Virus record (IMG/VR): IMGVR_UViG_3300006033_000024 | Span: 6,159-70,158 of that record | Reading direction: 5' to 3' (one strand) | Length of the DNA stretch: 64,000 bases | Source: a virus | Shown: piece after piece, positions 1 through 64,000 of the stretch | Position numbering within the stretch: the stretch's first letter is position 1 | Layout: the number at the start of each line of letters is the position of its first letter | Program-made: the position numbers and the translations under genes | Notes under the pieces: generated by a model | Told to the model about the DNA's origin: nothing | Database searches by the model: none | The model's input: the letters and a program-made list of their open reading frames with translations, nothing else

Positions 1-10
1 TATTACCGGT

Positions 11-2878
11 ATGAGCGAAGATTCTGCCCGTGCGCTAACTAAGCAGTACAATGAATTAGGTCGTGAAATTGGTGCGACTACAATTCAAGTCGCAGAAGGC
101 GCCGAAGAATGGATCAGAGCCGGTAAGACCGCCGAAGAAGCATTGGAATTAACGCGTCAAAGTTTGACTTTAAGTAAACTTTCGGGGATGTCCGCAAGTG
201 AATCCACGCAGGCGTTGATTGCGTCGTTGAATGGATATAAGTTGGCGGCAAGCGAAGCTGCAAGTGTTGTCGATAAGTTGATCGCCGTTGATAATAAAGC
301 TGCCACGAGTGCGCAGGAATTGGCTACTGCCATATCCTATGTATCTTCGGTCGCGAATATTTCCGGTGTTAGCCTTGATCGTCTGGTTGGTTTAATCGGC
401 ACCGTTTCAAGCGTTACAAGATTAAGCGCCGAAACAGTTGGTCAAGGATTTAAGAGCGTATTTTCGCGTCTTGGCAATGTTAAAGTCGGTAAGTTTATTG
501 ATGATGACGGAAGCGCCATCAATGATGTTGAAGCTGTTTTGGGCAAAGTCGGAATTAAACTTCGCGAAAACCAAGATGAATTCAGAGACTTTCAAGATGT
601 TTTGGATGATGTTGGCAAAAGTTGGTCAACGTTCACCGAACTTGAACAGTCTGCTATCGCTACGGCGTTGGCTGGAACCCGGCAAAGAAATTTACTGGTC
701 ACGGCTTTTCAGAATTACGACGAAGTTATTCGTTTGACGACCGAAGCCGAAGAATCGGCGGGGCTTTCTGCAAAACGTATGGCTGAATATACGGATTCGT
801 TCGCCGGTAAGTCTGCCCAATTGCAGGCTAATTTAGAAAAATTATATTCAACAATGTTGGATTCGTCTTTTTTGAAATTCGTTGTCGATCTAACAAGTGG
901 CATTGCTAATTTTGCTTCTGCTCTTGGTGGTTGGACGGTTGTTGTTCCGGCGGCGATTATGTTGTTGGGCGCATTTAAAAAGGAATGGGCGGTAACACAA
1001 TTAGCGTTGGGCGTTGGCGATACCATTATCAATGGTTTGGTAATGTTGTTCCCAAGATTGGAAGGAGCCTTTATATCCGCGTCAGACGGGTTGATTACAT
1101 TGACCGGATCTGCCACTACTGCTAAAATTGCAATGAGTGCATTGGCTACTGGCGGTATTTTGTTGTTACTTACATTATTGCCACAATTGTTCGATTGGTT
1201 GCGCAATAATGTTGAATGGTTCGATCGTTTATTTGAAAGTATTAAAGACGTTAGCGACAACGTTGATGATTTAACGGCGCGTGTTTCTTCGTTGCGTGAT
1301 GAATATGAAAAACTTCGTGCACAAGACGAATTGACTTCTGACGAAATGAAACGTCTTAATATGCTCAATCTTGAAATTCAAGCGCAGGAAGAATTATTGC
1401 GCATTGAACAAGAACGCCTTTATAAGAAGAAGTTTGGTGGAAATGCTGCGAGTGGATTAGTTAGTGCTTTTTATGGTGGCATGCCAGAGGGTAAGTTCGC
1501 GTATAATGACGGTTCCGTTGGTGGCAAGGTTCTTGATACATCTCTTCCGGGCATTGAAAAGCCGGAAAACCTTGAAATATACCTTGATGCGTATCAAGAT
1601 CTTAATGATGCGCGAAAAGCTGGCGTTGAACTTCAACAAATTGAACTTGAATACCTAAAGAATGTTGATGCTTATTTGGCTGAGAATTCAGAGATTGTTT
1701 ACGAAAAAGCATCTAAAGAGGCTGGCGCTTACGAAAAGTTAGCGTCTGCAATGTCTGGTCTTAAAGCTGGTGTAGCAGGCGTTTCCAGTCTCTATAAAGA
1801 AATGTCGGATAATGGTCAAATTTCTATCGAAACCGTTTTGGGCTTGATGGAAAGTGGAAGCGACCTAATTGATCTTCTTTACGTTGAAAATGGCGTTTAT
1901 AAACTCAATGCCAAAGCAGCCGAAGCATATTACAATGCTAAGCGCACTGCTACGGTCAATGGTTTAAAATTAACCAAAGCCGAAATTGAAGCAGAAATTG
2001 CCCAAGCAAAAACCATTATGAATACCATTACGGTTATGATGGCGAAGGGTCAACTGTTAGGTTCCGGATATGCTTATGGTATTGCTTATTCTAACGCAAA
2101 GAAAACCGTTGATCAGATGACTGCGGCGTTGAATTCGTATAAAACAATCATGTCTGCTATACCGGGAACGTTGTCTTCTTATACGAACGCTACAAACTCT
2201 GCGTCTACTTCAACCGGTGGACTTTCTGATGCTGTTCAAAGACAGATTGATCTTCTTGAAAAACAAAAAGACGCCGCATTAAGTGCGATTGACGCCCAAA
2301 TTAACGGGTTACAACGCCAACTTGATTTGTTGAAATCGCAAAACGAAGAAACACAAAATCAGATTGACTTGCAAAAGGCGTTAGATGATCTTGAACGTGC
2401 CCGTAATCAGCGGAATACCCGTGTCTACACAAGTACGGGCTGGCAATGGGTTTCGGACGCTGGCGCCGTACAGGGTGCCGAAGAAAACCTTAAAGATGTT
2501 CGTGAACGTATGGCAGAAAAAGCAATCCAAGATCAGATTGACGCTTTGGAACGCAGAAAAGAAGATACATCTGCGGGGTATGACGCGCAAATCCGTAATC
2601 TTCGTGGTTATTCGGACGGTGGATTGGTTGATTTTACTGGGCCTGCAATGTTGCATGGTTCACAAAACAACGAGGAATATGTTTCAAATTCCACAGAAAC
2701 CCGTGTATTGCGTAATATGTTAAGCAAGATGGGTGGCAAGCCTTCTTCCCGTATGGGAACCGGCAGTAGTGGTATGGCATATAACATTTATGGCGACATC
2801 ATCGTTAATGGCGAAGATGGCGATAGTTTAGAAGCGATTATCTCAAGGGCGACTGCGCTTGCCCGTTCTGGAAAGTAG
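11..2878 (+). CDS. Phage tail tape measure protein (5'-truncated by window edge)
   Basis: TP901-type TMP core (ASEAASVVDKLIAVDNKAATSAQELATAI; GQGFKSVFSRL), long Ala/Leu-rich helical and coiled-coil body, C-terminal GYSDGGLVDFTGPAMLHG motif. The frame is open from the window start. Confidence 0.92.
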   Translation: MSEDSARALTKQYNELGREIGATTIQVAEGAEEWIRAGKTAEEALELTRQSLTLSKLSGMSASESTQALIASLNGYKLAASEAASVVDKLIAVDNKAATSAQELATAISYVSSVANISGVSLDRLVGLIGTVSSVTRLSAETVGQGFKSVFSRLGNVKVGKFIDDDGSAINDVEAVLGKVGIKLRENQDEFRDFQDVLDDVGKSWSTFTELEQSAIATALAGTRQRNLLVTAFQNYDEVIRLTTEAEESAGLSAKRMAEYTDSFAGKSAQLQANLEKLYSTMLDSSFLKFVVDLTSGIANFASALGGWTVVVPAAIMLLGAFKKEWAVTQLALGVGDTIINGLVMLFPRLEGAFISASDGLITLTGSATTAKIAMSALATGGILLLLTLLPQLFDWLRNNVEWFDRLFESIKDVSDNVDDLTARVSSLRDEYEKLRAQDELTSDEMKRLNMLNLEIQAQEELLRIEQERLYKKKFGGNAASGLVSAFYGGMPEGKFAYNDGSVGGKVLDTSLPGIEKPENLEIYLDAYQDLNDARKAGVELQQIELEYLKNVDAYLAENSEIVYEKASKEAGAYEKLASAMSGLKAGVAGVSSLYKEMSDNGQISIETVLGLMESGSDLIDLLYVENGVYKLNAKAAEAYYNAKRTATVNGLKLTKAEIEAEIAQAKTIMNTITVMMAKGQLLGSGYAYGIAYSNAKKTVDQMTAALNSYKTIMSAIPGTLSSYTNATNSASTSTGGLSDAVQRQIDLLEKQKDAALSAIDAQINGLQRQLDLLKSQNEETQNQIDLQKALDDLERARNQRNTRVYTSTGWQWVSDAGAVQGAEENLKDVRERMAEKAIQDQIDALERRKEDTSAGYDAQIRNLRGYSDGGLVDFTGPAMLHGSQNNEEYVSNSTETRVLRNMLSKMGGKPSSRMGTGSSGMAYNIYGDIIVNGEDGDSLEAIISRATALARSGK

Positions 2879-2886
2879 GTGGATGT

Positions 2887-4512
2887 ATGAAAATGTATAA
2901 ACCCAATCGTGTGACGATGACCCCACAAAATGAAGCCATTGATCCTACGATTGACAATGCTTTCCAATTCGTTTTTAATGGCGAAGTTTTATCGGCATAC
3001 AATATCAATTTTTTCGATCTGTTCACGGGGGTGCCCATTGCGACAGTCCCCGTGACAGTTTCGCCTGTAAAGTATAACGGACAGACAATTAGTTATACGA
3101 TGCCCGCTTCTTTCTGGACGACCTATGGCATTGAAAATTCACAAATGTCGTATTCGATTCAGTGTTTAGGTCAAGGGTATACGTTGTCATCGACTGCTAC
3201 AAGCGACATTATTACAATCGCCAACGCGAACTATTCATTAGCGGAATATGTGTTTATGAGTAGCGCTACGATTTTTGGTGGGATCCAAGATTTTTATTTG
3301 GTTCCTACTGGGAACCCCGGCGACTATTATGCCTTTAACACGATTGAAGCCGCAAGAAACGGTTTGGTTGTTGATCGCATTGTGGCATCTACTACAGGCA
3401 CCACGACTGTCAAAGCCATGGTTTTTTCTGAACAGGTTCCGTTCCGTACAGCCGGGACACCTACGCTTACGTTGGCGTTAGTGACTGCTACTTCGGCAAC
3501 GCAGGACATCGTTCCGACTTATTTTCATCCGAATGGGTACCCGTTAAATCGATATACATTCTATTTGTACGATTCGGCAGAAAATCTATTATTGCAAACT
3601 TCTGAAACGTTTTCATCTTATGCAAATTACACCATGGAAAACTTAGCGCATGGCGAGAGTTTTAAGGTGCGGTTTACCGGTTGGAGCGTTTTGGATCAGT
3701 ATGTAGACACTGGATTGGTGGTATTGAATGTAACTTATCCAATCCCTATCCCCGAAGAGTCTTATGCGGTTACTGCTACGAACGATTGCGATAATGGACG
3801 CATGAATGTGGTCATTGGATTGACGCCCGTTCAGATGTTGATCGGCGATATGGTTCCCTATGATACATTAAACGTAACCAACATTATCTTGTACCGTCAA
3901 ACATATGGCGAAGCGTCCTATGAGGTTATTGCTTTGTTGCCTGCGGCGACGGTTTTATACCATGATTATATGGTTCAATCCAGTAAAAGTTATCGTTATA
4001 AGATTGGCTTTTCTGGGTATGTCACAACTGGTTATGTTTGGTCTGGTGATTTTGTGGCCGGTAATAGTGTTGTAACAAATTATATTGATGCTATTTATTA
4101 TGGCTGGTTCTTGATTGATTTGGATGCGGATAAATCATATTTGTTCGACGTTCAGTTTGAGGGTGGCGAAACTACGCAAGAGGATGATTTCACAAAATAT
4201 AAGACAAATTTGCGTTATAACGCATATAGCGTTGGTAATTTGCGTTCATCTTCGTCGAGTGGTCTTGGGTTGATCAGCGTGGATAATTTACACGATGACT
4301 TCACCAATACCAATGGCTTGTTGCGTGAAATTGCCAACTTGGTATCTCCTAGCAATACGAGTCGAAAGTTGGTTAAGGATCGTCGTACACCCACAAGGAT
4401 CTTCCCAGTATTCACATCTGGGTTTAAAGAATTGCCGCTGCATAATGGAATATCCTCGCAACCCTATTTGTGTTCTTTCCAGTGGGAACAACGCGACGAT
4501 ATTATTGAGTAG
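2887..4512 (+). CDS. Putative distal tail/baseplate protein with beta-rich (Ig/FnIII-like) segments
   Basis: 541 aa, directly after the TMP, RBS AGGTGG, beta-strand-rich, YHDYMVQSSKSYRYKI FnIII-like segment. Confidence 0.6.
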   Translation: MKMYKPNRVTMTPQNEAIDPTIDNAFQFVFNGEVLSAYNINFFDLFTGVPIATVPVTVSPVKYNGQTISYTMPASFWTTYGIENSQMSYSIQCLGQGYTLSSTATSDIITIANANYSLAEYVFMSSATIFGGIQDFYLVPTGNPGDYYAFNTIEAARNGLVVDRIVASTTGTTTVKAMVFSEQVPFRTAGTPTLTLALVTATSATQDIVPTYFHPNGYPLNRYTFYLYDSAENLLLQTSETFSSYANYTMENLAHGESFKVRFTGWSVLDQYVDTGLVVLNVTYPIPIPEESYAVTATNDCDNGRMNVVIGLTPVQMLIGDMVPYDTLNVTNIILYRQTYGEASYEVIALLPAATVLYHDYMVQSSKSYRYKIGFSGYVTTGYVWSGDFVAGNSVVTNYIDAIYYGWFLIDLDADKSYLFDVQFEGGETTQEDDFTKYKTNLRYNAYSVGNLRSSSSSGLGLISVDNLHDDFTNTNGLLREIANLVSPSNTSRKLVKDRRTPTRIFPVFTSGFKELPLHNGISSQPYLCSFQWEQRDDIIE

Positions 4513-4520
4513 GTGATAGT

Positions 4521-4949
4521 GTGACACTTACATCAAGGATTTACAAAACATATTTAGACGAAGTGTTAAATATGTACCCATCCGAACCGGAAGTAAAAAT
4601 GGTAAAGTTGCCATTGGTGGATCCATATAATGCTCAAAATGGGCAGTACAAGGCGTACCTACAAACAAGTGCGGGCGCAAACGTTGGTTCGCCTATTAGT
4701 TTTGAGGCTACGTCTTTGACAAAAGGTGCAACCAGTTTTGACATGGTGGTTTCTCCGCTTACGTTGACATGGGTTGGCGTTGGTGGCGCAAGCGTTGGCA
4801 GGGTTTTAATTAAACAGGTCTTGCCAAGCACCACCGAAATCAATTGCGCACTTATTGATTTTGGCGAATCTTATCTGGTAGATGGCGATGTTGTATTAGA
4901 TTTTACGAATGTTGGGTTTATATCTTTTGAGAGTTCAAACTACATTTAA
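4521..4949 (+). CDS. Putative tail structural protein
   Basis: RBS AGGTGA with GTG start; tail operon; resembles the next ORF (IY..L..VLN at N-term, IDF near C-term). Confidence 0.55.
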   Translation: MTLTSRIYKTYLDEVLNMYPSEPEVKMVKLPLVDPYNAQNGQYKAYLQTSAGANVGSPISFEATSLTKGATSFDMVVSPLTLTWVGVGGASVGRVLIKQVLPSTTEINCALIDFGESYLVDGDVVLDFTNVGFISFESSNYI

Positions 4950-4958
4950 GGAGGGTTT

Positions 4959-5366
4959 ATGGCAAGGAATGAAATATATTCCGATTTACTTTATCGCGTC
5001 CTAAACCCTCTTTATGGGTTTGGTTATATTTTACCGTATTTAGCAGGATCGGTAAGGGTTGAATTGTTAAGCCCTACGTTGATCCCCGTTTCCGGGACTA
5101 CTTTTGTTCAAGTTACGACGGAAGTTAAAGAAAATACAATGGGAGCCTTTGTTATGACCCCGATTGTTGGCGACCAAAATTATGCTACTTGGCTCAATGT
5201 AACGGGGACTGCCAGATATGTGCGTGTTTATTTGACAGCCGATACGGACGTTATTGATCCGTATGTGGTGGATATTGATTTCGATGAGGATATTTATTTG
5301 GATGACGATACGATGAGTGTCATATTCGGCACTGGGTTTCTCACGTTTAGTGGGAACTTTATTTAA
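4959..5366 (+). CDS. Putative tail structural protein, possible paralogue of 4521..4949
   Basis: RBS AAGGAGGG; similar size and motifs to the upstream ORF. Confidence 0.55.
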   Translation: MARNEIYSDLLYRVLNPLYGFGYILPYLAGSVRVELLSPTLIPVSGTTFVQVTTEVKENTMGAFVMTPIVGDQNYATWLNVTGTARYVRVYLTADTDVIDPYVVDIDFDEDIYLDDDTMSVIFGTGFLTFSGNFI

Positions 5367-5378
5367 GGGGGTCATATT

Positions 5379-6692
5379 ATGCCTTATCCAGTTGTTCCCG
5401 GCATTTACGTTGAGGGTCTAGTTCCTCTTCCAACTTTATATCCATCGAACGTTCTTTATCCACAAGAAGACAATTTGGTTGTTGTTCCACAATATATGAC
5501 GATTAGCGTTGGTTCTGGACTAAATTCTCGTTGGGATGCGCAGACGCCATCGTTTACTTCTTATGTAAACTATTTGAAGACAAACGTTCGGCAAGCGTTT
5601 TTCAAGATTGATTTGTTGCGTCTTGAAGACGAAACTATTTATGATACGTTGATTTCCGATGTGCAAAATGCCGATGGATCGACAAGTAATCAATTGCAAG
5701 AAGGGGTTCGTCGTACATGTAACTTTTCGTTGATCAATGCGTTGCGAGAATATACGTCGTTTTTTACGAATATCAGTATTGGGAATAAATTTAGATTATC
5801 ACTAGGTTACGCCGTTGGATCTAAAATTAAGTGGTTTACGCAGGGCGTCTATGTGTTTGATAACCCCGTTTTGGTAAGTCAGTATTCAGACCGTAAAGTT
5901 ACGGTTTCGGGTACGGATAAATGGTCGATGTTGAATGGTAAAAACGGTGGGGTTTTGGACGGGACGTATACTGCCCCCGTCGGAAGTGAAATTGTCGGGT
6001 TGATTCATTCAATCCTTAATTTTGATATTGTTCGCGACCCTGTACTTCCTTTGATCCACGAAAGTTTAGTAGGCGCAACTATTACCTACGACATTACTAA
6101 ACAAGCTGGCGAAACGGTTGCAGATTTGTTGTTGGAAATTGCTTACAATATGAGTTGCTATGTTTATTACGATTCCGAGGGGCGATTTGTGATGCGTCCG
6201 TTTGAATATGACAATATCAAGGCACCGGTATTTGATTTGAATTACTTAGATTATAATTATCTTGGCGTTTCGAAAGAATTGTCTTTTGATAAGATTTATA
6301 ACGCCGTTCAAGTTCGTGCAGATAACATTCAAGATTCAAGTACGCCTATTATCGCCGAAGCCATTAACAATGATCCGTTAGACCCGAATAGTTATCAGAA
6401 TTACGGCGTTAAGAAATTGTATGTCGTAACCGATTACACCAAGGGGATTACGACGGATGATTTGGCGACGGTTCGGGCAAACTGGGAATTAAAGAATGTG
6501 AAAGCACGTCAATCGAGCGTTTCTGCCACCACTTTGGCATTGTACCATGTTGATGTAAACGATACATTGTCCGTTACCGATCCGACGACGGGGGACAATC
6601 TTTCCCCTTATTTAGTTAAGGGAATCACGTTACCGATTGGTACGAATGTCCAATCGAACATTGCTTTGGTTAAGGTTACGGGGTTGATGTAA
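5379..6692 (+). CDS. Putative baseplate hub/tail protein
   Basis: GVRRTCNFSL, QGVYV, GTDKWSML and YYDSEGRF pattern typical of phage hub proteins; position in tail operon. Confidence 0.65.
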   Translation: MPYPVVPGIYVEGLVPLPTLYPSNVLYPQEDNLVVVPQYMTISVGSGLNSRWDAQTPSFTSYVNYLKTNVRQAFFKIDLLRLEDETIYDTLISDVQNADGSTSNQLQEGVRRTCNFSLINALREYTSFFTNISIGNKFRLSLGYAVGSKIKWFTQGVYVFDNPVLVSQYSDRKVTVSGTDKWSMLNGKNGGVLDGTYTAPVGSEIVGLIHSILNFDIVRDPVLPLIHESLVGATITYDITKQAGETVADLLLEIAYNMSCYVYYDSEGRFVMRPFEYDNIKAPVFDLNYLDYNYLGVSKELSFDKIYNAVQVRADNIQDSSTPIIAEAINNDPLDPNSYQNYGVKKLYVVTDYTKGITTDDLATVRANWELKNVKARQSSVSATTLALYHVDVNDTLSVTDPTTGDNLSPYLVKGITLPIGTNVQSNIALVKVTGLM

Positions 6693-6702
6693 GGAGGAAT
6701 TT

Positions 6703-6999
6703 ATGAAGAAAAACGAAGAGAAGAGTGCGGTTGGGTTATATTCGATGATCATTACAATTGTTGAAAAAGTTTTGCGTAATGTGTTGCGCGATCAACAAGT
6801 CATGTGTACCATGGCGTGTACGGTTGCGACCTATAACGTTGGGCTAGGTACGGCGACGTTGTATTTGCCGCCGGATTTTACGAACGCAAGTACGGTCAAT
6901 TATACAAATCGTACAGGCGCAACGTTGTTGCCCGGTCAGAAAGTTTACTTATTGTATAAATATGGCGACATTTCACAAGGGTGGATTGCGCACAAATAG
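6703..6999 (+). CDS. Small tail/baseplate protein (OB-fold spike-like)
   Basis: RBS AAGGAGG; NRTGATLLPGQKVYLLY pattern; follows the hub gene. Confidence 0.5.
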   Translation: MKKNEEKSAVGLYSMIITIVEKVLRNVLRDQQVMCTMACTVATYNVGLGTATLYLPPDFTNASTVNYTNRTGATLLPGQKVYLLYKYGDISQGWIAHK

Positions 7000-7014
7000 A
7001 AAGGGGCGATCAGT

Positions 7015-7671
7015 TTGGCTTACACAAAAACAACGTGGGTGAATGGAACAGCCCCGGCGCTTAACGCGACGAATTTAAACAAGATTGAACAGGGTATATT
7101 TGATAGTGTTAGCAAGACCGCGGCTGTTGCTGGTGTTAACCTTAATACCGTTATTGTTAGTGGTATGTATCGCGTCGATGCGGTTACAGGTTTGCCTGCC
7201 GGGGCGTCTGATTATGGGCAATTGTTGGTTTTACAAGCTGGGGGCGATACGATTTCCCAGACATATTATGATTTTGCGAATTTTAAAACATATATAAGGA
7301 ATGGCACGGTTGCAGGGGGTATTGTTGTTAGCGCCGGTGGTTGGAAAGAAGTTGCGTATTATGATGCAAACTTTGGCATTGTGGTTGGATCAAATGCCAA
7401 CGGACAATACACCAAGTTCCCAGATGGCACGATGATATGTTCACACGCACTTTCTTCAAGTAGTTCAGCCAACACAACGTGGACTTATCCACAAACGTTC
7501 CAAACATTTGTATTTGCCCAAGTTACCGCAGAATCACCAACGATCGGGGTTTTAGTGGGTCAGATTTATTCAAGAACATTTACAGAACTTGTATTAAATG
7601 TTCTTAATGCAAGTGGCGCAAGGGTTGCTTGTACAACTCACGTTCTGGCCGTAGGTCGTTGGAAACCATAA
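7015..7671 (+). CDS. Short tail fibre / receptor-binding protein
   Basis: N-terminal MAYTKTTWVNG..LNATNLNKIEQGI anchor, knob-like domain (LNTVIVSGMY..GQLLV), C-terminal GSNANGQYTKFPDGTMIC..AVGRWK. Confidence 0.8.
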   Translation: MAYTKTTWVNGTAPALNATNLNKIEQGIFDSVSKTAAVAGVNLNTVIVSGMYRVDAVTGLPAGASDYGQLLVLQAGGDTISQTYYDFANFKTYIRNGTVAGGIVVSAGGWKEVAYYDANFGIVVGSNANGQYTKFPDGTMICSHALSSSSSANTTWTYPQTFQTFVFAQVTAESPTIGVLVGQIYSRTFTELVLNVLNASGARVACTTHVLAVGRWKP

Positions 7672-7675
7672 TATG

Positions 7676-7693
7676 ATAAAATATCTATTTTAT
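7676..7693. repeat. ATAAAA-N6-TTTTAT site (spacer TATCTA)
   Basis: Between two fibre genes. Confidence 0.85.
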
Positions 7694-7709
7694 GTGAGGG
7701 GGTGACTTC

Positions 7710-9698
7710 GTGCATGTATTAAAAAACTATCAAAGTGGGCAAAGAGCCAATAATCAACTTGAAGAAATTCCTGCGAGCGCTAAACCACTTGATCTTAATG
7801 CCACCATTAACGAACTTAAGACGTTGGTTGAATGGATGAGAGACCACCCTTCTGGCAATGCCGGTGGTGGCGATTATGATGATAGTGCGTTACAGTCCGC
7901 AATCAGTGATTTGCAAACAGGGAAGGCAGATGTGTCTGATTTGGACTCATTTATTTCGCTCCAGACGGGTGGATCTATTTCGGGTACAAGGGCTGCTGCT
8001 ATAGGGATTAATAATGAACTATCTGGCAGTGACTCTTTCGCGACTGGTGATTTAAATATCGTTTCTGGATTAAATGCATTTGCATCTGGGTTTAACAATA
8101 AAGCAGAGGGTGCGTATTCTCATTCAGAAGGGATGCAAACTAGGGCTACGAATATTGCGTCTCATTCCGAAGGGGATCATACGAGTTCTTTTGGATACGC
8201 CGCGCATGCCGAAGGAACATTGACGTTCGCATCTGGCACCGCCGCGCATGCGGAAGGCTATGGAACCGATGCCTCTGCAAATAATGCCCACGCTGAGGGC
8301 GCTAGCACATACGCCCAAGGCGTACAATCGCATGCAGAGGGTCTTGATACGGTTGCGTATGGACAACAATCTCATGCCGAGGGCGAGGGTACGATAGCAC
8401 AAGGTGAAAACCAACATGCTGGGGGTCAATATAATATTGCCAACGGGTCGGCTAGTTCGCATAGTCCAACTGATTATGTTTGGATTATTGGAAACGGGAC
8501 TGACGACGCAAATCGGTCAGATGCCGCGGCGTTACAATGGAACGGCGTGTTAAAGGTTGTTGATTTAGAATCATTCGATGGTACCAAAGGATTACTTTTA
8601 GATACCGATAAAACAAAGTTAGACAATTTGGTTATCCCCGATCAACTTAGTGATTTGACAGATGATGAAACTCATCGTTTGGTCACCGATACCGAAAAGT
8701 CAACGTGGAACGCAAAACAACCTGCGATGGGTTCAGATGATAATTATGTCACAGATGCAGAAAAAGCTGCGCTACATGCACATAGCAACAAAACTGCATT
8801 AGACGCAGTTAGTGGCACCAATACGGGCGATCAAACGTTAAGTGGCTTGGGAGGTGTGGCTGCTAATGTCGCTATTACCGGTGCAACCAAAACCAAGGTG
8901 ACATATGATTCAAAAGGGTTGGTTACTGGTGGATCCGATGCGACGACTGTCGATATTGCAGATTCTGCGAATAAACGTTATGTCACCGACGCACAACTTA
9001 TTGTTATAGGGAATACTTCGGGTGCGAATAGTGGGGACGAAACCACTTCGACCATTAAAACTAAGTTGGGAATTACAACGCTTAGTGGTTCTAATACTGG
9101 TGATAACGCCGTCAACTCTTTATATAGCGGATTGGCGACGTCGAAACAAGATACATTAGTGAGTGCTACGAATATCAAAACAATCAATGGTTCGTCAATC
9201 TTAGGTGGTGGCGACTTAGTAGTTTCTGGTGGGTCTGCCCCGTTTGCTATGTATCGTTTAACCGCACCATTTTCAAATTCGACAACGACGTTGCAAGACG
9301 TTACGGGTTGGGCATTCCCTGTTACGGCAGGGAAAATATATAGGATTGAAATTATCGCCTTATATCAGACGAATACAACTACCACCGGTGGTAAACTTGG
9401 TTTTTATTTGCCAAGCGGAACTGGTGCGGTCGTTGGCTATCTTGAGGGTGGAATTTCGTCCGCAACCGTAGCGACAGAGTTAAAGGCACCGATTTACGCT
9501 ATTGGTGCAAGTAACTTGGCAGGAAGTTTTTTATTAACCTCTGGAGTAAACGTTATCAATACACCCCATCATATTGATGGCTCGTTGATTTTTAATTGTG
9601 CTACATCTGGCGAGTTCCGCGCCCAATGGTCTGGCGAAGCTGCTACCGCCGCACAACTTAATACAAATAGTGTTTTATTGGTTACGGTTTTGAATTAA
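7710..9698 (+). CDS. Tail fibre with YadA-head-like 14-aa repeats
   Basis: About nine (S/A)H(A/S)EG repeats at 14-aa spacing, IIGNGTDDANRSDA neck, KQDTLVSATNIKTING fibre motif. Confidence 0.8.
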   Translation: MHVLKNYQSGQRANNQLEEIPASAKPLDLNATINELKTLVEWMRDHPSGNAGGGDYDDSALQSAISDLQTGKADVSDLDSFISLQTGGSISGTRAAAIGINNELSGSDSFATGDLNIVSGLNAFASGFNNKAEGAYSHSEGMQTRATNIASHSEGDHTSSFGYAAHAEGTLTFASGTAAHAEGYGTDASANNAHAEGASTYAQGVQSHAEGLDTVAYGQQSHAEGEGTIAQGENQHAGGQYNIANGSASSHSPTDYVWIIGNGTDDANRSDAAALQWNGVLKVVDLESFDGTKGLLLDTDKTKLDNLVIPDQLSDLTDDETHRLVTDTEKSTWNAKQPAMGSDDNYVTDAEKAALHAHSNKTALDAVSGTNTGDQTLSGLGGVAANVAITGATKTKVTYDSKGLVTGGSDATTVDIADSANKRYVTDAQLIVIGNTSGANSGDETTSTIKTKLGITTLSGSNTGDNAVNSLYSGLATSKQDTLVSATNIKTINGSSILGGGDLVVSGGSAPFAMYRLTAPFSNSTTTLQDVTGWAFPVTAGKIYRIEIIALYQTNTTTTGGKLGFYLPSGTGAVVGYLEGGISSATVATELKAPIYAIGASNLAGSFLLTSGVNVINTPHHIDGSLIFNCATSGEFRAQWSGEAATAAQLNTNSVLLVTVLN

Positions 9699-9719
9699 AA
9701 GAACAACAAGAAAGAAGGG

Positions 9720-10691
9720 ATGATTTTGATACAGACACCATATTTTTTCGAATACCACCTTTGCGTATCGGGTAGTGAAATTGCGAACTCGCACAAAGGG
9801 ACAAAGAATCTAGATTTTGCATGTGCGAAAGATCGTAATATAGTCGCACCGTGTGATTGTAAAGTTGTTGGCATTTATCATTCAACGCAATCCAACGCGA
9901 ACACCGTTTGGTTTGAATCGTTGGATGAAGTAAAAGGCCCTGCGTTTACGGATTTCATCTATTGGATGATGTCACATATGTATGACGCCGATTTTAAAGC
10001 CATGAGTTATTTTGTTGGCAAGATCTTTAAACGTGGCGAATACATGTATAAAGAGGGTGCGCAAGGAAACGCAAGTGGCGTTCATGTGCATTTCGGCGTT
10101 GGACGTGGTAAATATGTCGCACCGGGTTGGTATAAAACATCTTACAACACTTGGATGCCCAGAAATGGCGTTCATGCGTGGGAAGCGTTCTATTTGAAAC
10201 CCGGCACGGCGATCGTTAAGGGTAGTGATGAGGGGTATGCCTATAAAGATAAATGGGTTTATGCTACCGTTCCTGCGACCATGATGACCGTTGCGAATAA
10301 AGGGGTTAAGACAGGCGATGTTGCTGTCAATGTGCGCGAACAAGCATCTACGATGTATCCGGTCATTGCACAATTGCCGAAGAATCAAGTGATCGATATT
10401 TTAGAAGAGTCTACAAATATCGTTGACGGTTTCAAATGGGTCAAGGTATATATCAATGGACATTATGGATATAGCGCAATGGTCGCATCCGTATCCATTG
10501 TGGATGTATTGACACCCGAACAGATCTTGCAGAAAAAGTTGGACGAAGCCAATGCGACGATTGCGAAACAGAATTCGGCGATTGCATTAAAAGATGCTTC
10601 GATCGCTACGTTAACGCAACAAAACGTGGCTTTGGATACACAAGTTAAGTCGTTTTCGGCAGTTACGAAAACATTGTACGAAAAGAAATAG
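9720..10691 (+). CDS. Endolysin (M23-like peptidase, SH3b domain, coiled coil)
   Basis: HKGTKNLD (HxxxxxD) and GVHVHFG (HxH) zinc motifs; VNVREQAS..W.KV..GY SH3b. Confidence 0.8.
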   Translation: MILIQTPYFFEYHLCVSGSEIANSHKGTKNLDFACAKDRNIVAPCDCKVVGIYHSTQSNANTVWFESLDEVKGPAFTDFIYWMMSHMYDADFKAMSYFVGKIFKRGEYMYKEGAQGNASGVHVHFGVGRGKYVAPGWYKTSYNTWMPRNGVHAWEAFYLKPGTAIVKGSDEGYAYKDKWVYATVPATMMTVANKGVKTGDVAVNVREQASTMYPVIAQLPKNQVIDILEESTNIVDGFKWVKVYINGHYGYSAMVASVSIVDVLTPEQILQKKLDEANATIAKQNSAIALKDASIATLTQQNVALDTQVKSFSAVTKTLYEKK

Positions 10692-10703
10692 AGGGACAAA
10701 AAT

Positions 10704-11150
10704 ATGTTTAACACAATCATTGACGCTTTCTTGGCGCAAGCACCGTTGTTGATCGTTTCGATGGCGGTCTTGGCAGCTTCGTTTATCGCCTTATTCTTAG
10801 TTAGTTTAAAGGTTAACCTGTTTGAATTGAAACAGACCTTCGATGGTAAACGCTTTGTGAATGGATTAGCCGAAATCATCTTTGGGATTTTGAGCGTATT
10901 CTTTTATGCGTTTAGCGCCGTTGGATTTATTCAAGTCATCGAAATGTCGGGATTGTTAAAAGAGGGGTTGGCAGAAACCGCCAGTATCGCCGCTCTGATC
11001 ACAATCTTCGGCGTTGCTATTTATAAGAACATCTTGAAGTATCAAGAAAAAGCAAAGGTCAAATTAGAAGTGACCGATGTTGAAATCGCAGAAGCAACGG
11101 AAGACCCCGAATCCATTTCGGGTGTTGAACCCGCGGATACCCAAGGTTAG
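10704..11150 (+). CDS. Holin
   Basis: Three hydrophobic helices and a charged C-terminal tail, directly after the endolysin. Confidence 0.7.
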   Translation: MFNTIIDAFLAQAPLLIVSMAVLAASFIALFLVSLKVNLFELKQTFDGKRFVNGLAEIIFGILSVFFYAFSAVGFIQVIEMSGLLKEGLAETASIAALITIFGVAIYKNILKYQEKAKVKLEVTDVEIAEATEDPESISGVEPADTQG

Positions 11151-11188
11151 TCGCCGGACTTAAATCGGGGAAGGTGGTATAAACCATA

Positions 11189-11443
11189 ATGAACATCTCA
11201 GGAACACGCATGGTAGGGTCTAACTCGATTTTAACCAGTGTTGCAGACGCGGAAATTCTTCCGAATACTGCTCAACGATTAACGGATTTTGAATTAATGA
11301 ACGATCAAGCATGTACGATTTCAATTAACGGTGGCGCGTTTATTCATTTGAGAGCATTGCAGGGTATTGCTTTTGATTTTGTACAAAGCGCACGGATCCA
11401 TGAAAACGGGATTACGTTTAACTGGATTGGGACGGTGGCTTAG
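11189..11443 (+). CDS. Small hypothetical virion-associated protein
   Basis: RBS AAGGTGG; abuts the next fibre gene. Confidence 0.5.
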   Translation: MNISGTRMVGSNSILTSVADAEILPNTAQRLTDFELMNDQACTISINGGAFIHLRALQGIAFDFVQSARIHENGITFNWIGTVA

Positions 11444-11445
11444 GT

Positions 11446-12894
11446 GTGGCATATTTAAATAAATTATCCGTTATAAGTGGGAAATCAGACATTGGATTAG
11501 AAAATGTAGATAATACTTCTGACGCAAATAAACCCGTATCGATTGCAACACAAACGGAATTGAATCTGAAACAACCTAAAAAATATCGGTTTGGGTTTGA
11601 TGAGTATGGGATGTTCAAGAAGCCATCCGATTTCACTCCGACACTTCCATGTAATTTCTATCGGGATAGTTCCAACGTAATCAAACATGATATGGATTTT
11701 GGTGCATTGAAAACAGGCACGAAAATCTATGTCAATGTTTCAAGTGGAAGTGATTCGACAGGGAATGGAACGATTGGAACACCGTATAAGACGATTCAAA
11801 AAGCGTGTACCATCGCCGCCGCTGGTGCAGATGCAGAGTATAGCGTCGTCGTCACAAGCACCGTTCCATTCTTCCGTGACGAACAATTAGGTGCAATCAC
11901 GTTTACCAACAAGAATATATCCATCGTGCATAACGTGGCAGGAACGAGAATCGTCATGTCGATGGGGCAACGTGGATTGACGTGGACACAAGATGGAACA
12001 GGAACGTGGAAAGCATCACGAACAGGTGTTTATGCGGTCTACGATTTCCGACGCAAAGATGTGAATGGGGTTTACATTCCGTTAGACAATAAATCGAGTT
12101 TAGCGAACTGTCAAGCGAACATCAACTCATGGTACACCGATAGCACCTATATATGGGTGCATACATCGGACGGATTGATTCCGACCGATACGAACATCGC
12201 TGCTTGCGTGCAAGTCACAACGCCGACCGTCACCTTGCTCGGAACTTCAAGAATCTATTTCGAGAATATCGACTTCTGCGCTCTCAATTTTGAATTAGGC
12301 GGAATCATCATCAAAGGTGACGCAACAGGAAGTACGGTTGTCGGTCGGGTGGTCGCAAATGGGTGTACGTTCGCTTCGCAAGGAAGATTGACAACGAATT
12401 ATGGAAATGCCTTCGAAACGCAAGATGTCAAGAACGTGCAACTATTCAATTGTTTCGGAGGGTATGCGAAAGCCGATGTATTCAACTACCACTTCACGAA
12501 TGTTCCAACGAATAATCGCAGGGATTGTTTAGTGCTTGAATACGTTGTCGAAGGATATAACGCAGGTCTTGACCGAACAGATAATAATAACAATGCAACA
12601 ACCGCTCACGAAGGTGCAAATGTGCTTCGAATCGGGTGTTCGGGAAGTAATACGAAAGGGCCTGTTTTAGCCGATGTCGGCGGTTGCTATTCCATCTGTA
12701 TAGATTGCGATATGGTCGATTCTACCTACTCGTTAGGAACGTACTATTTTGAAGCAAATGTCGCAGGGAAAGCAATCCTAATCAACTGTTCGACCGATGA
12801 AGATGCAATCGGTCTAAATGCGAATTGCAAAACATACGCCTACAATTTTATCGGAAATATCTCAAACACAGGGTATCCGATAGTTATGGATTAA
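11446..12894 (+). CDS. Tailspike-like protein with probable right-handed beta-helix (depolymerase-like)
   Basis: KSDIGLENVDNTSD anchor; IYVNVSSGSDSTGNGTIGTPYKTIQKA motif typical of beta-helix N-termini; Asn/Cys-rich strands. Confidence 0.7.
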   Translation: MAYLNKLSVISGKSDIGLENVDNTSDANKPVSIATQTELNLKQPKKYRFGFDEYGMFKKPSDFTPTLPCNFYRDSSNVIKHDMDFGALKTGTKIYVNVSSGSDSTGNGTIGTPYKTIQKACTIAAAGADAEYSVVVTSTVPFFRDEQLGAITFTNKNISIVHNVAGTRIVMSMGQRGLTWTQDGTGTWKASRTGVYAVYDFRRKDVNGVYIPLDNKSSLANCQANINSWYTDSTYIWVHTSDGLIPTDTNIAACVQVTTPTVTLLGTSRIYFENIDFCALNFELGGIIIKGDATGSTVVGRVVANGCTFASQGRLTTNYGNAFETQDVKNVQLFNCFGGYAKADVFNYHFTNVPTNNRRDCLVLEYVVEGYNAGLDRTDNNNNATTAHEGANVLRIGCSGSNTKGPVLADVGGCYSICIDCDMVDSTYSLGTYYFEANVAGKAILINCSTDEDAIGLNANCKTYAYNFIGNISNTGYPIVMD

Positions 12895-13009
12895 CTGACC
12901 CTCAAGGTCACAGAAAGGTATATTATGAAAGCAAAATTGTTAGCAATCGGCAAAGTATTATTCGAACTTTCTGTAACCATGTATCCAATTAAGAAAGGAG
13001 GGTATAAAT

Positions 13010-14419
13010 TTGGCATACTTAAATAAGATAGTCGTACCAGACGATGTTGGTACGGTTACAAGTGTCAACACCCGCATCGGGGATGTTGTTTTAGGGAAAT
13101 CCGACGTTGGTTTAGATAACGCAGATAATACAAGTGATCTTGACAAACCAATTTCTACCGCTACGCAAACAGCGTTGGATTTAAAGGTTGATGAAACAAT
13201 AACGGTTAATGGTTATGCACTGTCAGCCAACGTCAATCTTGGAAAATCAGACGTTGGTCTTGGCAACGTTGACAATACAAGCGACTTAGACAAGCCAATA
13301 TCTACGCTTCAACAGGGTGCGCTTGATCTAAAGATGGATTTGGATGGAAGCAATTCCAACGTTGATGTTTTAAGTTTTGACACTACTGTAACGCTTGGCG
13401 CAATAACCACTGGTCAACTTCAATATGATACGGGCGAAGGCACATTAACCTTGGGGATGAACGGTGGAAATGTTATGCAATCCATCGGTCTTGAACAATA
13501 TATCCGTATTCGCAACGTTGATTCTGTTGAAATTGTTGACGGTGATGTTGTGGCATATTTTGGAACTATTGGGAATAGTGGTAAAATCAACGTTAAACGT
13601 TTTAATCCGGCAACAATGTTGGGTGCTTATATTCTTGGTATCGCCACCGAACACATTGCAATCAACGCCGACGGTTTGTGTACTTATGTCGGTAAGGTTC
13701 GTGGTTTTGATACAAGTGGAACGCCCGTTAGCGAAGTTTGGGTTGATAATGATATTTTGTGGGCACATCCGACGTTGGCTGGCAAAATGACAAAAGTTCA
13801 ACCGACTGCGCCAAGCCAACAAATCTCGATGGGGATTGTTGTAAGTGCTCATGGATCAAACGGAACATTCTCTGTTCGTGTTGTCAACATTCAAGCATTA
13901 TCGCGGTTAACAGATGTTTATGCTCCGACGCGTGCAAGTGGTGATCTATTATATTGGAACGCCGCTAATTTACGTTGGGAAGTGACAAAAGCATCAGCTA
14001 ATTTCTTTATCACGCCCGAAGGTGGTTATGCGATTAAGTTGATCAACAAAACCGGTGGTGCTTCCGTTAAGGGATATGCAGTAACCACAAGCGATACGAC
14101 CGATAATGCGGCTCGTAACATTGTCGTTGATGTTCCTAACCCGATCGGCGTTATTTACGAATCGGGTGTTGCGGACGGTCAGCCGATGTGGGTTGTTGTA
14201 TCTGGTATTGCCGAAGCGTATTTCCAGAACGCGCCGACCCGTGCATTTTTAGCGCGTGGATTTATTACGGGGGATACGGGATATGTTTCTGGACAGATCA
14301 AGTCCGAAGCATTACCAACGTCGCCGTTTGCAACGGATAAACATTTTTATGAACTTGGGCATATTTTGGAAACAAAAGGTGCGCCGGGTTTGGCAAAGAT
14401 GGTATTGCATTTTAATTAA
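13010..14419 (+). CDS. Tail fibre / virion appendage protein
   Basis: VTSVNTRIGDVVL motif and two KSDVGLxNxDNTSDLDKPIST repeats typical of phage fibres. Confidence 0.7.
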   Translation: MAYLNKIVVPDDVGTVTSVNTRIGDVVLGKSDVGLDNADNTSDLDKPISTATQTALDLKVDETITVNGYALSANVNLGKSDVGLGNVDNTSDLDKPISTLQQGALDLKMDLDGSNSNVDVLSFDTTVTLGAITTGQLQYDTGEGTLTLGMNGGNVMQSIGLEQYIRIRNVDSVEIVDGDVVAYFGTIGNSGKINVKRFNPATMLGAYILGIATEHIAINADGLCTYVGKVRGFDTSGTPVSEVWVDNDILWAHPTLAGKMTKVQPTAPSQQISMGIVVSAHGSNGTFSVRVVNIQALSRLTDVYAPTRASGDLLYWNAANLRWEVTKASANFFITPEGGYAIKLINKTGGASVKGYAVTTSDTTDNAARNIVVDVPNPIGVIYESGVADGQPMWVVVSGIAEAYFQNAPTRAFLARGFITGDTGYVSGQIKSEALPTSPFATDKHFYELGHILETKGAPGLAKMVLHFN

Positions 14420-14423
14420 GTAT

Positions 14424-14463
14424 AAAAACCCCGTAGTCTGGATGGATTACGGGGTTTCCTTTT
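14424..14463 (+). terminator. Rho-independent terminator
   Basis: AAACCCCGTAGTC-tggatg-GATTACGGGGTTT hairpin followed by CCTTTT. Confidence 0.8.
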
Positions 14464-14477
14464 AAGGTGGTGAAATA

Positions 14478-14687
14478 ATGTCACTAAGATACCAGACCCA
14501 AATCCCAAATTCGGAATCCGATCAAGGGATTGACAATTATGATTACAGTGCTTTATTGCGTTTGATCCGTGCAAGGGCGGGGTTCGTTTTTGCGAACACT
14601 GAATTTGACAACTTGCAGAATCAGATCAATGCGATTGAAGCAACCAGTTTGATTACGTTGACCGACCCAGAAGAGGTGCTTACATAA
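14478..14687 (+). CDS. Small hypothetical protein
   Basis: RBS AAGGTGG; TAATG coupling to the next gene. Confidence 0.6.
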   Translation: MSLRYQTQIPNSESDQGIDNYDYSALLRLIRARAGFVFANTEFDNLQNQINAIEATSLITLTDPEEVLT

Positions 14688-15274
14688 TGGAACAAATCAC
14701 TTATTATGTCAACACACAAACAGTCACGGGGAACCCACCCTACGAGGGTGATCACCAAACGATTAAACTTGTGCTTGACTTTACTGAAACTGACTATGAA
14801 GATTGGCCGAAATTCGTAGACTTTATTATTCCGGGCAACGTCCCCAGTTTTAAATCTTTGGGTTCGGACACAATCGTTAATTATATAATGACGAACGCCG
14901 AATTAAAAACAGGAACGTTGTACATCCAACCTTATGCGAAACTTCCTACTGGTGAAACCAAACGTTTTTCGATCTATAATTTAAAGGTCGATGATTCGTT
15001 GGTTGTCATTACGGATATGTCTGTAATAACGCAAGACATCTTGGATTTTCTAAATACGCAACTTAATTTAAAGGTTGATAAGGTTGCAGGCAAGAGTTTG
15101 ATTGCCGATTCTGCCATAACGGACTTAACCGATGGCAACGACACTTCGTTACACGTCCATGATTCAAGATATTACACGGAGAGCGAAGTCGATGGTCTAC
15201 TTGGAAACAAGGTGGACAAGATTACCGGATACGGATTGATTTCGTTAACAGATCCTTTGGAGGTTTTAACATGA
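14687..15274 (+). CDS. Baseplate-upper (BppU-like) / fibre-anchor protein
   Basis: YEGDHQTIKLVLDF N-terminus; HVHDSRYYTESEVD and KVDK fibre motifs. Confidence 0.55.
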   Translation: MEQITYYVNTQTVTGNPPYEGDHQTIKLVLDFTETDYEDWPKFVDFIIPGNVPSFKSLGSDTIVNYIMTNAELKTGTLYIQPYAKLPTGETKRFSIYNLKVDDSLVVITDMSVITQDILDFLNTQLNLKVDKVAGKSLIADSAITDLTDGNDTSLHVHDSRYYTESEVDGLLGNKVDKITGYGLISLTDPLEVLT

Positions 15275-15276
15275 AA

Positions 15277-15294
15277 ATAAAATACTCGTTTTAT
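15277..15294. repeat. ATAAAA-N6-TTTTAT site (TACTCG)
   Basis: Just upstream of the 780-aa fibre gene. Confidence 0.85.
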
Positions 15295-15316
15295 GTGAGA
15301 AAAGGTGGTGAGTTGA

Positions 15317-17659
15317 ATGGCTAAATATATTAAGACAATGGTGGATGCCAACGGGGATACAATTTATCCACGCACACGGGCAAATGCCGTCACGATGTCG
15401 GATGGTGCAACCAATTTAGAAACCAAGATCAACTCCAAAGTTGATAAGACACAAAAAGTCAATACAAAGGCTTTGTCTGGCGATGTTACCCTTAACGCCG
15501 TTGATATTCCAAATACCCCTGCGGGTGGTATTGCAGCGACTAACGTCCAAACTGCGATCGACGAGTTGGACACCGAAAAGGTACGTAGGGCCGGAACATC
15601 TACAATTTCCGGTGTAAACGCAGAAGCAATCGGAAGTGGTCAAATCGCAAGTGGTGTAAACTCTTTTGCCGAAGGTGCGAATAACCGAGCATTGGGTGAC
15701 TTTTCCCATGCCGAAGGATACGATACCGAAGCATCCAATAACCAAGCACATACCGAAGGGGCTCAAACCTTTGCACAAGGGCAACAATCTCACGCAGAAG
15801 GATTGGGTACGGTTGCGTATGGTAAGGCACAACACGCAAGTGGAAAGTGGAATGTCATTCAAGGAAACCCAAGTGTTGCCAATCCAACCGATCATGCCTA
15901 TATTGTCGGAAACGGAACGGACGATGCCAACCGATCCAACGCTCTTGCCTTGCAATGGGATGGGAAGTTGCTTATTACCGATGTTGAAAGTTTTGACGGT
16001 ACGAAGCATCTGATCACAACCGATGAAAAGTTGAAGTTGTCCGGGATTGAAGCCGGTGCAGAAGTCAACAACCTTACCGATGTGAACGCACTTGACTTGA
16101 CCGATGGTGGCGATACCACGTTGCATACCCATGATGGACGGTACTACACCGAAACCGAAGTCGATACCAAAGATGCACTCAAAGCCGACAAGGTAATGGC
16201 AACGAACTTAGTAACGAATGGGGATTTCTCAAATGGTACGACAGGGTGGAGTGCGGGAAATGGCACTTTGGCAGTAACCAATGGAAAAGCGTTAGTCACA
16301 GGAACGGGGGCAAGTTCAAGTGTTTTGTTGATTCCGTCTGCGGGAGGGGCATCGGCTCTACTCAATGATAAAGTGTACATATCGGCACTTGTAAAAGTTC
16401 CAACCGAAGCTGATTATGTTGCATTACAACTTTATAATAATGCCTCTACGGTCGAAATCCCTTCAAGTTTAGGGAAGCCAATTGTTGACACAAGGGTTTC
16501 TACCATATACACACTAACGGCTGACCGACCCATTTTAAGAGGTGGTGTGCGTTGTTATTTCCCAAGTGCCGCTATCGCAAATGGGAAAATCTTTGAAGCA
16601 GATAATATCTTGTTAATCAATCTCACTCAAATCTTCGGCGCTGGTCTTGAACCGTCCAAAGAGCAAATCGACCGATTGCTTTCCATCTATCCGAACTCAT
16701 GGTTCAACGGAACATCTGAACTTGCGAACGTGAAGCAGTTGTGGAATGAAAAGGTTGACCGACTTCTTGCGACAAACTTGGTGACCAATGGGGATTTCAG
16801 CAATGGTACGACAGGGTGGTCTATGTCGGGTGCTTCCACAGCATCGGCATCGAATATTATGACTTCAACAGGCGATGGAACATCGACTATGTTTATTGGA
16901 ACACACGCAACCTCGTTTGTTTCAGCCGTAGGGAAAAAAGTTTATGCAAAATTAAAGGTTCGATTCAGAACAGCATTACCCAATCAATTTGAATTTATTG
17001 TAGATGGAATTACGGCAGGAACAAACCAAATTTTAGTAAAAACAGGGTTGGTTCTTGATACTTGGTATGACATGAGTTTTGTGGCAACACAACCGTCTGA
17101 TGTTTTGGGTTTTATAGCGTTGAAAACAGTTGCGACATATTCAAGTTCTGGTGTTGCATTAAACGCACTTATAGATTTCCAATACGTTCTTGCTCTCGAC
17201 CTAACATCCATCTTCGGTGCAGGGAAAGAACCGACCGCCGTTCAAATGGATAACCTACTCGCCAACTTCCCAAACTCATGGTTTAACGGAACGGTGGAAT
17301 TAGCAAGTCTGCTGAACATTCTGAACACGAAAGCAGATAAGACACAGGAAGCGTGGATTACACCGACATTGTTGAATGGTGCGACAAATGTTAGCGGTTA
17401 TGATGTTGGCTATTTTAAGACGTCTATTGGAATGGTTGCATTGAGGGGAAGAATCAATGTAACACAAGCAGGCACTTCAACATTTTTGTTACCAGCAGGA
17501 TATAAGTCATTAAGAAATTTAGCATTTCCTTTAATAAATATATCAACTAATACAGTAACAGCAAGACTTGTTTTAAGTGGTGGGAATAGTGCTGAATTTT
17601 ATGGGACGATACCAGCATCTTATTCATTGGATGGAATCATATTCAAGGCAGAAGCGTGA
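15317..17659 (+). CDS. Multi-domain tail fibre: YadA-head-like repeats plus two tandem carbohydrate-binding-like modules
   Basis: HAEG repeats, HTHDGRYYTETEVD, two NLVTNGDFSNGTTGW..IFGAGxEP modules, C-terminal WITPTLLNG..LPAGY domain. Confidence 0.82.
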   Translation: MAKYIKTMVDANGDTIYPRTRANAVTMSDGATNLETKINSKVDKTQKVNTKALSGDVTLNAVDIPNTPAGGIAATNVQTAIDELDTEKVRRAGTSTISGVNAEAIGSGQIASGVNSFAEGANNRALGDFSHAEGYDTEASNNQAHTEGAQTFAQGQQSHAEGLGTVAYGKAQHASGKWNVIQGNPSVANPTDHAYIVGNGTDDANRSNALALQWDGKLLITDVESFDGTKHLITTDEKLKLSGIEAGAEVNNLTDVNALDLTDGGDTTLHTHDGRYYTETEVDTKDALKADKVMATNLVTNGDFSNGTTGWSAGNGTLAVTNGKALVTGTGASSSVLLIPSAGGASALLNDKVYISALVKVPTEADYVALQLYNNASTVEIPSSLGKPIVDTRVSTIYTLTADRPILRGGVRCYFPSAAIANGKIFEADNILLINLTQIFGAGLEPSKEQIDRLLSIYPNSWFNGTSELANVKQLWNEKVDRLLATNLVTNGDFSNGTTGWSMSGASTASASNIMTSTGDGTSTMFIGTHATSFVSAVGKKVYAKLKVRFRTALPNQFEFIVDGITAGTNQILVKTGLVLDTWYDMSFVATQPSDVLGFIALKTVATYSSSGVALNALIDFQYVLALDLTSIFGAGKEPTAVQMDNLLANFPNSWFNGTVELASLLNILNTKADKTQEAWITPTLLNGATNVSGYDVGYFKTSIGMVALRGRINVTQAGTSTFLLPAGYKSLRNLAFPLINISTNTVTARLVLSGGNSAEFYGTIPASYSLDGIIFKAEA

Positions 17660-17670
17660 GGTGAAACAAC

Positions 17671-18051
17671 ATGAAACTATACAGAGTAACTGACTTAAAC
17701 GGAAACTTCTTGCGTGATGATTTCACGTTTGATGAACTGACCGAAAAAGGAATTGAAGTGGATGTACCGCAAGGATTCATCAGTCCGAAATGGGATGGTA
17801 CACAATGGATTGAAGGTGCGACACCGACAAAGTTAGCCGAAGTTGAAACGCAACGGTTAGTGTTCACGTTGAGCGAAGAAAACAGGACGAGCATCAATGC
17901 GTTCTTGAAAACGGCGATTGACGAAAACAAAGTCTACACAGCGTTGACTGCACCGACCACAACGCAGAACACGAAGCAGATTAAGGCATTGACGAAGCAG
18001 ACCAACAAGATGATTCGATTGATGTTGAACTTGTTGGATTCGGCAGAATAG
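17671..18051 (+). CDS. Tail fibre assembly/chaperone-like protein
   Basis: VPQGFISPKWDGTQWIEGAT motif, directly after the fibre gene. Confidence 0.6.
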   Translation: MKLYRVTDLNGNFLRDDFTFDELTEKGIEVDVPQGFISPKWDGTQWIEGATPTKLAEVETQRLVFTLSEENRTSINAFLKTAIDENKVYTALTAPTTTQNTKQIKALTKQTNKMIRLMLNLLDSAE

Positions 18052-18060
18052 CATAAAATT

Positions 18061-18098
18061 AAAAGGTATGATCCATAAAAAGACCATACCTTTTTTTT
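18061..18098. terminator. Probable bidirectional terminator at the strand switch
   Basis: AAAAGGTATG..CATACCTTTTTTTT inverted repeat between convergent gene blocks. Confidence 0.75.
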
Positions 18099-18102
18099 AG
18101 CG

Positions 18103-18120
18103 ATAAAATAGTAATTTTAT
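18103..18120. repeat. ATAAAA-N6-TTTTAT site (TAGTAA)
   Basis: Just after the terminator ending the + strand block. Confidence 0.85.
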
Positions 18121-18129
18121 TTGAGCATT

Positions 18130-18218
18130 TGTAGGACGCGTGTAAATGTTGGGACATGTATTTATATTGGTTTGTACCAAACATTCGTCCATAAGTCTGA
18201 AAATAAGCGTAGAACAAG
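18130..18218 (+). repeat. Dispersed ~65-bp element, divergent copy C
   Basis: TGTAGGACG..GTAAATGTTGG..CGTCCATA then GTCTGAAAATAAG, shared with copy B. Confidence 0.55.
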
Positions 18219-18219
18219 A

Positions 18220-18813
18220 TTATGCCATGTTTAAGTCTTCCGGCATGAAGTAATGTTCTCTGATCAACTGTTTGCGATAAGATTGGATAAACGCCTTGAT
18301 CCGCATATTCACGCCACCACGCGTAATCCCAAACCTGTCTGCAATTTCTTGGTATCCAAGTTCGTCAATATAATAATCTAACACCATCTGGGCAGTATCC
18401 TTCATGGGATGATTTTGAATGTCGTGAACAACCTTTTCAAAGATGATATGATTCAATGAATCAATGGCCGGCGTCTGTAGATCTACAAAGAAATTGCCAG
18501 ATCCTTCTTCGCTATCTTCTTTGCCGGAATACTTCTGAAACGAATGGGTTTCACCGTCACGTTCGATAGTCTTATGTTTACGCAGATAGGTGTCTATAAA
18601 CCGACGGTAGATTGACATCCACAAGAAGGTTTCAATTTTGTTATTCTTTTCCGGATCATAATCGGATAACGCTTTCCACAACCCGATCCGTCCAACTTGC
18701 ATCAATTCATCGTATTCATCCAACCAATATAGATTCTTACGCTTGATGACGCTGCCGATCAACGGTTCGTACTTCTCAATCAATTCATTTTGTTCTTCTG
18801 GTGTGTAGTTCAT
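18220..18813 (-). CDS. Phage sigma-70 family RNA polymerase sigma factor
   Basis: Region 2 (DELMQVGRIGLWKALSDYD) and region 4 HTH (YQEIADRFGITRGGV). Confidence 0.88.
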   Translation of the reverse strand: MNYTPEEQNELIEKYEPLIGSVIKRKNLYWLDEYDELMQVGRIGLWKALSDYDPEKNNKIETFLWMSIYRRFIDTYLRKHKTIERDGETHSFQKYSGKEDSEEGSGNFFVDLQTPAIDSLNHIIFEKVVHDIQNHPMKDTAQMVLDYYIDELGYQEIADRFGITRGGVNMRIKAFIQSYRKQLIREHYFMPEDLNMA

Positions 18814-18836
18814 ACATTCACTCTTTCTATCAAGTC

Positions 18837-18872
18837 AATAGGGACATATCGTAAAGATACATCCCTATTTTT
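18837..18872. terminator. Hairpin / possible terminator after dnaE
   Basis: AATAGGGA..TCCCTATT inverted repeat right after the dnaE stop. Confidence 0.5.
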
Positions 18873-21800
18873 TAGCTGTTAACTTTGCGGTATGATTTCA
18901 GATACCAATTCACATATTTGCCGGATGTTTGTTTTTCCAACCAGTCCACCTTTGTGAAGATGATGTCGTACTTGCGAATCGGATTCTGATCATACACGCG
19001 ACTGCTTAGCATCAGTTCGGAACGTTTGCCAGAACCTAAGCTGGACGTTTCTAACTTGTAAGCCCAAATCTTCTTCTTGTCTTTGGTTTTCATCGCCGTT
19101 ATATCCACGATGACCAACTTGGTAGCATCTTCCAGTTTACCGGTCGATAGATCGACATACCCCAAGTGTTCCTTTTGGTATTGTATCTTTTCGGCAACAG
19201 ATAAATCGGGTAGATCCAAAGATAGAATGTACTGACCGATTTCGGCTAGGATCTCTTGGATGTTTCCATCAATGCGATATTGTCGATCTGTTTCACGGGC
19301 GTTACGGGCGATGATGCTACGGATGATTTCGTCTTCAATGGTATCCTTCTTGATGACCTTTGATGATCCGTACTTGGCATAATAATTATTCACTTGTAGC
19401 AATTCCGCAACATTCCCGAATTCATTGAAGAATCCGATCTTGATCAGAATGTCAAGTTGCTTTGTGTTAATGGATGTTGTAGCAAGGTCGCGCAACAACG
19501 CAACGAAGTCTGGATATTTATTTCCATAGAACCGTTGCATTTCATCGGCGACCGATGCGTTCATATACTTAATCGATTCTAACCCTTTATAGACAGAATT
19601 CGTTTCGCGATCCATATAGTATTCAGATTTCGAATACCGGAACTTAGGACGTTTAACCCGTATTCCATGTTTGGCAGCGTAATTCGTGACTTCAATTGTC
19701 TTGGCTTCTTTGTCGCGAAATACATTCAACGCCGTCGTAATAAATTCAAGTGGATAGTAATGTCGCAAATATCCACACGCATATCCAATGTATGAATACG
19801 CATCCGAATGATTTGACGAGAACATATAGGAACTAGCGTCTTCAACAACTTTCAAGAAAGACTGGATCACTTCGTGGGCATAATCTTTTTCATACCCATA
19901 TTTCTTGTGAACGAAGTCAACGAATCGGCGTTCGATTTCCGGTAACAACTTATCGGTGCCCTTCTTTTTACTGACGGCGCGACGAACGTTGTCGGCTTCG
20001 GATCCACTATAACCACAGAACGTTGTTAGAAACTTCATAACTTGCTCTTGGAAAACACATCGACCCAACGTATCGGAAAAGAATTGATTGATTTCTGGCA
20101 TGCCGTTATCGTAGATTTTACCTTCGGCAATTTCATCCCTAAAACTTGCACAACCCGGTCGCAACGCACCGTTAGCGAACGAGAACCATTTTAGATAACT
20201 AAACTGGGCGTTTTGTTCTTTAGCACGTTGTAATGTCGTTTCGCTAAAGAACTTGTTCATATACTGCGTTCCCATGGGTGAATTCCACTGGAAGATTGCG
20301 GCAGTATCCGAATGAATACTGTTCCACACTTTTTCATCTTCCAGATCAATGTTGTCCGGCGTAATCAATGGAATACCGGCTAACGCACATGTATCATTGA
20401 TGACTGCGATGTTGTCAAGACCCAATATATCCATCTTGACATAATTCAAAGCATCTAATTCTTTCATATCTAACATAGATACAGGATAGTCGCTTTGGGC
20501 GACGCTACACATTCCAATCGTTTCTTCAATGTCCAAATCGCTTAACAATACACCACTTGGATGTGAACCGATGGAAACAATCGTCCCCTGTACAATGTCT
20601 ACATAGTAGAACAATATGGGATACTTTTCGCGCCATTTCGGATCAATAAATTGTTGTTGGTTTTCATCTTCTTCGACTTCATTGGATATGGCGTCGGTCA
20701 CGTCTAACGGCATTTCCAACGCACGACCAATATCCTTAATCGAACCCTTTAAAGCCAAAGTATTAAAGGTAATGATTTCGCTTGATCGTAGGTTCGATAG
20801 ATTCATCTTATCTTTAAGAATGAACCCCTTGACCTTATCACGATCTTCCGAACCATAGTCCGTGTCAATATCGGCTAACGATACGCGATCCGGATTGATG
20901 AACCGGAAAAAGTTTAGGTCAAACTTAATGCTATCCATCTTGGTGATTCCAAGAACATAGGCGATGAAGGATCCGTTGACAGATCCACGTCCTACGCCAC
21001 GATGGATGTTATTCGCACGTTCCCATTGAAGTTTATAGTTTTCAAGCAACATAAACTCATGGGCGCCGGTCTTAACATAGGCGTCAAATTCAGTATCAAC
21101 AACTTCGCGAATCTTAGCCTGCGTATGTACTTTGTGGATTGTCGGATGCAACTTGATAGCAGCTTCGACTTCTTCCCGAAACCTTTCAATTGGATTGTCA
21201 TAAATCTGAGGATACTTATTACTACGATCAATCGTAAACGTTTCTACCATATCCGCCATACGGTTGGTATTTTCAATCGCATCAATATATATGAACGAAT
21301 CGACGACACCCTGTTTTGCATAGGCATCTAACAATTCATCGTAGGTTTTAAACGTCAAATCCCAACCTTCTTCATCATCAAAGAAAACCTTTTTGGCACG
21401 TTGCAACATCACGCGACCTTCTGCGTGTTTCTCGTTTAGGGAATGTGTGTCGCTGCCGGCAATTAATGGAATCCCATACTGTTTGCTATATTCTATCATG
21501 CGTAGATTGTATTCTTTTTGTTTGTCAACATTGTGATGTTGGATTTCAAGAAAACACCGATCGGCATTTGCGCTCATATAATCCAACATACTTTGTTGCA
21601 GTTCGGCAGATCCACGCCCTAAGACGCCACCGATACACGCCGTCGTTAGGATAAGGTTGTCTGAAATGCCAAACAACTCTTTAAACGTAATGCGTGGCGA
21701 ATAGTAATAATGTCCGTCTTCACGATTGAACGATTTACTGACCAACCGATTCAACTCAAGAAAACCTTGGTAGTTTTTGGCAATTAAAATAAGGTGGTAG

Positions 21801-22051
21801 TTATCACGGATTTTTTCGTCTAAGGATTCAGTAACATAAACTTCCGAAGCGTGAATGTATTTTAATCCCGCTTTTTCGATTGCCTGTTTCTTTGAAAACC
21901 ATCCGAATAGATTTCCATGTTCAGAAAACGCCATTGCGCCCATGCCTAAATTTTTGGCGTATTGGATATAATCGTCAAACTTTGTTACCGAATCGCAACC
22001 CGAAACAAGGGACAAATCGGAATGAAGATGATATGGCGTATAATTTCCCAA
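18872..22051 (-). CDS. dnaE: DNA polymerase III alpha subunit (family C)
   Basis: PHP domain (HLHSDLS, SEHGN, SDTH), GRGS, ADIDTD catalytic motif, KMDILGL, FSSNHSDAY. Confidence 0.96.
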   Translation of the reverse strand: MGNYTPYHLHSDLSLVSGCDSVTKFDDYIQYAKNLGMGAMAFSEHGNLFGWFSKKQAIEKAGLKYIHASEVYVTESLDEKIRDNYHLILIAKNYQGFLELNRLVSKSFNREDGHYYYSPRITFKELFGISDNLILTTACIGGVLGRGSAELQQSMLDYMSANADRCFLEIQHHNVDKQKEYNLRMIEYSKQYGIPLIAGSDTHSLNEKHAEGRVMLQRAKKVFFDDEEGWDLTFKTYDELLDAYAKQGVVDSFIYIDAIENTNRMADMVETFTIDRSNKYPQIYDNPIERFREEVEAAIKLHPTIHKVHTQAKIREVVDTEFDAYVKTGAHEFMLLENYKLQWERANNIHRGVGRGSVNGSFIAYVLGITKMDSIKFDLNFFRFINPDRVSLADIDTDYGSEDRDKVKGFILKDKMNLSNLRSSEIITFNTLALKGSIKDIGRALEMPLDVTDAISNEVEEDENQQQFIDPKWREKYPILFYYVDIVQGTIVSIGSHPSGVLLSDLDIEETIGMCSVAQSDYPVSMLDMKELDALNYVKMDILGLDNIAVINDTCALAGIPLITPDNIDLEDEKVWNSIHSDTAAIFQWNSPMGTQYMNKFFSETTLQRAKEQNAQFSYLKWFSFANGALRPGCASFRDEIAEGKIYDNGMPEINQFFSDTLGRCVFQEQVMKFLTTFCGYSGSEADNVRRAVSKKKGTDKLLPEIERRFVDFVHKKYGYEKDYAHEVIQSFLKVVEDASSYMFSSNHSDAYSYIGYACGYLRHYYPLEFITTALNVFRDKEAKTIEVTNYAAKHGIRVKRPKFRYSKSEYYMDRETNSVYKGLESIKYMNASVADEMQRFYGNKYPDFVALLRDLATTSINTKQLDILIKIGFFNEFGNVAELLQVNNYYAKYGSSKVIKKDTIEDEIIRSIIARNARETDRQYRIDGNIQEILAEIGQYILSLDLPDLSVAEKIQYQKEHLGYVDLSTGKLEDATKLVIVDITAMKTKDKKKIWAYKLETSSLGSGKRSELMLSSRVYDQNPIRKYDIIFTKVDWLEKQTSGKYVNWYLKSYRKVNS

Positions 22052-22069
22052 ACTACCACCTCTTTTCTT

Positions 22070-24073
22070 TTATTCTGGTGTGGCACCGAAAACTTCGGCA
22101 CCGTCGTCTTTGATGTTGGCTACAATCGTTCTTGCCGTATCTTGATCATACTTTATGTTGCTTTCACGCTGCCAACGATACTTAAACTCTTGCTCGCTTT
22201 GATTGCTATACAATCGCATCGTGCGTTTATCATAATACAACTTGCACTTCTTATTTGCCATTCCAGTGGGACGGTCTTTAATGATCTTGATTTCGGTATT
22301 AAACCCTTCGGGGTCAGTATCAAGACGCGTTACCCAAATCATACGGTGGGATAAGTTCGCCAGTTCAGACGCACCGGAAACAGAATAAATCCCCGGCGTT
22401 TCACCCTTGGCAGGCTTCTTAGGATGCGCTACCAAAACCGTGAATACATTGTACTTGTTGGTAAATGCCAGTAGTTTCTTAATGAACTTTGTCTGGCTTT
22501 GGAAACGGTCTTCGCTTTCATCTTCATTCGTGTTGACCGTCATCAAATTGTCGATCAAGAAGACGCGAATATTATAACGTTTATGGGCGTAAACCATTTC
22601 TTTAATGATCTCATCGCCAGAAGCAGATAACGTATCTTTATCGCTAAAGTAAATAATCTTATCATCATAGTATTCTTTAATGCGTTTCTTCGCCTGTTTC
22701 GTAATCGAATATCCGGCAGGATTCCCATCCTTTTGCCAACGTCGAATGTGATCGATACCGGCAAGTGGCTTTAGGATCCAGTTTAACAACTGGGGACTTC
22801 CAAGTTCACCGGAGAAGATCATGGGCTTATACCCTTGTTCCATCGGCGACAAAACGCAAAGTTGATTGGCGAATACCGACTTGCCACTATTCGGTTCGCC
22901 GGATACAATCGTAAAGCATCCCATCAGATTTCCGTACAGGATTTCATCTAACGAACGAAACCCAGTGGATATTTTTTCCATGTCTTCGATTTCAATATCA
23001 TCAACCCTCATCAGAAACGAAAGTTTCTCATTGGGGATTGGTTCGGCATCTTTAACTAAACGACGAATCGTATCTTCGCCACATGCCATCAAAACGCTAT
23101 TCGGATCTGCTTTTGTGACAACACCCTTGAAGTATTTTGACACACGTTCGCGTGTTTCAGTATCTACTTTAACAATACTGCACTTGGCTTCGCCAAGACG
23201 CGTCACAACGTCTTTCGCCATTTTTTGACCCGGTTCATCATCGTCCGGGAAAATGATAAACTGCTCAACCTCTTCGAAGATTTCCCAGTTATGGTCGATC
23301 CATTCAAAGCTGTTGGCGCCATTCGGAACGGCGATGGTGTTTGAGAACCCTGCTTGGACGCAAGATAATCGGTCAACTAATCCTTCAACAATAATGACGG
23401 GGGAAGTCAAGTCAAGTCGATTCATCCCGTATGGGATGGGACAATGGCTAACCGTTTCCCCATCAGATCGTTTGCTTTGCCAAAACCATTTCAGTTCATT
23501 CTTGTTATTGTGGGGATGTGAGATCCGATACTTTGTTCCCAAATGCGTTCCGTCAATATCAATGAATTGGAACGCGATTTCACCCTTTGTCCCCTGCATA
23601 ACATTACAGAAGTCCATCGTCTGTTTGTTGATTCCACGACGTTCCAAATATTGTTCAACGATCTTGCGATCATTAAACGGTTCGTCTTCCGGGTATTTAT
23701 ACCCCAACATACGTTCGGACTTTGACTTCTTACTTTCTTTAATCGTTTTGGGCGACCACTTCTCGTATTTAAAGTCTTTATCGCTTTTTGACGCCTCTTC
23801 AAACAATCGGTTGACGGCATCAAAAAAGGTAAGATTATATTTCCACATGAAGTGATCTAATATATCGTAAGTTTTACCCGTTGCAAAACATTTAAACGTG
23901 TTGCCCTCTGGAAACCACTGCATTGACGCCGTCAATTCACGCTTAAAAATTGACTTTCCTTTTAATTTTTCGGGGTTCCAATCTTCTATCTTTAAGTCAT
24001 CCGCTATTATATGCGCCGCTTTCGTGCCAATAGACATTTTGGCTTCTTGTATTTTATCTTGATCAAATAACAT
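22070..24073 (-). CDS. Primase-helicase fusion (TOPRIM plus SF4 helicase, T7 gp4/Twinkle-like)
   Basis: EGLVD and DDDEPG TOPRIM motifs; GEPNSGKS Walker A; IDNL, VAHPKK, SGASE. Confidence 0.92.
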   Translation of the reverse strand: MLFDQDKIQEAKMSIGTKAAHIIADDLKIEDWNPEKLKGKSIFKRELTASMQWFPEGNTFKCFATGKTYDILDHFMWKYNLTFFDAVNRLFEEASKSDKDFKYEKWSPKTIKESKKSKSERMLGYKYPEDEPFNDRKIVEQYLERRGINKQTMDFCNVMQGTKGEIAFQFIDIDGTHLGTKYRISHPHNNKNELKWFWQSKRSDGETVSHCPIPYGMNRLDLTSPVIIVEGLVDRLSCVQAGFSNTIAVPNGANSFEWIDHNWEIFEEVEQFIIFPDDDEPGQKMAKDVVTRLGEAKCSIVKVDTETRERVSKYFKGVVTKADPNSVLMACGEDTIRRLVKDAEPIPNEKLSFLMRVDDIEIEDMEKISTGFRSLDEILYGNLMGCFTIVSGEPNSGKSVFANQLCVLSPMEQGYKPMIFSGELGSPQLLNWILKPLAGIDHIRRWQKDGNPAGYSITKQAKKRIKEYYDDKIIYFSDKDTLSASGDEIIKEMVYAHKRYNIRVFLIDNLMTVNTNEDESEDRFQSQTKFIKKLLAFTNKYNVFTVLVAHPKKPAKGETPGIYSVSGASELANLSHRMIWVTRLDTDPEGFNTEIKIIKDRPTGMANKKCKLYYDKRTMRLYSNQSEQEFKYRWQRESNIKYDQDTARTIVANIKDDGAEVFGATPE

Positions 24074-24103
24074 GACGCACCTCTTTCAAATTAAACACCT
24101 ATT

Positions 24104-24760
24104 TCATTTTTGTTTGGCAGGTTTTGGACTTCTTCGCCGCCTATCAAACTCGCCAGACAATATAGCATCAACAATTTTTTCTGGCGTATATCCAAGAGAC
24201 AATTTTTTATGTACATACCAATACTCAACATTAAAATGTCGGCAAAAATCTGCCACAGTATATTTTTGATTACCAAAAACAATGATTCTATTATTTCTTC
24301 GGTTATTGTTTTGCACAGTAAGAGTTACCCATCTGCAATTATTCGGACTGTAATCACCGTCCGTATCAATTCTGTCAATAGTCAAATCATTCTCGTAGCC
24401 GTTGTTCGCAGCCCAGTCAAAAAAGTTTTTGCGATCCAACCATTCATCGCATATTTTAATTCCACGACCACCATAGTTGTGATATTCTTTGCAACTATGC
24501 GCATAACATCTTTTCCTCATATTATCGTAGGTTTGATACAACCTTGATTGTCTCAGGCCGTGTGTAACAAAAGTGTCATATAATAAACAACCACAACTTC
24601 TAACCCAACTTCTTCTCAAGTCACACGTAGTAACTTCTTTGTGACCACCACAATCACAATCGCATAGCCATATTGCATTGCCATTCTTATCAGAATGTAG
24701 ATATTTAATAGCTGTAAGTTTGCCAAATTTTTGTCCGGTTAAATCAATCCGCTTGACCAT
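24104..24760 (-). CDS. Free-standing HNH-like homing endonuclease
   Basis: DLTGQKFGKL, WLCDCDCG, SCGC, YGGRGIKICDEW, LTIDRIDTDGDYSPNNCRW..QNNN. Confidence 0.8.
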   Translation of the reverse strand: MVKRIDLTGQKFGKLTAIKYLHSDKNGNAIWLCDCDCGGHKEVTTCDLRRSWVRSCGCLLYDTFVTHGLRQSRLYQTYDNMRKRCYAHSCKEYHNYGGRGIKICDEWLDRKNFFDWAANNGYENDLTIDRIDTDGDYSPNNCRWVTLTVQNNNRRNNRIIVFGNQKYTVADFCRHFNVEYWYVHKKLSLGYTPEKIVDAILSGEFDRRRRSPKPAKQK

Positions 24761-24769
24761 ATGCTCCTC

Positions 24770-25576
24770 CTAATACTTCGTCATCAATTCCTGTTCGCGA
24801 TACATGCAATCAAATGGCATTGCCGAACAGATTTCCCTACAAAAGAAACGCTTATTCTTTTCGTCCGACTGGTTGCGCGCAAGATCCACGGACATTGGAT
24901 ATTCTTCTGCCGATTCGATGCGTTCAATGACATCAAACAACCAAACGATCGCCTCTTCCAACTTGGATTCATCGAAGATTTCTTCAACCATATCGTCCTT
25001 ACGGAATAGATGTAGGTTTATCTTGGTCGGATACTTGCCATACTCTTTCTTAATATATAACGAATATAAATACAATTGTCTAAAATACTCGTTCTTTTCT
25101 TTCTTAGATTTAAAGCCACTCTTACTCTTGTAATCATAGATCATCAAATCGTCGCCCTGCATCGCAAGACGGTCAATGATTCCGGTAAATCGAATCTCCT
25201 TGCCATTATGCTCAATATCAATTTCAAACTTCTTTTCAACTTCTTTGGTCGGTTCGGTAAACCCTGCGAAGTTCTGAAAGAAACTTAGCCCTTCCATGAA
25301 GTATTTCTCATCTAACGGCGTTTTCAAAAAAGGCATAACAGGAAACGGAAGGGTTACGTTGTTCGCGTAACCCTCCTCGTAAATAGACGCCATTTCGAAG
25401 ATGGCAATCTCGCCCTTTGCGTATCGCTCAAAGATTTCATGGCAGAACTTGCCATATTGAGAAAACACATTGGGTTGATCCTTTATTTTTTTAACGTATT
25501 TGAGATAATACAACCATGGGCAAGATTCAAACAGACTGACACGGCTATATGACCATGTGTTCTTGCCCGTTGCCAT
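24770..25576 (-). CDS. PD-(D/E)XK nuclease (RecB/Cas4-like)
   Basis: WSYSRVSLFESCP, G..CH..FE, GIIDRL, DYKS, QLYLY, C-terminal Cys cluster. Confidence 0.88.
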   Translation of the reverse strand: MATGKNTWSYSRVSLFESCPWLYYLKYVKKIKDQPNVFSQYGKFCHEIFERYAKGEIAIFEMASIYEEGYANNVTLPFPVMPFLKTPLDEKYFMEGLSFFQNFAGFTEPTKEVEKKFEIDIEHNGKEIRFTGIIDRLAMQGDDLMIYDYKSKSGFKSKKEKNEYFRQLYLYSLYIKKEYGKYPTKINLHLFRKDDMVEEIFDESKLEEAIVWLFDVIERIESAEEYPMSVDLARNQSDEKNKRFFCREICSAMPFDCMYREQELMTKY

Positions 25577-26050
25577 TTAGAACGGCAAGTCGTCACTATT
25601 GATGTCTAACAAAGGCCCAGTATTAGTCGAATCACCCTCGTCGGAAGGTGCCAACGCCGCCGGTTGATTGGACGGTTTCGATTGTGCGCGTGTGGTCGGT
25701 TTTGCCGAATGATCCGGCGCACTACCGGCGTTTCCACTGGTGGTAATGGCTTTAACTTCATCAACCAAGAACTTTGTAGATGTTACCGTATGTCCGTCTT
25801 TTTCGTATTTTTCAACACGGGCGCGGGCACTGACAATAATCAGATCGCCTTTTTTGGCGTACTTGCCAAGATAGTTTGCCGAATGATTCCATGCAGCAAA
25901 GTTAAGGAAAGTAACGATGTCGTCCTTATCCTTGCCTGCATATTCGTTGATAGCGATCGAAAAGTTACATACTTCCGATTCGCCAGCTTTGCGGATTTCG
26001 GGGTCGGCAGTTAACCGACCGATGAATGAACAACTGTTATTTAGTCCCAT
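25577..26050 (-). CDS. ssb: Single-stranded DNA-binding protein
   Basis: IGRLTADPEIR OB-fold start and acidic DDLPF tail. Confidence 0.95.
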   Translation of the reverse strand: MGLNNSCSFIGRLTADPEIRKAGESEVCNFSIAINEYAGKDKDDIVTFLNFAAWNHSANYLGKYAKKGDLIIVSARARVEKYEKDGHTVTSTKFLVDEVKAITTSGNAGSAPDHSAKPTTRAQSKPSNQPAALAPSDEGDSTNTGPLLDINSDDLPF

Positions 26051-26053
26051 GTT

Positions 26054-27055
26054 TTACTCTCCTTTTTGGGGAACGATTTCTTCAAGTTCCTTGATTAAAT
26101 TCGTTAATGCTTCTGGATCTGTAACCGACAACGGGTTTCCACCGGATTGCGGCGCGTGTTTGACGACCAACCCAACGGCTTGGTCACGGACTTCTTTGGA
26201 TACGCCAGACGCTAACTTGCATAATCCCAACGCTTTTTGTTGCAACGCAGGAATATCAAATTCGACTTCACTTGCCTTACGGACGGCGACTGTTTTTTCA
26301 ACAGTGGATTCTGGTGCTTGCAAACGCCATTTCTGCAATTGACGTCCATGTTTCGGTTCGATGATGAACGATTGTTGATCGAACAATCCTGTACGGTCTT
26401 TGGCGCCAAACGCCGTATGGTCACTGTCAATTTCAAGGAATGTCGTGAATTCAAATTCAAGACCTTCGCGGAAAATAGGTGCCAACCCGATCTTACGAAC
26501 GGTCGTCTTGCCGTTGCCGTCTTTTTCTTGGACGTATTCGGTTTTAGCGCGGGTCGTAACGATAACGTGCAAATGACTTTGCAACATTCTATCGACCAAC
26601 CGATTGTGCTTCGGCGTAATATCTCTCCACGCCGTGTAGCTGTTGCCGGAACGTTTCGCGGCAGCGCCCTGTTGATCTAACAACCCACCCTCACCAGTCC
26701 AAGCGTGGCTTAAACTATCAATGACAATGGCTAACAGCCCTGCATCTTCGCAAATATCAATGCCATCCGTATACTTTTCCGGTGTAAAGGGAGGTTCAAT
26801 ATCGATCGAATTGTATTCCCCAATTGTAACCCCATGGATTTTACGTCCTACATACAAACTGCCCGATCCGTTTTCGGTATCAATGACGGCAATTTTATTC
26901 CAAATCTCTTCGTCCGTCCACTTGGGATTTTCTTCTTTGATCATGCCATAGGCTAACAATAACGCAGATAACGTTTTGCCAGATCCAGATGCACCAGATA
27001 ATCCAATCTTTAGAAATGCCCGCGATCTAGCCGCCTTTTTTAATACTACACTCAT
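26054..27055 (-). CDS. AAA_24 / Sak4-like ATPase (recombination)
   Basis: GASGSGKT Walker A, VIDTENGS, IDSLSHAW; adjacent to ssb and the nuclease. Confidence 0.85.
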   Translation of the reverse strand: MSVVLKKAARSRAFLKIGLSGASGSGKTLSALLLAYGMIKEENPKWTDEEIWNKIAVIDTENGSGSLYVGRKIHGVTIGEYNSIDIEPPFTPEKYTDGIDICEDAGLLAIVIDSLSHAWTGEGGLLDQQGAAAKRSGNSYTAWRDITPKHNRLVDRMLQSHLHVIVTTRAKTEYVQEKDGNGKTTVRKIGLAPIFREGLEFEFTTFLEIDSDHTAFGAKDRTGLFDQQSFIIEPKHGRQLQKWRLQAPESTVEKTVAVRKASEVEFDIPALQQKALGLCKLASGVSKEVRDQAVGLVVKHAPQSGGNPLSVTDPEALTNLIKELEEIVPQKGE

Positions 27056-27076
27056 GTTTTTCTTGTTCCTCCGTTT

Positions 27077-27340
27077 TTAATCCGTAAACACTGCGTCTTC
27101 TAATAATTCGTCGTCTTCTGCATCACTTTCGGCTTTTCCTCTAGGATCCAAGTAGATCGCTAAATCACTTGGGTTCTTGCCTTCAAGAATACCAAGGGCA
27201 ATGCAAAACGGTGTTTCATCGTCCGTTTCGCCATCGGGGACTACTTCATCTTCAAAATAATGTCTCAAATTCTGAAATAATTGCTTTGCAACTTGAATAT
27301 CAATGGTAAGTTGCGTAGACTTAGATGTGGTAAGTTTCAT
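27077..27340 (-). CDS. Acidic hypothetical protein, first gene of the replication operon
   Basis: RBS GAGGAGG; downstream of a consensus promoter. Confidence 0.7.
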   Translation of the reverse strand: MKLTTSKSTQLTIDIQVAKQLFQNLRHYFEDEVVPDGETDDETPFCIALGILEGKNPSDLAIYLDPRGKAESDAEDDELLEDAVFTD

Positions 27341-27357
27341 TTATTTCCTCCTCACAC

Positions 27358-27386
27358 ATTATACACTTAAAATCGTTCGGTGTCAA
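27358..27386 (-). promoter_or_regulatory. SigA-type promoter for the replication operon
   Basis: TTGACA-17 bp-TATAAT, perfect consensus on the minus strand. Confidence 0.88.
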
Positions 27387-27559
27387 CAGCCTTTCGTTTC
27401 CGATCATATTTTTTCCGGTTCTTGAAGACGTGACCCGATTTCTTTGTCCAGTTATGATACGTCGTCAGTTCTCGTTGTGACATGCCAGTTCTCGTTAATT
27501 TAGGTTTCATTTTCATGGTGATTAACCCCCTTAAAGTTGTTTGTGGCTTTCTGTACGAA

Positions 27560-27625
27560 TGTACAAGCGACGTTTGACGTTAGGTAGGGTATTTATACCT
27601 ACCAAGATTTACGCACGTCCTACAC
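27560..27625. repeat. Dispersed ~65-bp element, copy A
   Basis: TGTACAAGCG..TTTGACGTTAGGTAGGGTA..CCAAGATTTAC..CACGTCCTACAC. Confidence 0.75.
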
Positions 27626-27853
27626 ACTATTTTTTAATAATAACGGACGGACACGGTAGATTGTTCCATCTGCGGCGATAATACCTTTGGAATCATTTCC
27701 AATTGCGTTCTGATCTCCAATTTGACGATTGACGAAAGCATCAGCCTCGCGTTCGCTTGTATAGCACACATCCGAAATCTTATATCCGGTCGCGCACATG
27801 ATCTCTACGATATAGATGTTCATAGCGTTTTGACGTACTTGTATTGTCGCCAA
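27620..27853 (-). CDS. Hypothetical protein
   Basis: ORF in operon context; real start probably MNIYIVE at 27823. Confidence 0.5.
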   Translation of the reverse strand: MATIQVRQNAMNIYIVEIMCATGYKISDVCYTSEREADAFVNRQIGDQNAIGNDSKGIIAADGTIYRVRPLLLKNSV

Positions 27854-28119
27854 TACTTCGCCGGATCCTTATGGTACAATTCCGTGATAACAAAGTCAAA
27901 GTCTAAATTTAATACGTCAATAAAGTCAGTATCAAATAATTCTGAGTAAGCCTTTTTCATACGCATAGGGAATGTGGTGCAGATCAAGTAATCAGCCACC
28001 TCTTTCAACGGTGCGTTAGACACATCGTGCATAGTAATTACTTGTAAAAGCAAGTCGTTATACCCCATATTACATAACTTTGCAATATATTTGAATTGCT
28101 TCTTTTGTCTTCGTGTCAT
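27820..28119 (-). CDS. Hypothetical protein
   Basis: RBS GGAGGA; downstream of the recombinase. Confidence 0.6.
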   Translation of the reverse strand: MTRRQKKQFKYIAKLCNMGYNDLLLQVITMHDVSNAPLKEVADYLICTTFPMRMKKAYSELFDTDFIDVLNLDFDFVITELYHKDPAKYWRQYKYVKTL

Positions 28120-28130
28120 ATTTTGTCCTC

Positions 28131-29015
28131 CTACTGAAACATTTTGTTCAGTTTTGTTGCTTCAATAATCATACGATCATCGGTATGTGCATAGCGTTGT
28201 GTGGTTGAAATATCGGAATGACCAAGTAAATCTTGAATCAAACGGATGTCAACCCCGTTGCGCAACGCATTGGTCGCAAACGAATGTCTGAACAAATGGT
28301 TGTGAACGCGTTCCGGGTTTTTAATCCCTGCTTTGCGCGCTAAACTTTGAAGTTTACGGTTCATGGAATAATTGTCCAATTCCGTTCCTTCTCTACTTAC
28401 TAAAAGATAGTCAAGTTTACTTTCGGGACGTTCAAAGTTGAAATAACGATCAAACTCTGCCATCGTCATTGGAGGAATGAACTTCATCATTTCTTTGTTA
28501 CCCTTGCCGATAACACGAACCTTGCCCCATACATTCCCATCTTCTTCAAATCGTTCGATGTCTTCATAACGCACATGCGCCAATTCGCTAAAACGCATGC
28601 CGGTGGATGCTAACCCCATTACGAACGCCCGGTCGAACGCCGAACGCGCAGCTTGGATGATCCGTTCTACTTCGTCGTCTTGTAGAAAATCCGTATAACG
28701 CCGACCGACTTTAACCAATTCCTTATCGGCAGGATTTTCATCCAAAGCCACTTTCAACGTCTTCATCAGAAACTCATAGAAAACTTTGATGGCCGTGATA
28801 TAGGTGTTCATCGAACTATCTGAAACGCCATGATCATGCAAGTACGATTTGTAGTAAATGAAATCTTCCTTCGTAACTTCCGTCAACGGTTTGTCAACAA
28901 ACTCTGCCAACTTACGCACACTACGTTCATAGTATTCGACCGTATTCGGCGATACCTTATCATTATTCAGTTTCTTTACAAATAACGCGATTTGTTTCTG
29001 GTTGATTTCTAACAT
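28131..29015 (-). CDS. XerC/XerD-like tyrosine recombinase
   Basis: Complete catalytic set: TGMRFSE, GKGNK, HLFRH, LGH, TQRY; N-terminal core-binding domain; no arm-binding extension (294 aa). Confidence 0.94.
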   Translation of the reverse strand: MLEINQKQIALFVKKLNNDKVSPNTVEYYERSVRKLAEFVDKPLTEVTKEDFIYYKSYLHDHGVSDSSMNTYITAIKVFYEFLMKTLKVALDENPADKELVKVGRRYTDFLQDDEVERIIQAARSAFDRAFVMGLASTGMRFSELAHVRYEDIERFEEDGNVWGKVRVIGKGNKEMMKFIPPMTMAEFDRYFNFERPESKLDYLLVSREGTELDNYSMNRKLQSLARKAGIKNPERVHNHLFRHSFATNALRNGVDIRLIQDLLGHSDISTTQRYAHTDDRMIIEATKLNKMFQ

Positions 29016-29039
29016 AACTACCTCCTTGTTTATGTAGGT

Positions 29040-29068
29040 ATTATATCATAATGTAGGGATTATGTCAA
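29040..29068 (-). promoter_or_regulatory. SigA-type promoter (extended -10) for the recombinase
   Basis: TTGACA-17 bp-TATAAT with TGn before the -10. Confidence 0.88.
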
Positions 29069-30186
29069 CTACTAAGAATCTCTTTTGCCATTTTTGTATC
29101 ACGGATTGCCGCCAAAACCATTTTACGGATCCGTTCATGCGAACATCCACTTTCTTTGGCTAAGGCACGATAACTTTTATTCTCATAAAAGTGTCCGATT
29201 GCCCAATCGCGAATCGTATCATCATCAATCTGGAAGATGATGGTTTGTGCTGCGTCTTTCGCGCAGTTCTTGTAAAACTCTATCCTTGCATCATACCGTT
29301 CATCCGGTATGGCATCTAACAAGGTATCGGTCGTATCGCAATGCAATGGCGCGTCTAATTGAATCGCATCTGCCAACAGATCTAAACGTTGTTTCAACGT
29401 CCGGTAAGTGGCAATGATTTGATTGCGAATACACATGATGGCGTAAGTCGAAAACTTCAACCCACGTTCCTTATCAAAGGATCGAACAGCATTGATCAAC
29501 CCGATGCAACCCACTTGGTAAACGTCGTCGTATTCATCTAAAAATTCCAGCTTGTAATGCTTGATGGCAAAGTGAACTAACGATAGGTTACTTCGTACTA
29601 CGGATTCTTCTTTTGGATCCACTAAACAAGCCACAAAGTCCGTGGTCAATTCGTCCAACGTCGTATTCTTGCCGTTGTACAAAACATAATCAACTTCACC
29701 ATAAATGAAATCAAAGTCAAACACTTTTGAATCGTCTTGTTGACGTCGATCCCATTCAATCTGATCAAACCCCGGACGTTGTTGCGCACGGAATCTCCGT
29801 ACTTCTTCCGGTGAATCAATAAAGAACGATACGACACGATCGCCGTAGTGTTCAACAAACCCACGCAGTCCAATAGGATCTAACACAATGACACATGGTG
29901 CGTCTGGGATGTCTTTAAATGCACATCCATAATACCATGTTGCCGGAATACCACCGACCAACGTATGATAGTCGCGATGTTCGATCAATTCGTTATTCTC
30001 AATCATTTTCAAAAACGTTTCGTTATCCTTGAAATGATACGCCCTGCCATCAATCTCTGATGGTCGCTTGGGGCGCGTGGTTGTGGATACGATGACCTCA
30101 CAACCCAACACCCTTGCGATTTTCCATTGTAGGGTATCTTTCCCCGACGAACTCATACCGCATAAAACAATTATTTTATTTTCCAT
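29065..30186 (-). CDS. Guanylate kinase fused to a sigma-70-family domain
   Basis: N-term GMSSSGKD, STTTRPKRPSEIDGRAYHF; C-term NLSLVHF, DDVYQVGCIGLINAVRSFD..KFSTYA, region 4 SYRALAKESGCSHERIR. Confidence 0.85.
   Translation of the reverse strand: MENKIIVLCGMSSSGKDTLQWKIARVLGCEVIVSTTTRPKRPSEIDGRAYHFKDNETFLKMIENNELIEHRDYHTLVGGIPATWYYGCAFKDIPDAPCVIVLDPIGLRGFVEHYGDRVVSFFIDSPEEVRRFRAQQRPGFDQIEWDRRQQDDSKVFDFDFIYGEVDYVLYNGKNTTLDELTTDFVACLVDPKEESVVRSNLSLVHFAIKHYKLEFLDEYDDVYQVGCIGLINAVRSFDKERGLKFSTYAIMCIRNQIIATYRTLKQRLDLLADAIQLDAPLHCDTTDTLLDAIPDERYDARIEFYKNCAKDAAQTIIFQIDDDTIRDWAIGHFYENKSYRALAKESGCSHERIRKMVLAAIRDTKMAKEILSS
30162..30179. repeat. ATAAAA-N6-TTTTAT site (CAATTA)
   Basis: Within the first codons of the kinase-sigma gene. 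Confidence 0.75.
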
Positions 30187-30188
30187 AC

Positions 30189-30740
30189 CTACCTCGTTTC
30201 ATACACCTTCGTTAATCCACTTGTGTAAATATCAAACTTCGCAGCACATTGAATTGCTTCTTTAAGAATAGATGGTACTTTGGTTGGATCGGTCAATTCT
30301 TTGCGTTTGCCATACATGAACCCTTCGGCATACGAAGATCCACTCCCGACCGAAACCATATCTTCCGTAATCAACGCCGGCGAATAGACTGGATCATATA
30401 CAACTAATAACCCTTTATAGCCAACCAATATTACTTGACCTTCACAATCGCAATCATCAAGGATTTCCTTTAATATAAAAGGTAAATCACCAAACAACAT
30501 CTTTTTCACTTGGGCTTTGCCCAACTTGTTTAACGATGAAATCCATTCCGGCAATTCCTCATCGTATCGCAACCGTTGTATGGATTGTAACGACCCAACG
30601 AGACCAATCAACATATCGCCAATCTTAATAATCTTCGAATCACCACTGTCTAATTTTTCTGGACGCGCCCCACGCGTTGCTTGGGTATCGCTAACCATAT
30701 AGATTACATCATTCTGTTTGAATCCAAGAATCGTTGACAT
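30189..30740 (-). CDS. Proteasome-beta/HslV-like Ntn hydrolase
   Basis: MSTILG..SDTQAT N-terminus, KI motif, SVGSGSSYAEG, DIYTSG. Confidence 0.75.
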   Translation of the reverse strand: MSTILGFKQNDVIYMVSDTQATRGARPEKLDSGDSKIIKIGDMLIGLVGSLQSIQRLRYDEELPEWISSLNKLGKAQVKKMLFGDLPFILKEILDDCDCEGQVILVGYKGLLVVYDPVYSPALITEDMVSVGSGSSYAEGFMYGKRKELTDPTKVPSILKEAIQCAAKFDIYTSGLTKVYETR

Positions 30741-30742
30741 GT

Positions 30743-31222
30743 TTAAACCCCCGTTGATCCAATTCCACCTTTACGGACTTCACTCGTCTTATCATTATCG
30801 GTAATCAGATACTTCTGAAATACACCCTGCATGATCCGTTCGCCACGTTTGATAAACACTGCCTTATCGCTATCATTATGTAATGCGATATGGATATGCC
30901 CTTCGTTATCTGCATTAGAGTAGTCGGCATCAGTCACACCAACGCTATTAGACAACCGAATATTCTTCTTAATTCCTAAACTGCTACGAATATAAAGGAA
31001 TAAAACCTCGTCATCATTCATAACGGCACGGATACCACTTGGAACAACTTCCGTTTTGCCCGGATTGATATGAATTTCGCGGGGACAAAAGAAATCATAC
31101 CCCGCGCTATGTAATGTTGATCTGACCGGAAACTTAATCTCCGACCATTCCTCTTCGGTTAATCCATCCTTTTCGGCTTGATACAAAGACACTTTCTCAA
31201 ATAATCTCATTTGATACCCCAT
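30743..31222 (-). CDS. dut: Trimeric dUTPase
   Basis: Motifs AGYDF, RSSLG, GVTDADY, RIMQG, RKGGIGSTG. Confidence 0.95.
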   Translation of the reverse strand: MGYQMRLFEKVSLYQAEKDGLTEEEWSEIKFPVRSTLHSAGYDFFCPREIHINPGKTEVVPSGIRAVMNDDEVLFLYIRSSLGIKKNIRLSNSVGVTDADYSNADNEGHIHIALHNDSDKAVFIKRGERIMQGVFQKYLITDNDKTSEVRKGGIGSTGV

Positions 31223-31225
31223 TTT

Positions 31226-32122
31226 CTATTTCGCGAACGATAAAATATACGCAATTACATCTACAGTCCAACCATCGCCACAAAGCCCAAGCCGTTTATT
31301 ATCAGACTTGATACAACTTGTGTAGTTATCCGGCAACCCCTGTAGGCGTTCGCCTTCGATTGGATGGCATCTGCGATACAGATCGCCACCCAGATAGATA
31401 TTCAATTTACTCAATGGTTGTTGCTTCATCATGGTGCACATCGTACCGTCAAGATAATAGGCACGGTCTTCTTGTGAATAATGCCTCTTCCCACTGATGT
31501 CCCATTTGACATAATTCTTGGTAAATGTTTTACTATTTTCAATTCGTGGATCCTTGAAGTTACGATAAGAATCATCATACAAAATGTCACACAACGCCGT
31601 ATCCTTTGGTTCTGGCAAAGGAATGACACCATCGTTGATATTCGTCCAGTACAAACGCTTGCGACGTTGTGGAACGAACCAAACGCTATCAATCATAGTG
31701 GGCGCAACGGCGCCAAGTTCTTCGGTCATTATCTTAATCGTCTCTTTATCTGCCACGACGTTTTCCAATAAAAACTGAACCGAAGGATTATTGTTCGCTT
31801 GGATCCATTTTAAGATTCGAACATACTGATAAAAAAGGATTGACTTCGTGCCGTCCAATCCTTTACGATCCGACTTGGCCTTTGATAAATCTTGACATGG
31901 CGAACCACCAATTAGAAAATCAATCTTGGGCAGCTTAGATAGCGCCACGTTGTCAAGTTCTACAACGTTTCCTAGTTGAACCGTATCCGGATAATTGCTA
32001 TTTGCAACCAACATCGAATCTTCGTTAATTTCGCTTGCAAAATAACGATCAATATCGACGCCTGCTTTTTGGAAAGCAACGCGCCCACAACTAATTCCGT
32101 CAAACAAACTAAGTACATTCAT
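31226..32122 (-). CDS. DNA (cytosine-5) methyltransferase
   Basis: LSLFDGISCG, GGSPCQ, ENV, QRRKRLYW. Confidence 0.93.
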   Translation of the reverse strand: MNVLSLFDGISCGRVAFQKAGVDIDRYFASEINEDSMLVANSNYPDTVQLGNVVELDNVALSKLPKIDFLIGGSPCQDLSKAKSDRKGLDGTKSILFYQYVRILKWIQANNNPSVQFLLENVVADKETIKIMTEELGAVAPTMIDSVWFVPQRRKRLYWTNINDGVIPLPEPKDTALCDILYDDSYRNFKDPRIENSKTFTKNYVKWDISGKRHYSQEDRAYYLDGTMCTMMKQQPLSKLNIYLGGDLYRRCHPIEGERLQGLPDNYTSCIKSDNKRLGLCGDGWTVDVIAYILSFAK

Positions 32123-32147
32123 TTTCGCTACCCCGTTTCCGATTTAC

Positions 32148-32165
32148 ATAAAACAACAGTTTTAT
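32148..32165. repeat. ATAAAA-N6-TTTTAT site (CAACAG); 1-mismatch copy at 32181-32198
   Basis: Upstream of the C5-MTase. Confidence 0.85.
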
Positions 32166-32189
32166 TTTAGAAATTCCCTCATAAAATAC

Positions 32190-32768
32190 TTATTTTAAGT
32201 CTGATTTTTTAGCCCATTCCGAAATCATATTCGCGAACGACTTACCATCGGTAAGTTTTACGTCGCATCCGTTTGCAATAAATATTGGTTTGTTGAGTGC
32301 GAACGCCATCCCTAAATCAAACAAGGATCCAGAGCTGTCTTTATCCCAGAAAATATGCACCTCGTTGGCTTCGCGAATCGCATTAAGGTTATCTTTGCAA
32401 ATGCGATAACCGGTGTCGTCCACTTGATTTGTGTCTCGTGCAGGATAGTAAACATCAATACCCTTCGATTCAAGATTTTCAATATATGATGCCATTTCCT
32501 GCTTTTGATAACCAGTGGCGTTGCGAACTGGGCAAATCAGAAATACTTTTGTCTTATATTTAATGAAATTACTTTCTGAATAAATATCCTCAACAAGACC
32601 GCATCTTTTACATTCCCGATAATCATTGCTCTCGCATAATCCGCCACCACTATTGAACTCATAGTGCCATTTATGATCACAATGCATTTGTTCAACGGGA
32701 GACTTAACCTTACGCCCAAATTTAATACCGAACATAATTTCTCCTTTATATGTTTTGATAATCTTCAA
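32190..32768 (-). CDS. Zn-ribbon plus nucleoside 2-deoxyribosyltransferase-like protein
   Basis: C-terminal VFLICPV..YYPARDT..DNLNAI..SSGSLFDLGMAFALNKPI; N-terminal CDH..CKRC. Real start probably MFGIK. Confidence 0.65.
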   Translation of the reverse strand: MKIIKTYKGEIMFGIKFGRKVKSPVEQMHCDHKWHYEFNSGGGLCESNDYRECKRCGLVEDIYSESNFIKYKTKVFLICPVRNATGYQKQEMASYIENLESKGIDVYYPARDTNQVDDTGYRICKDNLNAIREANEVHIFWDKDSSGSLFDLGMAFALNKPIFIANGCDVKLTDGKSFANMISEWAKKSDLK

Positions 32769-33627
32769 AACGTTTACATGATTTCCAAATGATACGATTG
32801 TTGACCCAACGCGCCATATGCCTAATTTGCTTACTAGCGTTCTGCCGATCGTAAATCATTACATAAGGATCATACTCTAATTCCCTTAAACGATAAATTC
32901 GATCCAAATCTTGTTCAAACGTTGTGTCGTAATTAACCAACACATAGACAGACAGTTGCCTGCTTTTGAATCTTAGGACATTTCTAAATTCTTTAAGTTT
33001 ATCATAGGTTCGCTCATCATAACTATCCCAAGCAAAATGGATTGTTTTGACCCTTAATTGATTGATCATTTCTGCCTTTTCTTTTGTCATTAAGCGAATA
33101 TCTAACCCTTGCGAAAAGTCCACTTTGGCTTTGCTATCAACAAGCTGTTGAATCAATTCTTTCCAATCTTTACAAGCAAGTATGTTTGGATCCAATAAGA
33201 CAACTTCTTTTTGTCCGTTCCAAAATTCAGATAGGTTTGCGACCTTACGGGACTGCAAACCTTGATGTTGACTTACGTTGCAAAACGAACAATTGCGTGG
33301 ACATCCTCTTGATAAAAATCCATACGCCTTATCCACACCATATAACGAATAGTCTGGATACATATGTTCAATCTCTCGTGGCAAAGGATTATCAAAATCT
33401 AAGCCGTAGCCAATACCACCACGAATCACTTCTTTAGCACGGATTTCAAACTGAAAGTCCGGTGTCCAATCAAACACTTTGGCGATATAAACACGATCCA
33501 TTTCTAAACTAAACATCGGATCATACCATTCCACGGTATCGCCTTGCGCCTTGTGCCAAGCCGATATTTTCATTAGTGGCACGTTCGGGAACTTACTTGC
33601 ATCCAAATCAATAAGTCCTACAATCAA
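32746..33627 (-). CDS. Radical SAM protein
   Basis: SRGCPRNCSFC (CX3CX2C); N-terminal PNVPLMKISAWHKAQGDTV domain. Confidence 0.88.
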   Translation of the reverse strand: MIVGLIDLDASKFPNVPLMKISAWHKAQGDTVEWYDPMFSLEMDRVYIAKVFDWTPDFQFEIRAKEVIRGGIGYGLDFDNPLPREIEHMYPDYSLYGVDKAYGFLSRGCPRNCSFCNVSQHQGLQSRKVANLSEFWNGQKEVVLLDPNILACKDWKELIQQLVDSKAKVDFSQGLDIRLMTKEKAEMINQLRVKTIHFAWDSYDERTYDKLKEFRNVLRFKSRQLSVYVLVNYDTTFEQDLDRIYRLRELEYDPYVMIYDRQNASKQIRHMARWVNNRIIWKSCKRFEDYQNI

Positions 33628-33640
33628 AACCCCACCTCCT

Positions 33641-33658
33641 ATAAAATCACTCTTTTAT
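33641..33658. repeat. ATAAAA-N6-TTTTAT site (TCACTC)
   Basis: Overlaps a stop codon; followed by AGGAGG on the - strand. Confidence 0.88.
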
Positions 33659-34026
33659 CGTGTTCCAATTTCTCTCATAAACTGACGCGTATCTTCAACC
33701 GACAAAACCCGATCAACCAATCCGGGTAACTCAAGCACGGGGATGCCACATTCGATGGCGCGTACAATTTCTTTGTAGACGCCGGCAGGAATTTTGCCCG
33801 TCGGATAACCTCTAAAGATTAGTAGATTTGTACCACTAACAATATTTAAGAAATATTCCATACCCTGCGCTTTATAAGCGTCTTCATCTTTCGGGCTATT
33901 TGGGTTAATCACTTTGTAGTTGTCGCCAAATAGGTTGTCAATTAAATCCAAATCTCTTATTTCTTGTGGTGTATTATACAGATCAACTGGATGTGCATAA
34001 TAGATTGATAAATTGCGTTCACTCAT
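33655..34026 (-). CDS. Nucleoside deoxyribosyltransferase-like small protein
   Basis: IYYAHP, VINPN, AGVYKEI..A...GIPV pattern. Confidence 0.55.
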   Translation of the reverse strand: MSERNLSIYYAHPVDLYNTPQEIRDLDLIDNLFGDNYKVINPNSPKDEDAYKAQGMEYFLNIVSGTNLLIFRGYPTGKIPAGVYKEIVRAIECGIPVLELPGLVDRVLSVEDTRQFMREIGTR

Positions 34027-35410
34027 TGTCCAACCCTCCTATTTGTTTGGATACCTCATAAATCCATTCTGCTTTGCTAAAATCGTTTTCCATAAACCAC
34101 TTTTTGCAAACTCGACCATATCCGGCAGATATTGCTTCCGAAATGTTCCAATCATCTTCGCCTAATACCGACCCTTTTAAAACTGATAGGGCGTGTAAAC
34201 TCATGCCAAACTCTTTTGATAACGCAATAAATCCATCGTGCGTTTTAGGGAAGAAATTCGCTCTAAGATTTTTCTGATTCCCACCACCCGTCAATAAAAG
34301 ATAAAAGTTTTCTATAAACACATCGTAAGACACTATCTTGTTCGACGTTTTATCTTTATTCACGAATTTATGTGCTACCTGTGGGCGATGACGTTCGACC
34401 ATCAAAAATCTTAAGTCTGAATATATAGAGTCCCACTTCTCTTTTCTTTGTTCTTCATATTCTTCATCGAAATCTAACTTGATATTCTTGGCAATGTATA
34501 CATCCTTTAACCAAAACATACTTGCCTTGTATTTGTTAGGCTCAAAGTCTTTCAATGTCTTTAATTGATTTGAGACATCGCCACCAAACGGACAAGCAAA
34601 GCACCCAGTTCGTTGCATACCATATTTTGTGTACGCTTCAGATAGTGGCATATTGGTTGCACTGATAAAACCTTCTACATCTTGATCAGACCAATCAATA
34701 ATAGGTGATTTAACTATATATTCACCAACAATGCGTGTACAAATCTTGTGGTTCGCGTTTTCTCTTCGTTTGGCTTGGAACTTTCTTGCGCCACCCTCTG
34801 CACTTCGTTCACCACTCATATAGCCCTTCATACCATTTTCTTTTGCAAATGTTTTAAATGGCTTCTTCTTTAAAATGTCGCAACACTCTGCACTGATCTT
34901 AATGTCAAATATAGGGCTAAAAACGTGCATATCTTTATCTGCAAGTCCCCATGTTGGGGATCTTTTTGCACCCGGCTCCTCAACAAGCTGCCGACGGATC
35001 TTTGTGGTTGGTTTTGATTGCGTTTGGCGTAGTGCGTGATCTCTCATCTTGGAAATCATTGGTTTGCCCTTATTCTTTAATACCCAATCAAATGAAACCT
35101 CTGGCGTTACAACGACAACACCATCATAGTAGTTATCCTTAGTCCATTGAACAAAATTATATATCGCGTCTAACTCAATCCCTGTATTGCTAAATACAGC
35201 AGGGATTGAATTGTATGGAATTGTATACAGTTGTTCGCACATTTTAATCAACGTTAAAACAACCGTACTATCTTTACCACCGGAAAAACTTAGGTAACAT
35301 TTCCCATCCGTTTCCTTAAACAAATCCTCAATACGGTGTTGTGCTTCGGCGATTTTTAATTGTAGACGATCGCTTATATTAATTTTGGGGTCTAATTTTA
35401 CTTCAATCAA
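34019..35410 (-). CDS. PAPS reductase-family (PP-loop) protein, paralogue 1; probable TTG start at 35410
   Basis: SFSGGKDS, NTGIE, CC..LKK.P, GERSAEG, RTGCFACPF. Confidence 0.85.
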   Translation of the reverse strand: MIEVKLDPKINISDRLQLKIAEAQHRIEDLFKETDGKCYLSFSGGKDSTVVLTLIKMCEQLYTIPYNSIPAVFSNTGIELDAIYNFVQWTKDNYYDGVVVVTPEVSFDWVLKNKGKPMISKMRDHALRQTQSKPTTKIRRQLVEEPGAKRSPTWGLADKDMHVFSPIFDIKISAECCDILKKKPFKTFAKENGMKGYMSGERSAEGGARKFQAKRRENANHKICTRIVGEYIVKSPIIDWSDQDVEGFISATNMPLSEAYTKYGMQRTGCFACPFGGDVSNQLKTLKDFEPNKYKASMFWLKDVYIAKNIKLDFDEEYEEQRKEKWDSIYSDLRFLMVERHRPQVAHKFVNKDKTSNKIVSYDVFIENFYLLLTGGGNQKNLRANFFPKTHDGFIALSKEFGMSLHALSVLKGSVLGEDDWNISEAISAGYGRVCKKWFMENDFSKAEWIYEVSKQIGGLDNE

Positions 35411-36782
35411 ATTGATTTTCCCCCATTTCCTTAGAAATCTCATAAGCCCATTCTGCGCGTGTATGTTTATATACGTTAAACCACTTAACGCAGATTGCGT
35501 CATAACTTAAGTTAATCGCACCCACAAGGTCAACACTAAACAAATTAAGACCATCGCCAGATTGTTTATTTTTTAATATTCTAAGGCCTATACAAAAATC
35601 TTTAACCAACCGAACAAACCCCACTTGGTCGTCAGTGTACAAATAATCATGTAGGCTGCGGTTATTTGCGTTTAATGCTAACTGCAAATAGAAACGGTTG
35701 ATATATTCCTCAAAAGATACCAACTCGCGATTAATCTTATCTCTGTTGTAATATTTCTCTGATTTATCCGGTCTGTTTTCTACTAGCATTTCGTAGCGCA
35801 GATCAGAATATACTGCATCCCATTTTTTAACGCGATCTGATTCATAATCTTCATCAAACTCCAACTTTGTATTTTGCGCTATATAAACATCTTTTAACCA
35901 AAACATCGTCGCCTTATACTTGTTGGGTTCGTAATCATGCAAAACTTTTAAATTCGTCTTAAGATCTCTTGCAAATGGGCAACCGATACAACCGGTTCGC
36001 TTTAATCCGTACACCTCATATGCCTCTGACAACGGAACCTTATATTCTTCAATGTATTCTGTAATCAAATCATCAGACCAGTCAATAATTGGAAGTTTTA
36101 CGGTATATTTACCTTTAGTCTTGGTGCATATTTTACCACCGTTTTTCATCCTCATGTGTGTAGAAGTTTCTCTAACGCCACCTTCTGCCATGCGTTCACC
36201 AAGAATATAACCCAAAACATCGTGTTCCTTTTGATATTTAACAAAGGGCTTCTTTTTGAGGTAGTTGCAACACTTAGAACTAACTTTAATGTCAAATAAT
36301 GGACTCATAATATGTAAGTCTTTTTCGCCAATTTTTAACTTAGCCGTATAAGACTTTTCGTTCGTCATCATCAACCCTTTGTATCCTACCGTCTGATCAT
36401 TATATTTCTTCTGATAACCCTGTATTAAATCACTTTTAAACTTAGACTTAATCGGTTTACCCTCTTTTTCAAGAACGTAAGAAAAACTAACATCCGGGCG
36501 AATAATCTGTACATTCCCATAATAGTTTTCAGACACCCATTTAACAAACTTTTCGGTGGCATCCAATTCAATCCCAGTATTACTAAAAACGGCAGGGATC
36601 GAATTAGGAATGATTGTATACGCTTCTTCGCACTGCTTTATCAACGATAACAACACCATACTATCTTTCCCACCACTAAAGGCTAAATAGCATTTGCCTT
36701 TGGTTTCGTGGTATAAATCTTCAATTCGATGTTGTGCCTCTAATACTTTCAGTTCTAGTTCTTGAGAAGCCATTGGCACCAA
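35403..36782 (-). CDS. PAPS reductase-family (PP-loop) protein, paralogue 2
   Basis: AFSGGKDS, NTGIE, CCNYLKKKP, GERMAEG, RTGCIGCPF; colinear with paralogue 1. Confidence 0.88.
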   Translation of the reverse strand: MVPMASQELELKVLEAQHRIEDLYHETKGKCYLAFSGGKDSMVLLSLIKQCEEAYTIIPNSIPAVFSNTGIELDATEKFVKWVSENYYGNVQIIRPDVSFSYVLEKEGKPIKSKFKSDLIQGYQKKYNDQTVGYKGLMMTNEKSYTAKLKIGEKDLHIMSPLFDIKVSSKCCNYLKKKPFVKYQKEHDVLGYILGERMAEGGVRETSTHMRMKNGGKICTKTKGKYTVKLPIIDWSDDLITEYIEEYKVPLSEAYEVYGLKRTGCIGCPFARDLKTNLKVLHDYEPNKYKATMFWLKDVYIAQNTKLEFDEDYESDRVKKWDAVYSDLRYEMLVENRPDKSEKYYNRDKINRELVSFEEYINRFYLQLALNANNRSLHDYLYTDDQVGFVRLVKDFCIGLRILKNKQSGDGLNLFSVDLVGAINLSYDAICVKWFNVYKHTRAEWAYEISKEMGENQFD

Positions 36783-36798
36783 CCTTTCTTTTAATCTT

Positions 36799-36969
36799 TT
36801 ATCGTGTATTCCTTTTTATTGTATCTATGGTGGCGCTCATATCTGCCGTCAATTCCAACGACCGATACCCATGATCGTGAATTGCCTCAAGCAACTCAAT
36901 GATCCGATCCATCTTTGTCGAAATATCGGCAAGATATTCGGTGACAACTTCTTCGTGCGAAGGAATCAT
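36799..36969 (-). CDS. Small hypothetical protein (56 aa, not in ORF track)
   Basis: MIPSHEEVVTEYLADIST..; start overlaps the upstream stop (ATGA). Confidence 0.45.
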   Translation of the reverse strand: MIPSHEEVVTEYLADISTKMDRIIELLEAIHDHGYRSLELTADMSATIDTIKRNTR

Positions 36970-37373
36970 ATACCTTTAAACTTCTTGGCGATCACTTCAT
37001 CCATCAAGTCTAACAAATACTTCTTGTTACTAGGCGTTAAGTTTTCAAATCCTTTGATGTCAAATTGGGACGCCGCCAAAGCCTTTTTGTCGGCAACCTT
37101 TGTTGCAATCGTGTCAACGACCTTGTTTTTGATTTCATTAATAATATCGGCGTTGTTAAATGTTTTTTGGATCGAATCGGCAACGATATTCTTAATGTAA
37201 GAATCCATATCGCTATCAGACCAAACCCTGCGTTTCTTGTTAACGTAAGTTTCAATAATGCTATTTGCGATCGTGTCGCGTACCGATTCTGTAAGCCAAG
37301 TTTCAAATTCTGGACTTTCAAAATATCCGTCACGACTGAAATTATCCATATTAACGTCAAATTTAAATTCCAT
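36966..37373 (-). CDS. Hypothetical protein
   Basis: RBS GAGGA; coupled operon. Confidence 0.65.
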   Translation of the reverse strand: MEFKFDVNMDNFSRDGYFESPEFETWLTESVRDTIANSIIETYVNKKRRVWSDSDMDSYIKNIVADSIQKTFNNADIINEIKNKVVDTIATKVADKKALAASQFDIKGFENLTPSNKKYLLDLMDEVIAKKFKGI

Positions 37374-37707
37374 CTGTTTTATCCTCTTTCCCTGTCAATT
37401 TCTTGACCTTGATTTGCAATGCGTTCAACGTATCCTCATGTTTGAACAACCGTTTCTTGCATTTCTTAGCAGCTTCGAAATAAACCTCGTGTCTTGCGTC
37501 CAATTCCTTACATACGGCTTTGTGATATTTCACATGGGCGCGAAGTTGTGCAATCTCACGTCCCGTTTTGGCAACGAACGGAAACAGATCGTCTGGATTC
37601 CAACGCGCACGTCCTACGAACGGATGCTCAAAATCTGGGTGATGGAACAAACAAGTTGTTTTGTTACCTTTGACAATAAATTCATACCAACCACGTTCTT
37701 TACTCAT
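37363..37707 (-). CDS. Hypothetical protein with C-terminal coiled coil
   Basis: RBS AGGAGG; downstream of a promoter. Confidence 0.65.
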   Translation of the reverse strand: MSKERGWYEFIVKGNKTTCLFHHPDFEHPFVGRARWNPDDLFPFVAKTGREIAQLRAHVKYHKAVCKELDARHEVYFEAAKKCKKRLFKHEDTLNALQIKVKKLTGKEDKTDGI

Positions 37708-37725
37708 ATCATTTCCTCCTATGGT

Positions 37726-37754
37726 ATTATACCATATTTTCTTGTTTTACGCAA
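37726..37754 (-). promoter_or_regulatory. SigA-type promoter
   Basis: TTGCGT-17 bp-TATAAT, extended -10. Confidence 0.65.
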
Positions 37755-37954
37755 TCCCCATAATGCCTACAAAGAATCTCGTCAATCAATCCTTCAAATG
37801 CCCAAAAGCTGTTAACTTCACAAACCCCGTTATGTTCGGATAGAAAATATTCCCAGTCTGTACTCTTGATCATTAGGCGTTGTCCCATGATAGTCATGCG
37901 CATACCACCAACATAATTAAACACATACCCAAGTGGATATTTCGGCGGGTTCAT
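37727..37954 (-). CDS. Hypothetical protein
   Basis: 75-aa ORF on the coding strand. Confidence 0.5.
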   Translation of the reverse strand: MNPPKYPLGYVFNYVGGMRMTIMGQRLMIKSTDWEYFLSEHNGVCEVNSFWAFEGLIDEILCRHYGDCVKQENMV

Positions 37955-38051
37955 TCTTTAACGCCACAAAAACATCGAAAGTACAAACAACGCCATAATG
38001 ATGACCAAACCAATGTTTAACGCGTTTACATCGTTCCATAATTGTGGTTTC

Positions 38052-38339
38052 TTACTTTTGAACTTCATTGATTTTATCCTCCAGTTCTTGTGCTTCTTTC
38101 AACAAGTCCATGATATTCCCATATGTTTGCAATAAGTTGCGTTCGTCCTCTGTCCAATTACGATTTGAAGCGCGAAGTCCAGTTAATTGATACCGGTCTG
38201 CAAAGAATAAAATCAGAGCATCAAAACTGATTTCGTTGTGACTGATCCGAACGTCTCTTTCAAAATCGATATTATCTGCCGCCAAATGGCAACACTTCAC
38301 CAAATTCTTATCGCGATAAAATAAATCTTTTATTTTCAT
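38052..38339 (-). CDS. Hypothetical protein (N-terminus encoded by a palindrome site)
   Basis: RBS GGAGGA; ATGA overlap with the upstream gene. Confidence 0.6.
   Translation of the reverse strand: MKIKDLFYRDKNLVKCCHLAADNIDFERDVRISHNEISFDALILFFADRYQLTGLRASNRNWTEDERNLLQTYGNIMDLLKEAQELEDKINEVQK
38316..38333. repeat. ATAAAA-N6-TTTTAT site (TAAATC)
   Basis: At a gene junction. Confidence 0.8.
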
Positions 38340-38683
38340 AATTCCTCCGGGTAGTTTTCTTCATACCACGCCACCATATCCTCAACCGAATTAAATACCG
38401 AATATTCATCCGACAGACTAAACGTTCCATCACCACATTTGTGTACGCATGTAATATATCCGTCTCGGTCGCCAGACAACCCCAGTACGGCATGCAAAGC
38501 AGCTTCAATCCGGTATAGGCGTTTGGCGTCATAAACAATCCCTTGGATCAACACAAACTCATCCGGCAAATTAAATCCTTTTTCATTATCTAACAGGATT
38601 TCCCTAACTTGTGGTGTCCACACACCATTTGACTTATCTTCATGCTCTAAGATTTTATTCCATGCAATTTGATACTTGTTCAT
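38336..38683 (-). CDS. Hypothetical protein bounded by two palindrome sites
   Basis: 115 aa, between sites at 38316 and 38682. Confidence 0.6.
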   Translation of the reverse strand: MNKYQIAWNKILEHEDKSNGVWTPQVREILLDNEKGFNLPDEFVLIQGIVYDAKRLYRIEAALHAVLGLSGDRDGYITCVHKCGDGTFSLSDEYSVFNSVEDMVAWYEENYPEEL

Positions 38684-38699
38684 AAAAGTCCCATTTTAT
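38682..38699. repeat. ATAAAA-N6-TTTTAT site (GTCCCA)
   Basis: Fills the intergenic gap exactly. Confidence 0.88.
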
Positions 38700-38902
38700 C
38701 AGTAGCAAGGCAACAAATAACGCGCCACGCGTAACAACTCTTCGGCAGGGATATGCACCTCTTCCTCGCCGATTTCACAACCATAGATAAGTCCGTTTGC
38801 ATATACACAATGTAACCGTTCGCTATTGCGTGTGATCACCCAGAACGGGATACCAAGTTCAGCTACGTTGTGCAATTCTTCAATTATTTCTGAATATTTC
38901 AT
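38699..38902 (-). CDS. Hypothetical protein
   Basis: RBS AAGGAG; coupled. Confidence 0.55.
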   Translation of the reverse strand: MKYSEIIEELHNVAELGIPFWVITRNSERLHCVYANGLIYGCEIGEEEVHIPAEELLRVARYLLPCY

Positions 38903-39187
38903 TCATTCCAACTCCTTCCCAAACTGAATCGATTCAAGAGTGCAGCCTTTGAGATCGTGCTTTCTTGCATATTCGCGTGCCTCTTCGGATGTTCTGAAAG
39001 CGATTCTCGGCGGGTACCCAACTTTCTTAACTTTCAGAATATGAGTGAAATTTTGGTCAACAAGTTCTTTTAACAATCCAACTTCTTGCCAACGTAGTAT
39101 TCTTGATTCACCCGGAAGATCTTGTATTTGACCACAATTAATCAAGTCTTCAACAATTTCATCCAATGCTTCTTGGTATTTATTCAT
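38903..39187 (-). CDS. Hypothetical protein flanked by a 22-bp direct repeat
   Basis: RBS AAGGAG; MNKYQEAL start. Confidence 0.6.
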   Translation of the reverse strand: MNKYQEALDEIVEDLINCGQIQDLPGESRILRWQEVGLLKELVDQNFTHILKVKKVGYPPRIAFRTSEEAREYARKHDLKGCTLESIQFGKELE

Positions 39188-39580
39188 TCATTCCAACTCC
39201 TTCCAAACGGCTTCCAACTTCTCTTTAATTTCGTGATGTGCAAAACACTCGGCTTTTGAACGAAAACAATTGCCAAAGGCGTATCGCTGGATGTCTATGT
39301 TACAACAGAATGTTTCGTTAATGACGCCACAATTAGCCCAACACCAATATTCTTCTCCGAATTTAGGCTTGAACGGTTTAACAAGTTCGCGAATTTCGTC
39401 CATTAAAAGGTCTGAAAGACCATCAAGAACCAAATTGCGATGATCTACCCCTAAATCGACCACATAGTTACCGGTGGTGCCGATAATCACTTCACGCCAT
39501 CCAATGTCCGTTTTTACTTCCATGCGTTTTTTCTTATCTGCGACATCAATCAATAATCTGCATCTTTCAAGTTTATTCAT
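39188..39580 (-). CDS. Hypothetical phage protein
   Basis: KPKFGEEYW..GNCFRSKAE motif; RBS AAGGAGG. Confidence 0.65.
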   Translation of the reverse strand: MNKLERCRLLIDVADKKKRMEVKTDIGWREVIIGTTGNYVVDLGVDHRNLVLDGLSDLLMDEIRELVKPFKPKFGEEYWCWANCGVINETFCCNIDIQRYAFGNCFRSKAECFAHHEIKEKLEAVWKELE

Positions 39581-39792
39581 TCCTTCGCCTCCTTACTTTC
39601 TAATGTGTATTCTTTCCCTAAAATACCCTCAAACGATCGGGCAATTGTATCAACACCCCAGCCCTTTGTCCAAAAAACCTCTTGTGGATCATATGGTGCC
39701 TGCTTTAACGTCCAATCCCAACCCCCAAAAGATACCACATTACCAATTTCTAACCCCATGTACTCCGCAACTTCTCTTGTCGTTGTTTTCAC
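39577..39792 (-). CDS. Hypothetical protein
   Basis: RBS AAGGAG with GTGA overlap. Confidence 0.55.
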   Translation of the reverse strand: MKTTTREVAEYMGLEIGNVVSFGGWDWTLKQAPYDPQEVFWTKGWGVDTIARSFEGILGKEYTLESKEAKE

Positions 39793-40187
39793 TTGTTCTC
39801 CTTAGTGGATTCATCAATCCTATCCTTACTGATCGAATACCAAAATTCAATTTCATCATCGTAATTAATATCGCCATTTTTCTTGCGTGTCGCATAGGCT
39901 TCGTAATACACAAACCACGTTCCGGGAATGAGTTCTGGATCGACATCTTGCCAAGCAAGTTCACGCCCAAGCAGTTTCATTTCTTCGCGGATGGACAGAA
40001 CGACGTCGTTGTTCGTAGTCTTCTGCAGGGGATACGATTTCTCACTTAAATCAGTGCCCCTAAACGAAGATCTAACGTTAAAATAATGACCATCTTTAAT
40101 CTTCTTACGCAGCCAAACAGAATATTGTAGATTGAAATATATCCGCCAGAACGGAACAAATAAATTATGCCAGAAACATGAGTTCAT
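39789..40187 (-). CDS. Hypothetical protein
   Basis: RBS AAGGAG, promoter upstream. Confidence 0.6.
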   Translation of the reverse strand: MNSCFWHNLFVPFWRIYFNLQYSVWLRKKIKDGHYFNVRSSFRGTDLSEKSYPLQKTTNNDVVLSIREEMKLLGRELAWQDVDPELIPGTWFVYYEAYATRKKNGDINYDDEIEFWYSISKDRIDESTKENK

Positions 40188-40210
40188 ATTACTCTCCTTA
40201 ATTCTTCCCT

Positions 40211-40239
40211 ATTATAACACAATTTACTTAAAAAATCAA
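40211..40239 (-). promoter_or_regulatory. SigA-type promoter
   Basis: TTGATT-17 bp-TATAAT, extended -10. Confidence 0.65.
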
Positions 40240-40274
40240 TTACCAAAATAAGCACAACGCATAGCAAACAAAGG

Positions 40275-40961
40275 TCAAGAATTAACTTGACCTTGATCTA
40301 CAATTTCAACGATGCCCAACTCGATCAACTCATCAACCATTTGGATAATCAACGATTGTTCTCGTATTAGTTGAATATGTCCACATCCCAATTCATATAA
40401 TTCACCACTAAAATGACCACTCTTCATAAATAGTGTGGGTTCATCGCAACCGGGATAAAAACATAAACTAACATCGCCATATGGATACTTGGCATGTTCA
40501 CTATACATCCAAAACTTATTCGGGTTCCACGAAAACAACCTGTCGTTGATCAATGACCAGTCCTTAACGCGCAAGCCGCGGATAAAAAGGCTGGTATGAC
40601 GCCATGTTTTATGAGAAATGGATCCCGAAGGTTCTTCCCATTCTTTTTCGTATGTTACAAGCCCACGATGATTGGGATACATTTTCATCGTCTTCTCGGC
40701 GTAACGCATCGCGCCATAACGTTCTTTCCAGTTCCTCCATACTTTGCGTGACGCTAAGTACGAATCCCGGCGATCATCATACGCCTTAGAACGTATGCCG
40801 ATATTAGTTGTGATGCCTTGCCAATCGCCATAGTCGTCCGACGACCAATAGACCCCCACGGGATAGACATCATACTTTTTACATATAGCATCAATTTCGG
40901 CTTTCGCTAATTCGATATTGCGTAATTCTTGTTCGTTCGGCTTTACGTTTTTCTTTCGCAT
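40275..40961 (-). CDS. Hypothetical protein
   Basis: RBS AGGAGG directly after the palindrome site. Confidence 0.7.
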   Translation of the reverse strand: MRKKNVKPNEQELRNIELAKAEIDAICKKYDVYPVGVYWSSDDYGDWQGITTNIGIRSKAYDDRRDSYLASRKVWRNWKERYGAMRYAEKTMKMYPNHRGLVTYEKEWEEPSGSISHKTWRHTSLFIRGLRVKDWSLINDRLFSWNPNKFWMYSEHAKYPYGDVSLCFYPGCDEPTLFMKSGHFSGELYELGCGHIQLIREQSLIIQMVDELIELGIVEIVDQGQVNS

Positions 40962-40972
40962 GGCGACCTCCT

Positions 40973-40990
40973 ATAAAATATTGATTTTAT
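40973..40990. repeat. ATAAAA-N6-TTTTAT site (TATTGA)
   Basis: Downstream edge of metK. Confidence 0.88.
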
Positions 40991-40991
40991 G

Positions 40992-42146
40992 CTAAAACTC
41001 TAGGGTAATAAAGTCTGCGTATTCCTTAATGTCTTGCAGCTTGGGTAATTCTTCCCAAGTCCCTTTGTGACCACCGAAATGTCCGAAACAAGACGTTGTG
41101 GAATATCTGGGCAGTTTCAGTTGAAGTTCTTTAATGATATTGGCAACGCTAAAATCAAAGTGTGCGTTAATGATTTCCAACATCGCCTTTTCGCTTACGG
41201 TTGCATCGGTCGATCTGACGTGGACTGAAATGGGTTTTGCCATTCCAATGCCGTAACTTACTTGGATTTCACAAGACGATGCAAGTCCGGCAGCGACAAT
41301 GTGCTTTGCAACATAACGAGCGTAGTACGCACCGGAACGATCTACTTTAGAGGCGTCCTTGGAACTTAACGCTCCACCACCGATACGACCATGACCACCA
41401 TAGGTGTCAACAACGATTTTGCGACCCGTCGTGCCACTATCGCCAAAGGATCCACCGACCGTCCATTCGCCCGCCGGGTTAATAATATATTCGGTGTTAT
41501 CCAACCAACCCTGTTTAACGTTGGGGTTCCTTGTGAGTACGCAGTACGCGTCTTGTTTAATAATAGATTTCAACATGGAAAAATCTAGATTCCATTGTGA
41601 TAACGGTTTATGGCATACGGAAATCAACACCGTTTTAATCCCAACAATCCTTCCATTGAGATATTCGACCGTTACTTGTGTTTTACCATCTGGATTTAAA
41701 AATCCGTCGTTAAACAACACGCTATCACTAAGAGAAGACGCAATATCATGCGCCAGACTGATAGACAATGGCATATAGTCACGCGTTTCATTACACGCAT
41801 ATCCAAACACAATTCCTTGGTCGCCAGCTTTAATGTCATCTTCGTCGCTCGCAACTGCATGATTGATTTCCGGAGATTGTTGACCAACCTTAACGGCAAT
41901 TTCGTAGTCTTCGTCATATCCGATTAGCACCAAGGTTTCCCTTGCGATTTCGGCGTAATCAAGGTTGGCTTTTGTTTTGGCTTCGCCATAGATCAAAACG
42001 AAGTTATCCTTGATCGTACATTCGACCGCCATCTTAGAATCTTCATCTTGTTCTAACGCAGCATCTAAAATAGCGTCTGCAATTTGGTCACAAACCTTGT
42101 CCGGATGTCCACGAAATACACTTTCGCTTGTGAAGTAAGTTAACAT
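40992..42146 (-). CDS. metK: S-adenosylmethionine synthetase
   Basis: FTSESV..GHPDKVCDQIADAILD, GDQG, PDGKTQVT, GDSGTTGRKIVVDTYG, KD.SKVDRSGAY. Confidence 0.96.
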   Translation of the reverse strand: MLTYFTSESVFRGHPDKVCDQIADAILDAALEQDEDSKMAVECTIKDNFVLIYGEAKTKANLDYAEIARETLVLIGYDEDYEIAVKVGQQSPEINHAVASDEDDIKAGDQGIVFGYACNETRDYMPLSISLAHDIASSLSDSVLFNDGFLNPDGKTQVTVEYLNGRIVGIKTVLISVCHKPLSQWNLDFSMLKSIIKQDAYCVLTRNPNVKQGWLDNTEYIINPAGEWTVGGSFGDSGTTGRKIVVDTYGGHGRIGGGALSSKDASKVDRSGAYYARYVAKHIVAAGLASSCEIQVSYGIGMAKPISVHVRSTDATVSEKAMLEIINAHFDFSVANIIKELQLKLPRYSTTSCFGHFGGHKGTWEELPKLQDIKEYADFITLEF

Positions 42147-42157
42147 TGTTTTCTCCT

Positions 42158-42175
42158 ATAAAACGTTCATTTTAT
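42158..42175. repeat. ATAAAA-N6-TTTTAT site (CGTTCA)
   Basis: Upstream edge of metK, followed by its RBS. Confidence 0.88.
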
Positions 42176-42177
42176 TC

Positions 42178-43437
42178 TTAATCATCATCTTCGTCCACCA
42201 CAACGTCTTCCCAGAATGTTTCATCGTCTAGATATTTGTCTATGTTGGCAAACACCTTCGCTCTGATCTTACCAAAATAACTAGGATGGAAATCTTCGTT
42301 GTTCATCAGCTTCAAAAACTCTGCCTGCTTTTGTTTTGATATTCTCCCCTTGACACTACGATACCACATCAGAAGTTTGCGATACGGACTATTAAAGAAA
42401 ACCTTAAACGCATCATCTTCATCTGAACGTTTTTCGGATTCATCAACGACGCGACTAAACCAATCCCACTTTTGTGCTTTCGCAATAATGAAGGATTCAA
42501 TTTCTGTTCCGACGTGAACTTGTACATCTTCAAAATTATCGCTAACCAAAGCAGCTAACGCTCCAACCCCAGAAAGTTCTCGGTCAACACCTTTGGTAAC
42601 AACAATCGCACTATCGGTCAAATCGTTTTCTTCGTAGTACATTTCCTTAAACTCATTCAAGAATGTTTCACTTGCTTCGTTTAGAACGTCGAGGATGTCT
42701 TTTGCGTCCGTGTAAGTATCGGAAATCGCCTTAAAGATTTTGGGGTGACAGTTTTCAACAGTAATCAAGGATGCCGCAGTCAGTCTACGCAAATCCCAAT
42801 AGTTGATTGCCTTACGGTCACGGTCAAGCGTGACCACTTCGGGATTAAAGTTGTATCCATATCTAAAGCTGCTATCCGTCTGAACATACAACCCCTTGAC
42901 GAAGATCCGTCCTTCGAATTGTTTATCCAATAGGATGTCGCCATATTCGGTCTGCACGGTTTCACCAAAGTTGTTTTCGATACATGGGAAAAGTTTGCGT
43001 AGATCATCATATACAAACTTACTTAGATTACTGATGGCAAACGTAACCCCACCAGTGGGATCCGAACATTCATCCACTGAAATCTTCAATATAGGCGTAC
43101 CGAACAATTCTGATTTGTCGAAGAATGGCGTCCATACTTCGTCATCGTTATATATGGTCACACCGTAACCATTACGCAACAAAACCAACAAGGCTAATTT
43201 ATATCCTTCGCCGTACTGACCAATCTGTGCCTTGTCGTTGCCCTTTGTAGTATTGCCTAAGACTAACGTTGCAACATCAAGTTTAACGTCGGGAGAATAG
43301 ATTGAAAGTGTATTATCCTCATAGTTTACTTCCATGTTGCCTTGGTCGATAGCGTTCTGCAATAATTCGCGGATTGCATCAGATACACTCCAATTGCCAA
43401 CATAATTCGGCGAAATACTCAAATCAAATATTTTCAT
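42178..43437 (-). CDS. GHKL (HATPase-like) ATPase
   Basis: AIRELLQNAID N-box; IGQYGEGYKLA G-box. Confidence 0.8.
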   Translation of the reverse strand: MKIFDLSISPNYVGNWSVSDAIRELLQNAIDQGNMEVNYEDNTLSIYSPDVKLDVATLVLGNTTKGNDKAQIGQYGEGYKLALLVLLRNGYGVTIYNDDEVWTPFFDKSELFGTPILKISVDECSDPTGGVTFAISNLSKFVYDDLRKLFPCIENNFGETVQTEYGDILLDKQFEGRIFVKGLYVQTDSSFRYGYNFNPEVVTLDRDRKAINYWDLRRLTAASLITVENCHPKIFKAISDTYTDAKDILDVLNEASETFLNEFKEMYYEENDLTDSAIVVTKGVDRELSGVGALAALVSDNFEDVQVHVGTEIESFIIAKAQKWDWFSRVVDESEKRSDEDDAFKVFFNSPYRKLLMWYRSVKGRISKQKQAEFLKLMNNEDFHPSYFGKIRAKVFANIDKYLDDETFWEDVVVDEDDD

Positions 43438-43672
43438 TCTTAAGTTCCTCCATCCGTTCCTTTAATCCATCAACCACCCAATAATTTTGAACCGGCATTA
43501 AATCATCAACATCTGTAGCAGCCGAAGTATCACCCGGACTATAATACACAAAGGCGGTGTCCGGGTAAACACCAAAACGCTTAAAAACGCCAATCTCTAT
43601 CTTGCGTACCTTCCCATCTTTTACCGGAACATATGCAACCAAGTCACCCGGCTTAAAATCGTATTTACTCAT
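43424..43672 (-). CDS. Hypothetical protein (start MSKYDFKPG)
   Basis: RBS GGGGTG before the ATG at 43672; the longer ORF call overlaps the HAD gene. Confidence 0.55.
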   Translation of the reverse strand: MSKYDFKPGDLVAYVPVKDGKVRKIEIGVFKRFGVYPDTAFVYYSPGDTSAATDVDDLMPVQNYWVVDGLKERMEELKNENI

Positions 43673-43673
43673 A

Positions 43674-44072
43674 TCAACACCCCGTTCCCCAGAACACGCC
43701 AATGGCGCGATCATCAATATATAAATCTGCACCGACCTTGCGTGGATCCGTACCCCATTTTTCAACCCTATCGGGAATATTCGCATTAACGGCATCAAAG
43801 GTCAACCCTTGCTCTTTACACCATGCTACGGCATTAGCAAGTAGTTCGTCCTCTCGACACGTCCATAAGATCAGTTGATGCCCGTCGGCGATTTGTTGTT
43901 TGAGAAATGCAATCAACCATACATTCGGTTTGCCGATGTCCGGCCATTTATTGACACACAACGTTCCGTCGAAGTCAACGGCGATAACTTGTTTATTGAT
44001 AGATATACCCCCTATTTTACATACTCTCGTAAAACACCGAAAAAGTAACCCAAACCCATTTTTATAATCCAA
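43674..44072 (-). CDS. HAD-superfamily phosphatase (start uncertain)
   Basis: IAVDFDGTL, LWTCR, RK..ADLYIDDRA. Confidence 0.85.
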   Translation of the reverse strand: MDYKNGFGLLFRCFTRVCKIGGISINKQVIAVDFDGTLCVNKWPDIGKPNVWLIAFLKQQIADGHQLILWTCREDELLANAVAWCKEQGLTFDAVNANIPDRVEKWGTDPRKVGADLYIDDRAIGVFWGTGC

Positions 44073-44217
44073 GCTGCGATATTTTCATCGTCGCCTTTTA
44101 TGCGTTTTTATCGCAAAATAAGGTCGTATCGGTAGAAAATATCGGATATTATCGGTGTTTCGGTCAATGGTGTACCAAAAACCACCCAGAATAGACCCAA
44201 AACTGTCATATTTAGAC

Positions 44218-44235
44218 ATAAAAGAATAGTTTTAT
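44218..44235. repeat. ATAAAA-N6-TTTTAT site (GAATAG)
   Basis: Intergenic, next to the putative RNA. Confidence 0.85.
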
Positions 44236-44252
44236 GTAAACTAACAAAACAC

Positions 44253-44368
44253 GGTGGGGTGTGCAGTTTCAATCACACGTCCTGCGTACTATGGCATATC
44301 CCGAAGGCAACCATGCGTTCCGGCAGAGATTATTGTCTTAACCGACTCTTATTGCTCGTCTACCCACC
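44253..44368 (-). ncRNA. Putative structured (tRNA-like multi-arm) RNA
   Basis: Closing stem GGTGGG/CCCACC with four internal hairpins, folded by eye; no ORF here. Confidence 0.35.
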
Positions 44369-44373
44369 TAAGT

Positions 44374-45282
44374 TTACACCGTTACCGATTCTGATTTAAC
44401 TAACGCAAACATATCATCAATACTATCCATAATCTTCATCCGGTGCATGTTGGTAGAACTTTGTGCGAACTCACCCATCACGGTATCAATGTACATCGTA
44501 TGTTGCCCATCCGAACCCATGAAGAACTCTGCCCATTGTTCGTCTGTCAAGAACCGATGTGGATCTAATTGCTTAATGGCTAAGTTGTCAAAGCTGAATA
44601 CGGGGAAATGCCCGACGTATTCCCAAAGGTTGTCATGCAACCATTGTTTGTTGGCTTCAATCGCTTTACCCATAACGTCGTAAAGCTGTACGCCACGACG
44701 AAGATACTTATATCCTAAGACCAATACCTTGAACGGGAACTTCGACAAGTAATCAAAAACTTCCTTGCCATGGATCCCATTGATCAGATGAACAACGGCG
44801 TTCTTGTTTTGCGATACCATTTCCCAAAATGAATCATTCGTATGATGATAGGAAACGCCAACACCATGAACCAACTTACGGTCAATCAACGTATTCACAA
44901 AGTGCAAGTTATTTTCGTATTCCACTTGGTTTACCGTAATGTTGGCTACAATGCCACGCGCCTCCAACTTGCAAAGGAACTCAACCAGATCGGGATGACT
45001 TGTAACCATGCCACCACCGATCGCCAATTCTGTCCCCGGACGCAAGGTATCAATAAACTTCAAATCCATGATGTTGCCATGTATGCCATCCAACCCACTG
45101 CCCTCGTGACACATTGTGCATCCCACGTTACAGTAGTTGGTAATTTTGATGTCAATATTCTCTGGGAACTTGGCATCAAAGAAATCAAGATCGTTCTCGC
45201 GAACTTTTGTCCCGTCGTCAAAAAGTGTGACGGCGTAGTTTCCGTTTTGATACTGATATAATTGTTTAATTTCGTTTTCCAT
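44374..45282 (-). CDS. Radical SAM protein
   Basis: ITNYCNVGCTMCH (CX3CX2C), AIGGG, NITVN. Confidence 0.88.
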   Translation of the reverse strand: MENEIKQLYQYQNGNYAVTLFDDGTKVRENDLDFFDAKFPENIDIKITNYCNVGCTMCHEGSGLDGIHGNIMDLKFIDTLRPGTELAIGGGMVTSHPDLVEFLCKLEARGIVANITVNQVEYENNLHFVNTLIDRKLVHGVGVSYHHTNDSFWEMVSQNKNAVVHLINGIHGKEVFDYLSKFPFKVLVLGYKYLRRGVQLYDVMGKAIEANKQWLHDNLWEYVGHFPVFSFDNLAIKQLDPHRFLTDEQWAEFFMGSDGQHTMYIDTVMGEFAQSSTNMHRMKIMDSIDDMFALVKSESVTV

Positions 45283-45304
45283 GTCAAGTTCCCCTTTTAT
45301 TTAT

Positions 45305-45589
45305 TTATCCGTCATATCCATAATAACCGATTACCACCATTTCGTCCCCAGACGGCGTAGTGAATTTTTGCGAATAAGTTTCGTAACAATCGCCAAATTC
45401 TGTCCAAGTCCAAAAACGATATTCGTCTGTATCTGCGCTTTTATTTTTGGCGTCAACCAACTCGCCCCCATATCGATCAAAGATAAGTTTGTTGCCTTTA
45501 TAATCTTCAAATTGTTGTTTTGTAAGAATGGTCAAGCTGTGTGTGCTGCTACTGTTGGTTTCAAATACACCACGTCGAATTTGTTTCAT
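45305..45589 (-). CDS. Protein with N-terminal RxxVFETNSSSxHS motif
   Basis: MKQIRRGVFETNSSSTHSL; RBS AGGA. Confidence 0.75.
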   Translation of the reverse strand: MKQIRRGVFETNSSSTHSLTILTKQQFEDYKGNKLIFDRYGGELVDAKNKSADTDEYRFWTWTEFGDCYETYSQKFTTPSGDEMVVIGYYGYDG

Positions 45590-45600
45590 ATTTTCTATCC

Positions 45601-46125
45601 TTAATTTCCTTTAACGTAAACATAATAATTCGGATCATTTTCATGTAAAGATTCCGGTCTATCGCAATCTTCATTGTCATTACCGGTCTCAATAATGCTA
45701 TCAATGTCAAACAAGAAGTTGCACAATAGGTTTCGATCATTCAGAACGGTTTCGACAAAATCATCTAGTTCGCCACCATGATCCACACTACCGAACGAGA
45801 ACCACCCACGTTCACCATCGCCCCATGTGCGATATTCAAACGTAGGCGTATCGTGTTTGACGTCCCAAGAATCCAGCGCGTCAAACAGAAGTTTAACATT
45901 GCGATTCAAAGTTTCTTGGTCTTTCGCCGAACAAGCAATCCCAGACATCAAATAGTTGGCCTTTGAATTGGTGTCTCTATATGTTTCAACTTCCCAACCA
46001 AACTCGCAATCATTATCAAACTTAATCTGTTTGGGGATTGAATACCGATCTACACTCTTAATAATGGAAATACTATGGACACTACTACTATTCGTTTCAA
46101 ATACCGATCTACGAACTTGTTTCAT
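45601..46125 (-). CDS. Protein with N-terminal RxxVFETNSSSxHS motif
   Basis: MKQVRRSVFETNSSSVHSI; C-terminal ETGNDN. Confidence 0.75.
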   Translation of the reverse strand: MKQVRRSVFETNSSSVHSISIIKSVDRYSIPKQIKFDNDCEFGWEVETYRDTNSKANYLMSGIACSAKDQETLNRNVKLLFDALDSWDVKHDTPTFEYRTWGDGERGWFSFGSVDHGGELDDFVETVLNDRNLLCNFLFDIDSIIETGNDNEDCDRPESLHENDPNYYVYVKGN

Positions 46126-46232
46126 TTTCTATTTTACCTTCCGTATCCGATTTATTTGTAAGCAAGCCATGAGAACGACCCCGATAGATGCACCAAGGAA
46201 TAGTCCTACAACCGCTCCAACTAAGAAATTTA

Positions 46233-46682
46233 TCATTGTGGAATCAACTCCTTGTTGTCAAAAATGTCGCCAATAATATCAAAATCAGTCAAGTCCAACC
46301 AACCAAACGGAGCGATGGTAACTAGGCGACCCTCGCTATTATATTCCTTACATCGGACATGATAGCCACCAGTGTACGCATCAACAGATAACACGCCCAC
46401 ATTTCCATTCTGATTATTGATATAGATGTCGCCATCATATGCTTCAACGCCCTTCATATCGCTAATACCCAAATACATACATACTGTTTCGGGAACGACA
46501 CGGATAATGTCAACGTGCGAAATAATAGGATCACCAACTTGTGTGACATAAACATTATCGTTAAAATAATCTTTTACCAATCCGTCACTATAAACCCACG
46601 TCCCTTTAGGGATATTTGTACTCGTACCCGGTATAATGTGATCCGCGAACCGTTTACCTCTAAATTTGAACACTTGTTTCAT
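46233..46682 (-). CDS. YopX-family protein
   Basis: KFRGK, VVPETVCMYLG..D..G.EAYDGDI, IIGDIFDNKEL; RBS AGGAGG before the ATG at 46682. Confidence 0.8.
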   Translation of the reverse strand: MKQVFKFRGKRFADHIIPGTSTNIPKGTWVYSDGLVKDYFNDNVYVTQVGDPIISHVDIIRVVPETVCMYLGISDMKGVEAYDGDIYINNQNGNVGVLSVDAYTGGYHVRCKEYNSEGRLVTIAPFGWLDLTDFDIIGDIFDNKELIPQ

Positions 46683-46968
46683 CGTCCACCTCCTGTGGTT
46701 TCGTAATTCCACCACCACACCATCCGTTATGTTCTAAAAACGCACAAAATGCTTCCACAAACTCGATCGGTTCACAATCCACTTCAACATTCCAATCCAG
46801 TTGAAGATCATTGCGATTCTCTGCTAATGGTTTGGGCACTTGTGATTTGAGGACTTCGGTGATTTCCACCTCTTCTTGGTAAAGCCCTCCCAATTCGTGA
46901 TCAGAAAATCTCTTTCGCTCTTGATAATCAATTAGCTGCTCAATCGTGTAATATCTCTTAAGTTTCAT
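46660..46968 (-). CDS. Hypothetical protein
   Basis: 102-aa ORF in operon context. Confidence 0.55.
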   Translation of the reverse strand: MKLKRYYTIEQLIDYQERKRFSDHELGGLYQEEVEITEVLKSQVPKPLAENRNDLQLDWNVEVDCEPIEFVEAFCAFLEHNGWCGGGITKPQEVDDETSVQI

Positions 46969-46990
46969 TTTATCACTCGCGTGAGGGCAT

Positions 46991-47008
46991 ATAAAAAATC
47001 CATTTTAT
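46991..47008. repeat. ATAAAA-N6-TTTTAT site (AATCCA)
   Basis: At a stop codon / gene junction. Confidence 0.85.
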
Positions 47009-47715
47009 TATACCTTGAGCGACACCGGATTATTATGGTTTCGCTTACTCTCCTTTTCGTTCAGATAATCAACATGTTTCTGTGCTTCTTCTGTGGTTGT
47101 ATATAGCGAAGTGTAAGTATCACAATTTTGTGGATCAAATAATTCCTTTGGTGAAGTCCCCTTCCTAAATTCTATATCGTATAATTCGCCATAAAGACGA
47201 TTGTTCGACCAACGGAAATCATACACAAACGGATTACCGTCTTTGTTGGTTTTAATGGCAAATCTAGCAAGGTTCGCTTCAACAACGACATATTCAGTAA
47301 CCCATTTATTACAATCGCACGTCGTCTTGACCTTGGCGCCGGACGGCAACGTAACTTCCACTTGGCGTTTGTCATCACAATAGCCACACTTAGGGAACGC
47401 AACCTGTCTGCTTCCAACACCCCACGCAACGTAGTAGGTATCCTTAAACATATCTTCCAGCTTGATTTTCTTGAAATCCCGTTCCAATTCCTGTTTCTTC
47501 TTTTCAACTTCGGATTCAACGGTTTGGATTTTGCTTTTCAACTTATAGTTTTCTTTTTCGGTTTCTTCAAGTTTTTTTGCTAATAAATCGTAATCATCAA
47601 GTTTTACCTTGATATTTTCCGAAATATCCCCACGGATCGAATCAATCAACTCTTGAACCTTATCCGAATAACTATCGGATTCTCTTGGTTCGTAATACTC
47701 GTATTCTTCAAACAT
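47008..47715 (-). CDS. Coiled-coil plus Zn-finger hypothetical protein
   Basis: CGYC..CDC; RBS GGAGGA. Confidence 0.65.
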   Translation of the reverse strand: MFEEYEYYEPRESDSYSDKVQELIDSIRGDISENIKVKLDDYDLLAKKLEETEKENYKLKSKIQTVESEVEKKKQELERDFKKIKLEDMFKDTYYVAWGVGSRQVAFPKCGYCDDKRQVEVTLPSGAKVKTTCDCNKWVTEYVVVEANLARFAIKTNKDGNPFVYDFRWSNNRLYGELYDIEFRKGTSPKELFDPQNCDTYTSLYTTTEEAQKHVDYLNEKESKRNHNNPVSLKV

Positions 47716-47717
47716 AG

Positions 47718-48089
47718 TTAATCCTCCTTTGTTGTCAAACCTCTAATAAACTTGATTTCGTTAATTAACGCCATGTATTTATCGTATTCGCTTTTGGTTA
47801 CTGTGAACCAGCTGCGACCTTTGATGAATCGTTCTTCCGATGGCACCTTAAAGACCAATACACCATCCAAACTAGCAGGATAACCAAACCCTTTTATATC
47901 TAGGATTGACGTGCTGGATTCGCCGAATTCATACGAGGTTTTAATATCATTAATCAAATATCCTTCGGCAAATATTCCGTAGATGGGTTCTGGTTGATCT
48001 TCATACTTTTTAGCAAGAAGAGAAACCCCCTTCATAAATTCACTTGGATCTACTTTGGTAGTTGCTAAATTAACTTTTTCTTTTGTCAT
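47718..48089 (-). CDS. Hypothetical protein
   Basis: 123-aa ORF in operon context. Confidence 0.6.
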   Translation of the reverse strand: MTKEKVNLATTKVDPSEFMKGVSLLAKKYEDQPEPIYGIFAEGYLINDIKTSYEFGESSTSILDIKGFGYPASLDGVLVFKVPSEERFIKGRSWFTVTKSEYDKYMALINEIKFIRGLTTKED

Positions 48090-48309
48090 GTTTTAAGTCC
48101 GCCAATTTCTCAATCATATTTTCGCAATACGCATACGGAATTTCTTCCACGTTGTAAACTTCCATATCATCATCCACCTCACGGATTGTGACCATAGGGA
48201 ATAACGACATCACACGGTTAAACTCAAGCGTGTCACCGTCGATCCAATCCACTTCCGTACCCGGTGTAATCTTCTTCACCGAAACAACTTGCCCAACTTT
48301 ATATTTCAT
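48070..48309 (-). CDS. Hypothetical SH3-like protein (start MKYKVGQVV)
   Basis: RBS GAGGGG after the palindrome site. Confidence 0.6.
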   Translation of the reverse strand: MKYKVGQVVSVKKITPGTEVDWIDGDTLEFNRVMSLFPMVTIREVDDDMEVYNVEEIPYAYCENMIEKLADLKHDKRKS

Positions 48310-48323
48310 AATACCCCTCTCGC

Positions 48324-48341
48324 ATAAAAGAACCGTTTTAT
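48324..48341. repeat. ATAAAA-N6-TTTTAT site (GAACCG)
   Basis: Between a promoter and an RBS. Confidence 0.85.
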
Positions 48342-48352
48342 TCTTCCTGCAC

Positions 48353-48381
48353 ATTATAACATAAAAACCCGTTTATTGCAA
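48353..48381 (-). promoter_or_regulatory. SigA-type promoter
   Basis: TTGCAA-17 bp-TATAAT, extended -10. Confidence 0.65.
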
Positions 48382-48636
48382 CGGGTCAATTTTCTGCGCT
48401 CGCGGACTAACGATGGTCGCTGCGAACAGCTCAAACCCATTTTCAAATCTATCACGAGTCACTTCGTATTTTAATCCTGTAGACGGATCTGTTAAGATAA
48501 CCAAATCTTGTTCGTGACGCAAACGAATATCAATTGAATCAACGCGTAGCATCGTTCCAGACTTAATTACAGACCTCTGGGCGAAGATTACGCCGTTTGC
48601 AGTATAAATATACCCCTCTTTAATTTCGCGTGTCAT
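48373..48636 (-). CDS. Hypothetical protein
   Basis: 87-aa ORF. Confidence 0.5.
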   Translation of the reverse strand: MTREIKEGYIYTANGVIFAQRSVIKSGTMLRVDSIDIRLRHEQDLVILTDPSTGLKYEVTRDRFENGFELFAATIVSPRAQKIDPLQ

Positions 48637-48642
48637 AGATTA

Positions 48643-48963
48643 CTATTTAAGTCCCGGAATTGTAGTGTAAGGTGACAACAACTCTTCGACTTCTTCTTTG
48701 GTAAGCGTGGGTTCGACACAATCTGGATAATCAGTTGTGGTCGTAGGCTTAACCGGTTCGGTATGATCAGAAACAGTAACGGGATACACTTTATACGGAT
48801 TATATGACGTTCCCCACGGATCATTCGGTAAGTCTGGCACCGTCCAAAGTGGCATATTGCGGATATAGGATTCTAGTTCGTCCACCTTTTGACGTAAATG
48901 CTCGCGGTCAATAATCAGTCGGTTGTATTCCTCTAAGGGAATAGTGATAATAATTTCTTTCAT
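48643..48963 (-). CDS. Hypothetical protein (start MKEIII)
   Basis: RBS AAGGAG before the ATG at 48963. Confidence 0.55.
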   Translation of the reverse strand: MKEIIITIPLEEYNRLIIDREHLRQKVDELESYIRNMPLWTVPDLPNDPWGTSYNPYKVYPVTVSDHTEPVKPTTTTDYPDCVEPTLTKEEVEELLSPYTTIPGLK

Positions 48964-48973
48964 TTTTGCTCCT

Positions 48974-49309
48974 TTAATATCCTTCGGATAGTTCCAACAC
49001 ATATTTTGAATTAACTTCCGGATCATTATACAAACCATATTGCATAATCATACCGTCGGTTATAATCCTGCTATCTTCCCACATACTCAAATAACCTCTT
49101 TGAACTTTAAGGTAATTGATATTGCTTTCCAAACTTTGAATCAAATCATCCCCAGTGCGTTTTGACGCTTCGGATTTAAGACGTTTCTCGATGTCGTCAA
49201 TTAGGATCTCATATTGCCTAATCTCTCTCTTTGACACAAGGTTGCGATAAACAATCGATTCTTTGATATTGAGGGCCAAGACCTTACTGTTATGTTCTTC
49301 GACGTTCAT
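48974..49309 (-). CDS. Hypothetical protein
   Basis: RBS AAGGAGG after the palindrome site. Confidence 0.6.
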   Translation of the reverse strand: MNVEEHNSKVLALNIKESIVYRNLVSKREIRQYEILIDDIEKRLKSEASKRTGDDLIQSLESNINYLKVQRGYLSMWEDSRIITDGMIMQYGLYNDPEVNSKYVLELSEGY

Positions 49310-49325
49310 CCAATTTCCTCCTTAG

Positions 49326-49343
49326 ATAAAATTCTAATTTTAT
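49326..49343. repeat. ATAAAA-N6-TTTTAT site (TTCTAA)
   Basis: Intergenic. Confidence 0.85.
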
Positions 49344-49353
49344 TTTCCATGTA

Positions 49354-49578
49354 TTATTTTCCCTCTGTATAGATAATGATGGTTTCGATCCAATGGTTCT
49401 TGTGACCAGACAAGCCCGACATTACCGGATTATCTATGTTCTTACGTTCCAAAGATACGACTTCAATATCTGGATGCTTTTCAAACCAAGCGTTAATCGC
49501 TTCTTCGGTAGCGTCGATCATAATTTTTAACTTATATTTCATTTCGCCTCGTGCGTACACTTTACATTTTGTACGCAT
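49354..49578 (-). CDS. Hypothetical protein (real start probably MKYKLK)
   Basis: RBS GAGG; IN.W..HPDIEVV pattern. Confidence 0.5.
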   Translation of the reverse strand: MRTKCKVYARGEMKYKLKIMIDATEEAINAWFEKHPDIEVVSLERKNIDNPVMSGLSGHKNHWIETIIIYTEGK

Positions 49579-49583
49579 AAATC

Positions 49584-49840
49584 TGCAACGATACCCTAAT
49601 CATCGTTGTATTTTGCAACGATTTTTGCAACGGTAAATCTATCGTTGCAAAAAAGTGTAGAATTACGCATTTATCTGCAATGGGATAAACCCTATTTAAT
49701 AGGGATTATATTGCACATTAACCCTATTTAATAGGGGTTATAGGCAATTAAATGCCGATTATAGGCAATTAAATGCCGATTATACCCATATGGGTGCAAT
49801 ACAGAACATTGATACGCATATTATACCCTATCGGATATAA
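49584..49840. repeat. Patchwork of short palindromes and tandem repeats
   Basis: TGCAACG(A/G)T-like x5 in both orientations, CCCTATTTAATAGGG x2, TTATAGGCAATTAAATGCCGA x2 in tandem, ACCCATATGGGT, TTATACCCTATCGGATATAA. Confidence 0.85.
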
Positions 49841-49843
49841 TTA

Positions 49844-50080
49844 TTACTTAAACCAATTCTCCGGATTTTCACTCTCGTATCCACACGCGATATACATTTC
49901 AATAATTTTCTTTGCGTCTGGATCATAGTTAATGTTCTGATAAACTTCACCGATCGTTTTACACATATAAGATAGCATAACGATTAGATCCGACGTCGCT
50001 TTCGTGCTATGCGCAAATGGTTTCTTTTCACCGGGCAAATACCATTCAACATCGCCCTTGGTTTGGCTATTTTTGGACAT
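49844..50080 (-). CDS. Hypothetical protein (start MSKNSQ)
   Basis: Overlap-coupled to the upstream membrane protein gene. Confidence 0.5.
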   Translation of the reverse strand: MSKNSQTKGDVEWYLPGEKKPFAHSTKATSDLIVMLSYMCKTIGEVYQNINYDPDAKKIIEMYIACGYESENPENWFK

Positions 50081-50537
50081 ATTTATTTGCCTTTGATTTA
50101 ACCCACGGACGAATTTCGGTCTTGAACAAGAAATACAGTAGATCAGTCGCATTACCGACAAACACCATCGCCCAATACCATTGATAGGCATCTGCATTAC
50201 TTATTCCCAACAAAGTTGCAATCGGAAACACCGGCAACGCAAGAACGAATTCAATGATTATAAAGAAGAAAGCCAAAACATCGTGCCAATATTGACCAAA
50301 CATCTTAACTGTAGCGTCAAACGAATCAGAATATAGTAACTGATATGTATTAGCGTAAATGATCAAAATGTGCAAAACCATAAGTGGCAAAGACACAACT
50401 GGCGCACCAATCCATTTGAAAAACCAATAAGCAAGTACCAAGTCAACCAGATATGAAATAAATTTCCATACCAAATTCACCCTTTTATTCTTAAACATAT
50501 GTATTTCTTTTTTCATAACCCCTCCATAAGCAACCAT
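50067..50537 (-). CDS. Multi-pass membrane protein
   Basis: About four hydrophobic helices; RBS GGAGGG before MKKEIH. Confidence 0.65.
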   Translation of the reverse strand: MVAYGGVMKKEIHMFKNKRVNLVWKFISYLVDLVLAYWFFKWIGAPVVSLPLMVLHILIIYANTYQLLYSDSFDATVKMFGQYWHDVLAFFFIIIEFVLALPVFPIATLLGISNADAYQWYWAMVFVGNATDLLYFLFKTEIRPWVKSKANKYVQK

Positions 50538-50575
50538 ATCAAGTTGCTTTTCGTTATAGCAACCAATTTAAGTTG

Positions 50576-50992
50576 CTATTTAAACAATTCTTTCATTTTG
50601 GCAATTTGTATTTCTCTTTCGCGTCCCAATTCAAGAAGTCTTTCTGCTTTGATTCTCTCTCGTTCATCTTCCCTACGAGCAGCTTCGGCTTTTAAAGATT
50701 CAATGTATAACTCAAATTCATCTTTCCATGGCCCGTCAATCAACCAACCATAACTTTCAGTCCAACCACGATCGCCATCAACCATCCCATATACATTAAG
50801 CCGATTATCCCCATTAAAAGGTTTAGACGGATCATAAACATCAATACAAAACGTTTTACCTCTGGCGTGTTGCCCTAATGTGAAGATAAAATTTCCGTGG
50901 CGATATTCTTTAAAGCCACTCTTAGTTAAATCGCCATAGTAACCTAAAACAGCGTCGTAAATAATGTCAAAATACTCTCTTGCACCCTTCAT
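50576..50992 (-). CDS. Hypothetical protein
   Basis: RBS AGGAGG. Confidence 0.65.
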   Translation of the reverse strand: MKGAREYFDIIYDAVLGYYGDLTKSGFKEYRHGNFIFTLGQHARGKTFCIDVYDPSKPFNGDNRLNVYGMVDGDRGWTESYGWLIDGPWKDEFELYIESLKAEAARREDERERIKAERLLELGREREIQIAKMKELFK

Positions 50993-51014
50993 TTTACATC
51001 CTCCTATTTAGCAC

Positions 51015-51032
51015 ATAAAACTTCTGTTTTAT
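51015..51032. repeat. ATAAAA-N6-TTTTAT site (CTTCTG)
   Basis: Intergenic. Confidence 0.85.
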
Positions 51033-51122
51033 TCCTTATAATTTCGTGGATAACGTACATTAGATTTTCTTGGTAAAGATCCCATTAAGAAAATCAAAAT
51101 AACACAAATGACGATCTCCATC

Positions 51123-51656
51123 CTATTTCTTCAACTTCGATTCGCCTAACAAATCTTCAAGCTGTTTATCAAGCGCCCACCCCAAACCATTAACCGGTTT
51201 TTTCTTTTTCTTAAACAATGACTTTATCCATCCGGTGAATCGAAGGAAGTAATACTCTCTCAATTGCCACGTCCAGTTGATTCTTGACCACAATATTTCC
51301 CAACGCGTTACCGGTGGCATAGGGGTAATAACGTTGTAGAACACGGCTAGATCAATAATGTCGCCATCAAACCTATCAGAATCATACCAATCTAACGAAT
51401 CGTAATACGACAGCAACTCGTCTAATTTGTGTAACTTGGCAGCTTCGGTAAAAGCCATCTGCCAACCATAAGATCCACTCGCATAAACCCAAGTTTCCTC
51501 ATCATTGTAACCTAAGTTACTGCCATAAGTACCCTTACCCAAGTGTTTTTGCAACCCATACCGTAACGTTTGCAAGAACGACTTTGTGATCATCGCCTTA
51601 TATTCTTCTGGGATACTATACTCGATTGTTCCTTCGTCAGTTATTGGCATACGCAC
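51123..51656 (-). CDS. Hypothetical protein
   Basis: 177-aa ORF in operon context. Confidence 0.6.
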   Translation of the reverse strand: MRMPITDEGTIEYSIPEEYKAMITKSFLQTLRYGLQKHLGKGTYGSNLGYNDEETWVYASGSYGWQMAFTEAAKLHKLDELLSYYDSLDWYDSDRFDGDIIDLAVFYNVITPMPPVTRWEILWSRINWTWQLREYYFLRFTGWIKSLFKKKKKPVNGLGWALDKQLEDLLGESKLKK

Positions 51657-51933
51657 CCACTACCTTTTGTTCGGTCACATCAATGCGATCACAAGTATCA
51701 AACGAAAACCCATCATCCAATAAAACGGTCAACCGATATTTATTGTTATCTGTCGGTTGAATGGCATATTCATTCGTCCAAATCTTAACACTACTCTCAA
51801 AGAACCCATCATTTTGACAGTAAATGTAATACTTATAGGTCGCCTTTTTATCTGCTAACGGATCCTTGCTGCTACATCCGAATAAGAAAATCGCTAGCAA
51901 TACAACAAGTAATTTTTTCATGTTGCCCCTCAT
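51637..51933 (-). CDS. Putative lipoprotein
   Basis: MKKLLVVLLAIFLFGC lipobox-like signal peptide. Confidence 0.65.
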   Translation of the reverse strand: MRGNMKKLLVVLLAIFLFGCSSKDPLADKKATYKYYIYCQNDGFFESSVKIWTNEYAIQPTDNNKYRLTVLLDDGFSFDTCDRIDVTEQKVVGAYANN

Positions 51934-52145
51934 TTATATCTCTCCTTATTCGCTTTGATTTTCTTTCGATAATTTAAATCTAATAATGTTAAAGCAACTA
52001 CAGCTGCGACCACGATTATAACCAATAATGCAATTAGCCCCCATATTCCAGAGTGCTGCGCATATAGCATAAAAAGAGAAAACAGAGTAGCAGTAACGAG
52101 TACTCCAAAAACCAAACCTACGTTCTTCAAAATAATTTTTAACAT
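51930..52145 (-). CDS. Two-TM membrane protein
   Basis: Two hydrophobic helices and a basic tail; RBS AGGAG. Confidence 0.6.
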   Translation of the reverse strand: MLKIILKNVGLVFGVLVTATLFSLFMLYAQHSGIWGLIALLVIIVVAAVVALTLLDLNYRKKIKANKERYK

Positions 52146-52154
52146 TTTGTTCTC

Positions 52155-52331
52155 CTATAAAACTTTCGTTTCTTTATTTTCTTCTTCGATCACGCAAATA
52201 ACCCCAACAGGCTTGTATTTACCGTTATAACTCATCAAAAGATTGTCAATCTGAACCGAATCCGGTTCTTTTCCGACGCCAAATATAGAGGTTAAATTTA
52301 TTTTAATTCCATTAGCAACATACAATTTCAT
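52155..52331 (-). CDS. 58-aa ORF (not in ORF track) carrying the tail-fibre LTSIFGxGKEP motif
   Basis: MKLYVANGIKINLTSIFGVGKEPDSVQIDNLLMSYNGKYKPVGVICVIEEENKETKVL; RBS AGGAG 7 nt upstream. Confidence 0.7.
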   Translation of the reverse strand: MKLYVANGIKINLTSIFGVGKEPDSVQIDNLLMSYNGKYKPVGVICVIEEENKETKVL

Positions 52332-52340
52332 ATCGAACTC

Positions 52341-52706
52341 CTATAAAACTCTCGTTTTATCTTTTGGTTGAAATCCATACCGATCCATGCGAACGCTTTC
52401 AATACATATACCGAAGATCCAACGCAATTCTTCGCGATTGTAAGGTTTAGTCATATACGACGCCCGGAACGGATATTTATACCATTCAATCTTCAATCCG
52501 GTCGGTTTATATTCAAAATTTGGCAACGGATCGTTTTCGTCCGACCAATTATAGGGACGAATCGCGAACGTGTCGTTTTCAAACCCTTTTCCGTGCGAAT
52601 TCATGCCATAGGCGTCCAAGCCACAAACTTTTAAAAGGTTGTGCCAATAAAGTTCCATTACCAAGTCACGATCCACAAGATGATCATACTTATACATACT
52701 GTTCAT
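52341..52706 (-). CDS. Conserved-looking phage protein bounded by two palindrome sites
   Basis: FENDTFAIRPYNW..PNFEYKPTGLKIEWYKYPFR; RBS GAGGT. Confidence 0.7.
   Translation of the reverse strand: MNSMYKYDHLVDRDLVMELYWHNLLKVCGLDAYGMNSHGKGFENDTFAIRPYNWSDENDPLPNFEYKPTGLKIEWYKYPFRASYMTKPYNREELRWIFGICIESVRMDRYGFQPKDKTRVL
52343..52360. repeat. ATAAAA-N6-TTTTAT site (CTCTCG); 2-mismatch copy at 52157-52174
   Basis: Encodes a gene C-terminus, followed by AGGAG. Confidence 0.85.
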
Positions 52707-52722
52707 TATTTACCTCTTGCAG

Positions 52723-52740
52723 ATAAAACTGCGATTTTAT
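52723..52740. repeat. ATAAAA-N6-TTTTAT site (CTGCGA)
   Basis: Abuts a stop codon. Confidence 0.88.
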
Positions 52741-53025
52741 TTATATGAGATCGTTGCGATCTGCCCACTCCCAAAAATTACGCAACAAAGACAACAATAG
52801 CGGAATCAAAAGGATGAGAAACACAAACCACAAAATCGAACCAATCTGGCTCCCTAGAACGCTAACCAACCAATCTCCACATAAAAGCACAATCGCAATA
52901 GAAACAAAAAAGCCACCAACATTAGCAAAATAGAACAATACAAATTTCATCATCTTAATATAATCATCAAATATTTTTTTCATTGTGTTTTTACCTCTAT
53001 TCTCCCCGATCAAAATGATCGGCAA
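52741..53025 (-). CDS. Two-TM membrane protein (real start probably MKKIFD)
   Basis: Hydrophobic helices. Confidence 0.55.
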   Translation of the reverse strand: MPIILIGENRGKNTMKKIFDDYIKMMKFVLFYFANVGGFFVSIAIVLLCGDWLVSVLGSQIGSILWFVFLILLIPLLLSLLRNFWEWADRNDLI

Positions 53026-53617
53026 GTTTACCGTTTTTCATACGAACATACTTGCAAATCTGACCGTTGATGTTGATTACAAACCCCTCAACGTTACGAC
53101 CAACCTCTTGGGTATACTGATCGTATAAATAGTTCAACGCACCAATGTTCAAGTCCTCGTACCCAGCTTCCGGCAAAACCACCGGAACATGTTCGATAAA
53201 ACTTGGCGTCCAATCTTCTTGAAAAGAATAGTGAAACAAGTTAGGATCATACTTTAAGTTGGAAACTTTAAGGGAAATATCGACGTTGCCTTTGGCGAAC
53301 ATGAAGAATCTATTATTGCCAAAGTCGTATTTAAGTTTTCCCATGCCAATCCACTCACCCCAGATAGCACTACCATCATTCAATGAGGTTAACAGGCTTT
53401 CGCCATATTCTTTTAACCAACCATATAACCCCTTGTACAAAACAGGTTTTGCGTCTTCAATCTCGCTTAGCGTAAACACATTGCTTCTGGTTGCAATATA
53501 AAGCGTGTCACCTAATTTAAAAAACCCAAGGTTACTTCCGTCTAGTTTTTCTGTAATGATGATATTCGGATTCAACCCAATCCGAACCGTCTTGGGATAT
53601 AACTCTTTTTTGATCAT
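52997..53617 (-). CDS. RNA ligase (Rnl2-type nucleotidyltransferase domain)
   Basis: YPKT, TEKLDGSN (motif I), WGEW, EGFV, KY; RBS GGAGG. Confidence 0.8.
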   Translation of the reverse strand: MIKKELYPKTVRIGLNPNIIITEKLDGSNLGFFKLGDTLYIATRSNVFTLSEIEDAKPVLYKGLYGWLKEYGESLLTSLNDGSAIWGEWIGMGKLKYDFGNNRFFMFAKGNVDISLKVSNLKYDPNLFHYSFQEDWTPSFIEHVPVVLPEAGYEDLNIGALNYLYDQYTQEVGRNVEGFVININGQICKYVRMKNGKLADHFDRGE

Positions 53618-53627
53618 GTGTTCCTCC

Positions 53628-53645
53628 ATAAAACCCTTGTTTTAT
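53628..53645. repeat. ATAAAA-N6-TTTTAT site (CCCTTG)
   Basis: Between the MTase and the RNA ligase, followed by GGAGG. Confidence 0.88.
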
Positions 53646-53661
53646 TTTTTAATGCAAAATA

Positions 53662-54774
53662 TCAATTCTTATAAAATACATATACGCCCTCTGATTTCGG
53701 CTTATCAATACCGTTATCATCTTTATGACCAGATCCTTTTCTTGTTTGTAATTTCATTTCAAGTTTTTCCACAAAATCAAAACCAACCTCTTTACTTGCT
53801 TCAATCCATCTATCAACATATTGAACCTTTTTATTTCCAACATTGAAATCGGCTATGTTGACCGCATAGAACCGATTATGTTTCAACATCCCATAAATAT
53901 TTTGTATTGTGGGCTTAACATATCCGGCTATCCAAGATTCAATATCGCCAAACTTAATATAGCACTGCGTATCTTCGTCGGAATAGGACTCTAAATTGAA
54001 ATAAGGTGGGCTGCTAAACGCAAAATCTGCCGTTAGTGGATGGTAATTGATGTTTTCGCTACCGGAACACAATACTTTAAAAGAGTTTTTGCGCCCAGTA
54101 ACCGATTCGATGTATCCACCTAATACCTTTAGGTTTTCATATGTTTCGGTACACGGATCGACTCCGAAATATTTGTAATTGTTTTTGCTTGTTAATGCAC
54201 CCAACATACGCCCACCGAAACCACACGAATAGTCAAAGATAACCCCGTTTTGGGGGCAATACTTCTCATAAATCGACTTAGCCTTCATAGGTGGAAAATT
54301 TGTGGCAACGTTACCACCAATTAACCTTGAGTTACGATATAACCCACTATAAATATTCCGTAATCTTTCATATGTCAAAGCGAACCTAATTGTTTTTTTA
54401 AGTTTATGATCATCATAGAATCTATCGTACATAGAGTTGCCCTTGGCGCCCTTGCACTGGACTTGGTGTAAATTCTTGAACAGCAACATACAAACATACT
54501 GCCCAGCATTACTTTTTTCGTCAACCACCTTGTTCAACTTGACATCCTTACCAATACATTTGACAATCTCTTTTTTAATTCCATCTTCATTAAAATAATA
54601 TATGGGGAAAATGTTTTTTGATCTTACAACGTTAAAGATTTTCTCAACCACTTCGTCCTTTGCCGCATCATCCAACAAGTTAAAGTCATCCGGTGAAATG
54701 ATGTCGATTTGATTCATAACATCTTCATATCCGGTAGACGTTTCTGTTGGACTTGTATAATCCCAATTAAACAT
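53662..54774 (-). CDS. DNA amino-methyltransferase (N4C/N6A-type)
   Basis: DYSCGFGGR SAM-binding motif; FSSPPYFNLE catalytic motif. Confidence 0.85.
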   Translation of the reverse strand: MFNWDYTSPTETSTGYEDVMNQIDIISPDDFNLLDDAAKDEVVEKIFNVVRSKNIFPIYYFNEDGIKKEIVKCIGKDVKLNKVVDEKSNAGQYVCMLLFKNLHQVQCKGAKGNSMYDRFYDDHKLKKTIRFALTYERLRNIYSGLYRNSRLIGGNVATNFPPMKAKSIYEKYCPQNGVIFDYSCGFGGRMLGALTSKNNYKYFGVDPCTETYENLKVLGGYIESVTGRKNSFKVLCSGSENINYHPLTADFAFSSPPYFNLESYSDEDTQCYIKFGDIESWIAGYVKPTIQNIYGMLKHNRFYAVNIADFNVGNKKVQYVDRWIEASKEVGFDFVEKLEMKLQTRKGSGHKDDNGIDKPKSEGVYVFYKN

Positions 54775-54806
54775 TTGACATCCCCCTTGTTTTATTTACT
54801 GTTATC

Positions 54807-54835
54807 ATTATACTATAAATTAGATCAATCGTCAA
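54807..54835 (-). promoter_or_regulatory. SigA-type promoter for the methyltransferase
   Basis: TTGACG-17 bp-TATAAT. Confidence 0.78.
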
Positions 54836-54946
54836 GAATCAATCGGTAAAGCGTGACGCCAACATCCGGTTATAGAACATCGACATACACGCAGCTAGGA
54901 TCCGAACCCATATTCTGTTCCTGCTTTTACGCATAATGTTTCTTTA

Positions 54947-55351
54947 TTACAATGTTTGACCTAATTTTAAGAACTCTTTAACGTTTATAAAATTGTTTAA
55001 CGCAGAAAAGAACGGCATAAGGTTCACCGAATCTGCCCAAGGCGCGACCTCAAATTCATAGCCCATCCTAAATGCAGTCCGACAATTAAAGTAGTGCGCC
55101 TTAACATCAAGACACGCCCAAGACAACTTGCCATCTTCGAACTCAAAGTCAAAGTGATCAACAATTTCCAATTCTTTTACTAATGAAATACCACGATCGT
55201 TAAACTCTTTTAGTGCATCCACCAAGAACCCCTCAAGCATCCACAAATCATAGATGGTCAAATCATGCCAATCACCTACAACTTCTTTGAATCGTTGAAT
55301 TGTCGCTCTCACGTTAATCCTCCTCTGCGTAGCACGTTTTGTAGTACGCAT
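54947..55351 (-). CDS. Hypothetical protein
   Basis: ORF; RBS GAGGAGG before a GTG start. Confidence 0.55.
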   Translation of the reverse strand: MRTTKRATQRRINVRATIQRFKEVVGDWHDLTIYDLWMLEGFLVDALKEFNDRGISLVKELEIVDHFDFEFEDGKLSWACLDVKAHYFNCRTAFRMGYEFEVAPWADSVNLMPFFSALNNFINVKEFLKLGQTL

Positions 55352-55601
55352 CCACCGCCCAAATAAACTTATCCCAATCCGGGATTAGAAATAGTTCGCC
55401 ATCACGATCAATCAATCCTTGTCGAACCAACAGTGTGAATTCACCCACAAACGCACGGTAATGATTTACTGAAAGAACGACTTCCAACAACGTAGTGGGA
55501 TCAATTTTTAAATTGACTTCCCCCTTGAAGCCATCATAATCGCCTACCGGATACTTCGCAACGCCATCTTTAAGAACACTATCAATTAATTGTTTTGTCA
55601 T
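55314..55601 (-). CDS. Hypothetical protein
   Basis: 95-aa ORF. Confidence 0.55.
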   Translation of the reverse strand: MTKQLIDSVLKDGVAKYPVGDYDGFKGEVNLKIDPTTLLEVVLSVNHYRAFVGEFTLLVRQGLIDRDGELFLIPDWDKFIWAVDAYYKTCYAEED

Positions 55602-55607
55602 GGTTGA

Positions 55608-55853
55608 CTATGCCTTGTAAAAAATCTCTTCGATTTCGTCAACGCGTTTTTGTTTTAATCGAATGATTGCATTTGTTTCATCTGCGGTCAAGATGCAAAT
55701 TCTGACCCGTGAATTAGGCATACCCCAAACGGAATCATCGTAAGCGATATAAACACCACCCTTAAATCTCGCCGCCAACGTGTCAATATCATCCAACAAT
55801 CTTTTCTTTTCGCCCATCAGCTTTTCAAGTTCTTCAAATTTTCCCAGTTCCAT
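55608..55853 (-). CDS. Small coiled-coil protein, paralogue of 55895..56134
   Basis: RBS AAGGAG; IC.L..DE..A.I..K pattern. Confidence 0.6.
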   Translation of the reverse strand: MELGKFEELEKLMGEKKRLLDDIDTLAARFKGGVYIAYDDSVWGMPNSRVRICILTADETNAIIRLKQKRVDEIEEIFYKA

Positions 55854-55880
55854 TTTTTCTCCTTTATTGGAATGATCCAC

Positions 55881-55898
55881 ATAAAATACAGATTTTAT
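55881..55898. repeat. ATAAAA-N6-TTTTAT site (TACAGA)
   Basis: Between two paralogous genes. Confidence 0.85.
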
Positions 55899-56134
55899 AA
55901 CGAATCCAAAGTCTTTTTAATGTCAGCGATTGACGATTCTTTATATTGAATAAGAGCATCAATCTCTTCGTCGCTTAAGTCACAAATAAGATCTAATCCA
56001 CTACCCATGTAGCTGGGACGTCTATGAACACCCAAAGACCGTCCTTTGTTGCCAGAAAGCGACTGTACTTCACGCTGCAATTGCGTTTTTCTCTGTTCCA
56101 ACAAAATAATCTGATCAATTACCACTTGATTCAT
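55895..56134 (-). CDS. Small coiled-coil protein, paralogue of 55608..55853
   Basis: RBS GGAGGAGG; ICDLSDEEIDALIQYK. Confidence 0.6.
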   Translation of the reverse strand: MNQVVIDQIILLEQRKTQLQREVQSLSGNKGRSLGVHRRPSYMGSGLDLICDLSDEEIDALIQYKESSIADIKKTLDSL

Positions 56135-56231
56135 CTAAACCTCCTCCCAACTATCGCCATTTTTGCGACAGTTCAAATTGTCTGTAATACTAAACTTTTA
56201 CGTTCAAGTTTACAAATACTAAACTATTTGC

Positions 56232-56260
56232 ATTATAACATTTCGATTGTTACAATGCAA
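56232..56260 (-). promoter_or_regulatory. SigA-type promoter
   Basis: TTGCAT-17 bp-TATAAT, extended -10. Confidence 0.65.
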
Positions 56261-56274
56261 CTTAAATGATACAA

Positions 56275-56601
56275 TCAATCCTCTTCAACGATAAATGCGC
56301 CACCCTCACGATGCCCACCAAAGCACAAGTTGCCCCGGTCGCAAATCAACATGATTTCATCATCCGACAAATGCGTTGTGTTGTGATAAATCGAATACGT
56401 TGAATGTGCGAACCCAGCAACTTGGATCAGAATCAAATCAAAGGTATCCGTATTATAAATTCCAACTTCACTTGGAAAAATGATCGCACAACGATACTTC
56501 TTCATCAACCGTCTGTAAATCTGTTGATTGATTTTCCCCTTCAAATCTTCCTGTTCGGTAAATGCCCATTTGTTATAAACGCGGCGTTCGATCTTCGACA
56601 T
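56275..56601 (-). CDS. Hypothetical phage protein
   Basis: RBS GGAGGA; LSDDEIMLICDRGNLCFG. Confidence 0.65.
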   Translation of the reverse strand: MSKIERRVYNKWAFTEQEDLKGKINQQIYRRLMKKYRCAIIFPSEVGIYNTDTFDLILIQVAGFAHSTYSIYHNTTHLSDDEIMLICDRGNLCFGGHREGGAFIVEED

Positions 56602-56631
56602 AATATCCTCCGATTTAATGTTAAAATCTTT

Positions 56632-56696
56632 TGTACAAGCGTTGTAAATCGTTGGCGGTATATTTACCCTACCTCAACGCAAATCACGTCCTACAC
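56632..56696. repeat. Dispersed ~65-bp element, copy B
   Basis: TGTACAAGCG..GTAAATCGTTGG..TACCCTACCTCAACGCAAA..CACGTCCTACAC. Confidence 0.75.
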
Positions 56697-56725
56697 GTCT
56701 GAAAATAAGGCTAGTACAACTTTAA

Positions 56726-56932
56726 TCACTTTTGTTCGACGTTCTCAATCCATAACCGGTGTTCGCCATCGTCACGCAACCGTACACCGTACTTGGATCC
56801 ATCTATGATCCAAAACACAATACAATCACGCACTTCACGATAGGTTAATCCGGTTCGTTCGATGATCTCATCAATAGTTTCTCGCAACTCGTATTCGGTT
56901 TGGAAAATCTTGGGATAATTCTTGTCTGTCAT
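56726..56932 (-). CDS. Hypothetical protein
   Basis: 68-aa coupled ORF. Confidence 0.5.
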   Translation of the reverse strand: MTDKNYPKIFQTEYELRETIDEIIERTGLTYREVRDCIVFWIIDGSKYGVRLRDDGEHRLWIENVEQK

Positions 56933-56933
56933 A

Positions 56934-57296
56934 TTAAATCCCCTTAATAATTTCTTTTAACTCGGCATTACAACTTCGTTGTGCTTTGAGAAATTCTTTT
57001 AATTCAATCTCGCGTTTATCCACGCACTTCAATTCGGCAGCAAGTCGAACCGCCAACACCAAACATTGTTCGACATTGCCAAAGCTGCCCCTTGCCATCC
57101 AATTTTCATACTTGACACCCTCGGCTAATTTCCCCTTGCCACGGCTTGTCCGGCGAATCAATTCTTGCAACAAATATTCTTTCTTGGATCTGAACACCAA
57201 CACACGCAACCGATCGGTCAACGTGATAATTAAATCGGCGCTTGTAGCGTCACCCTCTTCTTGCAACGCTTCATCTAAAACATCAACCTTTTTCAT
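56934..57296 (-). CDS. Hypothetical protein
   Basis: 120-aa coupled ORF. Confidence 0.55.
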   Translation of the reverse strand: MKKVDVLDEALQEEGDATSADLIITLTDRLRVLVFRSKKEYLLQELIRRTSRGKGKLAEGVKYENWMARGSFGNVEQCLVLAVRLAAELKCVDKREIELKEFLKAQRSCNAELKEIIKGI

Positions 57297-57570
57297 AGAC
57301 AGTCATTCCTCCCTTGTCAATGGTAAAATAAGGCTTCGGTAAATTCTCTCGATCAATACCTTTATGGTCACAAGGACGTTTGATCGGAACAAATGTATAA
57401 CTATATTCTGTAAACTTAGCGTTATCCGAATAAATCCTTAAATAATTTTTCCCTTTATAAGTGCATATAATCTCTTCATAACGAATCGTTTCAACGATCA
57501 CCAAGCCGGGCGTAGCGTCAAAAATGATACCATCCGTGATTTCCTCGCCCATGAACATAATTTTTGACAT
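57283..57570 (-). CDS. Hypothetical protein (start MSKIMF)
   Basis: RBS GGGAGG; promoter upstream. Confidence 0.55.
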   Translation of the reverse strand: MSKIMFMGEEITDGIIFDATPGLVIVETIRYEEIICTYKGKNYLRIYSDNAKFTEYSYTFVPIKRPCDHKGIDRENLPKPYFTIDKGGMTVYEKG

Positions 57571-57586
57571 AGTTCCTCCCTTGTAC

Positions 57587-57615
57587 ATTATAACATAAAT
57601 TCACAAACTTATCAA
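57587..57615 (-). promoter_or_regulatory. SigA-type promoter
   Basis: TTGATA-17 bp-TATAAT, extended -10. Confidence 0.72.
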
Positions 57616-57618
57616 TGT

Positions 57619-58296
57619 CTAATCGTCAAGCGTATACTTGATCTGTCCTAATACTTTTCCAAAGTGATTTTTATAGATAAACACATCAATGCGTTGATAT
57701 TGTTCGCCATTGATACGATACATCGCTGCGCCACATAGATCTAAGAACACGCCACGGTAGGACTTACCTTGGTAGATAATCGTAACCTCGTCATAGAAGT
57801 CGAACGAAACCCAACCCAACGGAAGAACATTCCAACGCCGACAAATACCGGTGGTTCTGCGTAGACAGTAATTCATCGCACCCGCCAATACCACTTTGCC
57901 CTTGTAGGTGTACCACCCAATTTCATTGACTTCAAACTGCGATACATTTTTGCCGGATGCCGTAACTGATCCAGAACTGCCATCGCCGATATAATAATTC
58001 GTTAGGTAGACAGTTTTCGTTATGCTGCGTGACGCAATATATGCCTCGTGTTCCAATCGCAATCGTTCTTGTTCAGCTTCGTATACCAAACGATCCAATC
58101 GTTTTTGTTCCAGCTTGGATAACACCTCGGCTTGGCTTACACGCCACGAATCAAAACCAATTAAACCCGGCGGCGCAAGTTCGCGGAACACCAACTTCTT
58201 TTGTGGAATCGGATTCCCCACTGAAACCATAATCACAAACGCCATTATCAATTGTGCAACCCGGCGCATTAAGCGCTTTGTAGACGTGAATTTCAT
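57619..58296 (-). CDS. Exported protein with a 3D/DPBB-like cell-wall domain
   Basis: N-terminal hydrophobic signal, coiled coil, LTNYY..TASG, LDLCGA..IDVF. Confidence 0.55.
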   Translation of the reverse strand: MKFTSTKRLMRRVAQLIMAFVIMVSVGNPIPQKKLVFRELAPPGLIGFDSWRVSQAEVLSKLEQKRLDRLVYEAEQERLRLEHEAYIASRSITKTVYLTNYYIGDGSSGSVTASGKNVSQFEVNEIGWYTYKGKVVLAGAMNYCLRRTTGICRRWNVLPLGWVSFDFYDEVTIIYQGKSYRGVFLDLCGAAMYRINGEQYQRIDVFIYKNHFGKVLGQIKYTLDD

Positions 58297-58311
58297 CTAA
58301 ATTTCCTCCTA

Positions 58312-58527
58312 TTATTTTTCACCTTCAATCAGTTCAACATCTTCATCTTTCAAGCAAATATCTTCATCGTAATGATCAATCAGAATATAAAGGTGCGCAC
58401 CCAAACGCTTTGCGACCACCCCGGTTTTACCGATATACCAAGATTTTATTACCGGATCCGCAATCCACGCACTATCCGTGCTAATGATTCGCACATGATC
58501 CTTGGGCTTAAATCGTTTCGTTTTCAT
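58312..58527 (-). CDS. Small SH3-like hypothetical protein
   Basis: FKPKDHVRI..IGKTGVV. Confidence 0.5.
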   Translation of the reverse strand: MKTKRFKPKDHVRIISTDSAWIADPVIKSWYIGKTGVVAKRLGAHLYILIDHYDEDICLKDEDVELIEGEK

Positions 58528-58529
58528 AT

Positions 58530-58775
58530 CTAAATCAACATCGAATAATCATACGTCAAATCTTCTTCGATCCGTTTAACCTTTGCAAGCTGCTCCGCCG
58601 TGAACGTACCAAGGATGTATTGATTTCCATTATGATCAATCATTGTATAATCATACACATCTTTTTGCTCTACAGGGAAAGAACTTTCAGACTTTAAGAC
58701 TTTTTTCTTCCCAGAGATAAAACCTGTAATATATCCGAATTTTTTGGTCGAAATAACGATTTCCTTTTTATTCAT
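58530..58775 (-). CDS. Hypothetical protein
   Basis: RBS GAGGAG. Confidence 0.55.
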   Translation of the reverse strand: MNKKEIVISTKKFGYITGFISGKKKVLKSESSFPVEQKDVYDYTMIDHNGNQYILGTFTAEQLAKVKRIEEDLTYDYSMLI

Positions 58776-58784
58776 ATTTTCTCC

Positions 58785-59042
58785 TCACGGCCGGTTCCGG
58801 CGTTGTAAATCCTCTTTGCGTTTATTTTGTTTTGCAATCCAAACTTGATCCTCATTCTGTTGCTTTCGTTGCATAGACAGCTTGTTAATTCGCTCTAAAC
58901 GTTCACGTTCAATCTTGCGTCCGTTCAGCCAATCTTGTTCCTCTTCCAACGTTCGCTTATTCGGCTTAACCTTATCGTTTTCTTTTCGCCCTTCTTCGAC
59001 CAATACCCATAATGCAATCAACAACCACTGAAAGACGAACAT
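58785..59042 (-). CDS. Small membrane-anchored protein
   Basis: RBS AAGGAGGG; N-terminal hydrophobic stretch. Confidence 0.55.
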   Translation of the reverse strand: MFVFQWLLIALWVLVEEGRKENDKVKPNKRTLEEEQDWLNGRKIERERLERINKLSMQRKQQNEDQVWIAKQNKRKEDLQRRNRP

Positions 59043-59058
59043 ACGAACCCTCCTTTTG

Positions 59059-59457
59059 TTATTCTACATAATAGAACGTGGATACAACCTCATCGTCAAC
59101 CATCATCGTAGCCACGGCAATATCGATGATCTTTTCAACGCCATGACGATTCCGGCGCCGGAAACCACCCGTATAAACCACGAAGTCATATTCGGTCTTT
59201 TCGTCTGTCTTAGCGTCTACAAAGGTGTTATGCCAATGCCCGGCTTCGTTTGAAACATCACGCCCACTAAAAACCTTATCGGCCAATTCCGAACGATCCT
59301 CAACACCAAAGTTAAACCACAAATCATCAAACGTATAATCGCAGAATACCACACCGTCCATTTCCACGGCAACTTCGTTAAATTTTTTGGCGTGTCCTAA
59401 CATCAACACTTGCGCCGCCCTTGTCGTATTCTGTTTGAAAAGCGTTAAAGCATCCAT
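59059..59457 (-). CDS. Hypothetical protein
   Basis: TAATG coupling. Confidence 0.55.
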   Translation of the reverse strand: MDALTLFKQNTTRAAQVLMLGHAKKFNEVAVEMDGVVFCDYTFDDLWFNFGVEDRSELADKVFSGRDVSNEAGHWHNTFVDAKTDEKTEYDFVVYTGGFRRRNRHGVEKIIDIAVATMMVDDEVVSTFYYVE

Positions 59458-59729
59458 TATTTTTTATCCCCCATGGTATAAAATCCCCAAACCCCAAAGG
59501 CAACCAAATCAATCACAAACACGATCCCGGCAACCATCGCCATGATGTAATCGCCATTTTGCGCCATCGTTTCCGTAATGATACACCATACGGCAGCCAA
59601 CATATTCGTAGCAATCAATGGCAACAACACGCGTGATACGATCCCCAACAATTTTTCTTCGTTTGTTTTCATAAAACCTCCGGCAGCTTGAAATGTGTTA
59701 GCCAATACAGGATTAACACAACCCCACAA
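59457..59729 (-). CDS. Two-TM membrane protein (real start probably MKTNEE)
   Basis: RBS GGAGG; two hydrophobic helices. Confidence 0.55.
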   Translation of the reverse strand: MWGCVNPVLANTFQAAGGFMKTNEEKLLGIVSRVLLPLIATNMLAAVWCIITETMAQNGDYIMAMVAGIVFVIDLVAFGVWGFYTMGDKK

Positions 59730-59784
59730 AGCGCCAATCCAATCATAAATCCGGTCAACAACAACATCATCATTTCAAGGATCA

Positions 59785-60309
59785 TCATAACACAATCTCA
59801 CTTGTAGCAACTTCAATTAAATCGTCGCTTTTCACTTCTTCACGGCAACCCAAGACCATAGCGTAACCTAACAAGTTATTAATATGAGCGCCGGTACACC
59901 GACCATGGGATACCGTCAACGTATTCGTTCCCATGACATCAATCAGTCGTTTGATCATCTTTGCAGAAAACATACATCCACCGACACGAACAAATTGATT
60001 CTTATCTTTGATCGCCTGTTTCAAGATGTCAACATCGACTACCCAATGACTTGGATTTTCACGTTCAGAACGATCCAACCAATCAGTATACAAATTTTCC
60101 ATTGCCGGATAATTGCCGTCTTGTGGTTCAACGTGTGGTAAATCCGGCAAATCATCATTCAGATAAAACACCATGTACGAATCCGTGATAATCATACGAT
60201 CGTATCCACTGATCTTTTGGATAGCAGCCTTGCGTAAAATCGGACGTGCCGTAGAGATTTTATTCATCCAACTTAATAGCAACTTCGTGCGTTGTTTTGC
60301 GTTACTCAT
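59785..60309 (-). CDS. Hypothetical protein with weak sliding-clamp-like pattern
   Basis: RPIL..TDSY..GNYP resembles one DnaN domain; RBS GAGGA. Confidence 0.5.
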   Translation of the reverse strand: MSNAKQRTKLLLSWMNKISTARPILRKAAIQKISGYDRMIITDSYMVFYLNDDLPDLPHVEPQDGNYPAMENLYTDWLDRSERENPSHWVVDVDILKQAIKDKNQFVRVGGCMFSAKMIKRLIDVMGTNTLTVSHGRCTGAHINNLLGYAMVLGCREEVKSDDLIEVATSEIVL

Positions 60310-60311
60310 AT

Positions 60312-60623
60312 TTAATCCTCGCTTTCTTTTTGTAACCGATAAATCTCTTGACTTAAGAAACGTGCCATAGCATCATATTCGCTTTCAATCGGATCGTTCT
60401 TACGGTCAAACTCTTTGAACAAATCGTAAATGCGAACAGCTTGACACCAAACAACATCTTCCGAATCATCATAGCCTAAATACGCACTGACATTTTGGCA
60501 ATATGTTTTGTGTGATTTGCTATAAGACAAACGCTTAGCATTTTCGATATGATTAGCAATATCCACCGCCATACAATGTACGCCGTAAAAATATTCGGCT
60601 TGATCATATTGTTTTCTATTCAT
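60312..60623 (-). CDS. Hypothetical protein
   Basis: RBS AAGGAGG; promoter upstream. Confidence 0.6.
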   Translation of the reverse strand: MNRKQYDQAEYFYGVHCMAVDIANHIENAKRLSYSKSHKTYCQNVSAYLGYDDSEDVVWCQAVRIYDLFKEFDRKNDPIESEYDAMARFLSQEIYRLQKESED

Positions 60624-60648
60624 GTTATCCTCCTTGTCCTACCCCGGT

Positions 60649-60677
60649 ATTATACCATTTTTAAGGGTTATTTGCAA
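60649..60677 (-). promoter_or_regulatory. SigA-type promoter whose -35 abuts a palindrome site
   Basis: TTGCAA-17 bp-TATAAT, extended -10. Confidence 0.68.
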
Positions 60678-60694
60678 TAAAAACCGTATTTTAT
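60677..60694. repeat. ATAAAA-N6-TTTTAT site (ACCGTA)
   Basis: After a stop codon, abutting a -35 box. Confidence 0.85.
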
Positions 60695-60696
60695 GG

Positions 60697-60921
60697 CTAA
60701 ATTAACTCGACAATATGCTTTTCAATACTCTTAATATCGGACTCAAAATATGTAGTAATACTCCACATACTTCCGATTTCATGGTAGATACGAATTGTAC
60801 CATTTAGCCCACGCATATCAATGAACTCACGATCATAACAGCTAATCGTTTTGCCGTTAAAAAAATGAATCACATACAACGTTGTTGTACCGGGCATTAT
60901 GCCGCCTCCTGCGTTACCCAC
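60697..60921 (-). CDS. Hypothetical protein (real start probably MPGTT)
   Basis: RBS AGGAGG. Confidence 0.5.
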   Translation of the reverse strand: MGNAGGGIMPGTTTLYVIHFFNGKTISCYDREFIDMRGLNGTIRIYHEIGSMWSITTYFESDIKSIEKHIVELI

Positions 60922-61403
60922 GCTTTAACCATGACTTGATTTAACTTGTCATAGAACTGATCCCACTTATCTTCATTATCGCCCCTCGGACGTTTAATCT
61001 TGAACTCACGAGCAACATCTGCAAACGATTGACTTCCGTCCGACTTCGTATCCCAAATATTTTCTCCTGTAAAAAGCGTTGTGAAATGACCGATCCAATC
61101 CATGCCACAATCATAGTCAATGTAATCAAAACACAAAACATGATCATCACTTTCACGAACCTTGGTAAATTCTTCCCACAACAATATACGTTCTTTTAGA
61201 AAATTAAAATTGTTACCTAAATTCCACCGACCGGAAAGATTAAACAATCCGTTTTCATAGAAACCCTCGCCGTCATAAGATAACGCATTGATAGCGCCAC
61301 GCAATCCGGCATACTTCGGATCATCAAAGTTAATCGGCAAACACAAATCTTCATTTTCATCGGTAATAAACACCTTAGCTGTCGCTATACTGATATTTGC
61401 CAT
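60897..61403 (-). CDS. Hypothetical protein
   Basis: RBS AAGGAG; MANIS..GRW pattern. Confidence 0.6.
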   Translation of the reverse strand: MANISIATAKVFITDENEDLCLPINFDDPKYAGLRGAINALSYDGEGFYENGLFNLSGRWNLGNNFNFLKERILLWEEFTKVRESDDHVLCFDYIDYDCGMDWIGHFTTLFTGENIWDTKSDGSQSFADVAREFKIKRPRGDNEDKWDQFYDKLNQVMVKAWVTQEAA

Positions 61404-61438
61404 GTTATTCTCCTTTATCCGGCAACTTTGTGCCCTTT

Positions 61439-61636
61439 TTAGTCCCCTCTATGCAAATCAAGTAGCATTTTATGTAAAACTTTCAACTTCAACATTTCCT
61501 CTTGTAAAACTTTTTGTTGATCTAAACTTGAATGAGCGAATGACATTGTACCCATTTTTTGTCTATGTGCTGCTATATCAACTATAACTGCCTGTAATAG
61601 CGTATATACCATTTCGGCGGATAAATCTAGTTTCAT
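61439..61636 (-). CDS. Hypothetical protein
   Basis: RBS AAGGAGG. Confidence 0.55.
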   Translation of the reverse strand: MKLDLSAEMVYTLLQAVIVDIAAHRQKMGTMSFAHSSLDQQKVLQEEMLKLKVLHKMLLDLHRGD

Positions 61637-61647
61637 ACAATCCTCCT

Positions 61648-62004
61648 TTACACTTGCGTGTCTTTTTCTTCGTCCTTACTTACAACCTCAAACTCATAAA
61701 AATCCTCATCGCAATCAAAACACTGAAAAGCATAACCATCGATCGTACTTGGCGATAATTCTTTGCCACAATGCTTACAGTACACATCTGTGCGTGGGTT
61801 ACAAAAATCTCTTACAAAACCACCCAACGATTGACCATAAAACTTTTCGGGATCGAATATCTTTACATCGCAATCTTTATCATATCCGTTTTGTTCAACG
61901 TACAACCCAACAATATCGTTTTCTTCGTTAAAATATAAAGTCACTGTCTTGACGTGTTTTTCCATATGTTCTCCTTTAGGACGGCTTTTCGTCCTCGACT
62001 TCAA
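61648..62004 (-). CDS. Zn-ribbon protein (real start probably MEKHV)
   Basis: CKHC..CFDC. Confidence 0.6.
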   Translation of the reverse strand: MKSRTKSRPKGEHMEKHVKTVTLYFNEENDIVGLYVEQNGYDKDCDVKIFDPEKFYGQSLGGFVRDFCNPRTDVYCKHCGKELSPSTIDGYAFQCFDCDEDFYEFEVVSKDEEKDTQV

Positions 62005-62251
62005 CCAAACGATTCGTAATCAGATATTCGGCTTTGTAAAATTTGAACTGATCGATCTCAAACAAACTGTAGCCGTTCTTCAACATGAACCTAATCGCAG
62101 CCGCCTTATCCGTAAAAACCATCGGCGTGTTATCCTCACTCAATACGAATGAGGCACGTTTATCATCAATTTTCTTACCAACCAAGCATAACTTGCTTTT
62201 GTCAACACTTGCGCCTTGACCAATAACACCGATATTTCCGATCTTATCCAT
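61976..62251 (-). CDS. Hypothetical protein
   Basis: TAATG coupling. Confidence 0.5.
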   Translation of the reverse strand: MDKIGNIGVIGQGASVDKSKLCLVGKKIDDKRASFVLSEDNTPMVFTDKAAAIRFMLKNGYSLFEIDQFKFYKAEYLITNRLVEVEDEKPS

Positions 62252-62436
62252 TACTTACTCCTCTCCGGCAAAGCTGCCCGCCATGCCGTTAAAATCTCTT
62301 GCGATTCCTTTTGATTTAAACTAAACACGGCACGAACCACGCTTAACATTTGACTAAGCGACAAATCCGCCGCCTCGACCTTATCCAAATATTCAAAGAT
62401 TTCCTTGCGCTTATTGCCACTAATCATTCGAAACAT
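62251..62436 (-). CDS. Hypothetical protein
   Basis: 61-aa ORF. Confidence 0.45.
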   Translation of the reverse strand: MFRMISGNKRKEIFEYLDKVEAADLSLSQMLSVVRAVFSLNQKESQEILTAWRAALPERSK

Positions 62437-62905
62437 CCTCTAAAAATTCATTATCGAAAAATTCTCTAATACATACCGGGATCCACTCTTCGTGTAACAT
62501 ATCATCGGTATGCTCAATGATATAATTATTGTACGCCTTAAGCAAATCAATCAATTCGTTCTTATCTAATTCTTCATAATCAGTAACGATTTTTTCAATA
62601 TAAACTTCTTTCGGTAAATCAAAATCTTGGAAATAAGAACGAACCAACTTCTCTACACTTTCTTCACATTCACAATCGTCCATACCTGTGATGTCAATCA
62701 ATTCAATGTTATAACCGTATCCTCCCATAATCACAACATCATTATCCAACTTGGTTGTAACCTCAAATCTACGCCAACCGTGCATACCATGATATTCATC
62801 ATACTCTACAAAATCAAAACCCAAATCTTTTGCGCTTCGATCCAAAACAATCTTCTTCGCATATTCAACAAACTCGTTGACATTTACCTTGATTTTCTTT
62901 TTCAT
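62420..62905 (-). CDS. Acidic hypothetical protein
   Basis: RBS AAGGAGG. Confidence 0.6.
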   Translation of the reverse strand: MKKKIKVNVNEFVEYAKKIVLDRSAKDLGFDFVEYDEYHGMHGWRRFEVTTKLDNDVVIMGGYGYNIELIDITGMDDCECEESVEKLVRSYFQDFDLPKEVYIEKIVTDYEELDKNELIDLLKAYNNYIIEHTDDMLHEEWIPVCIREFFDNEFLEDVSND

Positions 62906-62908
62906 TAT

Positions 62909-63322
62909 TTAATCCTCCTTGTTGATCGCTTGATCCAACGGTTCAATCCAATCCTCGAAAATAGATGTAATCTGATTGACTAACGGCGCAATTCTTAGAA
63001 CCAAAGTTTTCTCGTCATTATTTAAGTCCATGCCACTAAAAACCCAATTTGCAAAATCATCGCCGCCATTACCGTCAACATGATTATTATTGATCATATC
63101 GCATAGCGCACTTGCTACAATTTCGACCGAACTAAAGGCGAATTGCTTTGTGAACATCAACGTTTGCGATTTTTTCAAAACATCACAATCCCACTCAAGA
63201 TTAGCTGCGACTTCGCAAACTTTTGTTGAATCAACAACGTGATCATTATTCCATATATCGTAACCCATAGCCATTAACATATTTTCCATTTGCGTTTCGT
63301 TCAAACTGATATTGCGTAACAT
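62909..63322 (-). CDS. Hypothetical protein (start MLRNIS)
   Basis: RBS AAGGAGG. Confidence 0.55.
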   Translation of the reverse strand: MLRNISLNETQMENMLMAMGYDIWNNDHVVDSTKVCEVAANLEWDCDVLKKSQTLMFTKQFAFSSVEIVASALCDMINNNHVDGNGGDDFANWVFSGMDLNNDEKTLVLRIAPLVNQITSIFEDWIEPLDQAINKED

Positions 63323-63528
63323 ATTTAATCCTCCTTGTTTTCTTCCGGCAACAATCCGGCTTGATCCAACACTTCCCACATCAACTCGCAACATCTTTCC
63401 TCGGTTTTCGGTATATCCGACAAAACAGCAACAATTCTATTCCCAACCCAAAAACTGATTGTATTATCATGCTCATTGACAGAATAACTAAATTTTTCCA
63501 TATATCCTCCTTGTGTTTGTACTTCCGT

Positions 63529-63557
63529 ATTATACCATAATTCTATTTAGTTTTCAA
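63529..63557 (-). promoter_or_regulatory. SigA-type promoter
   Basis: TTGAAA-17 bp-TATAAT, extended -10. Confidence 0.7.
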
Positions 63558-63577
63558 GAAAATTCGTATCCGATCCG

Positions 63578-63832
63578 TCAATCCATTGTACACCAACGAT
63601 GAACCTTTGCGCCGTTATCACGCAATATCCAGCATACATCATCGAACTTAGTATCCTTGTTAAACTTTGATTTTAGGATTTCCCATTGTTTCTTTGCCCC
63701 ACGTTTGTTCTGAATATAGAACGCCGGTAAATTATACTGATCGTCGTGATCCTCTCCACTAATCGGTAAAGTATCACCTTGTTCAAACCTTACCGACACA
63801 TGAGAATTGCTAAGTTTTTCAATAATTTCCAT
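63578..63832 (-). CDS. Hypothetical protein
   Basis: 84-aa ORF with RBS. Confidence 0.55.
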   Translation of the reverse strand: MEIIEKLSNSHVSVRFEQGDTLPISGEDHDDQYNLPAFYIQNKRGAKKQWEILKSKFNKDTKFDDVCWILRDNGAKVHRWCTMD

Positions 63833-64000
63833 TGTGATCCTACCTCGATTCTTCCTTAATTTTATTCCAATATCTGCGCCGTTTTAATGCTAATTGACGC
63901 ATTTTTTGATAGTCACGATCGCAATAATCACGCCGGGAATTTTCAATATCATCTAAATCTTTCTCAACCTCTTCCAATTTTGCCAAAATATCTTGTTCGG

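Follow-up and report, generated by a model that had tools for sequence, protein, structure and literature searches.

Organization of the window and distribution of the palindromic sites

The window, the whole stretch of DNA analysed here, comprises 64,000 nucleotides (positions 6,159 to 70,158) of the IMG/VR virus record IMGVR_UViG_3300006033_000024. Its genes are encoded on the + strand as far as about 18.05 kb, and from 18.2 kb on they occupy the - strand. Perfect copies of an 18-bp gapped palindrome, ATAAAA-N6-TTTTAT (ATAAAANNNNNNTTTTAT), were found at 20 positions, listed below with the genes relevant to their interpretation.

7676..7693, site (ATAAAA-TATCTA-TTTTAT) among + strand tail-region genes, 5 nt past the stop of 7015-7671 and 17 nt ahead of the start of 7710-9698
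15277..15294, site flanked by 14687-15274 and 15317-17659 (+ strand)
18103..18120, site in the gap where the + and - modules converge; a hairpin and T-run just before it reads as a + strand terminator
24.7-27 kb, recombination module with Sak4-like ATPase, SSB and PD-(D/E)XK nuclease
28131..29015, - strand, Xer-like tyrosine recombinase of 294 aa, with R, K, HxxR, H and Y aligning with XerA/XerD
30162..30179, site upstream of the sigma-factor gene (ORF 29065-30186), the true start of which probably follows closely after the site
32148..32165, site lying 26 nt ahead of the C5 DNA methylase gene 31226-32122 (- strand)
32181..32198, copy with one mismatch (ATAAAATACTTATTTTAA), 15 nt away from site 32148
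33641..33658, site that supplies the stop (TAA) of 33655-34026; abutting AGGAGG, then the radical-SAM gene 32746-33627
38316..38333, site 3 nt past the stop of 38336-38683
38682..38699, site directly between 38699-38902 and 38336-38683; the start ATG overlaps TTTTATG
40973..40990, site between metK (40992-42146) and 40275-40961; abutting AGGAGG
42158..42175, site between 42178-43437 and metK; abutting AGGAG
44218..44235, site in the gap of about 300 nt from 44374-45282 to 43674-44072
46991..47008, site immediately adjoining the stop of 47008-47715
48324..48341, site 11 nt past the -10 box of a sigma-A-like promoter, TTGCAA-17-TGnTATAAT (48381-48353, - strand), which puts it near +5 of the predicted transcript
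49326..49343, site preceding 48974-49309
51015..51032, site preceding 50576-50992
52343..52360, site preceding 52155-52331
52723..52740, site flanked by 52741-53025 and 52341-52706
53628..53645, site with the N6/N4-type methylase-like gene 53662-54774 on one side and the RNA-ligase gene 52997-53629 on the other; abutting GGAGG
55881..55898, site that supplies the stop (TAA) of 55895-56134; it precedes 55608-55880
60677..60694, site sharing its last base with the -35 box (first T) of a sigma-A-like promoter, TTGCAA-17-TGnTATAAT (60677-60649, - strand)

All 20 starts reported in an earlier note on this DNA were recovered exactly. Its rough chance estimate of 0.03 was close to the 0.04 matches expected from 100 dinucleotide-preserving shuffles of the window, which never gave more than one match. 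The entire 70-kb contig contains 23 perfect sites, each with a spacer of six bases, and no match was obtained in the contig with spacers of 3-5 or 7-10 bases. As first noticed in the earlier note, the spacer differs at every copy, both in the window (20/20) and in the contig (23/23). The lone half-sites ATAAAA (59) and TTTTAT (73) were not enriched by themselves. Allowing one mismatch added merely two sites, 9661 and 32181 (1.41 expected), indicating that the 12 fixed bases are essentially invariant in this phage. Of two degenerate copies previously proposed, the one at 32181 indeed carries a single mismatch, while that at 52157 has two (ATAAAACTTTCGTTTCTT). The motif is thus non-random and under strict selection.

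The same motif in other phages

ATAAAA-N6-TTTTAT was also the top gapped palindrome in five further IMG/VR phage records (G001 to G005), with 53, 41, 21, 34, and 17 copies, respectively. The reversed control pattern had no match in these records, and five composition-matched control palindromes and one direct-repeat control had 0-2 matches, except for 8 matches of the direct-repeat control in G005. Bacillus phage Thrax1 and prophages of Paenibacillus also have the motif, and the sequence of record G004 matches part of a Paenibacillus chromosome contig with 100% identity. Of 39 copies in a Paenibacillus genome of 6.4 Mb, 37 were located in one 123-kb prophage stretch (control pattern, 3 copies), making a host regulon unlikely. 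The relatives are prophages or temperate Tyroviruses (PMC9703825), and the carriers as a group are large, mostly temperate siphoviruses of Firmicutes with a DnaE polymerase. Their G+C content ranges from 29 to 41% and their shared proteins are merely 25-50% identical; an identical motif in spite of such divergence calls for a conserved reader. Our literature search found no published description of the ATAAAA-N6-TTTTAT motif.

Among 131 one-mismatch variants from six genomes, the substitutions A>G at position 3 (22 cases) and T>C at position 16 (35 cases) stood out. These positions are symmetry partners, and variants at both were seen on the mRNA-sense strand, so that the tolerated forms, ATGAAA or TTTCAT, are symmetric; the double variant ATGAAA-N6-TTTCAT occurs six times in G004. 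Conservation extends over 6 bp per arm in this phage and 6-7 bp across G000, G001, and G003 to G005. The arms of G002 are longer and reach about 14 bp (AAAACCAC-ATAAAA ... TTTTAT-GTGGTTTT). Records G002, G005, and G001 have a directional downstream word in common (GTGGTTT/TGGGTTTTT). In the set of 189 sites, all spacers were distinct within their own genome and none was palindromic. In G000 and G002, the first spacer base tends to be T or C and the last A or G.

Position relative to genes, promoters, and RNA structure

The sites are placed at gene junctions, as had been described: in gene orientation, a stop codon precedes each site and an RBS or start codon comes after. An ORF of at least 40 aa starts no more than 30 nt downstream of 22 of the 23 contig sites, and one of at least 40 aa ends within -30 to +7 of the motif start at 17 of the 23. 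For the 189 sites, an ORF end precedes 141 and an ORF start follows 136. An SD-like word within 0-2 nt after TTTTAT, a feature also pointed out earlier, was found at 7/23 contig sites. Two stretches, 1-7675 and 18121-30161, were confirmed to be free of sites, and site pairs do bracket metK, 38336-38683, and 52341-52706. In the prophage pair compared below, only about 37% of the gene junctions carry a site. At several sites, the RBS is formed by the spacer (GGAGAG, GAGGAT, GAGGAG) or the start ATG overlaps TTTTATG, so that their mRNA must have its 5' end farther upstream.

Just two of the 20 window sites (48324 and 60677) are next to a strong sigma-A-like promoter, and six other strong promoter-like sites, picked from scan lists, have no motif nearby. 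The promoter-then-site layout, which is operator-like, recurs at G002 49042 and at G003 57738, 60402, and 65493. In Thrax1, the spacer of one site (TTGAAA) reads by eye as a -35 box, with a TATAAT box following after 17 nt. The sites could themselves be promoters or core elements, to which a phage factor, for instance the sigma-like product of 29065-30186, would redirect the host RNA polymerase; starts in or just after TTTTAT would then give many genes their own transcript. The position directly ahead of RBSs, a promoter-like number of 17-53 copies per genome, and the directional word of G002, G005, and G001 are in line with this proposal, as are the -10-like TAAAAT (arm plus T as first spacer base) at 95/189 sites and the site preceding the Sigma70_r2 gene of the contig. 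However, a perfect palindrome would fire both ways, some sites contain the RBS or start codon, and several have a canonical promoter only a few bases upstream. In addition, no element is conserved at a fixed distance on either side of the site, and no Sigma70_r2 protein was found in G001 to G005. We consider a promoter function improbable.

The motif could also act in the mRNA as an AU-rich intercistronic hairpin for translational coupling, processing, or RNA stability. The sites are transcribed within polycistronic units, the 5' arm contains the stop codon at 55/189 sites with the RBS after it or in the loop, and the preferred spacer end bases in G000 and G002 would allow a seventh pair. Nevertheless, the stems are marginal, with minimum free energies of -0.9 to -1.8 kcal/mol in five of six sites folded, and no Rfam family matches the element. 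T>C at position 16, the most frequent variant, breaks a pair by creating an A.C mismatch in an RNA stem, and no compensatory pattern was seen beyond the symmetric variants. Sequence rather than pairing is conserved. Sites are also present in convergent gaps and upstream of promoters, and this is the explanation to which we give the least credence. Taken together, the symmetric variants and the weak RNA hairpin suggest that the motif is read as double-stranded DNA by a dimer.

Mosaic breakpoints and spacer conservation

Gene swaps among related phages tend to begin or end at the sites. In the prophage pair G004/G006p, sites were present at 25/43 breakpoint junctions vs 29/102 non-breakpoint junctions (odds ratio 3.5, Fisher p = 0.0012). 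The earlier proposal that gene gain and loss break at the motif thus holds as an enrichment, but 18 of the 52 block ends were at site-free junctions and 7 inside genes. Four joint ends in contigs of near relatives coincided with the outer edges of sites 49326, 51015, and 52343, although with short sides of 22-23 nt, which makes them weak. Contig X2 is without 48966-49324 and rejoins at the edge of site 49326, while contig X3 skips 50578-51014, up to the edge of site 51015. Site 52343 is retained in an X2 contig with both flanks different (joints 51924>52338 and 52360>52451). The intervals between conserved anchor sites are often mostly unrelated DNA (aligned fractions 0.14-0.41). Orthologous sites retained their spacers even with one flank non-homologous (14/14 boundary sites, 79/84 bases). 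Spacer identity was 94% in this single genome pair, vs 85% for other intergenic positions (p = 0.00045) and 74% for third codon positions.

One explanation is that the sites are heterospecific targets of site-specific recombination, where a phage tyrosine recombinase (the Xer-like protein 28131-29015 or the tail-module recombinase) would bind the invariant arms and exchange strands across the 6-bp spacer. As each site has a different spacer, no recombination would occur within one genome, which would stay intact, but the same junction with the same spacer in a co-infecting relative could recombine and modules between shared sites would be swapped, as in engineered recombinase-mediated cassette exchange. 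The geometry of Xer/dif sites, inverted arms around a short spacer, is comparable. Tyrosine recombinase targets are typically palindromic (PMC10516654), which the inverted arms and 6-bp spacer fit. The breakpoint enrichment, the unrelated DNA between anchor sites, the long arms of G002, and spacers that are unique within genomes yet conserved between them are also in agreement with such exchange. Furthermore, both recombinase-family proteins of the contig retain the R, HxxR, H/W, and Y catalytic residues, the family is the only DNA-binding one present in 7/8 motif-positive genomes, and Tyroviruses have three members.

On the other hand, the conserved arms are only 6-7 bp long in five of the six records, over a third of the block ends lack a site, some sites overlap promoter elements, and the spacer conservation comes from one genome pair. 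Distinct spacers are also the chance outcome (0 duplicate pairs observed vs about 1.6 expected, by our own arithmetic on the 189-site counts). Phage TR-TP1 has a homologous recombinase (29% identity) and a single site, and G003 has 21 sites and no PF00589 match in a record that is 71% complete. Circles or site-to-site joints were not seen, with none of the relatives' contigs joining two sites. Indels adjoining sites have no site of their own, unlike integron cassettes. We regard site-specific recombination as rather unlikely, although the spacers, distinct at each copy within a genome yet conserved between orthologous sites, keep it in contention. Of the integron-like cassette system put forward in the earlier note, the sites, their junction placement, and their breakpoint enrichment are real, but site-specific strand exchange found no support in these comparisons.

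Alternatively, the sites could be passive linkers, unread by any dedicated protein, providing short shared islands from which viable mosaics arise by relaxed homologous recombination, possibly driven by the Sak4-like ATPase, SSB, and PD-(D/E)XK nuclease. This would account for the enriched breakpoints, and the contig encodes a recombination module. Arms of six bases are, however, too short for homologous pairing. Moreover, passive linkers would drift and differ between lineages, whereas 12 invariant bases across phages of such different G+C content and with distant proteins need direct selection on the sequence, leaving this scenario very improbable. The PeSL elements of T4-type phages (PMC2839356) offer a precedent for repeated junction sequences able to mediate shuffling.

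A putative genome-wide operator

We favor the explanation that the sites are a genome-wide operator, with a probability just under one half (about 0.45). ATRAAA-N6-TTTYAT would be a protein-binding site on double-stranded DNA, recognized by a symmetric dimer, each subunit reading one of the 6-bp half-sites, and through this site a phage-encoded factor could exert genome-wide transcriptional control. When bound, sites on or just downstream of promoters would serve as operators and those between cistrons as roadblocks. Dozens of copies would thereby be retained at gene junctions, with a secondary role as preferred joints for gene-module exchange, since the same 18-bp island is found at many junctions of co-circulating phages. 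Whereas the motif with its statistics, placement, symmetry, spread among phages, lack in the host chromosome, and link with breakpoints was observed directly, protein binding, the identity of the binder, and a repressive effect are what we infer. An operator had been dismissed in the earlier note, but it is at least as well supported as cassettes, given known regulators with many intergenic sites away from promoters (stoperators, SPBRE/MrpR).

When a binder was sought with jackhmmer in eight motif-positive and two motif-negative genomes, no small DNA-binding family was confined to the motif-positives, which counts against the operator. HTH_3 proteins were found in no more than 2/5 records searched, and the motif-poor phages TR-TP1 and MT835481 also encode an HU-like protein and tyrosine recombinases. 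The 28131-29015 protein, suggested earlier as the acting recombinase, is Xer-like with all catalytic residues and is a candidate site binder. Recombinase-family proteins are the only conserved DNA-binding candidates for the reader that the identical motif calls for, and the fact that both copies in this contig, unlike MrpR, retain their catalytic residues also counts against an operator. The 94% conservation of non-coding, site-unique spacers between orthologous sites is not predicted by the operator model. The small share of window sites next to a strong sigma-A-like promoter (two of 20) and the six strong promoter-like sites with no motif nearby speak against it as well.

Comparison with known systems

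Inverted arms around a short spacer are shared with attC, dif, and lox sites, as are the location between same-orientation promoterless genes and a tyrosine recombinase gene in the genome. attC sites, one per cassette, are long and imperfectly palindromic, undergo recombination as folded single strands, and require an IntI-type integrase, attI, and Pc. dif and lox occur once per replicon and have arms of 11-13 bp. In the phages studied here, by contrast, only about 37% of the junctions carry a site and adjoining indels are without one of their own. The CIRs of the temperate phage phiC31, which are bound by the phage repressor, are likewise highly conserved inverted repeats at many intergenic early-region positions; they differ from the sites described here in sequence, host phylum, and repressor.

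PeSL recombination explains much of the divergence between close T4-type relatives, and PeSLs are likewise repeated regulatory sequences at gene borders in regions rich in small accessory genes (PMC2839356). They are composite (sigma-70-like promoter plus terminator stem-loop) and recombine intragenomically into mini-circles, whereas the phage element is 18 bp long, without its own promoter or terminator, and has a unique spacer per copy. The SPBRE repeat of the Bacillus subtilis prophage SPbeta is bound by MrpR (YopR), a master repressor with a tyrosine-recombinase fold (PMC10516654). It too is a repeated intergenic element of a large Bacillus prophage, and the phages studied here also carry two or three recombinase-family proteins. 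Compared by description rather than by sequence, SPBRE has 15 bp and gave ten ChAP-seq peaks, located in promoter regions, while the phages have 17-53 mostly intercistronic copies; MrpR has lost the catalytic residues that both proteins of the contig retain.

Stoperators of cluster A mycobacteriophages are asymmetric 13-bp sites read by a monomer in one working orientation (PMC9283540), unlike the 18-bp gapped palindrome. Their phages infect Actinobacteria, whereas those studied here infect Firmicutes and had no homologous repressor found. Nonetheless, the L5 gp71-type repressor likewise acts in a temperate siphovirus through many highly conserved short sites among early and late genes, with more than 20 stoperators in promoters and short intergenic spaces (PMC9283540), and the phage sites are best read as an operator of this kind or like SPBRE.

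Motif sites in the window and gene content of the phage

Twenty perfect copies of ATAAAA-N6-TTTTAT, an 18-bp gapped palindrome with two 6-base arms and a 6-bp spacer, had been listed in the earlier note, and our count recovered exactly those 20 sites in the window, against 0.04 expected from dinucleotide-preserving shuffles. Allowing one mismatch added just two further window sites, with 1.4 expected. The virus record containing the window (G000), which is 70,158 bases long with a completeness estimate of 57%, holds 23 perfect sites, and the spacers of these 23 sites are all different. Scanning this contig with spacer lengths from 3 to 10 other than 6 gave no motif match, and the free hexamers ATAAAA and TTTTAT were not enriched in it. 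Genes of the window run rightward to approximately 18.05 kb and leftward from 18.2 kb. The reported placement at gene junctions was borne out at each site, with the order stop codon, site, then RBS or start codon when read in gene orientation. In the G000 contig, the stop codon of the upstream gene is the TAA within ATAAAA in three cases, and an SD-like word starts 0 to 2 nt past TTTTAT at seven sites. A hairpin followed by a T-run (18060-18100, aaggtatg...catacctttttttt) lies between the convergent plus- and minus-strand modules, directly ahead of site 18103, and site 30162 falls within the first codons of ORF 29065-30186.

The contig begins within the tail module and is devoid of head genes. 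Its main features are as follows:

Window 18.9-27 kb: DnaE-type polymerase, primase-helicase, PD-(D/E)XK nuclease, SSB and Sak4-like ATPase
Window 28131-29015: Xer-like tyrosine recombinase
Contig 4334-5353, upstream of the window: second tyrosine-recombinase-family gene (L273), between tail genes and the tape-measure gene
Encoded in the contig: sigma-like protein and C5 methylase
Encoded in the contig: MetK, two PAPS-reductase-domain proteins, two radical-SAM proteins, deoxyribosyltransferase, RNA ligase and YopX protein

The DnaE protein shares only about 44% identity with those of the nearest named phages. Megablast of 18800-24100 against the phage collection gave no match, and a DnaE search of IMG/VR gave no confirmed relative. 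A modification-type gene cluster occupies window positions 31226-36782, 40992-42146, 44374-45282 and 53662-54774, and includes the C5 methylase, a nucleoside 2-deoxyribosyltransferase, the two radical-SAM and two PAPS-reductase-domain proteins, MetK and a 370-aa SPPY-motif protein tied to N6/N4 methylases through profile searches. This dense set of DNA- and nucleotide-modification-like genes suggests that the phage DNA may be hypermodified. The 373-aa product of ORF 29065-30186 combines a guanylate-kinase-like N-terminus (residues 3-74) with Sigma70 region 2 (residues 197-264), and may represent either one fused protein or two separate genes read together. The 218-aa product of 24104-24760 has no Pfam match; several partial matches of about 60 aa in one stretch of G002 (L081), another motif-rich phage record, suggest that it contains a repeated module.

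Occurrence of the motif in other phages and hosts

Scanning the whole record and related phages, as had been proposed, revealed that the motif is abundant beyond the window phage. An IMG/VR query for the motif followed by AGGAG returned at least 113 stretches, and dense clusters of the bare motif were seen in several of these among the matches listed. Perfect copies numbered 53, 41, 21, 34 and 17 in five whole IMG/VR records (G001 to G005, respectively), with 0 for the reversed control and 0 to 2 for composition-matched control palindromes. In each of the five, no other gapped 6-mer palindrome came close in number to ATAAAA with a 6-base gap. The five records have a G+C content of 29 to 36%, compared with 41% in the window phage, and the proteins that they have in common with the window are few and distant. 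A blastn search with a motif-rich IMG/VR locus retrieved just a transposase and short matches. Sequence comparison firmly indicates that diverse large siphoviruses of Firmicutes share the motif.

The provirus record G004 is 100% identical to part of one Paenibacillus chitinolyticus contig. In the 6.4-Mb P. chitinolyticus genome, 37 of the 39 motif copies are located at 21.7-144.3 kb of a single contig, and the control pattern occurs three times. A host regulator was therefore ruled out as the reader of the motif, since the chromosome outside the prophage carries it only at control level. A mosaic relative, prophage G006p, is present in a second Paenibacillus genome. Seven copies were found in the 100 kb examined of Bacillus phage Thrax1 (Tyrovirus), where the sites (L152/L151) have directional flanks, with CTGT or CTAG ahead and CAA(G) after, and where one site lies within the tape-measure gene (locus position 39050). 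The putative Tyrovirus attP behind gp50 differs in sequence from the motif. Single copies were present in each of TR-TP1 (complete genome), phage 949 (first 50 kb) and MT835481, the latter being a weak negative control because its record may lack the early region. In Clostridioides phage pCD1602_4 (L150, 80-130 kb), the commonest gapped palindrome was TTAAAA-N6-TTTTAA, with five copies in 50 kb, which may be a sister motif with a changed outer base.

The conserved arm measures 6 to 7 bp in five of six genomes and about 14 bp in G002. Many of the 41 sites of G002 lie within the longer palindrome AAAACCAC-ATAAAA-N6-TTTTAT-GTGGTTTT, of which each extended arm can stand alone, and the downstream word (G/T)(T/G)GGTTTTTAA of its sites is also found in G005 and G001. 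We found no description of the motif in the published literature, the search covering article texts; supplementary tables may list more sites. The text of the Tsamsa paper mentions no palindromes, motifs, promoters or intergenic elements. The Tyrovirus paper (PMC9703825) has no mention of palindromes, promoters or intergenic elements and uses the word motif four times, each time for protein motifs.

Recognition on duplex DNA and relation to promoters

Among 131 one-mismatch variants from six genomes, two changes dominate, namely A>G at position 3 (n = 22) and T>C at position 16 (n = 35), and G004 has six double variants. Because these two positions are related by symmetry and each variant occurs on the sense strand of neighbouring genes, the half-site reads as ATRAAA whichever strand is taken, which fits a symmetric dimer binding duplex DNA. 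An element acting in RNA is less likely: the commoner variant, T>C, would place an A.C mismatch in the RNA stem, the stem would have little stability (-0.9 to -1.8 kcal/mol in five of the six sites folded), and Rfam returned no match over the whole window at gathering thresholds. From these sequence patterns, we firmly regard the motif as a selected, phage-borne recognition site on double-stranded DNA, placed at gene junctions.

The motif could also be a promoter from which transcription starts within the site. This too is less likely, since several sites have a spacer that is itself the RBS, or an ATG that overlaps TTTTATG, so that the motif often lies within the mRNA. A layout that recurs in the six genomes is a near-consensus sigma-A promoter placed so that 7 to 17 nt separate the end of its -10 box from the site, as in the following cases:

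Window: site 48324
G002: site 49042
G003: sites 57738, 60402 and 65493

Window site 60677 adjoins a -35 box, and at one Thrax1 site the spacer, TTGAAA, can be read as a -35 box that a TATAAT box follows 17 nt later. Judged by sequence, these promoter-adjoining sites hold operator-like positions. Strong promoter-like sequences stand next to only two of the 20 window sites, and several others in the window have no motif site. Two with a perfect 12/12 sigma-A consensus (TTGACA-17-TATAAT) and no motif site nearby, 29068-29040 and 27386-27358, both on the minus strand, precede the recombinase gene and 27077-27340, respectively. The earlier note had discounted a regulator operator on the ground that most copies are not at promoters. 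Most are indeed simply intercistronic; nonetheless, we rank highest, with a probability of roughly 0.45, that the motif would act, in its many copies, as an operator or roadblock at which a phage regulator binds, in the manner of the stoperators (PMC9283540) and SPBRE/MrpR (PMC10516654).

Mosaic joints and spacer conservation

G004 and G006p share blocks of 68 to 96% identity with unrelated DNA between them. Breakpoints were analyzed on a strand-consistent gene set of the 82-kb leftward (early) arm of G004, using blocks of at least 200 bp; they were resolved to the junction, as identical arms hide the position of a crossover within a site. Sites are present at 54 of the 145 junctions of this arm. 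A site was carried by 25 of 43 breakpoint junctions and by 29 of 102 others (odds ratio 3.5, Fisher p = 0.0012), and restriction to junctions of at least 12 nt gave an odds ratio of 3.1 (p = 0.004). The motif is over-represented at mosaic joints. This refined gene set replaced an earlier count on cruder ORF calls, which gave 22 ends with a site, 22 without and 8 intragenic, and no clear enrichment. The prediction that breakpoints between relatives fall at the motif held in part: 27 of the 52 block ends are at site-bearing junctions, whereas 18 are at site-less junctions and 7 are inside genes.

At all 14 boundary sites that could be paired between G004 and G006p, the spacer was kept (79/84 bases), whichever side the homologous block was on. 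Some single genes, G004 55165-55619 among them, have two conserved flanking sites and unrelated neighbours, and from one conserved anchor site to the next the DNA is in many cases largely unrelated (aligned fractions 0.14 to 0.41). Identity over the aligned DNA is given below.

Identity between G004 and G006p over aligned DNA
Codon position 1: 91.9%
Codon position 2: 94.2%
Codon position 3: 74.1%
Other intergenic bases: 84.8%
Motif arms: 96.4%
Motif spacers: 94.0% (141/150)

Spacers were more conserved than other intergenic bases in this one genome pair (p = 0.00045); alignment ends may somewhat inflate the spacer identity, and the direct comparison of 79/84 bases is independent of them. Spacers differ at every site and are non-coding, yet are 94% identical between orthologous sites. 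Passive linkers are a less likely reading of the sites. A set of seven Paenibacillus genomes provided no further close relative for breakpoint statistics, and no other moderately diverged pair was present among the examined loci.

For near relatives, we compared contigs of four public runs over window positions 36001-56000. In X2, a run about 95 to 99% alike, one contig is missing 48966-49324, its sequence resuming at the edge of site 49326, and another keeps only 23 bases around site 52343 between the differences 51924>52338 and 52360>52451. In run X3, positions 50578-51014 are absent from one contig, as far as site 51015. These joints span 22 to 23 nt on their short sides, and repeats can produce such joints; the relative may merely have a site at its own junction too. 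The variable pieces, among them the gene-sized differences by sites 49326 and 51015, comprise one or two genes and lack a perfect site, and therefore do not fit a rule of one site per cassette. No circles or site-to-site joints were seen in the contigs of the four runs, a result of little weight as contigs drop rare forms.

Candidate readers and weighing of the two main proposed functions

Iterated profile searches of eight motif-positive and two motif-poor genomes revealed no family of small DNA-binding proteins confined to the positives. HTH_3 proteins were found in two of five records searched and Sigma70_r2 in none of G001 to G005; an HU-like protein is common, yet also occurs in the motif-poor phages. 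An N6/N4 methylase family is present in all six IMG/VR records and absent from G006p and the examined Thrax1 stretch. Twelve specified bases are too long a word for N6/N4 methylases, Tsamsa reportedly has no base modification, which also counts against this reader, and we rejected it. Ribonucleotide reductase co-occurs with the motif and was judged irrelevant.

Tyrosine-recombinase-family proteins were found in seven of the eight motif-positive genomes, with PF00589 matches in four of the five other motif-rich records, and also in the motif-poor phages MT835481 and TR-TP1, in the latter as a homologue. Catalytic residues are kept in both G000 recombinase-family proteins when aligned to XerA/XerD/XerC-like structures. 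The second of these genes has homologues at the equivalent place in G001, G002, G004, G005 and MT835481. The same position is given for the recombinase-family Tyrovirus gp50 and for Lactococcus 949-type phages in PMC9703825, according to which Tyrovirus genomes encode three recombinase-family proteins each, one within the structural module.

The operator would leave spacer conservation unexplained, which favours a recombination site; that each spacer is unique and that the recombinases are intact favour it too. Against recombination stand the shortness of the arms, the many joints that have no site and the copies that overlap promoters, and we consider it distinctly less probable than an operator. 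Slightly more doubtful is a natural grid for recombinase-mediated cassette exchange, giving programmed, order-preserving exchange of modules. The invariant arms would recruit a phage tyrosine recombinase and the unique, conserved 6-bp spacer would be the address of each junction, so that exchange would be forbidden between junctions of one genome and allowed at the equal junction of co-infecting relatives. If the sites are operators, module exchange would be a by-product, as for PeSLs (PMC2839356).

As operators, the sites would constitute a new, easily recognised regulatory system in which one 18-bp word governs up to 53 gene junctions, common to a group of large temperate phages that is widespread yet little studied and whose hosts are Bacillus, Paenibacillus and uncultured relatives. 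As recombination sites whose spacers act as addresses, they would be the first known natural system programming modular exchange in phage genomes, and orthogonal recombination sites for engineering could readily be drawn from them. On either reading, the motif offers a concrete, testable way into an old question, namely why the joints of phage mosaics lie at gene borders (odds ratio 3.5 for junctions with the motif).

Comparison with known systems

The integron-like cassette system put forward in the earlier note does not match what we found. In integrons, the IntI integrase lies by attI and Pc at the head of the array, whereas here the recombinase is inside an operon, downstream of most sites as transcription runs. 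Its best alignment is to XerA/XerD (E values of 7e-33 and 3e-24), with IntI4 aligned only over residues 217-281 (9e-13). An attC is an imperfect palindrome of about 57 to 141 bp at the 3' end of each ORF, thus one long palindrome per cassette; here, the element is 18 bp and occurs at only 54 of the 145 early-arm junctions of G004. Xer/dif and lox core sites have two inverted recombinase-binding arms around a 6- to 8-bp spacer. The present sites have inverted arms with a fixed 6-bp spacer, but conservation extends over just 6 to 7 bp of each arm in five of six genomes. PeSLs combine a strong sigma-70-like promoter with an effective terminator, in contrast to the strong promoter-like sequence by only two of 20 window sites and the weak hairpins seen here. 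L5-type stoperators are asymmetric 13-bp sites oriented with transcription, unlike this perfect palindrome, which has no consistent asymmetric flank in G000.

Multi-copy phage operators (stoperator/SPBRE/CIR) occur as many near-identical, phage-confined copies at promoters and in intergenic regions, as the present sites do. In SPbeta, the master repressor MrpR, which has a recombinase fold and is catalytically dead, binds the SPBRE repeats, and the authors of that work propose that recruiting the recombinase fold in this way may be widespread (PMC10516654). The motif is best classed with the multi-copy phage operators, and a possible recombinational role would be new.

Follow-up and report, generated by a model that had tools for sequence, protein, structure and literature searches.

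Possible Origin of a 58-Residue Phage ORF from the Closing Segment of a Tail Fiber Module

Among the small non-structural genes of a virus lies a 58-codon ORF, the predicted product of which resembles a part of the tail fiber encoded by the same phage. A preliminary description of this locus proposed either that the ORF encodes a free peptide that mimics a fiber interaction motif (a decoy for a host sensor, an assembly modulator, or a means of interference with competing phages), or that it represents a captured gene fragment. The question is, therefore, whether the ORF is a gene with a role of its own or a displaced piece of a fiber gene, and from where such a piece could have come.

The 58-aa ORF and Its Surroundings

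The window, i.e., the whole stretch of 64,000 nt that was analyzed, comprises bases 6159–70158 of a 70-kb IMG/VR virus record, the completeness of which is estimated at 57%. The ORF (52155–52331, minus strand) is intact and consists of 58 codons, and its product is MKLYVANGIKINLTSIFGVGKEPDSVQIDNLLMSYNGKYKPVGVICVIEEENKETKVL. A Shine–Dalgarno (SD) sequence, AGGAG, is located at 52342–52338 on the same strand, 6 nt 5′ of the ATG, and abuts a palindromic site (TTTTATAGGAG). Both the intact reading frame and its AGGAG had been reported previously, and both were borne out, as was the location of the ORF about 35 kb away from the fiber gene, on the opposite strand and among small non-structural ORFs. 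The upstream neighbor, a 121-aa ORF (52341–52706, minus strand), carries the palindromic site at its 3′ end and terminates 9 nt from the ATG of the 58-aa ORF. Another 9 nt separate the stop codon of the latter from the start of a 71-aa ORF (51930–52145, minus strand) with two hydrophobic stretches, which is followed by a 98-aa ORF (51637–51933, minus strand) with a lipoprotein-like signal peptide. The G–C content is 0.33 for each of the 58-aa and 71-aa ORFs, and 0.36–0.42 for their neighbors.

Two of the genes nearby deserve mention in their own right. The signal peptide of the 98-aa ORF was read by eye (...LFGC), and this ORF gave weak PHROG matches to Cor-type superinfection-exclusion proteins (E-value, 0.0042) and to Rz-like spanins (E-value, 0.0096). 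The RNA ligase encoded at 52997–53629 (minus strand) is 43–45% identical to the ligases of Lactococcus P087-group phages and of an Aerococcus phage.

Scans of the 58-aa ORF against Pfam, PHROGs, PADLOC, and NCBIfam yielded no families, a search of the ESM Atlas found the sequence itself and no usable match, and tRNA and Rfam searches of the region returned nothing. When modeled alone, the product of the ORF has a pLDDT of 68, a moderate to low confidence; two helices are seen, the N-terminus has no structure, and a hairpin is weakly predicted at the C-terminus.

With an ORF this short, it may be asked whether it is a gene at all, or rather an untranslated relic in which the open frame and the similarity to the fiber are incidental. 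The ORF is a singleton, it is dispensable in a relative of the phage (see below), and no RNA evidence was found among the sequencing runs searched: no RNA dataset is listed among them, and two of the runs (X2 and X3) have no cover over the ORF. However, the similarity described in the next section is far beyond chance, the frame is open across the whole interval between the gene junctions, and the SD sequence and its spacing are canonical. In addition, the codon adaptation index (CAI) is 0.777 in frame, which is above the values of both other frames (0.671 and 0.693), with 0.63–0.78 observed for the neighboring genes. An untranslated relic is, thus, very unlikely. Based on the exact site, the SD sequence, the ATG, and the in-frame codon usage, the ORF is probably translated.

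Relationship to the Tail Fiber of the Same Phage

The tail fiber is a 780-aa protein (15317–17659, plus strand) with two tandem CBM-like jelly-roll modules, and an exact palindromic site is present upstream of its gene, at 15277–15294. Two copies of the motif in question are found in this protein, one at the end of module 1 (residues 424–458; 16586–16690, plus strand) and the other at the end of module 2 (residues 625–651; 17189–17269, plus strand). BLASTP aligned the 58-aa ORF with residues 625–651 at 16/27 identical positions (E-value, 9 × 10−10) and with residues 424–458 at 19/35 (E-value, 7 × 10−8). The earlier count of 16 identities in 20 residues, made over LTSIFG...DNLL, is correct by direct reading, and the likeness to the first fiber repeat that had also been noticed is real. 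When the fiber was used as a tblastn query against the whole window, the 58-aa ORF was recovered with an E-value of 4.8 × 10−6; the alignment reaches the end of the ORF with one 5-residue gap, and YNG of the ORF is paired with FNGT of the fiber. No homology to the rest of the module was detected upstream of the start of the ORF in any frame.

There is no relation between the ORF and the phage's own fiber at the DNA level. The nucleotide identity to the two fiber copies is 45/81 and 38/75, and different codons are used at 12 of the 16 identical residues. The shared codons amount to 4/16 and 6/16, while random synonymous sites would give 6.2 and 6.6 under the codon usage of this phage; the synonymous sites between the ORF and the fiber are fully randomized. 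Since no codon similarity to the fiber of the same phage is left, the ORF was either copied long ago or derived from another phage. The preliminary description had taken the numerous synonymous differences as a sign that the peptide is conserved and not a recent copy. The differences themselves were confirmed, but selection on the free peptide does not follow from them: the motif is conserved in fibers generally, so a fragment captured from any such fiber would look the same.

The template repeats of diversity-generating retroelements are nearly identical in DNA to the variable region, from which they differ at adenines specifically. That the 58-aa ORF is a template of this kind was rejected on the basis of the nucleotide identities given above and of the random codon choice. 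Prediction of a complex between the 58-aa ORF and fiber residues 478–680, run without controls, resulted in a score of 0.00 against a mark of 0.32.

Directly after the fiber gene, a 126-aa ORF (17671–18051, plus strand) has weak PHROG matches, including one to 'tail fiber protein' phrog_1766 (E-value, 6.5 × 10−5), and may be a true fiber accessory or assembly gene. The window also encodes a sigma-factor-like protein (18220–18813, minus strand; PHROG 351; E-value, 1.2 × 10−12) and a 1059-aa ORF (18872–22051, minus strand) that, read by eye, is a look-alike of the DNA polymerase III alpha subunit.

The Module-End Motif in Other Fibers

The fiber was modeled using AlphaFold2 with an alignment of 18 sequences. 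The first 290 residues were modeled poorly, and the two beta-sandwich modules (residues 292–435 and 484–628) have pLDDT values that are mostly 80–90. In a Foldseek search, the modules matched a tandem CBM22 structure (4xup; E-value, 5 × 10−9) and other carbohydrate-binding jelly rolls. The motif begins in the model as the last long strand (residues 425–435 in module 1, and 618–628 in module 2), which is followed by a short helix (436–440/629–633), the GxGxEP loop, and a second helix (448–456/641–648). According to this model, the motif appears to be the last beta-strand and the helix-loop-helix that close a CBM-like jelly-roll module.

Projected onto this segment, residues 2–11 of the 58-aa ORF correspond to the last beta-strand of the module, residues 12–35 to the conserved LTxxFGxGxEP...D..LL helix-loop-helix, and residues 36–58 to a diverged linker. 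The beta-sandwich itself, which spans about 140 residues and begins with TNLVxNGDFSNGTTGW, is missing from the ORF, and one strand with two short helices cannot form a beta-sandwich alone. Instead of being part of a long multi-module structural protein, the segment stands alone among non-structural genes. In an alignment of 19 sequences (A1), the ORF retains L13, T14, F17, G18, G20, E22, P23, and D29, i.e., all seven of the invariant motif residues (L, T, G, G, E, P, and D) and the near-invariant F. Like the closing segments of the CBM-like modules, which belong to an unnamed family structurally nearest to carbohydrate-binding modules of the CBM22/CBM4-9 type, it has the L-T-x-x-F-G-x-G-x-E-P...D motif, a hydrophobic last strand before it, and an amphipathic helix after it, whereas the (P)NSWF(D/N)GT linker usual in the fiber modules is reduced to YNG.

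A HMMER search with the 58-aa ORF against 1.84 billion representatives returned 34 proteins at E-values ≤ 10−3. The 29 matches inspected comprise 24 motif-bearing proteins, one protein of 58 aa (P0016), and four repeat proteins (P0002, P0017, P0026, and P0033), which lack the motif and were rejected as unrelated; P0021, P0022, P0029, and P0034 are outside the inspected set. All but one of the 24 motif-bearing proteins are 352–1360 aa long and mostly contain several modules, the remaining one (P0027) being 229 aa in length. A regular-expression census revealed 78 instances of the motif in 41 other proteins. Over the 27-residue core, the fiber copies of the same phage share 16 residues with the 58-aa ORF, and several foreign copies share 15. 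Over 35 residues, the best score is that of P0016 (20), followed by P0008 (18) and by the two copies of the phage's own fiber (17 and 16). As foreign copies match nearly as well as the phage's own, the motif is not peculiar to this fiber, and the likeness of the ORF is to module ends in general and not specifically to the fiber encoded in the same genome.

By sequence, the motif is not covered by any Pfam, PHROG, or NCBIfam model or by any solved structure. In a search of 50,697 deposited phage records, matches to the fiber are confined to its residues 15–223, and the CBM-like module family has none; the same family is common in metagenomic proteins, as seen by HMMER. A scan of GTDB genomes with A3 gave one match, located in a 381-aa fiber-like ORF of a Bacillota MAG. 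The connector profile detected no motif in phage phi116 and none in three further IMG/VR records, while the control fiber was detected with an E-value of 1.6 × 10−13. A literature search yielded nothing relevant on the motif, on fiber-derived decoys, or on fiber-derived small ORFs.

Stand-Alone Relatives and the Possibility of a Free Peptide

A search for stand-alone homologs had been suggested as a check on the mimicry proposal. It produced no conserved family: apart from a cluster of two near-identical proteins (P0016 and P0035), four sporadic short ORFs on short contigs were found. A word-index search among proteins of similar length returned the 58-aa ORF itself and no other, and among longer proteins it returned none, which is weak evidence by the tool's own statement. 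When a profile of 19 connectors was compared with 63 candidates of 31–111 aa, five matches were obtained, the 58-aa ORF included. The other four (P0038–P0041) originate from contigs of 635–4596 nt and look like ends or fragments of fiber genes. P0016 and its one-residue variant P0035, both of 58 aa, occur on three contigs, the longest of which is 13178 nt. P0016 is the closest match of the 58-aa ORF (20/35; 47–48% identity), and the two share YVAxGI before the motif; the 5/8 identity in that part is not an outlier, given that other fibers reach 4/8. Together, P0016/P0035 and the 58-aa ORF could constitute a small real family.

Scans of IMG/VR with the 58-aa ORF, P0016, the RNA ligase, and the 71-aa ORF gave no relatives, and those with the 121-aa and 370-aa neighbors gave distant loci without synteny and nothing closer. 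Among JGI metagenome contigs, nothing was found for P0016, and distant loci alone were found for the 121-aa ORF. Megablast of positions 50500–54800 against deposited phages gave no match. One tblastn match (H1, LR745206.1; E = 3) was dismissed as due to chance, the surrounding translations having the appearance of tRNA genes.

On the whole, it is doubtful that the 58-aa ORF encodes a functional free peptide. One form of this reading, which we regard as rather unlikely, is that a free module-end peptide acts on CBM-type fibers by docking its exposed edge strand and helices on nascent modules; it could modulate the folding or trimerization of the phage's own fiber, or poison the fibers of co-infecting phages with the same module family. 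Such a role would agree with the retention of the invariant residues, with the coincidence of the ORF boundaries and the connector boundaries in the fiber model, with the exact regulatory site, the strong SD sequence, and the native-like codon usage, and with the fact that the nearest relative, P0016/P0035, is a second stand-alone protein of 58 aa. However, no conserved family was found, the gene is missing from a relative that is about 90% identical, and the peptide would meet the fiber of its own phage as well. The low-confidence model of the ORF alone (pLDDT, 68), in which the N-terminal strand is unstructured, also speaks against this reading. A more specific version seems still less probable, namely that the 58-aa ORF and P0016 are rare free 'connector' peptides, expressed early, that interfere with or template the folding or oligomerization of CBM-type fibers, e.g., for the sabotage of rivals, and possibly in cooperation with the membrane ORF. 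If the peptide were functional, it would represent a novel means by which a phage influences the assembly of fibers.

A Repeated Palindrome and a Duplicated Junction

The site upstream of the 58-aa ORF (52343–52360) matches the palindrome ATAAAA-N6-TTTTAT exactly, and it shares sequence with the final codons (KTRVL) and the stop codon of the 121-aa ORF. The window contains 20 exact copies of this palindrome, compared with 0.29 or 0.1 expected, and two copies with one mismatch. The copies (e.g., at 7676, 15277, 18103, 33641, 40973, 42158, 51015, 52343, 52723, 53628, and 60677) are intergenic or placed over gene ends, and lie just 5′ of the SD sequence of the next gene on either strand, with the exception of that at 18103, which is located between convergent genes. 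The genes behind them include those for the fiber (15277), the 58-aa ORF (52343), the 121-aa ORF (52723), and the RNA ligase (53628), and TTTTATAGGAG, in which the site abuts the SD sequence, is read by five copies.

A promoter, an operator, or an RNA element are the candidate roles of the palindrome. Scanning of 52343–52360 resulted in no promoter-like or terminator-like call, and the RNA hairpin that the palindrome may form is weak (z-scores from −0.6 to −1.2). Elsewhere in the window, one site was seen by eye to abut a near-consensus sigma70 promoter (60677–60740, minus strand; TTGCAA, 17 nt, TATAAT), and the site at 48324 to lie just downstream of a TATAAT. The palindrome is not restricted to this phage. 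A complete 137.7-kb IMG/VR phage (G001) contains 53 copies of it and none of the reversed control, and Mammaliicoccus phage phi116 contains 26 copies against one of the control, with the site abutting AGGAG there too. In the excerpted account of the SPBRE of SPbeta (MrpR), this element is a 15-bp motif found at about ten promoters (PMC10516654). The palindrome is not equated with it here, because that excerpt provides a 15-bp description and no sequence (PMC10516654). The palindrome, which is present also in two other phages of about 134–138 kb, is probably a more useful lead than the 58-aa ORF: one of the two phages is in culture and would allow the function of the site to be mapped.

The 58-aa ORF had been described as bounded by such sites on both sides. 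This is accurate for 52343, whereas the sequence at 52157–52177, located before the SD sequence of the 71-aa ORF, is not an exact site but a degenerate copy, in which 3 nt are inserted in frame and the spacer is changed once, and it falls outside the set of 20 exact and two one-mismatch copies. This decayed copy encodes the C-terminus (NKETKVL) and the stop of the 58-aa ORF. A direct repeat of 29 nt (D1; 83% identity) was detected at 52143–52171 and 52329–52357, with a spacing of 186 nt. The 3′ end of the 121-aa ORF reads GAT AAA ACG AGA GTT TTA TAG, and that of the 58-aa ORF reads AAT AAA GAA ACG AAA GTT TTA TAG, so that the two genes end in one and the same site, the two versions of which differ by an extra codon and two substitutions, and both terminate in (R/K)VL-stop. 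The matching ends indicate that the C-terminus and the stop of the 58-aa ORF, together with the SD sequence of the next gene, derive from a duplicate of the upstream site that has decayed.

Absence of the ORF from a Close Relative

Parts of the region 51600–53100 were present in seven sequencing runs, one of which (X1) has 97% of the sampled words and may be the sample from which the record originates. In another run (X4), a 644-nt contig (record 19) of a relative that is about 90% identical skips a block of 413 nt (51925–52337, minus strand), in which the 58-aa and 71-aa ORFs are co-inherited. This contig joins 51924 to 52338, the joint abutting the SD sequence and the site. In order, it comprises 51810–51924, two other letters, 52338–52360 (the SD sequence and the site, without differences), 75 unlike letters, and 52451–52876. 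At 23 nt, the middle piece is shorter than the 30 nt below which the tool advises caution, and the argument is carried by the long flanks: these are collinear, 115 nt and 429 nt in length, and lie 100 nt apart in the contig compared with 526 nt in the window, which leaves no space in the relative for the 58-aa ORF or for the 71-aa ORF. The 121-aa ORF is kept in the relative, where its site and SD sequence run straight into the lipoprotein-like gene at the MKKLL start. No palindromic site is present at the right end of the 413-nt indel. Other contigs from X4 are identical to the window over 52898–53362 (RNA ligase), while the regions of the 121-aa and lipoprotein-like ORFs differ from it by about 10%, which points to a mosaic relationship between the two phages. 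The 'cassette' nature ascribed earlier to the ORF is supported by the contig that skips the block. Because the block is absent from one relative, the 58-aa ORF is dispensable, from which it does not follow that it is functionless.

The joint absence of the two ORFs would also be compatible with a two-gene envelope module, in which the 58-aa ORF would serve as a co-opted soluble partner of the 71-aa membrane ORF, e.g., in superinfection exclusion, with the adjacent lipoprotein-like ORF perhaps as a further member. Besides their location in one indel block, the two ORFs have the same G–C content of 0.33, and the 98-aa ORF combines a lipoprotein-like signal peptide with the weak Cor-like PHROG match (E-value, 0.0042). 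Nevertheless, neither ORF matches Pfam, PHROGs, PADLOC, or NCBIfam above the cut-offs, the 71-aa ORF has no relatives in IMG/VR, and the duplicated junction between the two suggests two separate insertions and not one unit. Such a module is, therefore, considered distinctly improbable.

Proposed Origin

The location of the 58-aa ORF in a swappable two-gene insert that is missing from a close relative makes it most likely that the ORF is a captured gene fragment, and leaves fiber mimicry unproven. Capture, one of the options put forward in the preliminary description, is the best fit both to the homology with a module end and to the absence of the block from the relative. We assign a probability of about 0.55 to the view that the ORF, situated in a hyperplastic region of small genes, is an ORFan that derives from a fragment and is translated but dispensable. 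The source piece would have been the segment that closes a CBM-like jelly-roll module, consisting of the last beta-strand, the LTxxFGxGxEP turn-helix, the second helix, and the linker, and it may have come from an ancient or foreign fiber gene. Recombination at the repeated ATAAAA-N6-TTTTAT probably brought it into a hyperplastic run of small early/non-structural genes. Its product would be dispensable to the phage, and the conservation of the motif would be inherited from the fiber context instead of reflecting selection on the free peptide.

Several features fit less comfortably with capture of a fragment. The ORF is intact and tightly packed, and a strong SD sequence and an exact site precede it. 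Homology sets in at residue 2, coinciding with a structural boundary where the last strand starts, and extends over approximately the whole inter-module connector, which is neater than a random capture need be. The invariant residues have all been kept while the following linker diverged, and the insertion that breaks the downstream site stays in frame. Finally, there is a second stand-alone protein of 58 aa, P0016/P0035.

If capture of a fragment is nonetheless the correct explanation, the locus is a clean, datable example of the birth of a phage ORFan, in which a piece of a structural gene in a hyperplastic region gains its start, stop, and ribosome-binding site from a duplicated regulatory junction. 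It also carries a caution for the interpretation of small ORFs, in that conservation of amino acids without conservation of codons is no proof of selection on a small ORF when a large parent family conserves the same motif.

Comparison with Known Systems

Tail fiber assembly chaperones of the Tfa/gp38 type are small phage proteins related to the fiber. The 58-aa ORF was rejected as a member of this group, as it has no Pfam or PHROG match and lies 35 kb from the fiber gene on the other strand; unlike these chaperones, it is homologous to the fiber itself and not to a chaperone.

Orphan genes that are fragments of older genes have been described (PMC2447293). As far as the excerpted account allows comparison, the 58-aa ORF is likewise short, has no stand-alone family, and shows homology to a part of a larger gene alone, but it differs in having a nameable parent domain and a complete translation-initiation region.

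The closest described process may be, by analogy, the modular shuffling mediated by PeSLs in T4-type phages (PMC2839356). In the portions of the literature consulted, PeSLs are mobile regulatory cassettes composed of a sigma70-like early promoter and a terminator stem-loop (Arbiol et al. 2010, PMC2839356; Comeau et al. 2014, PMC4122927). Measured against that description, the repeat found here is different, being an 18-bp A/T palindrome that abuts the SD sequence, with no sigma70 consensus and a weak hairpin. Nevertheless, on the same partial account, both systems have small non-essential ORFans in a hyperplastic region, delimited by a regulatory motif that recurs between genes, and in both cases cassettes are gained or lost between close relatives at that motif, as exemplified here by the block 51925–52337 that is skipped in the X4 relative.
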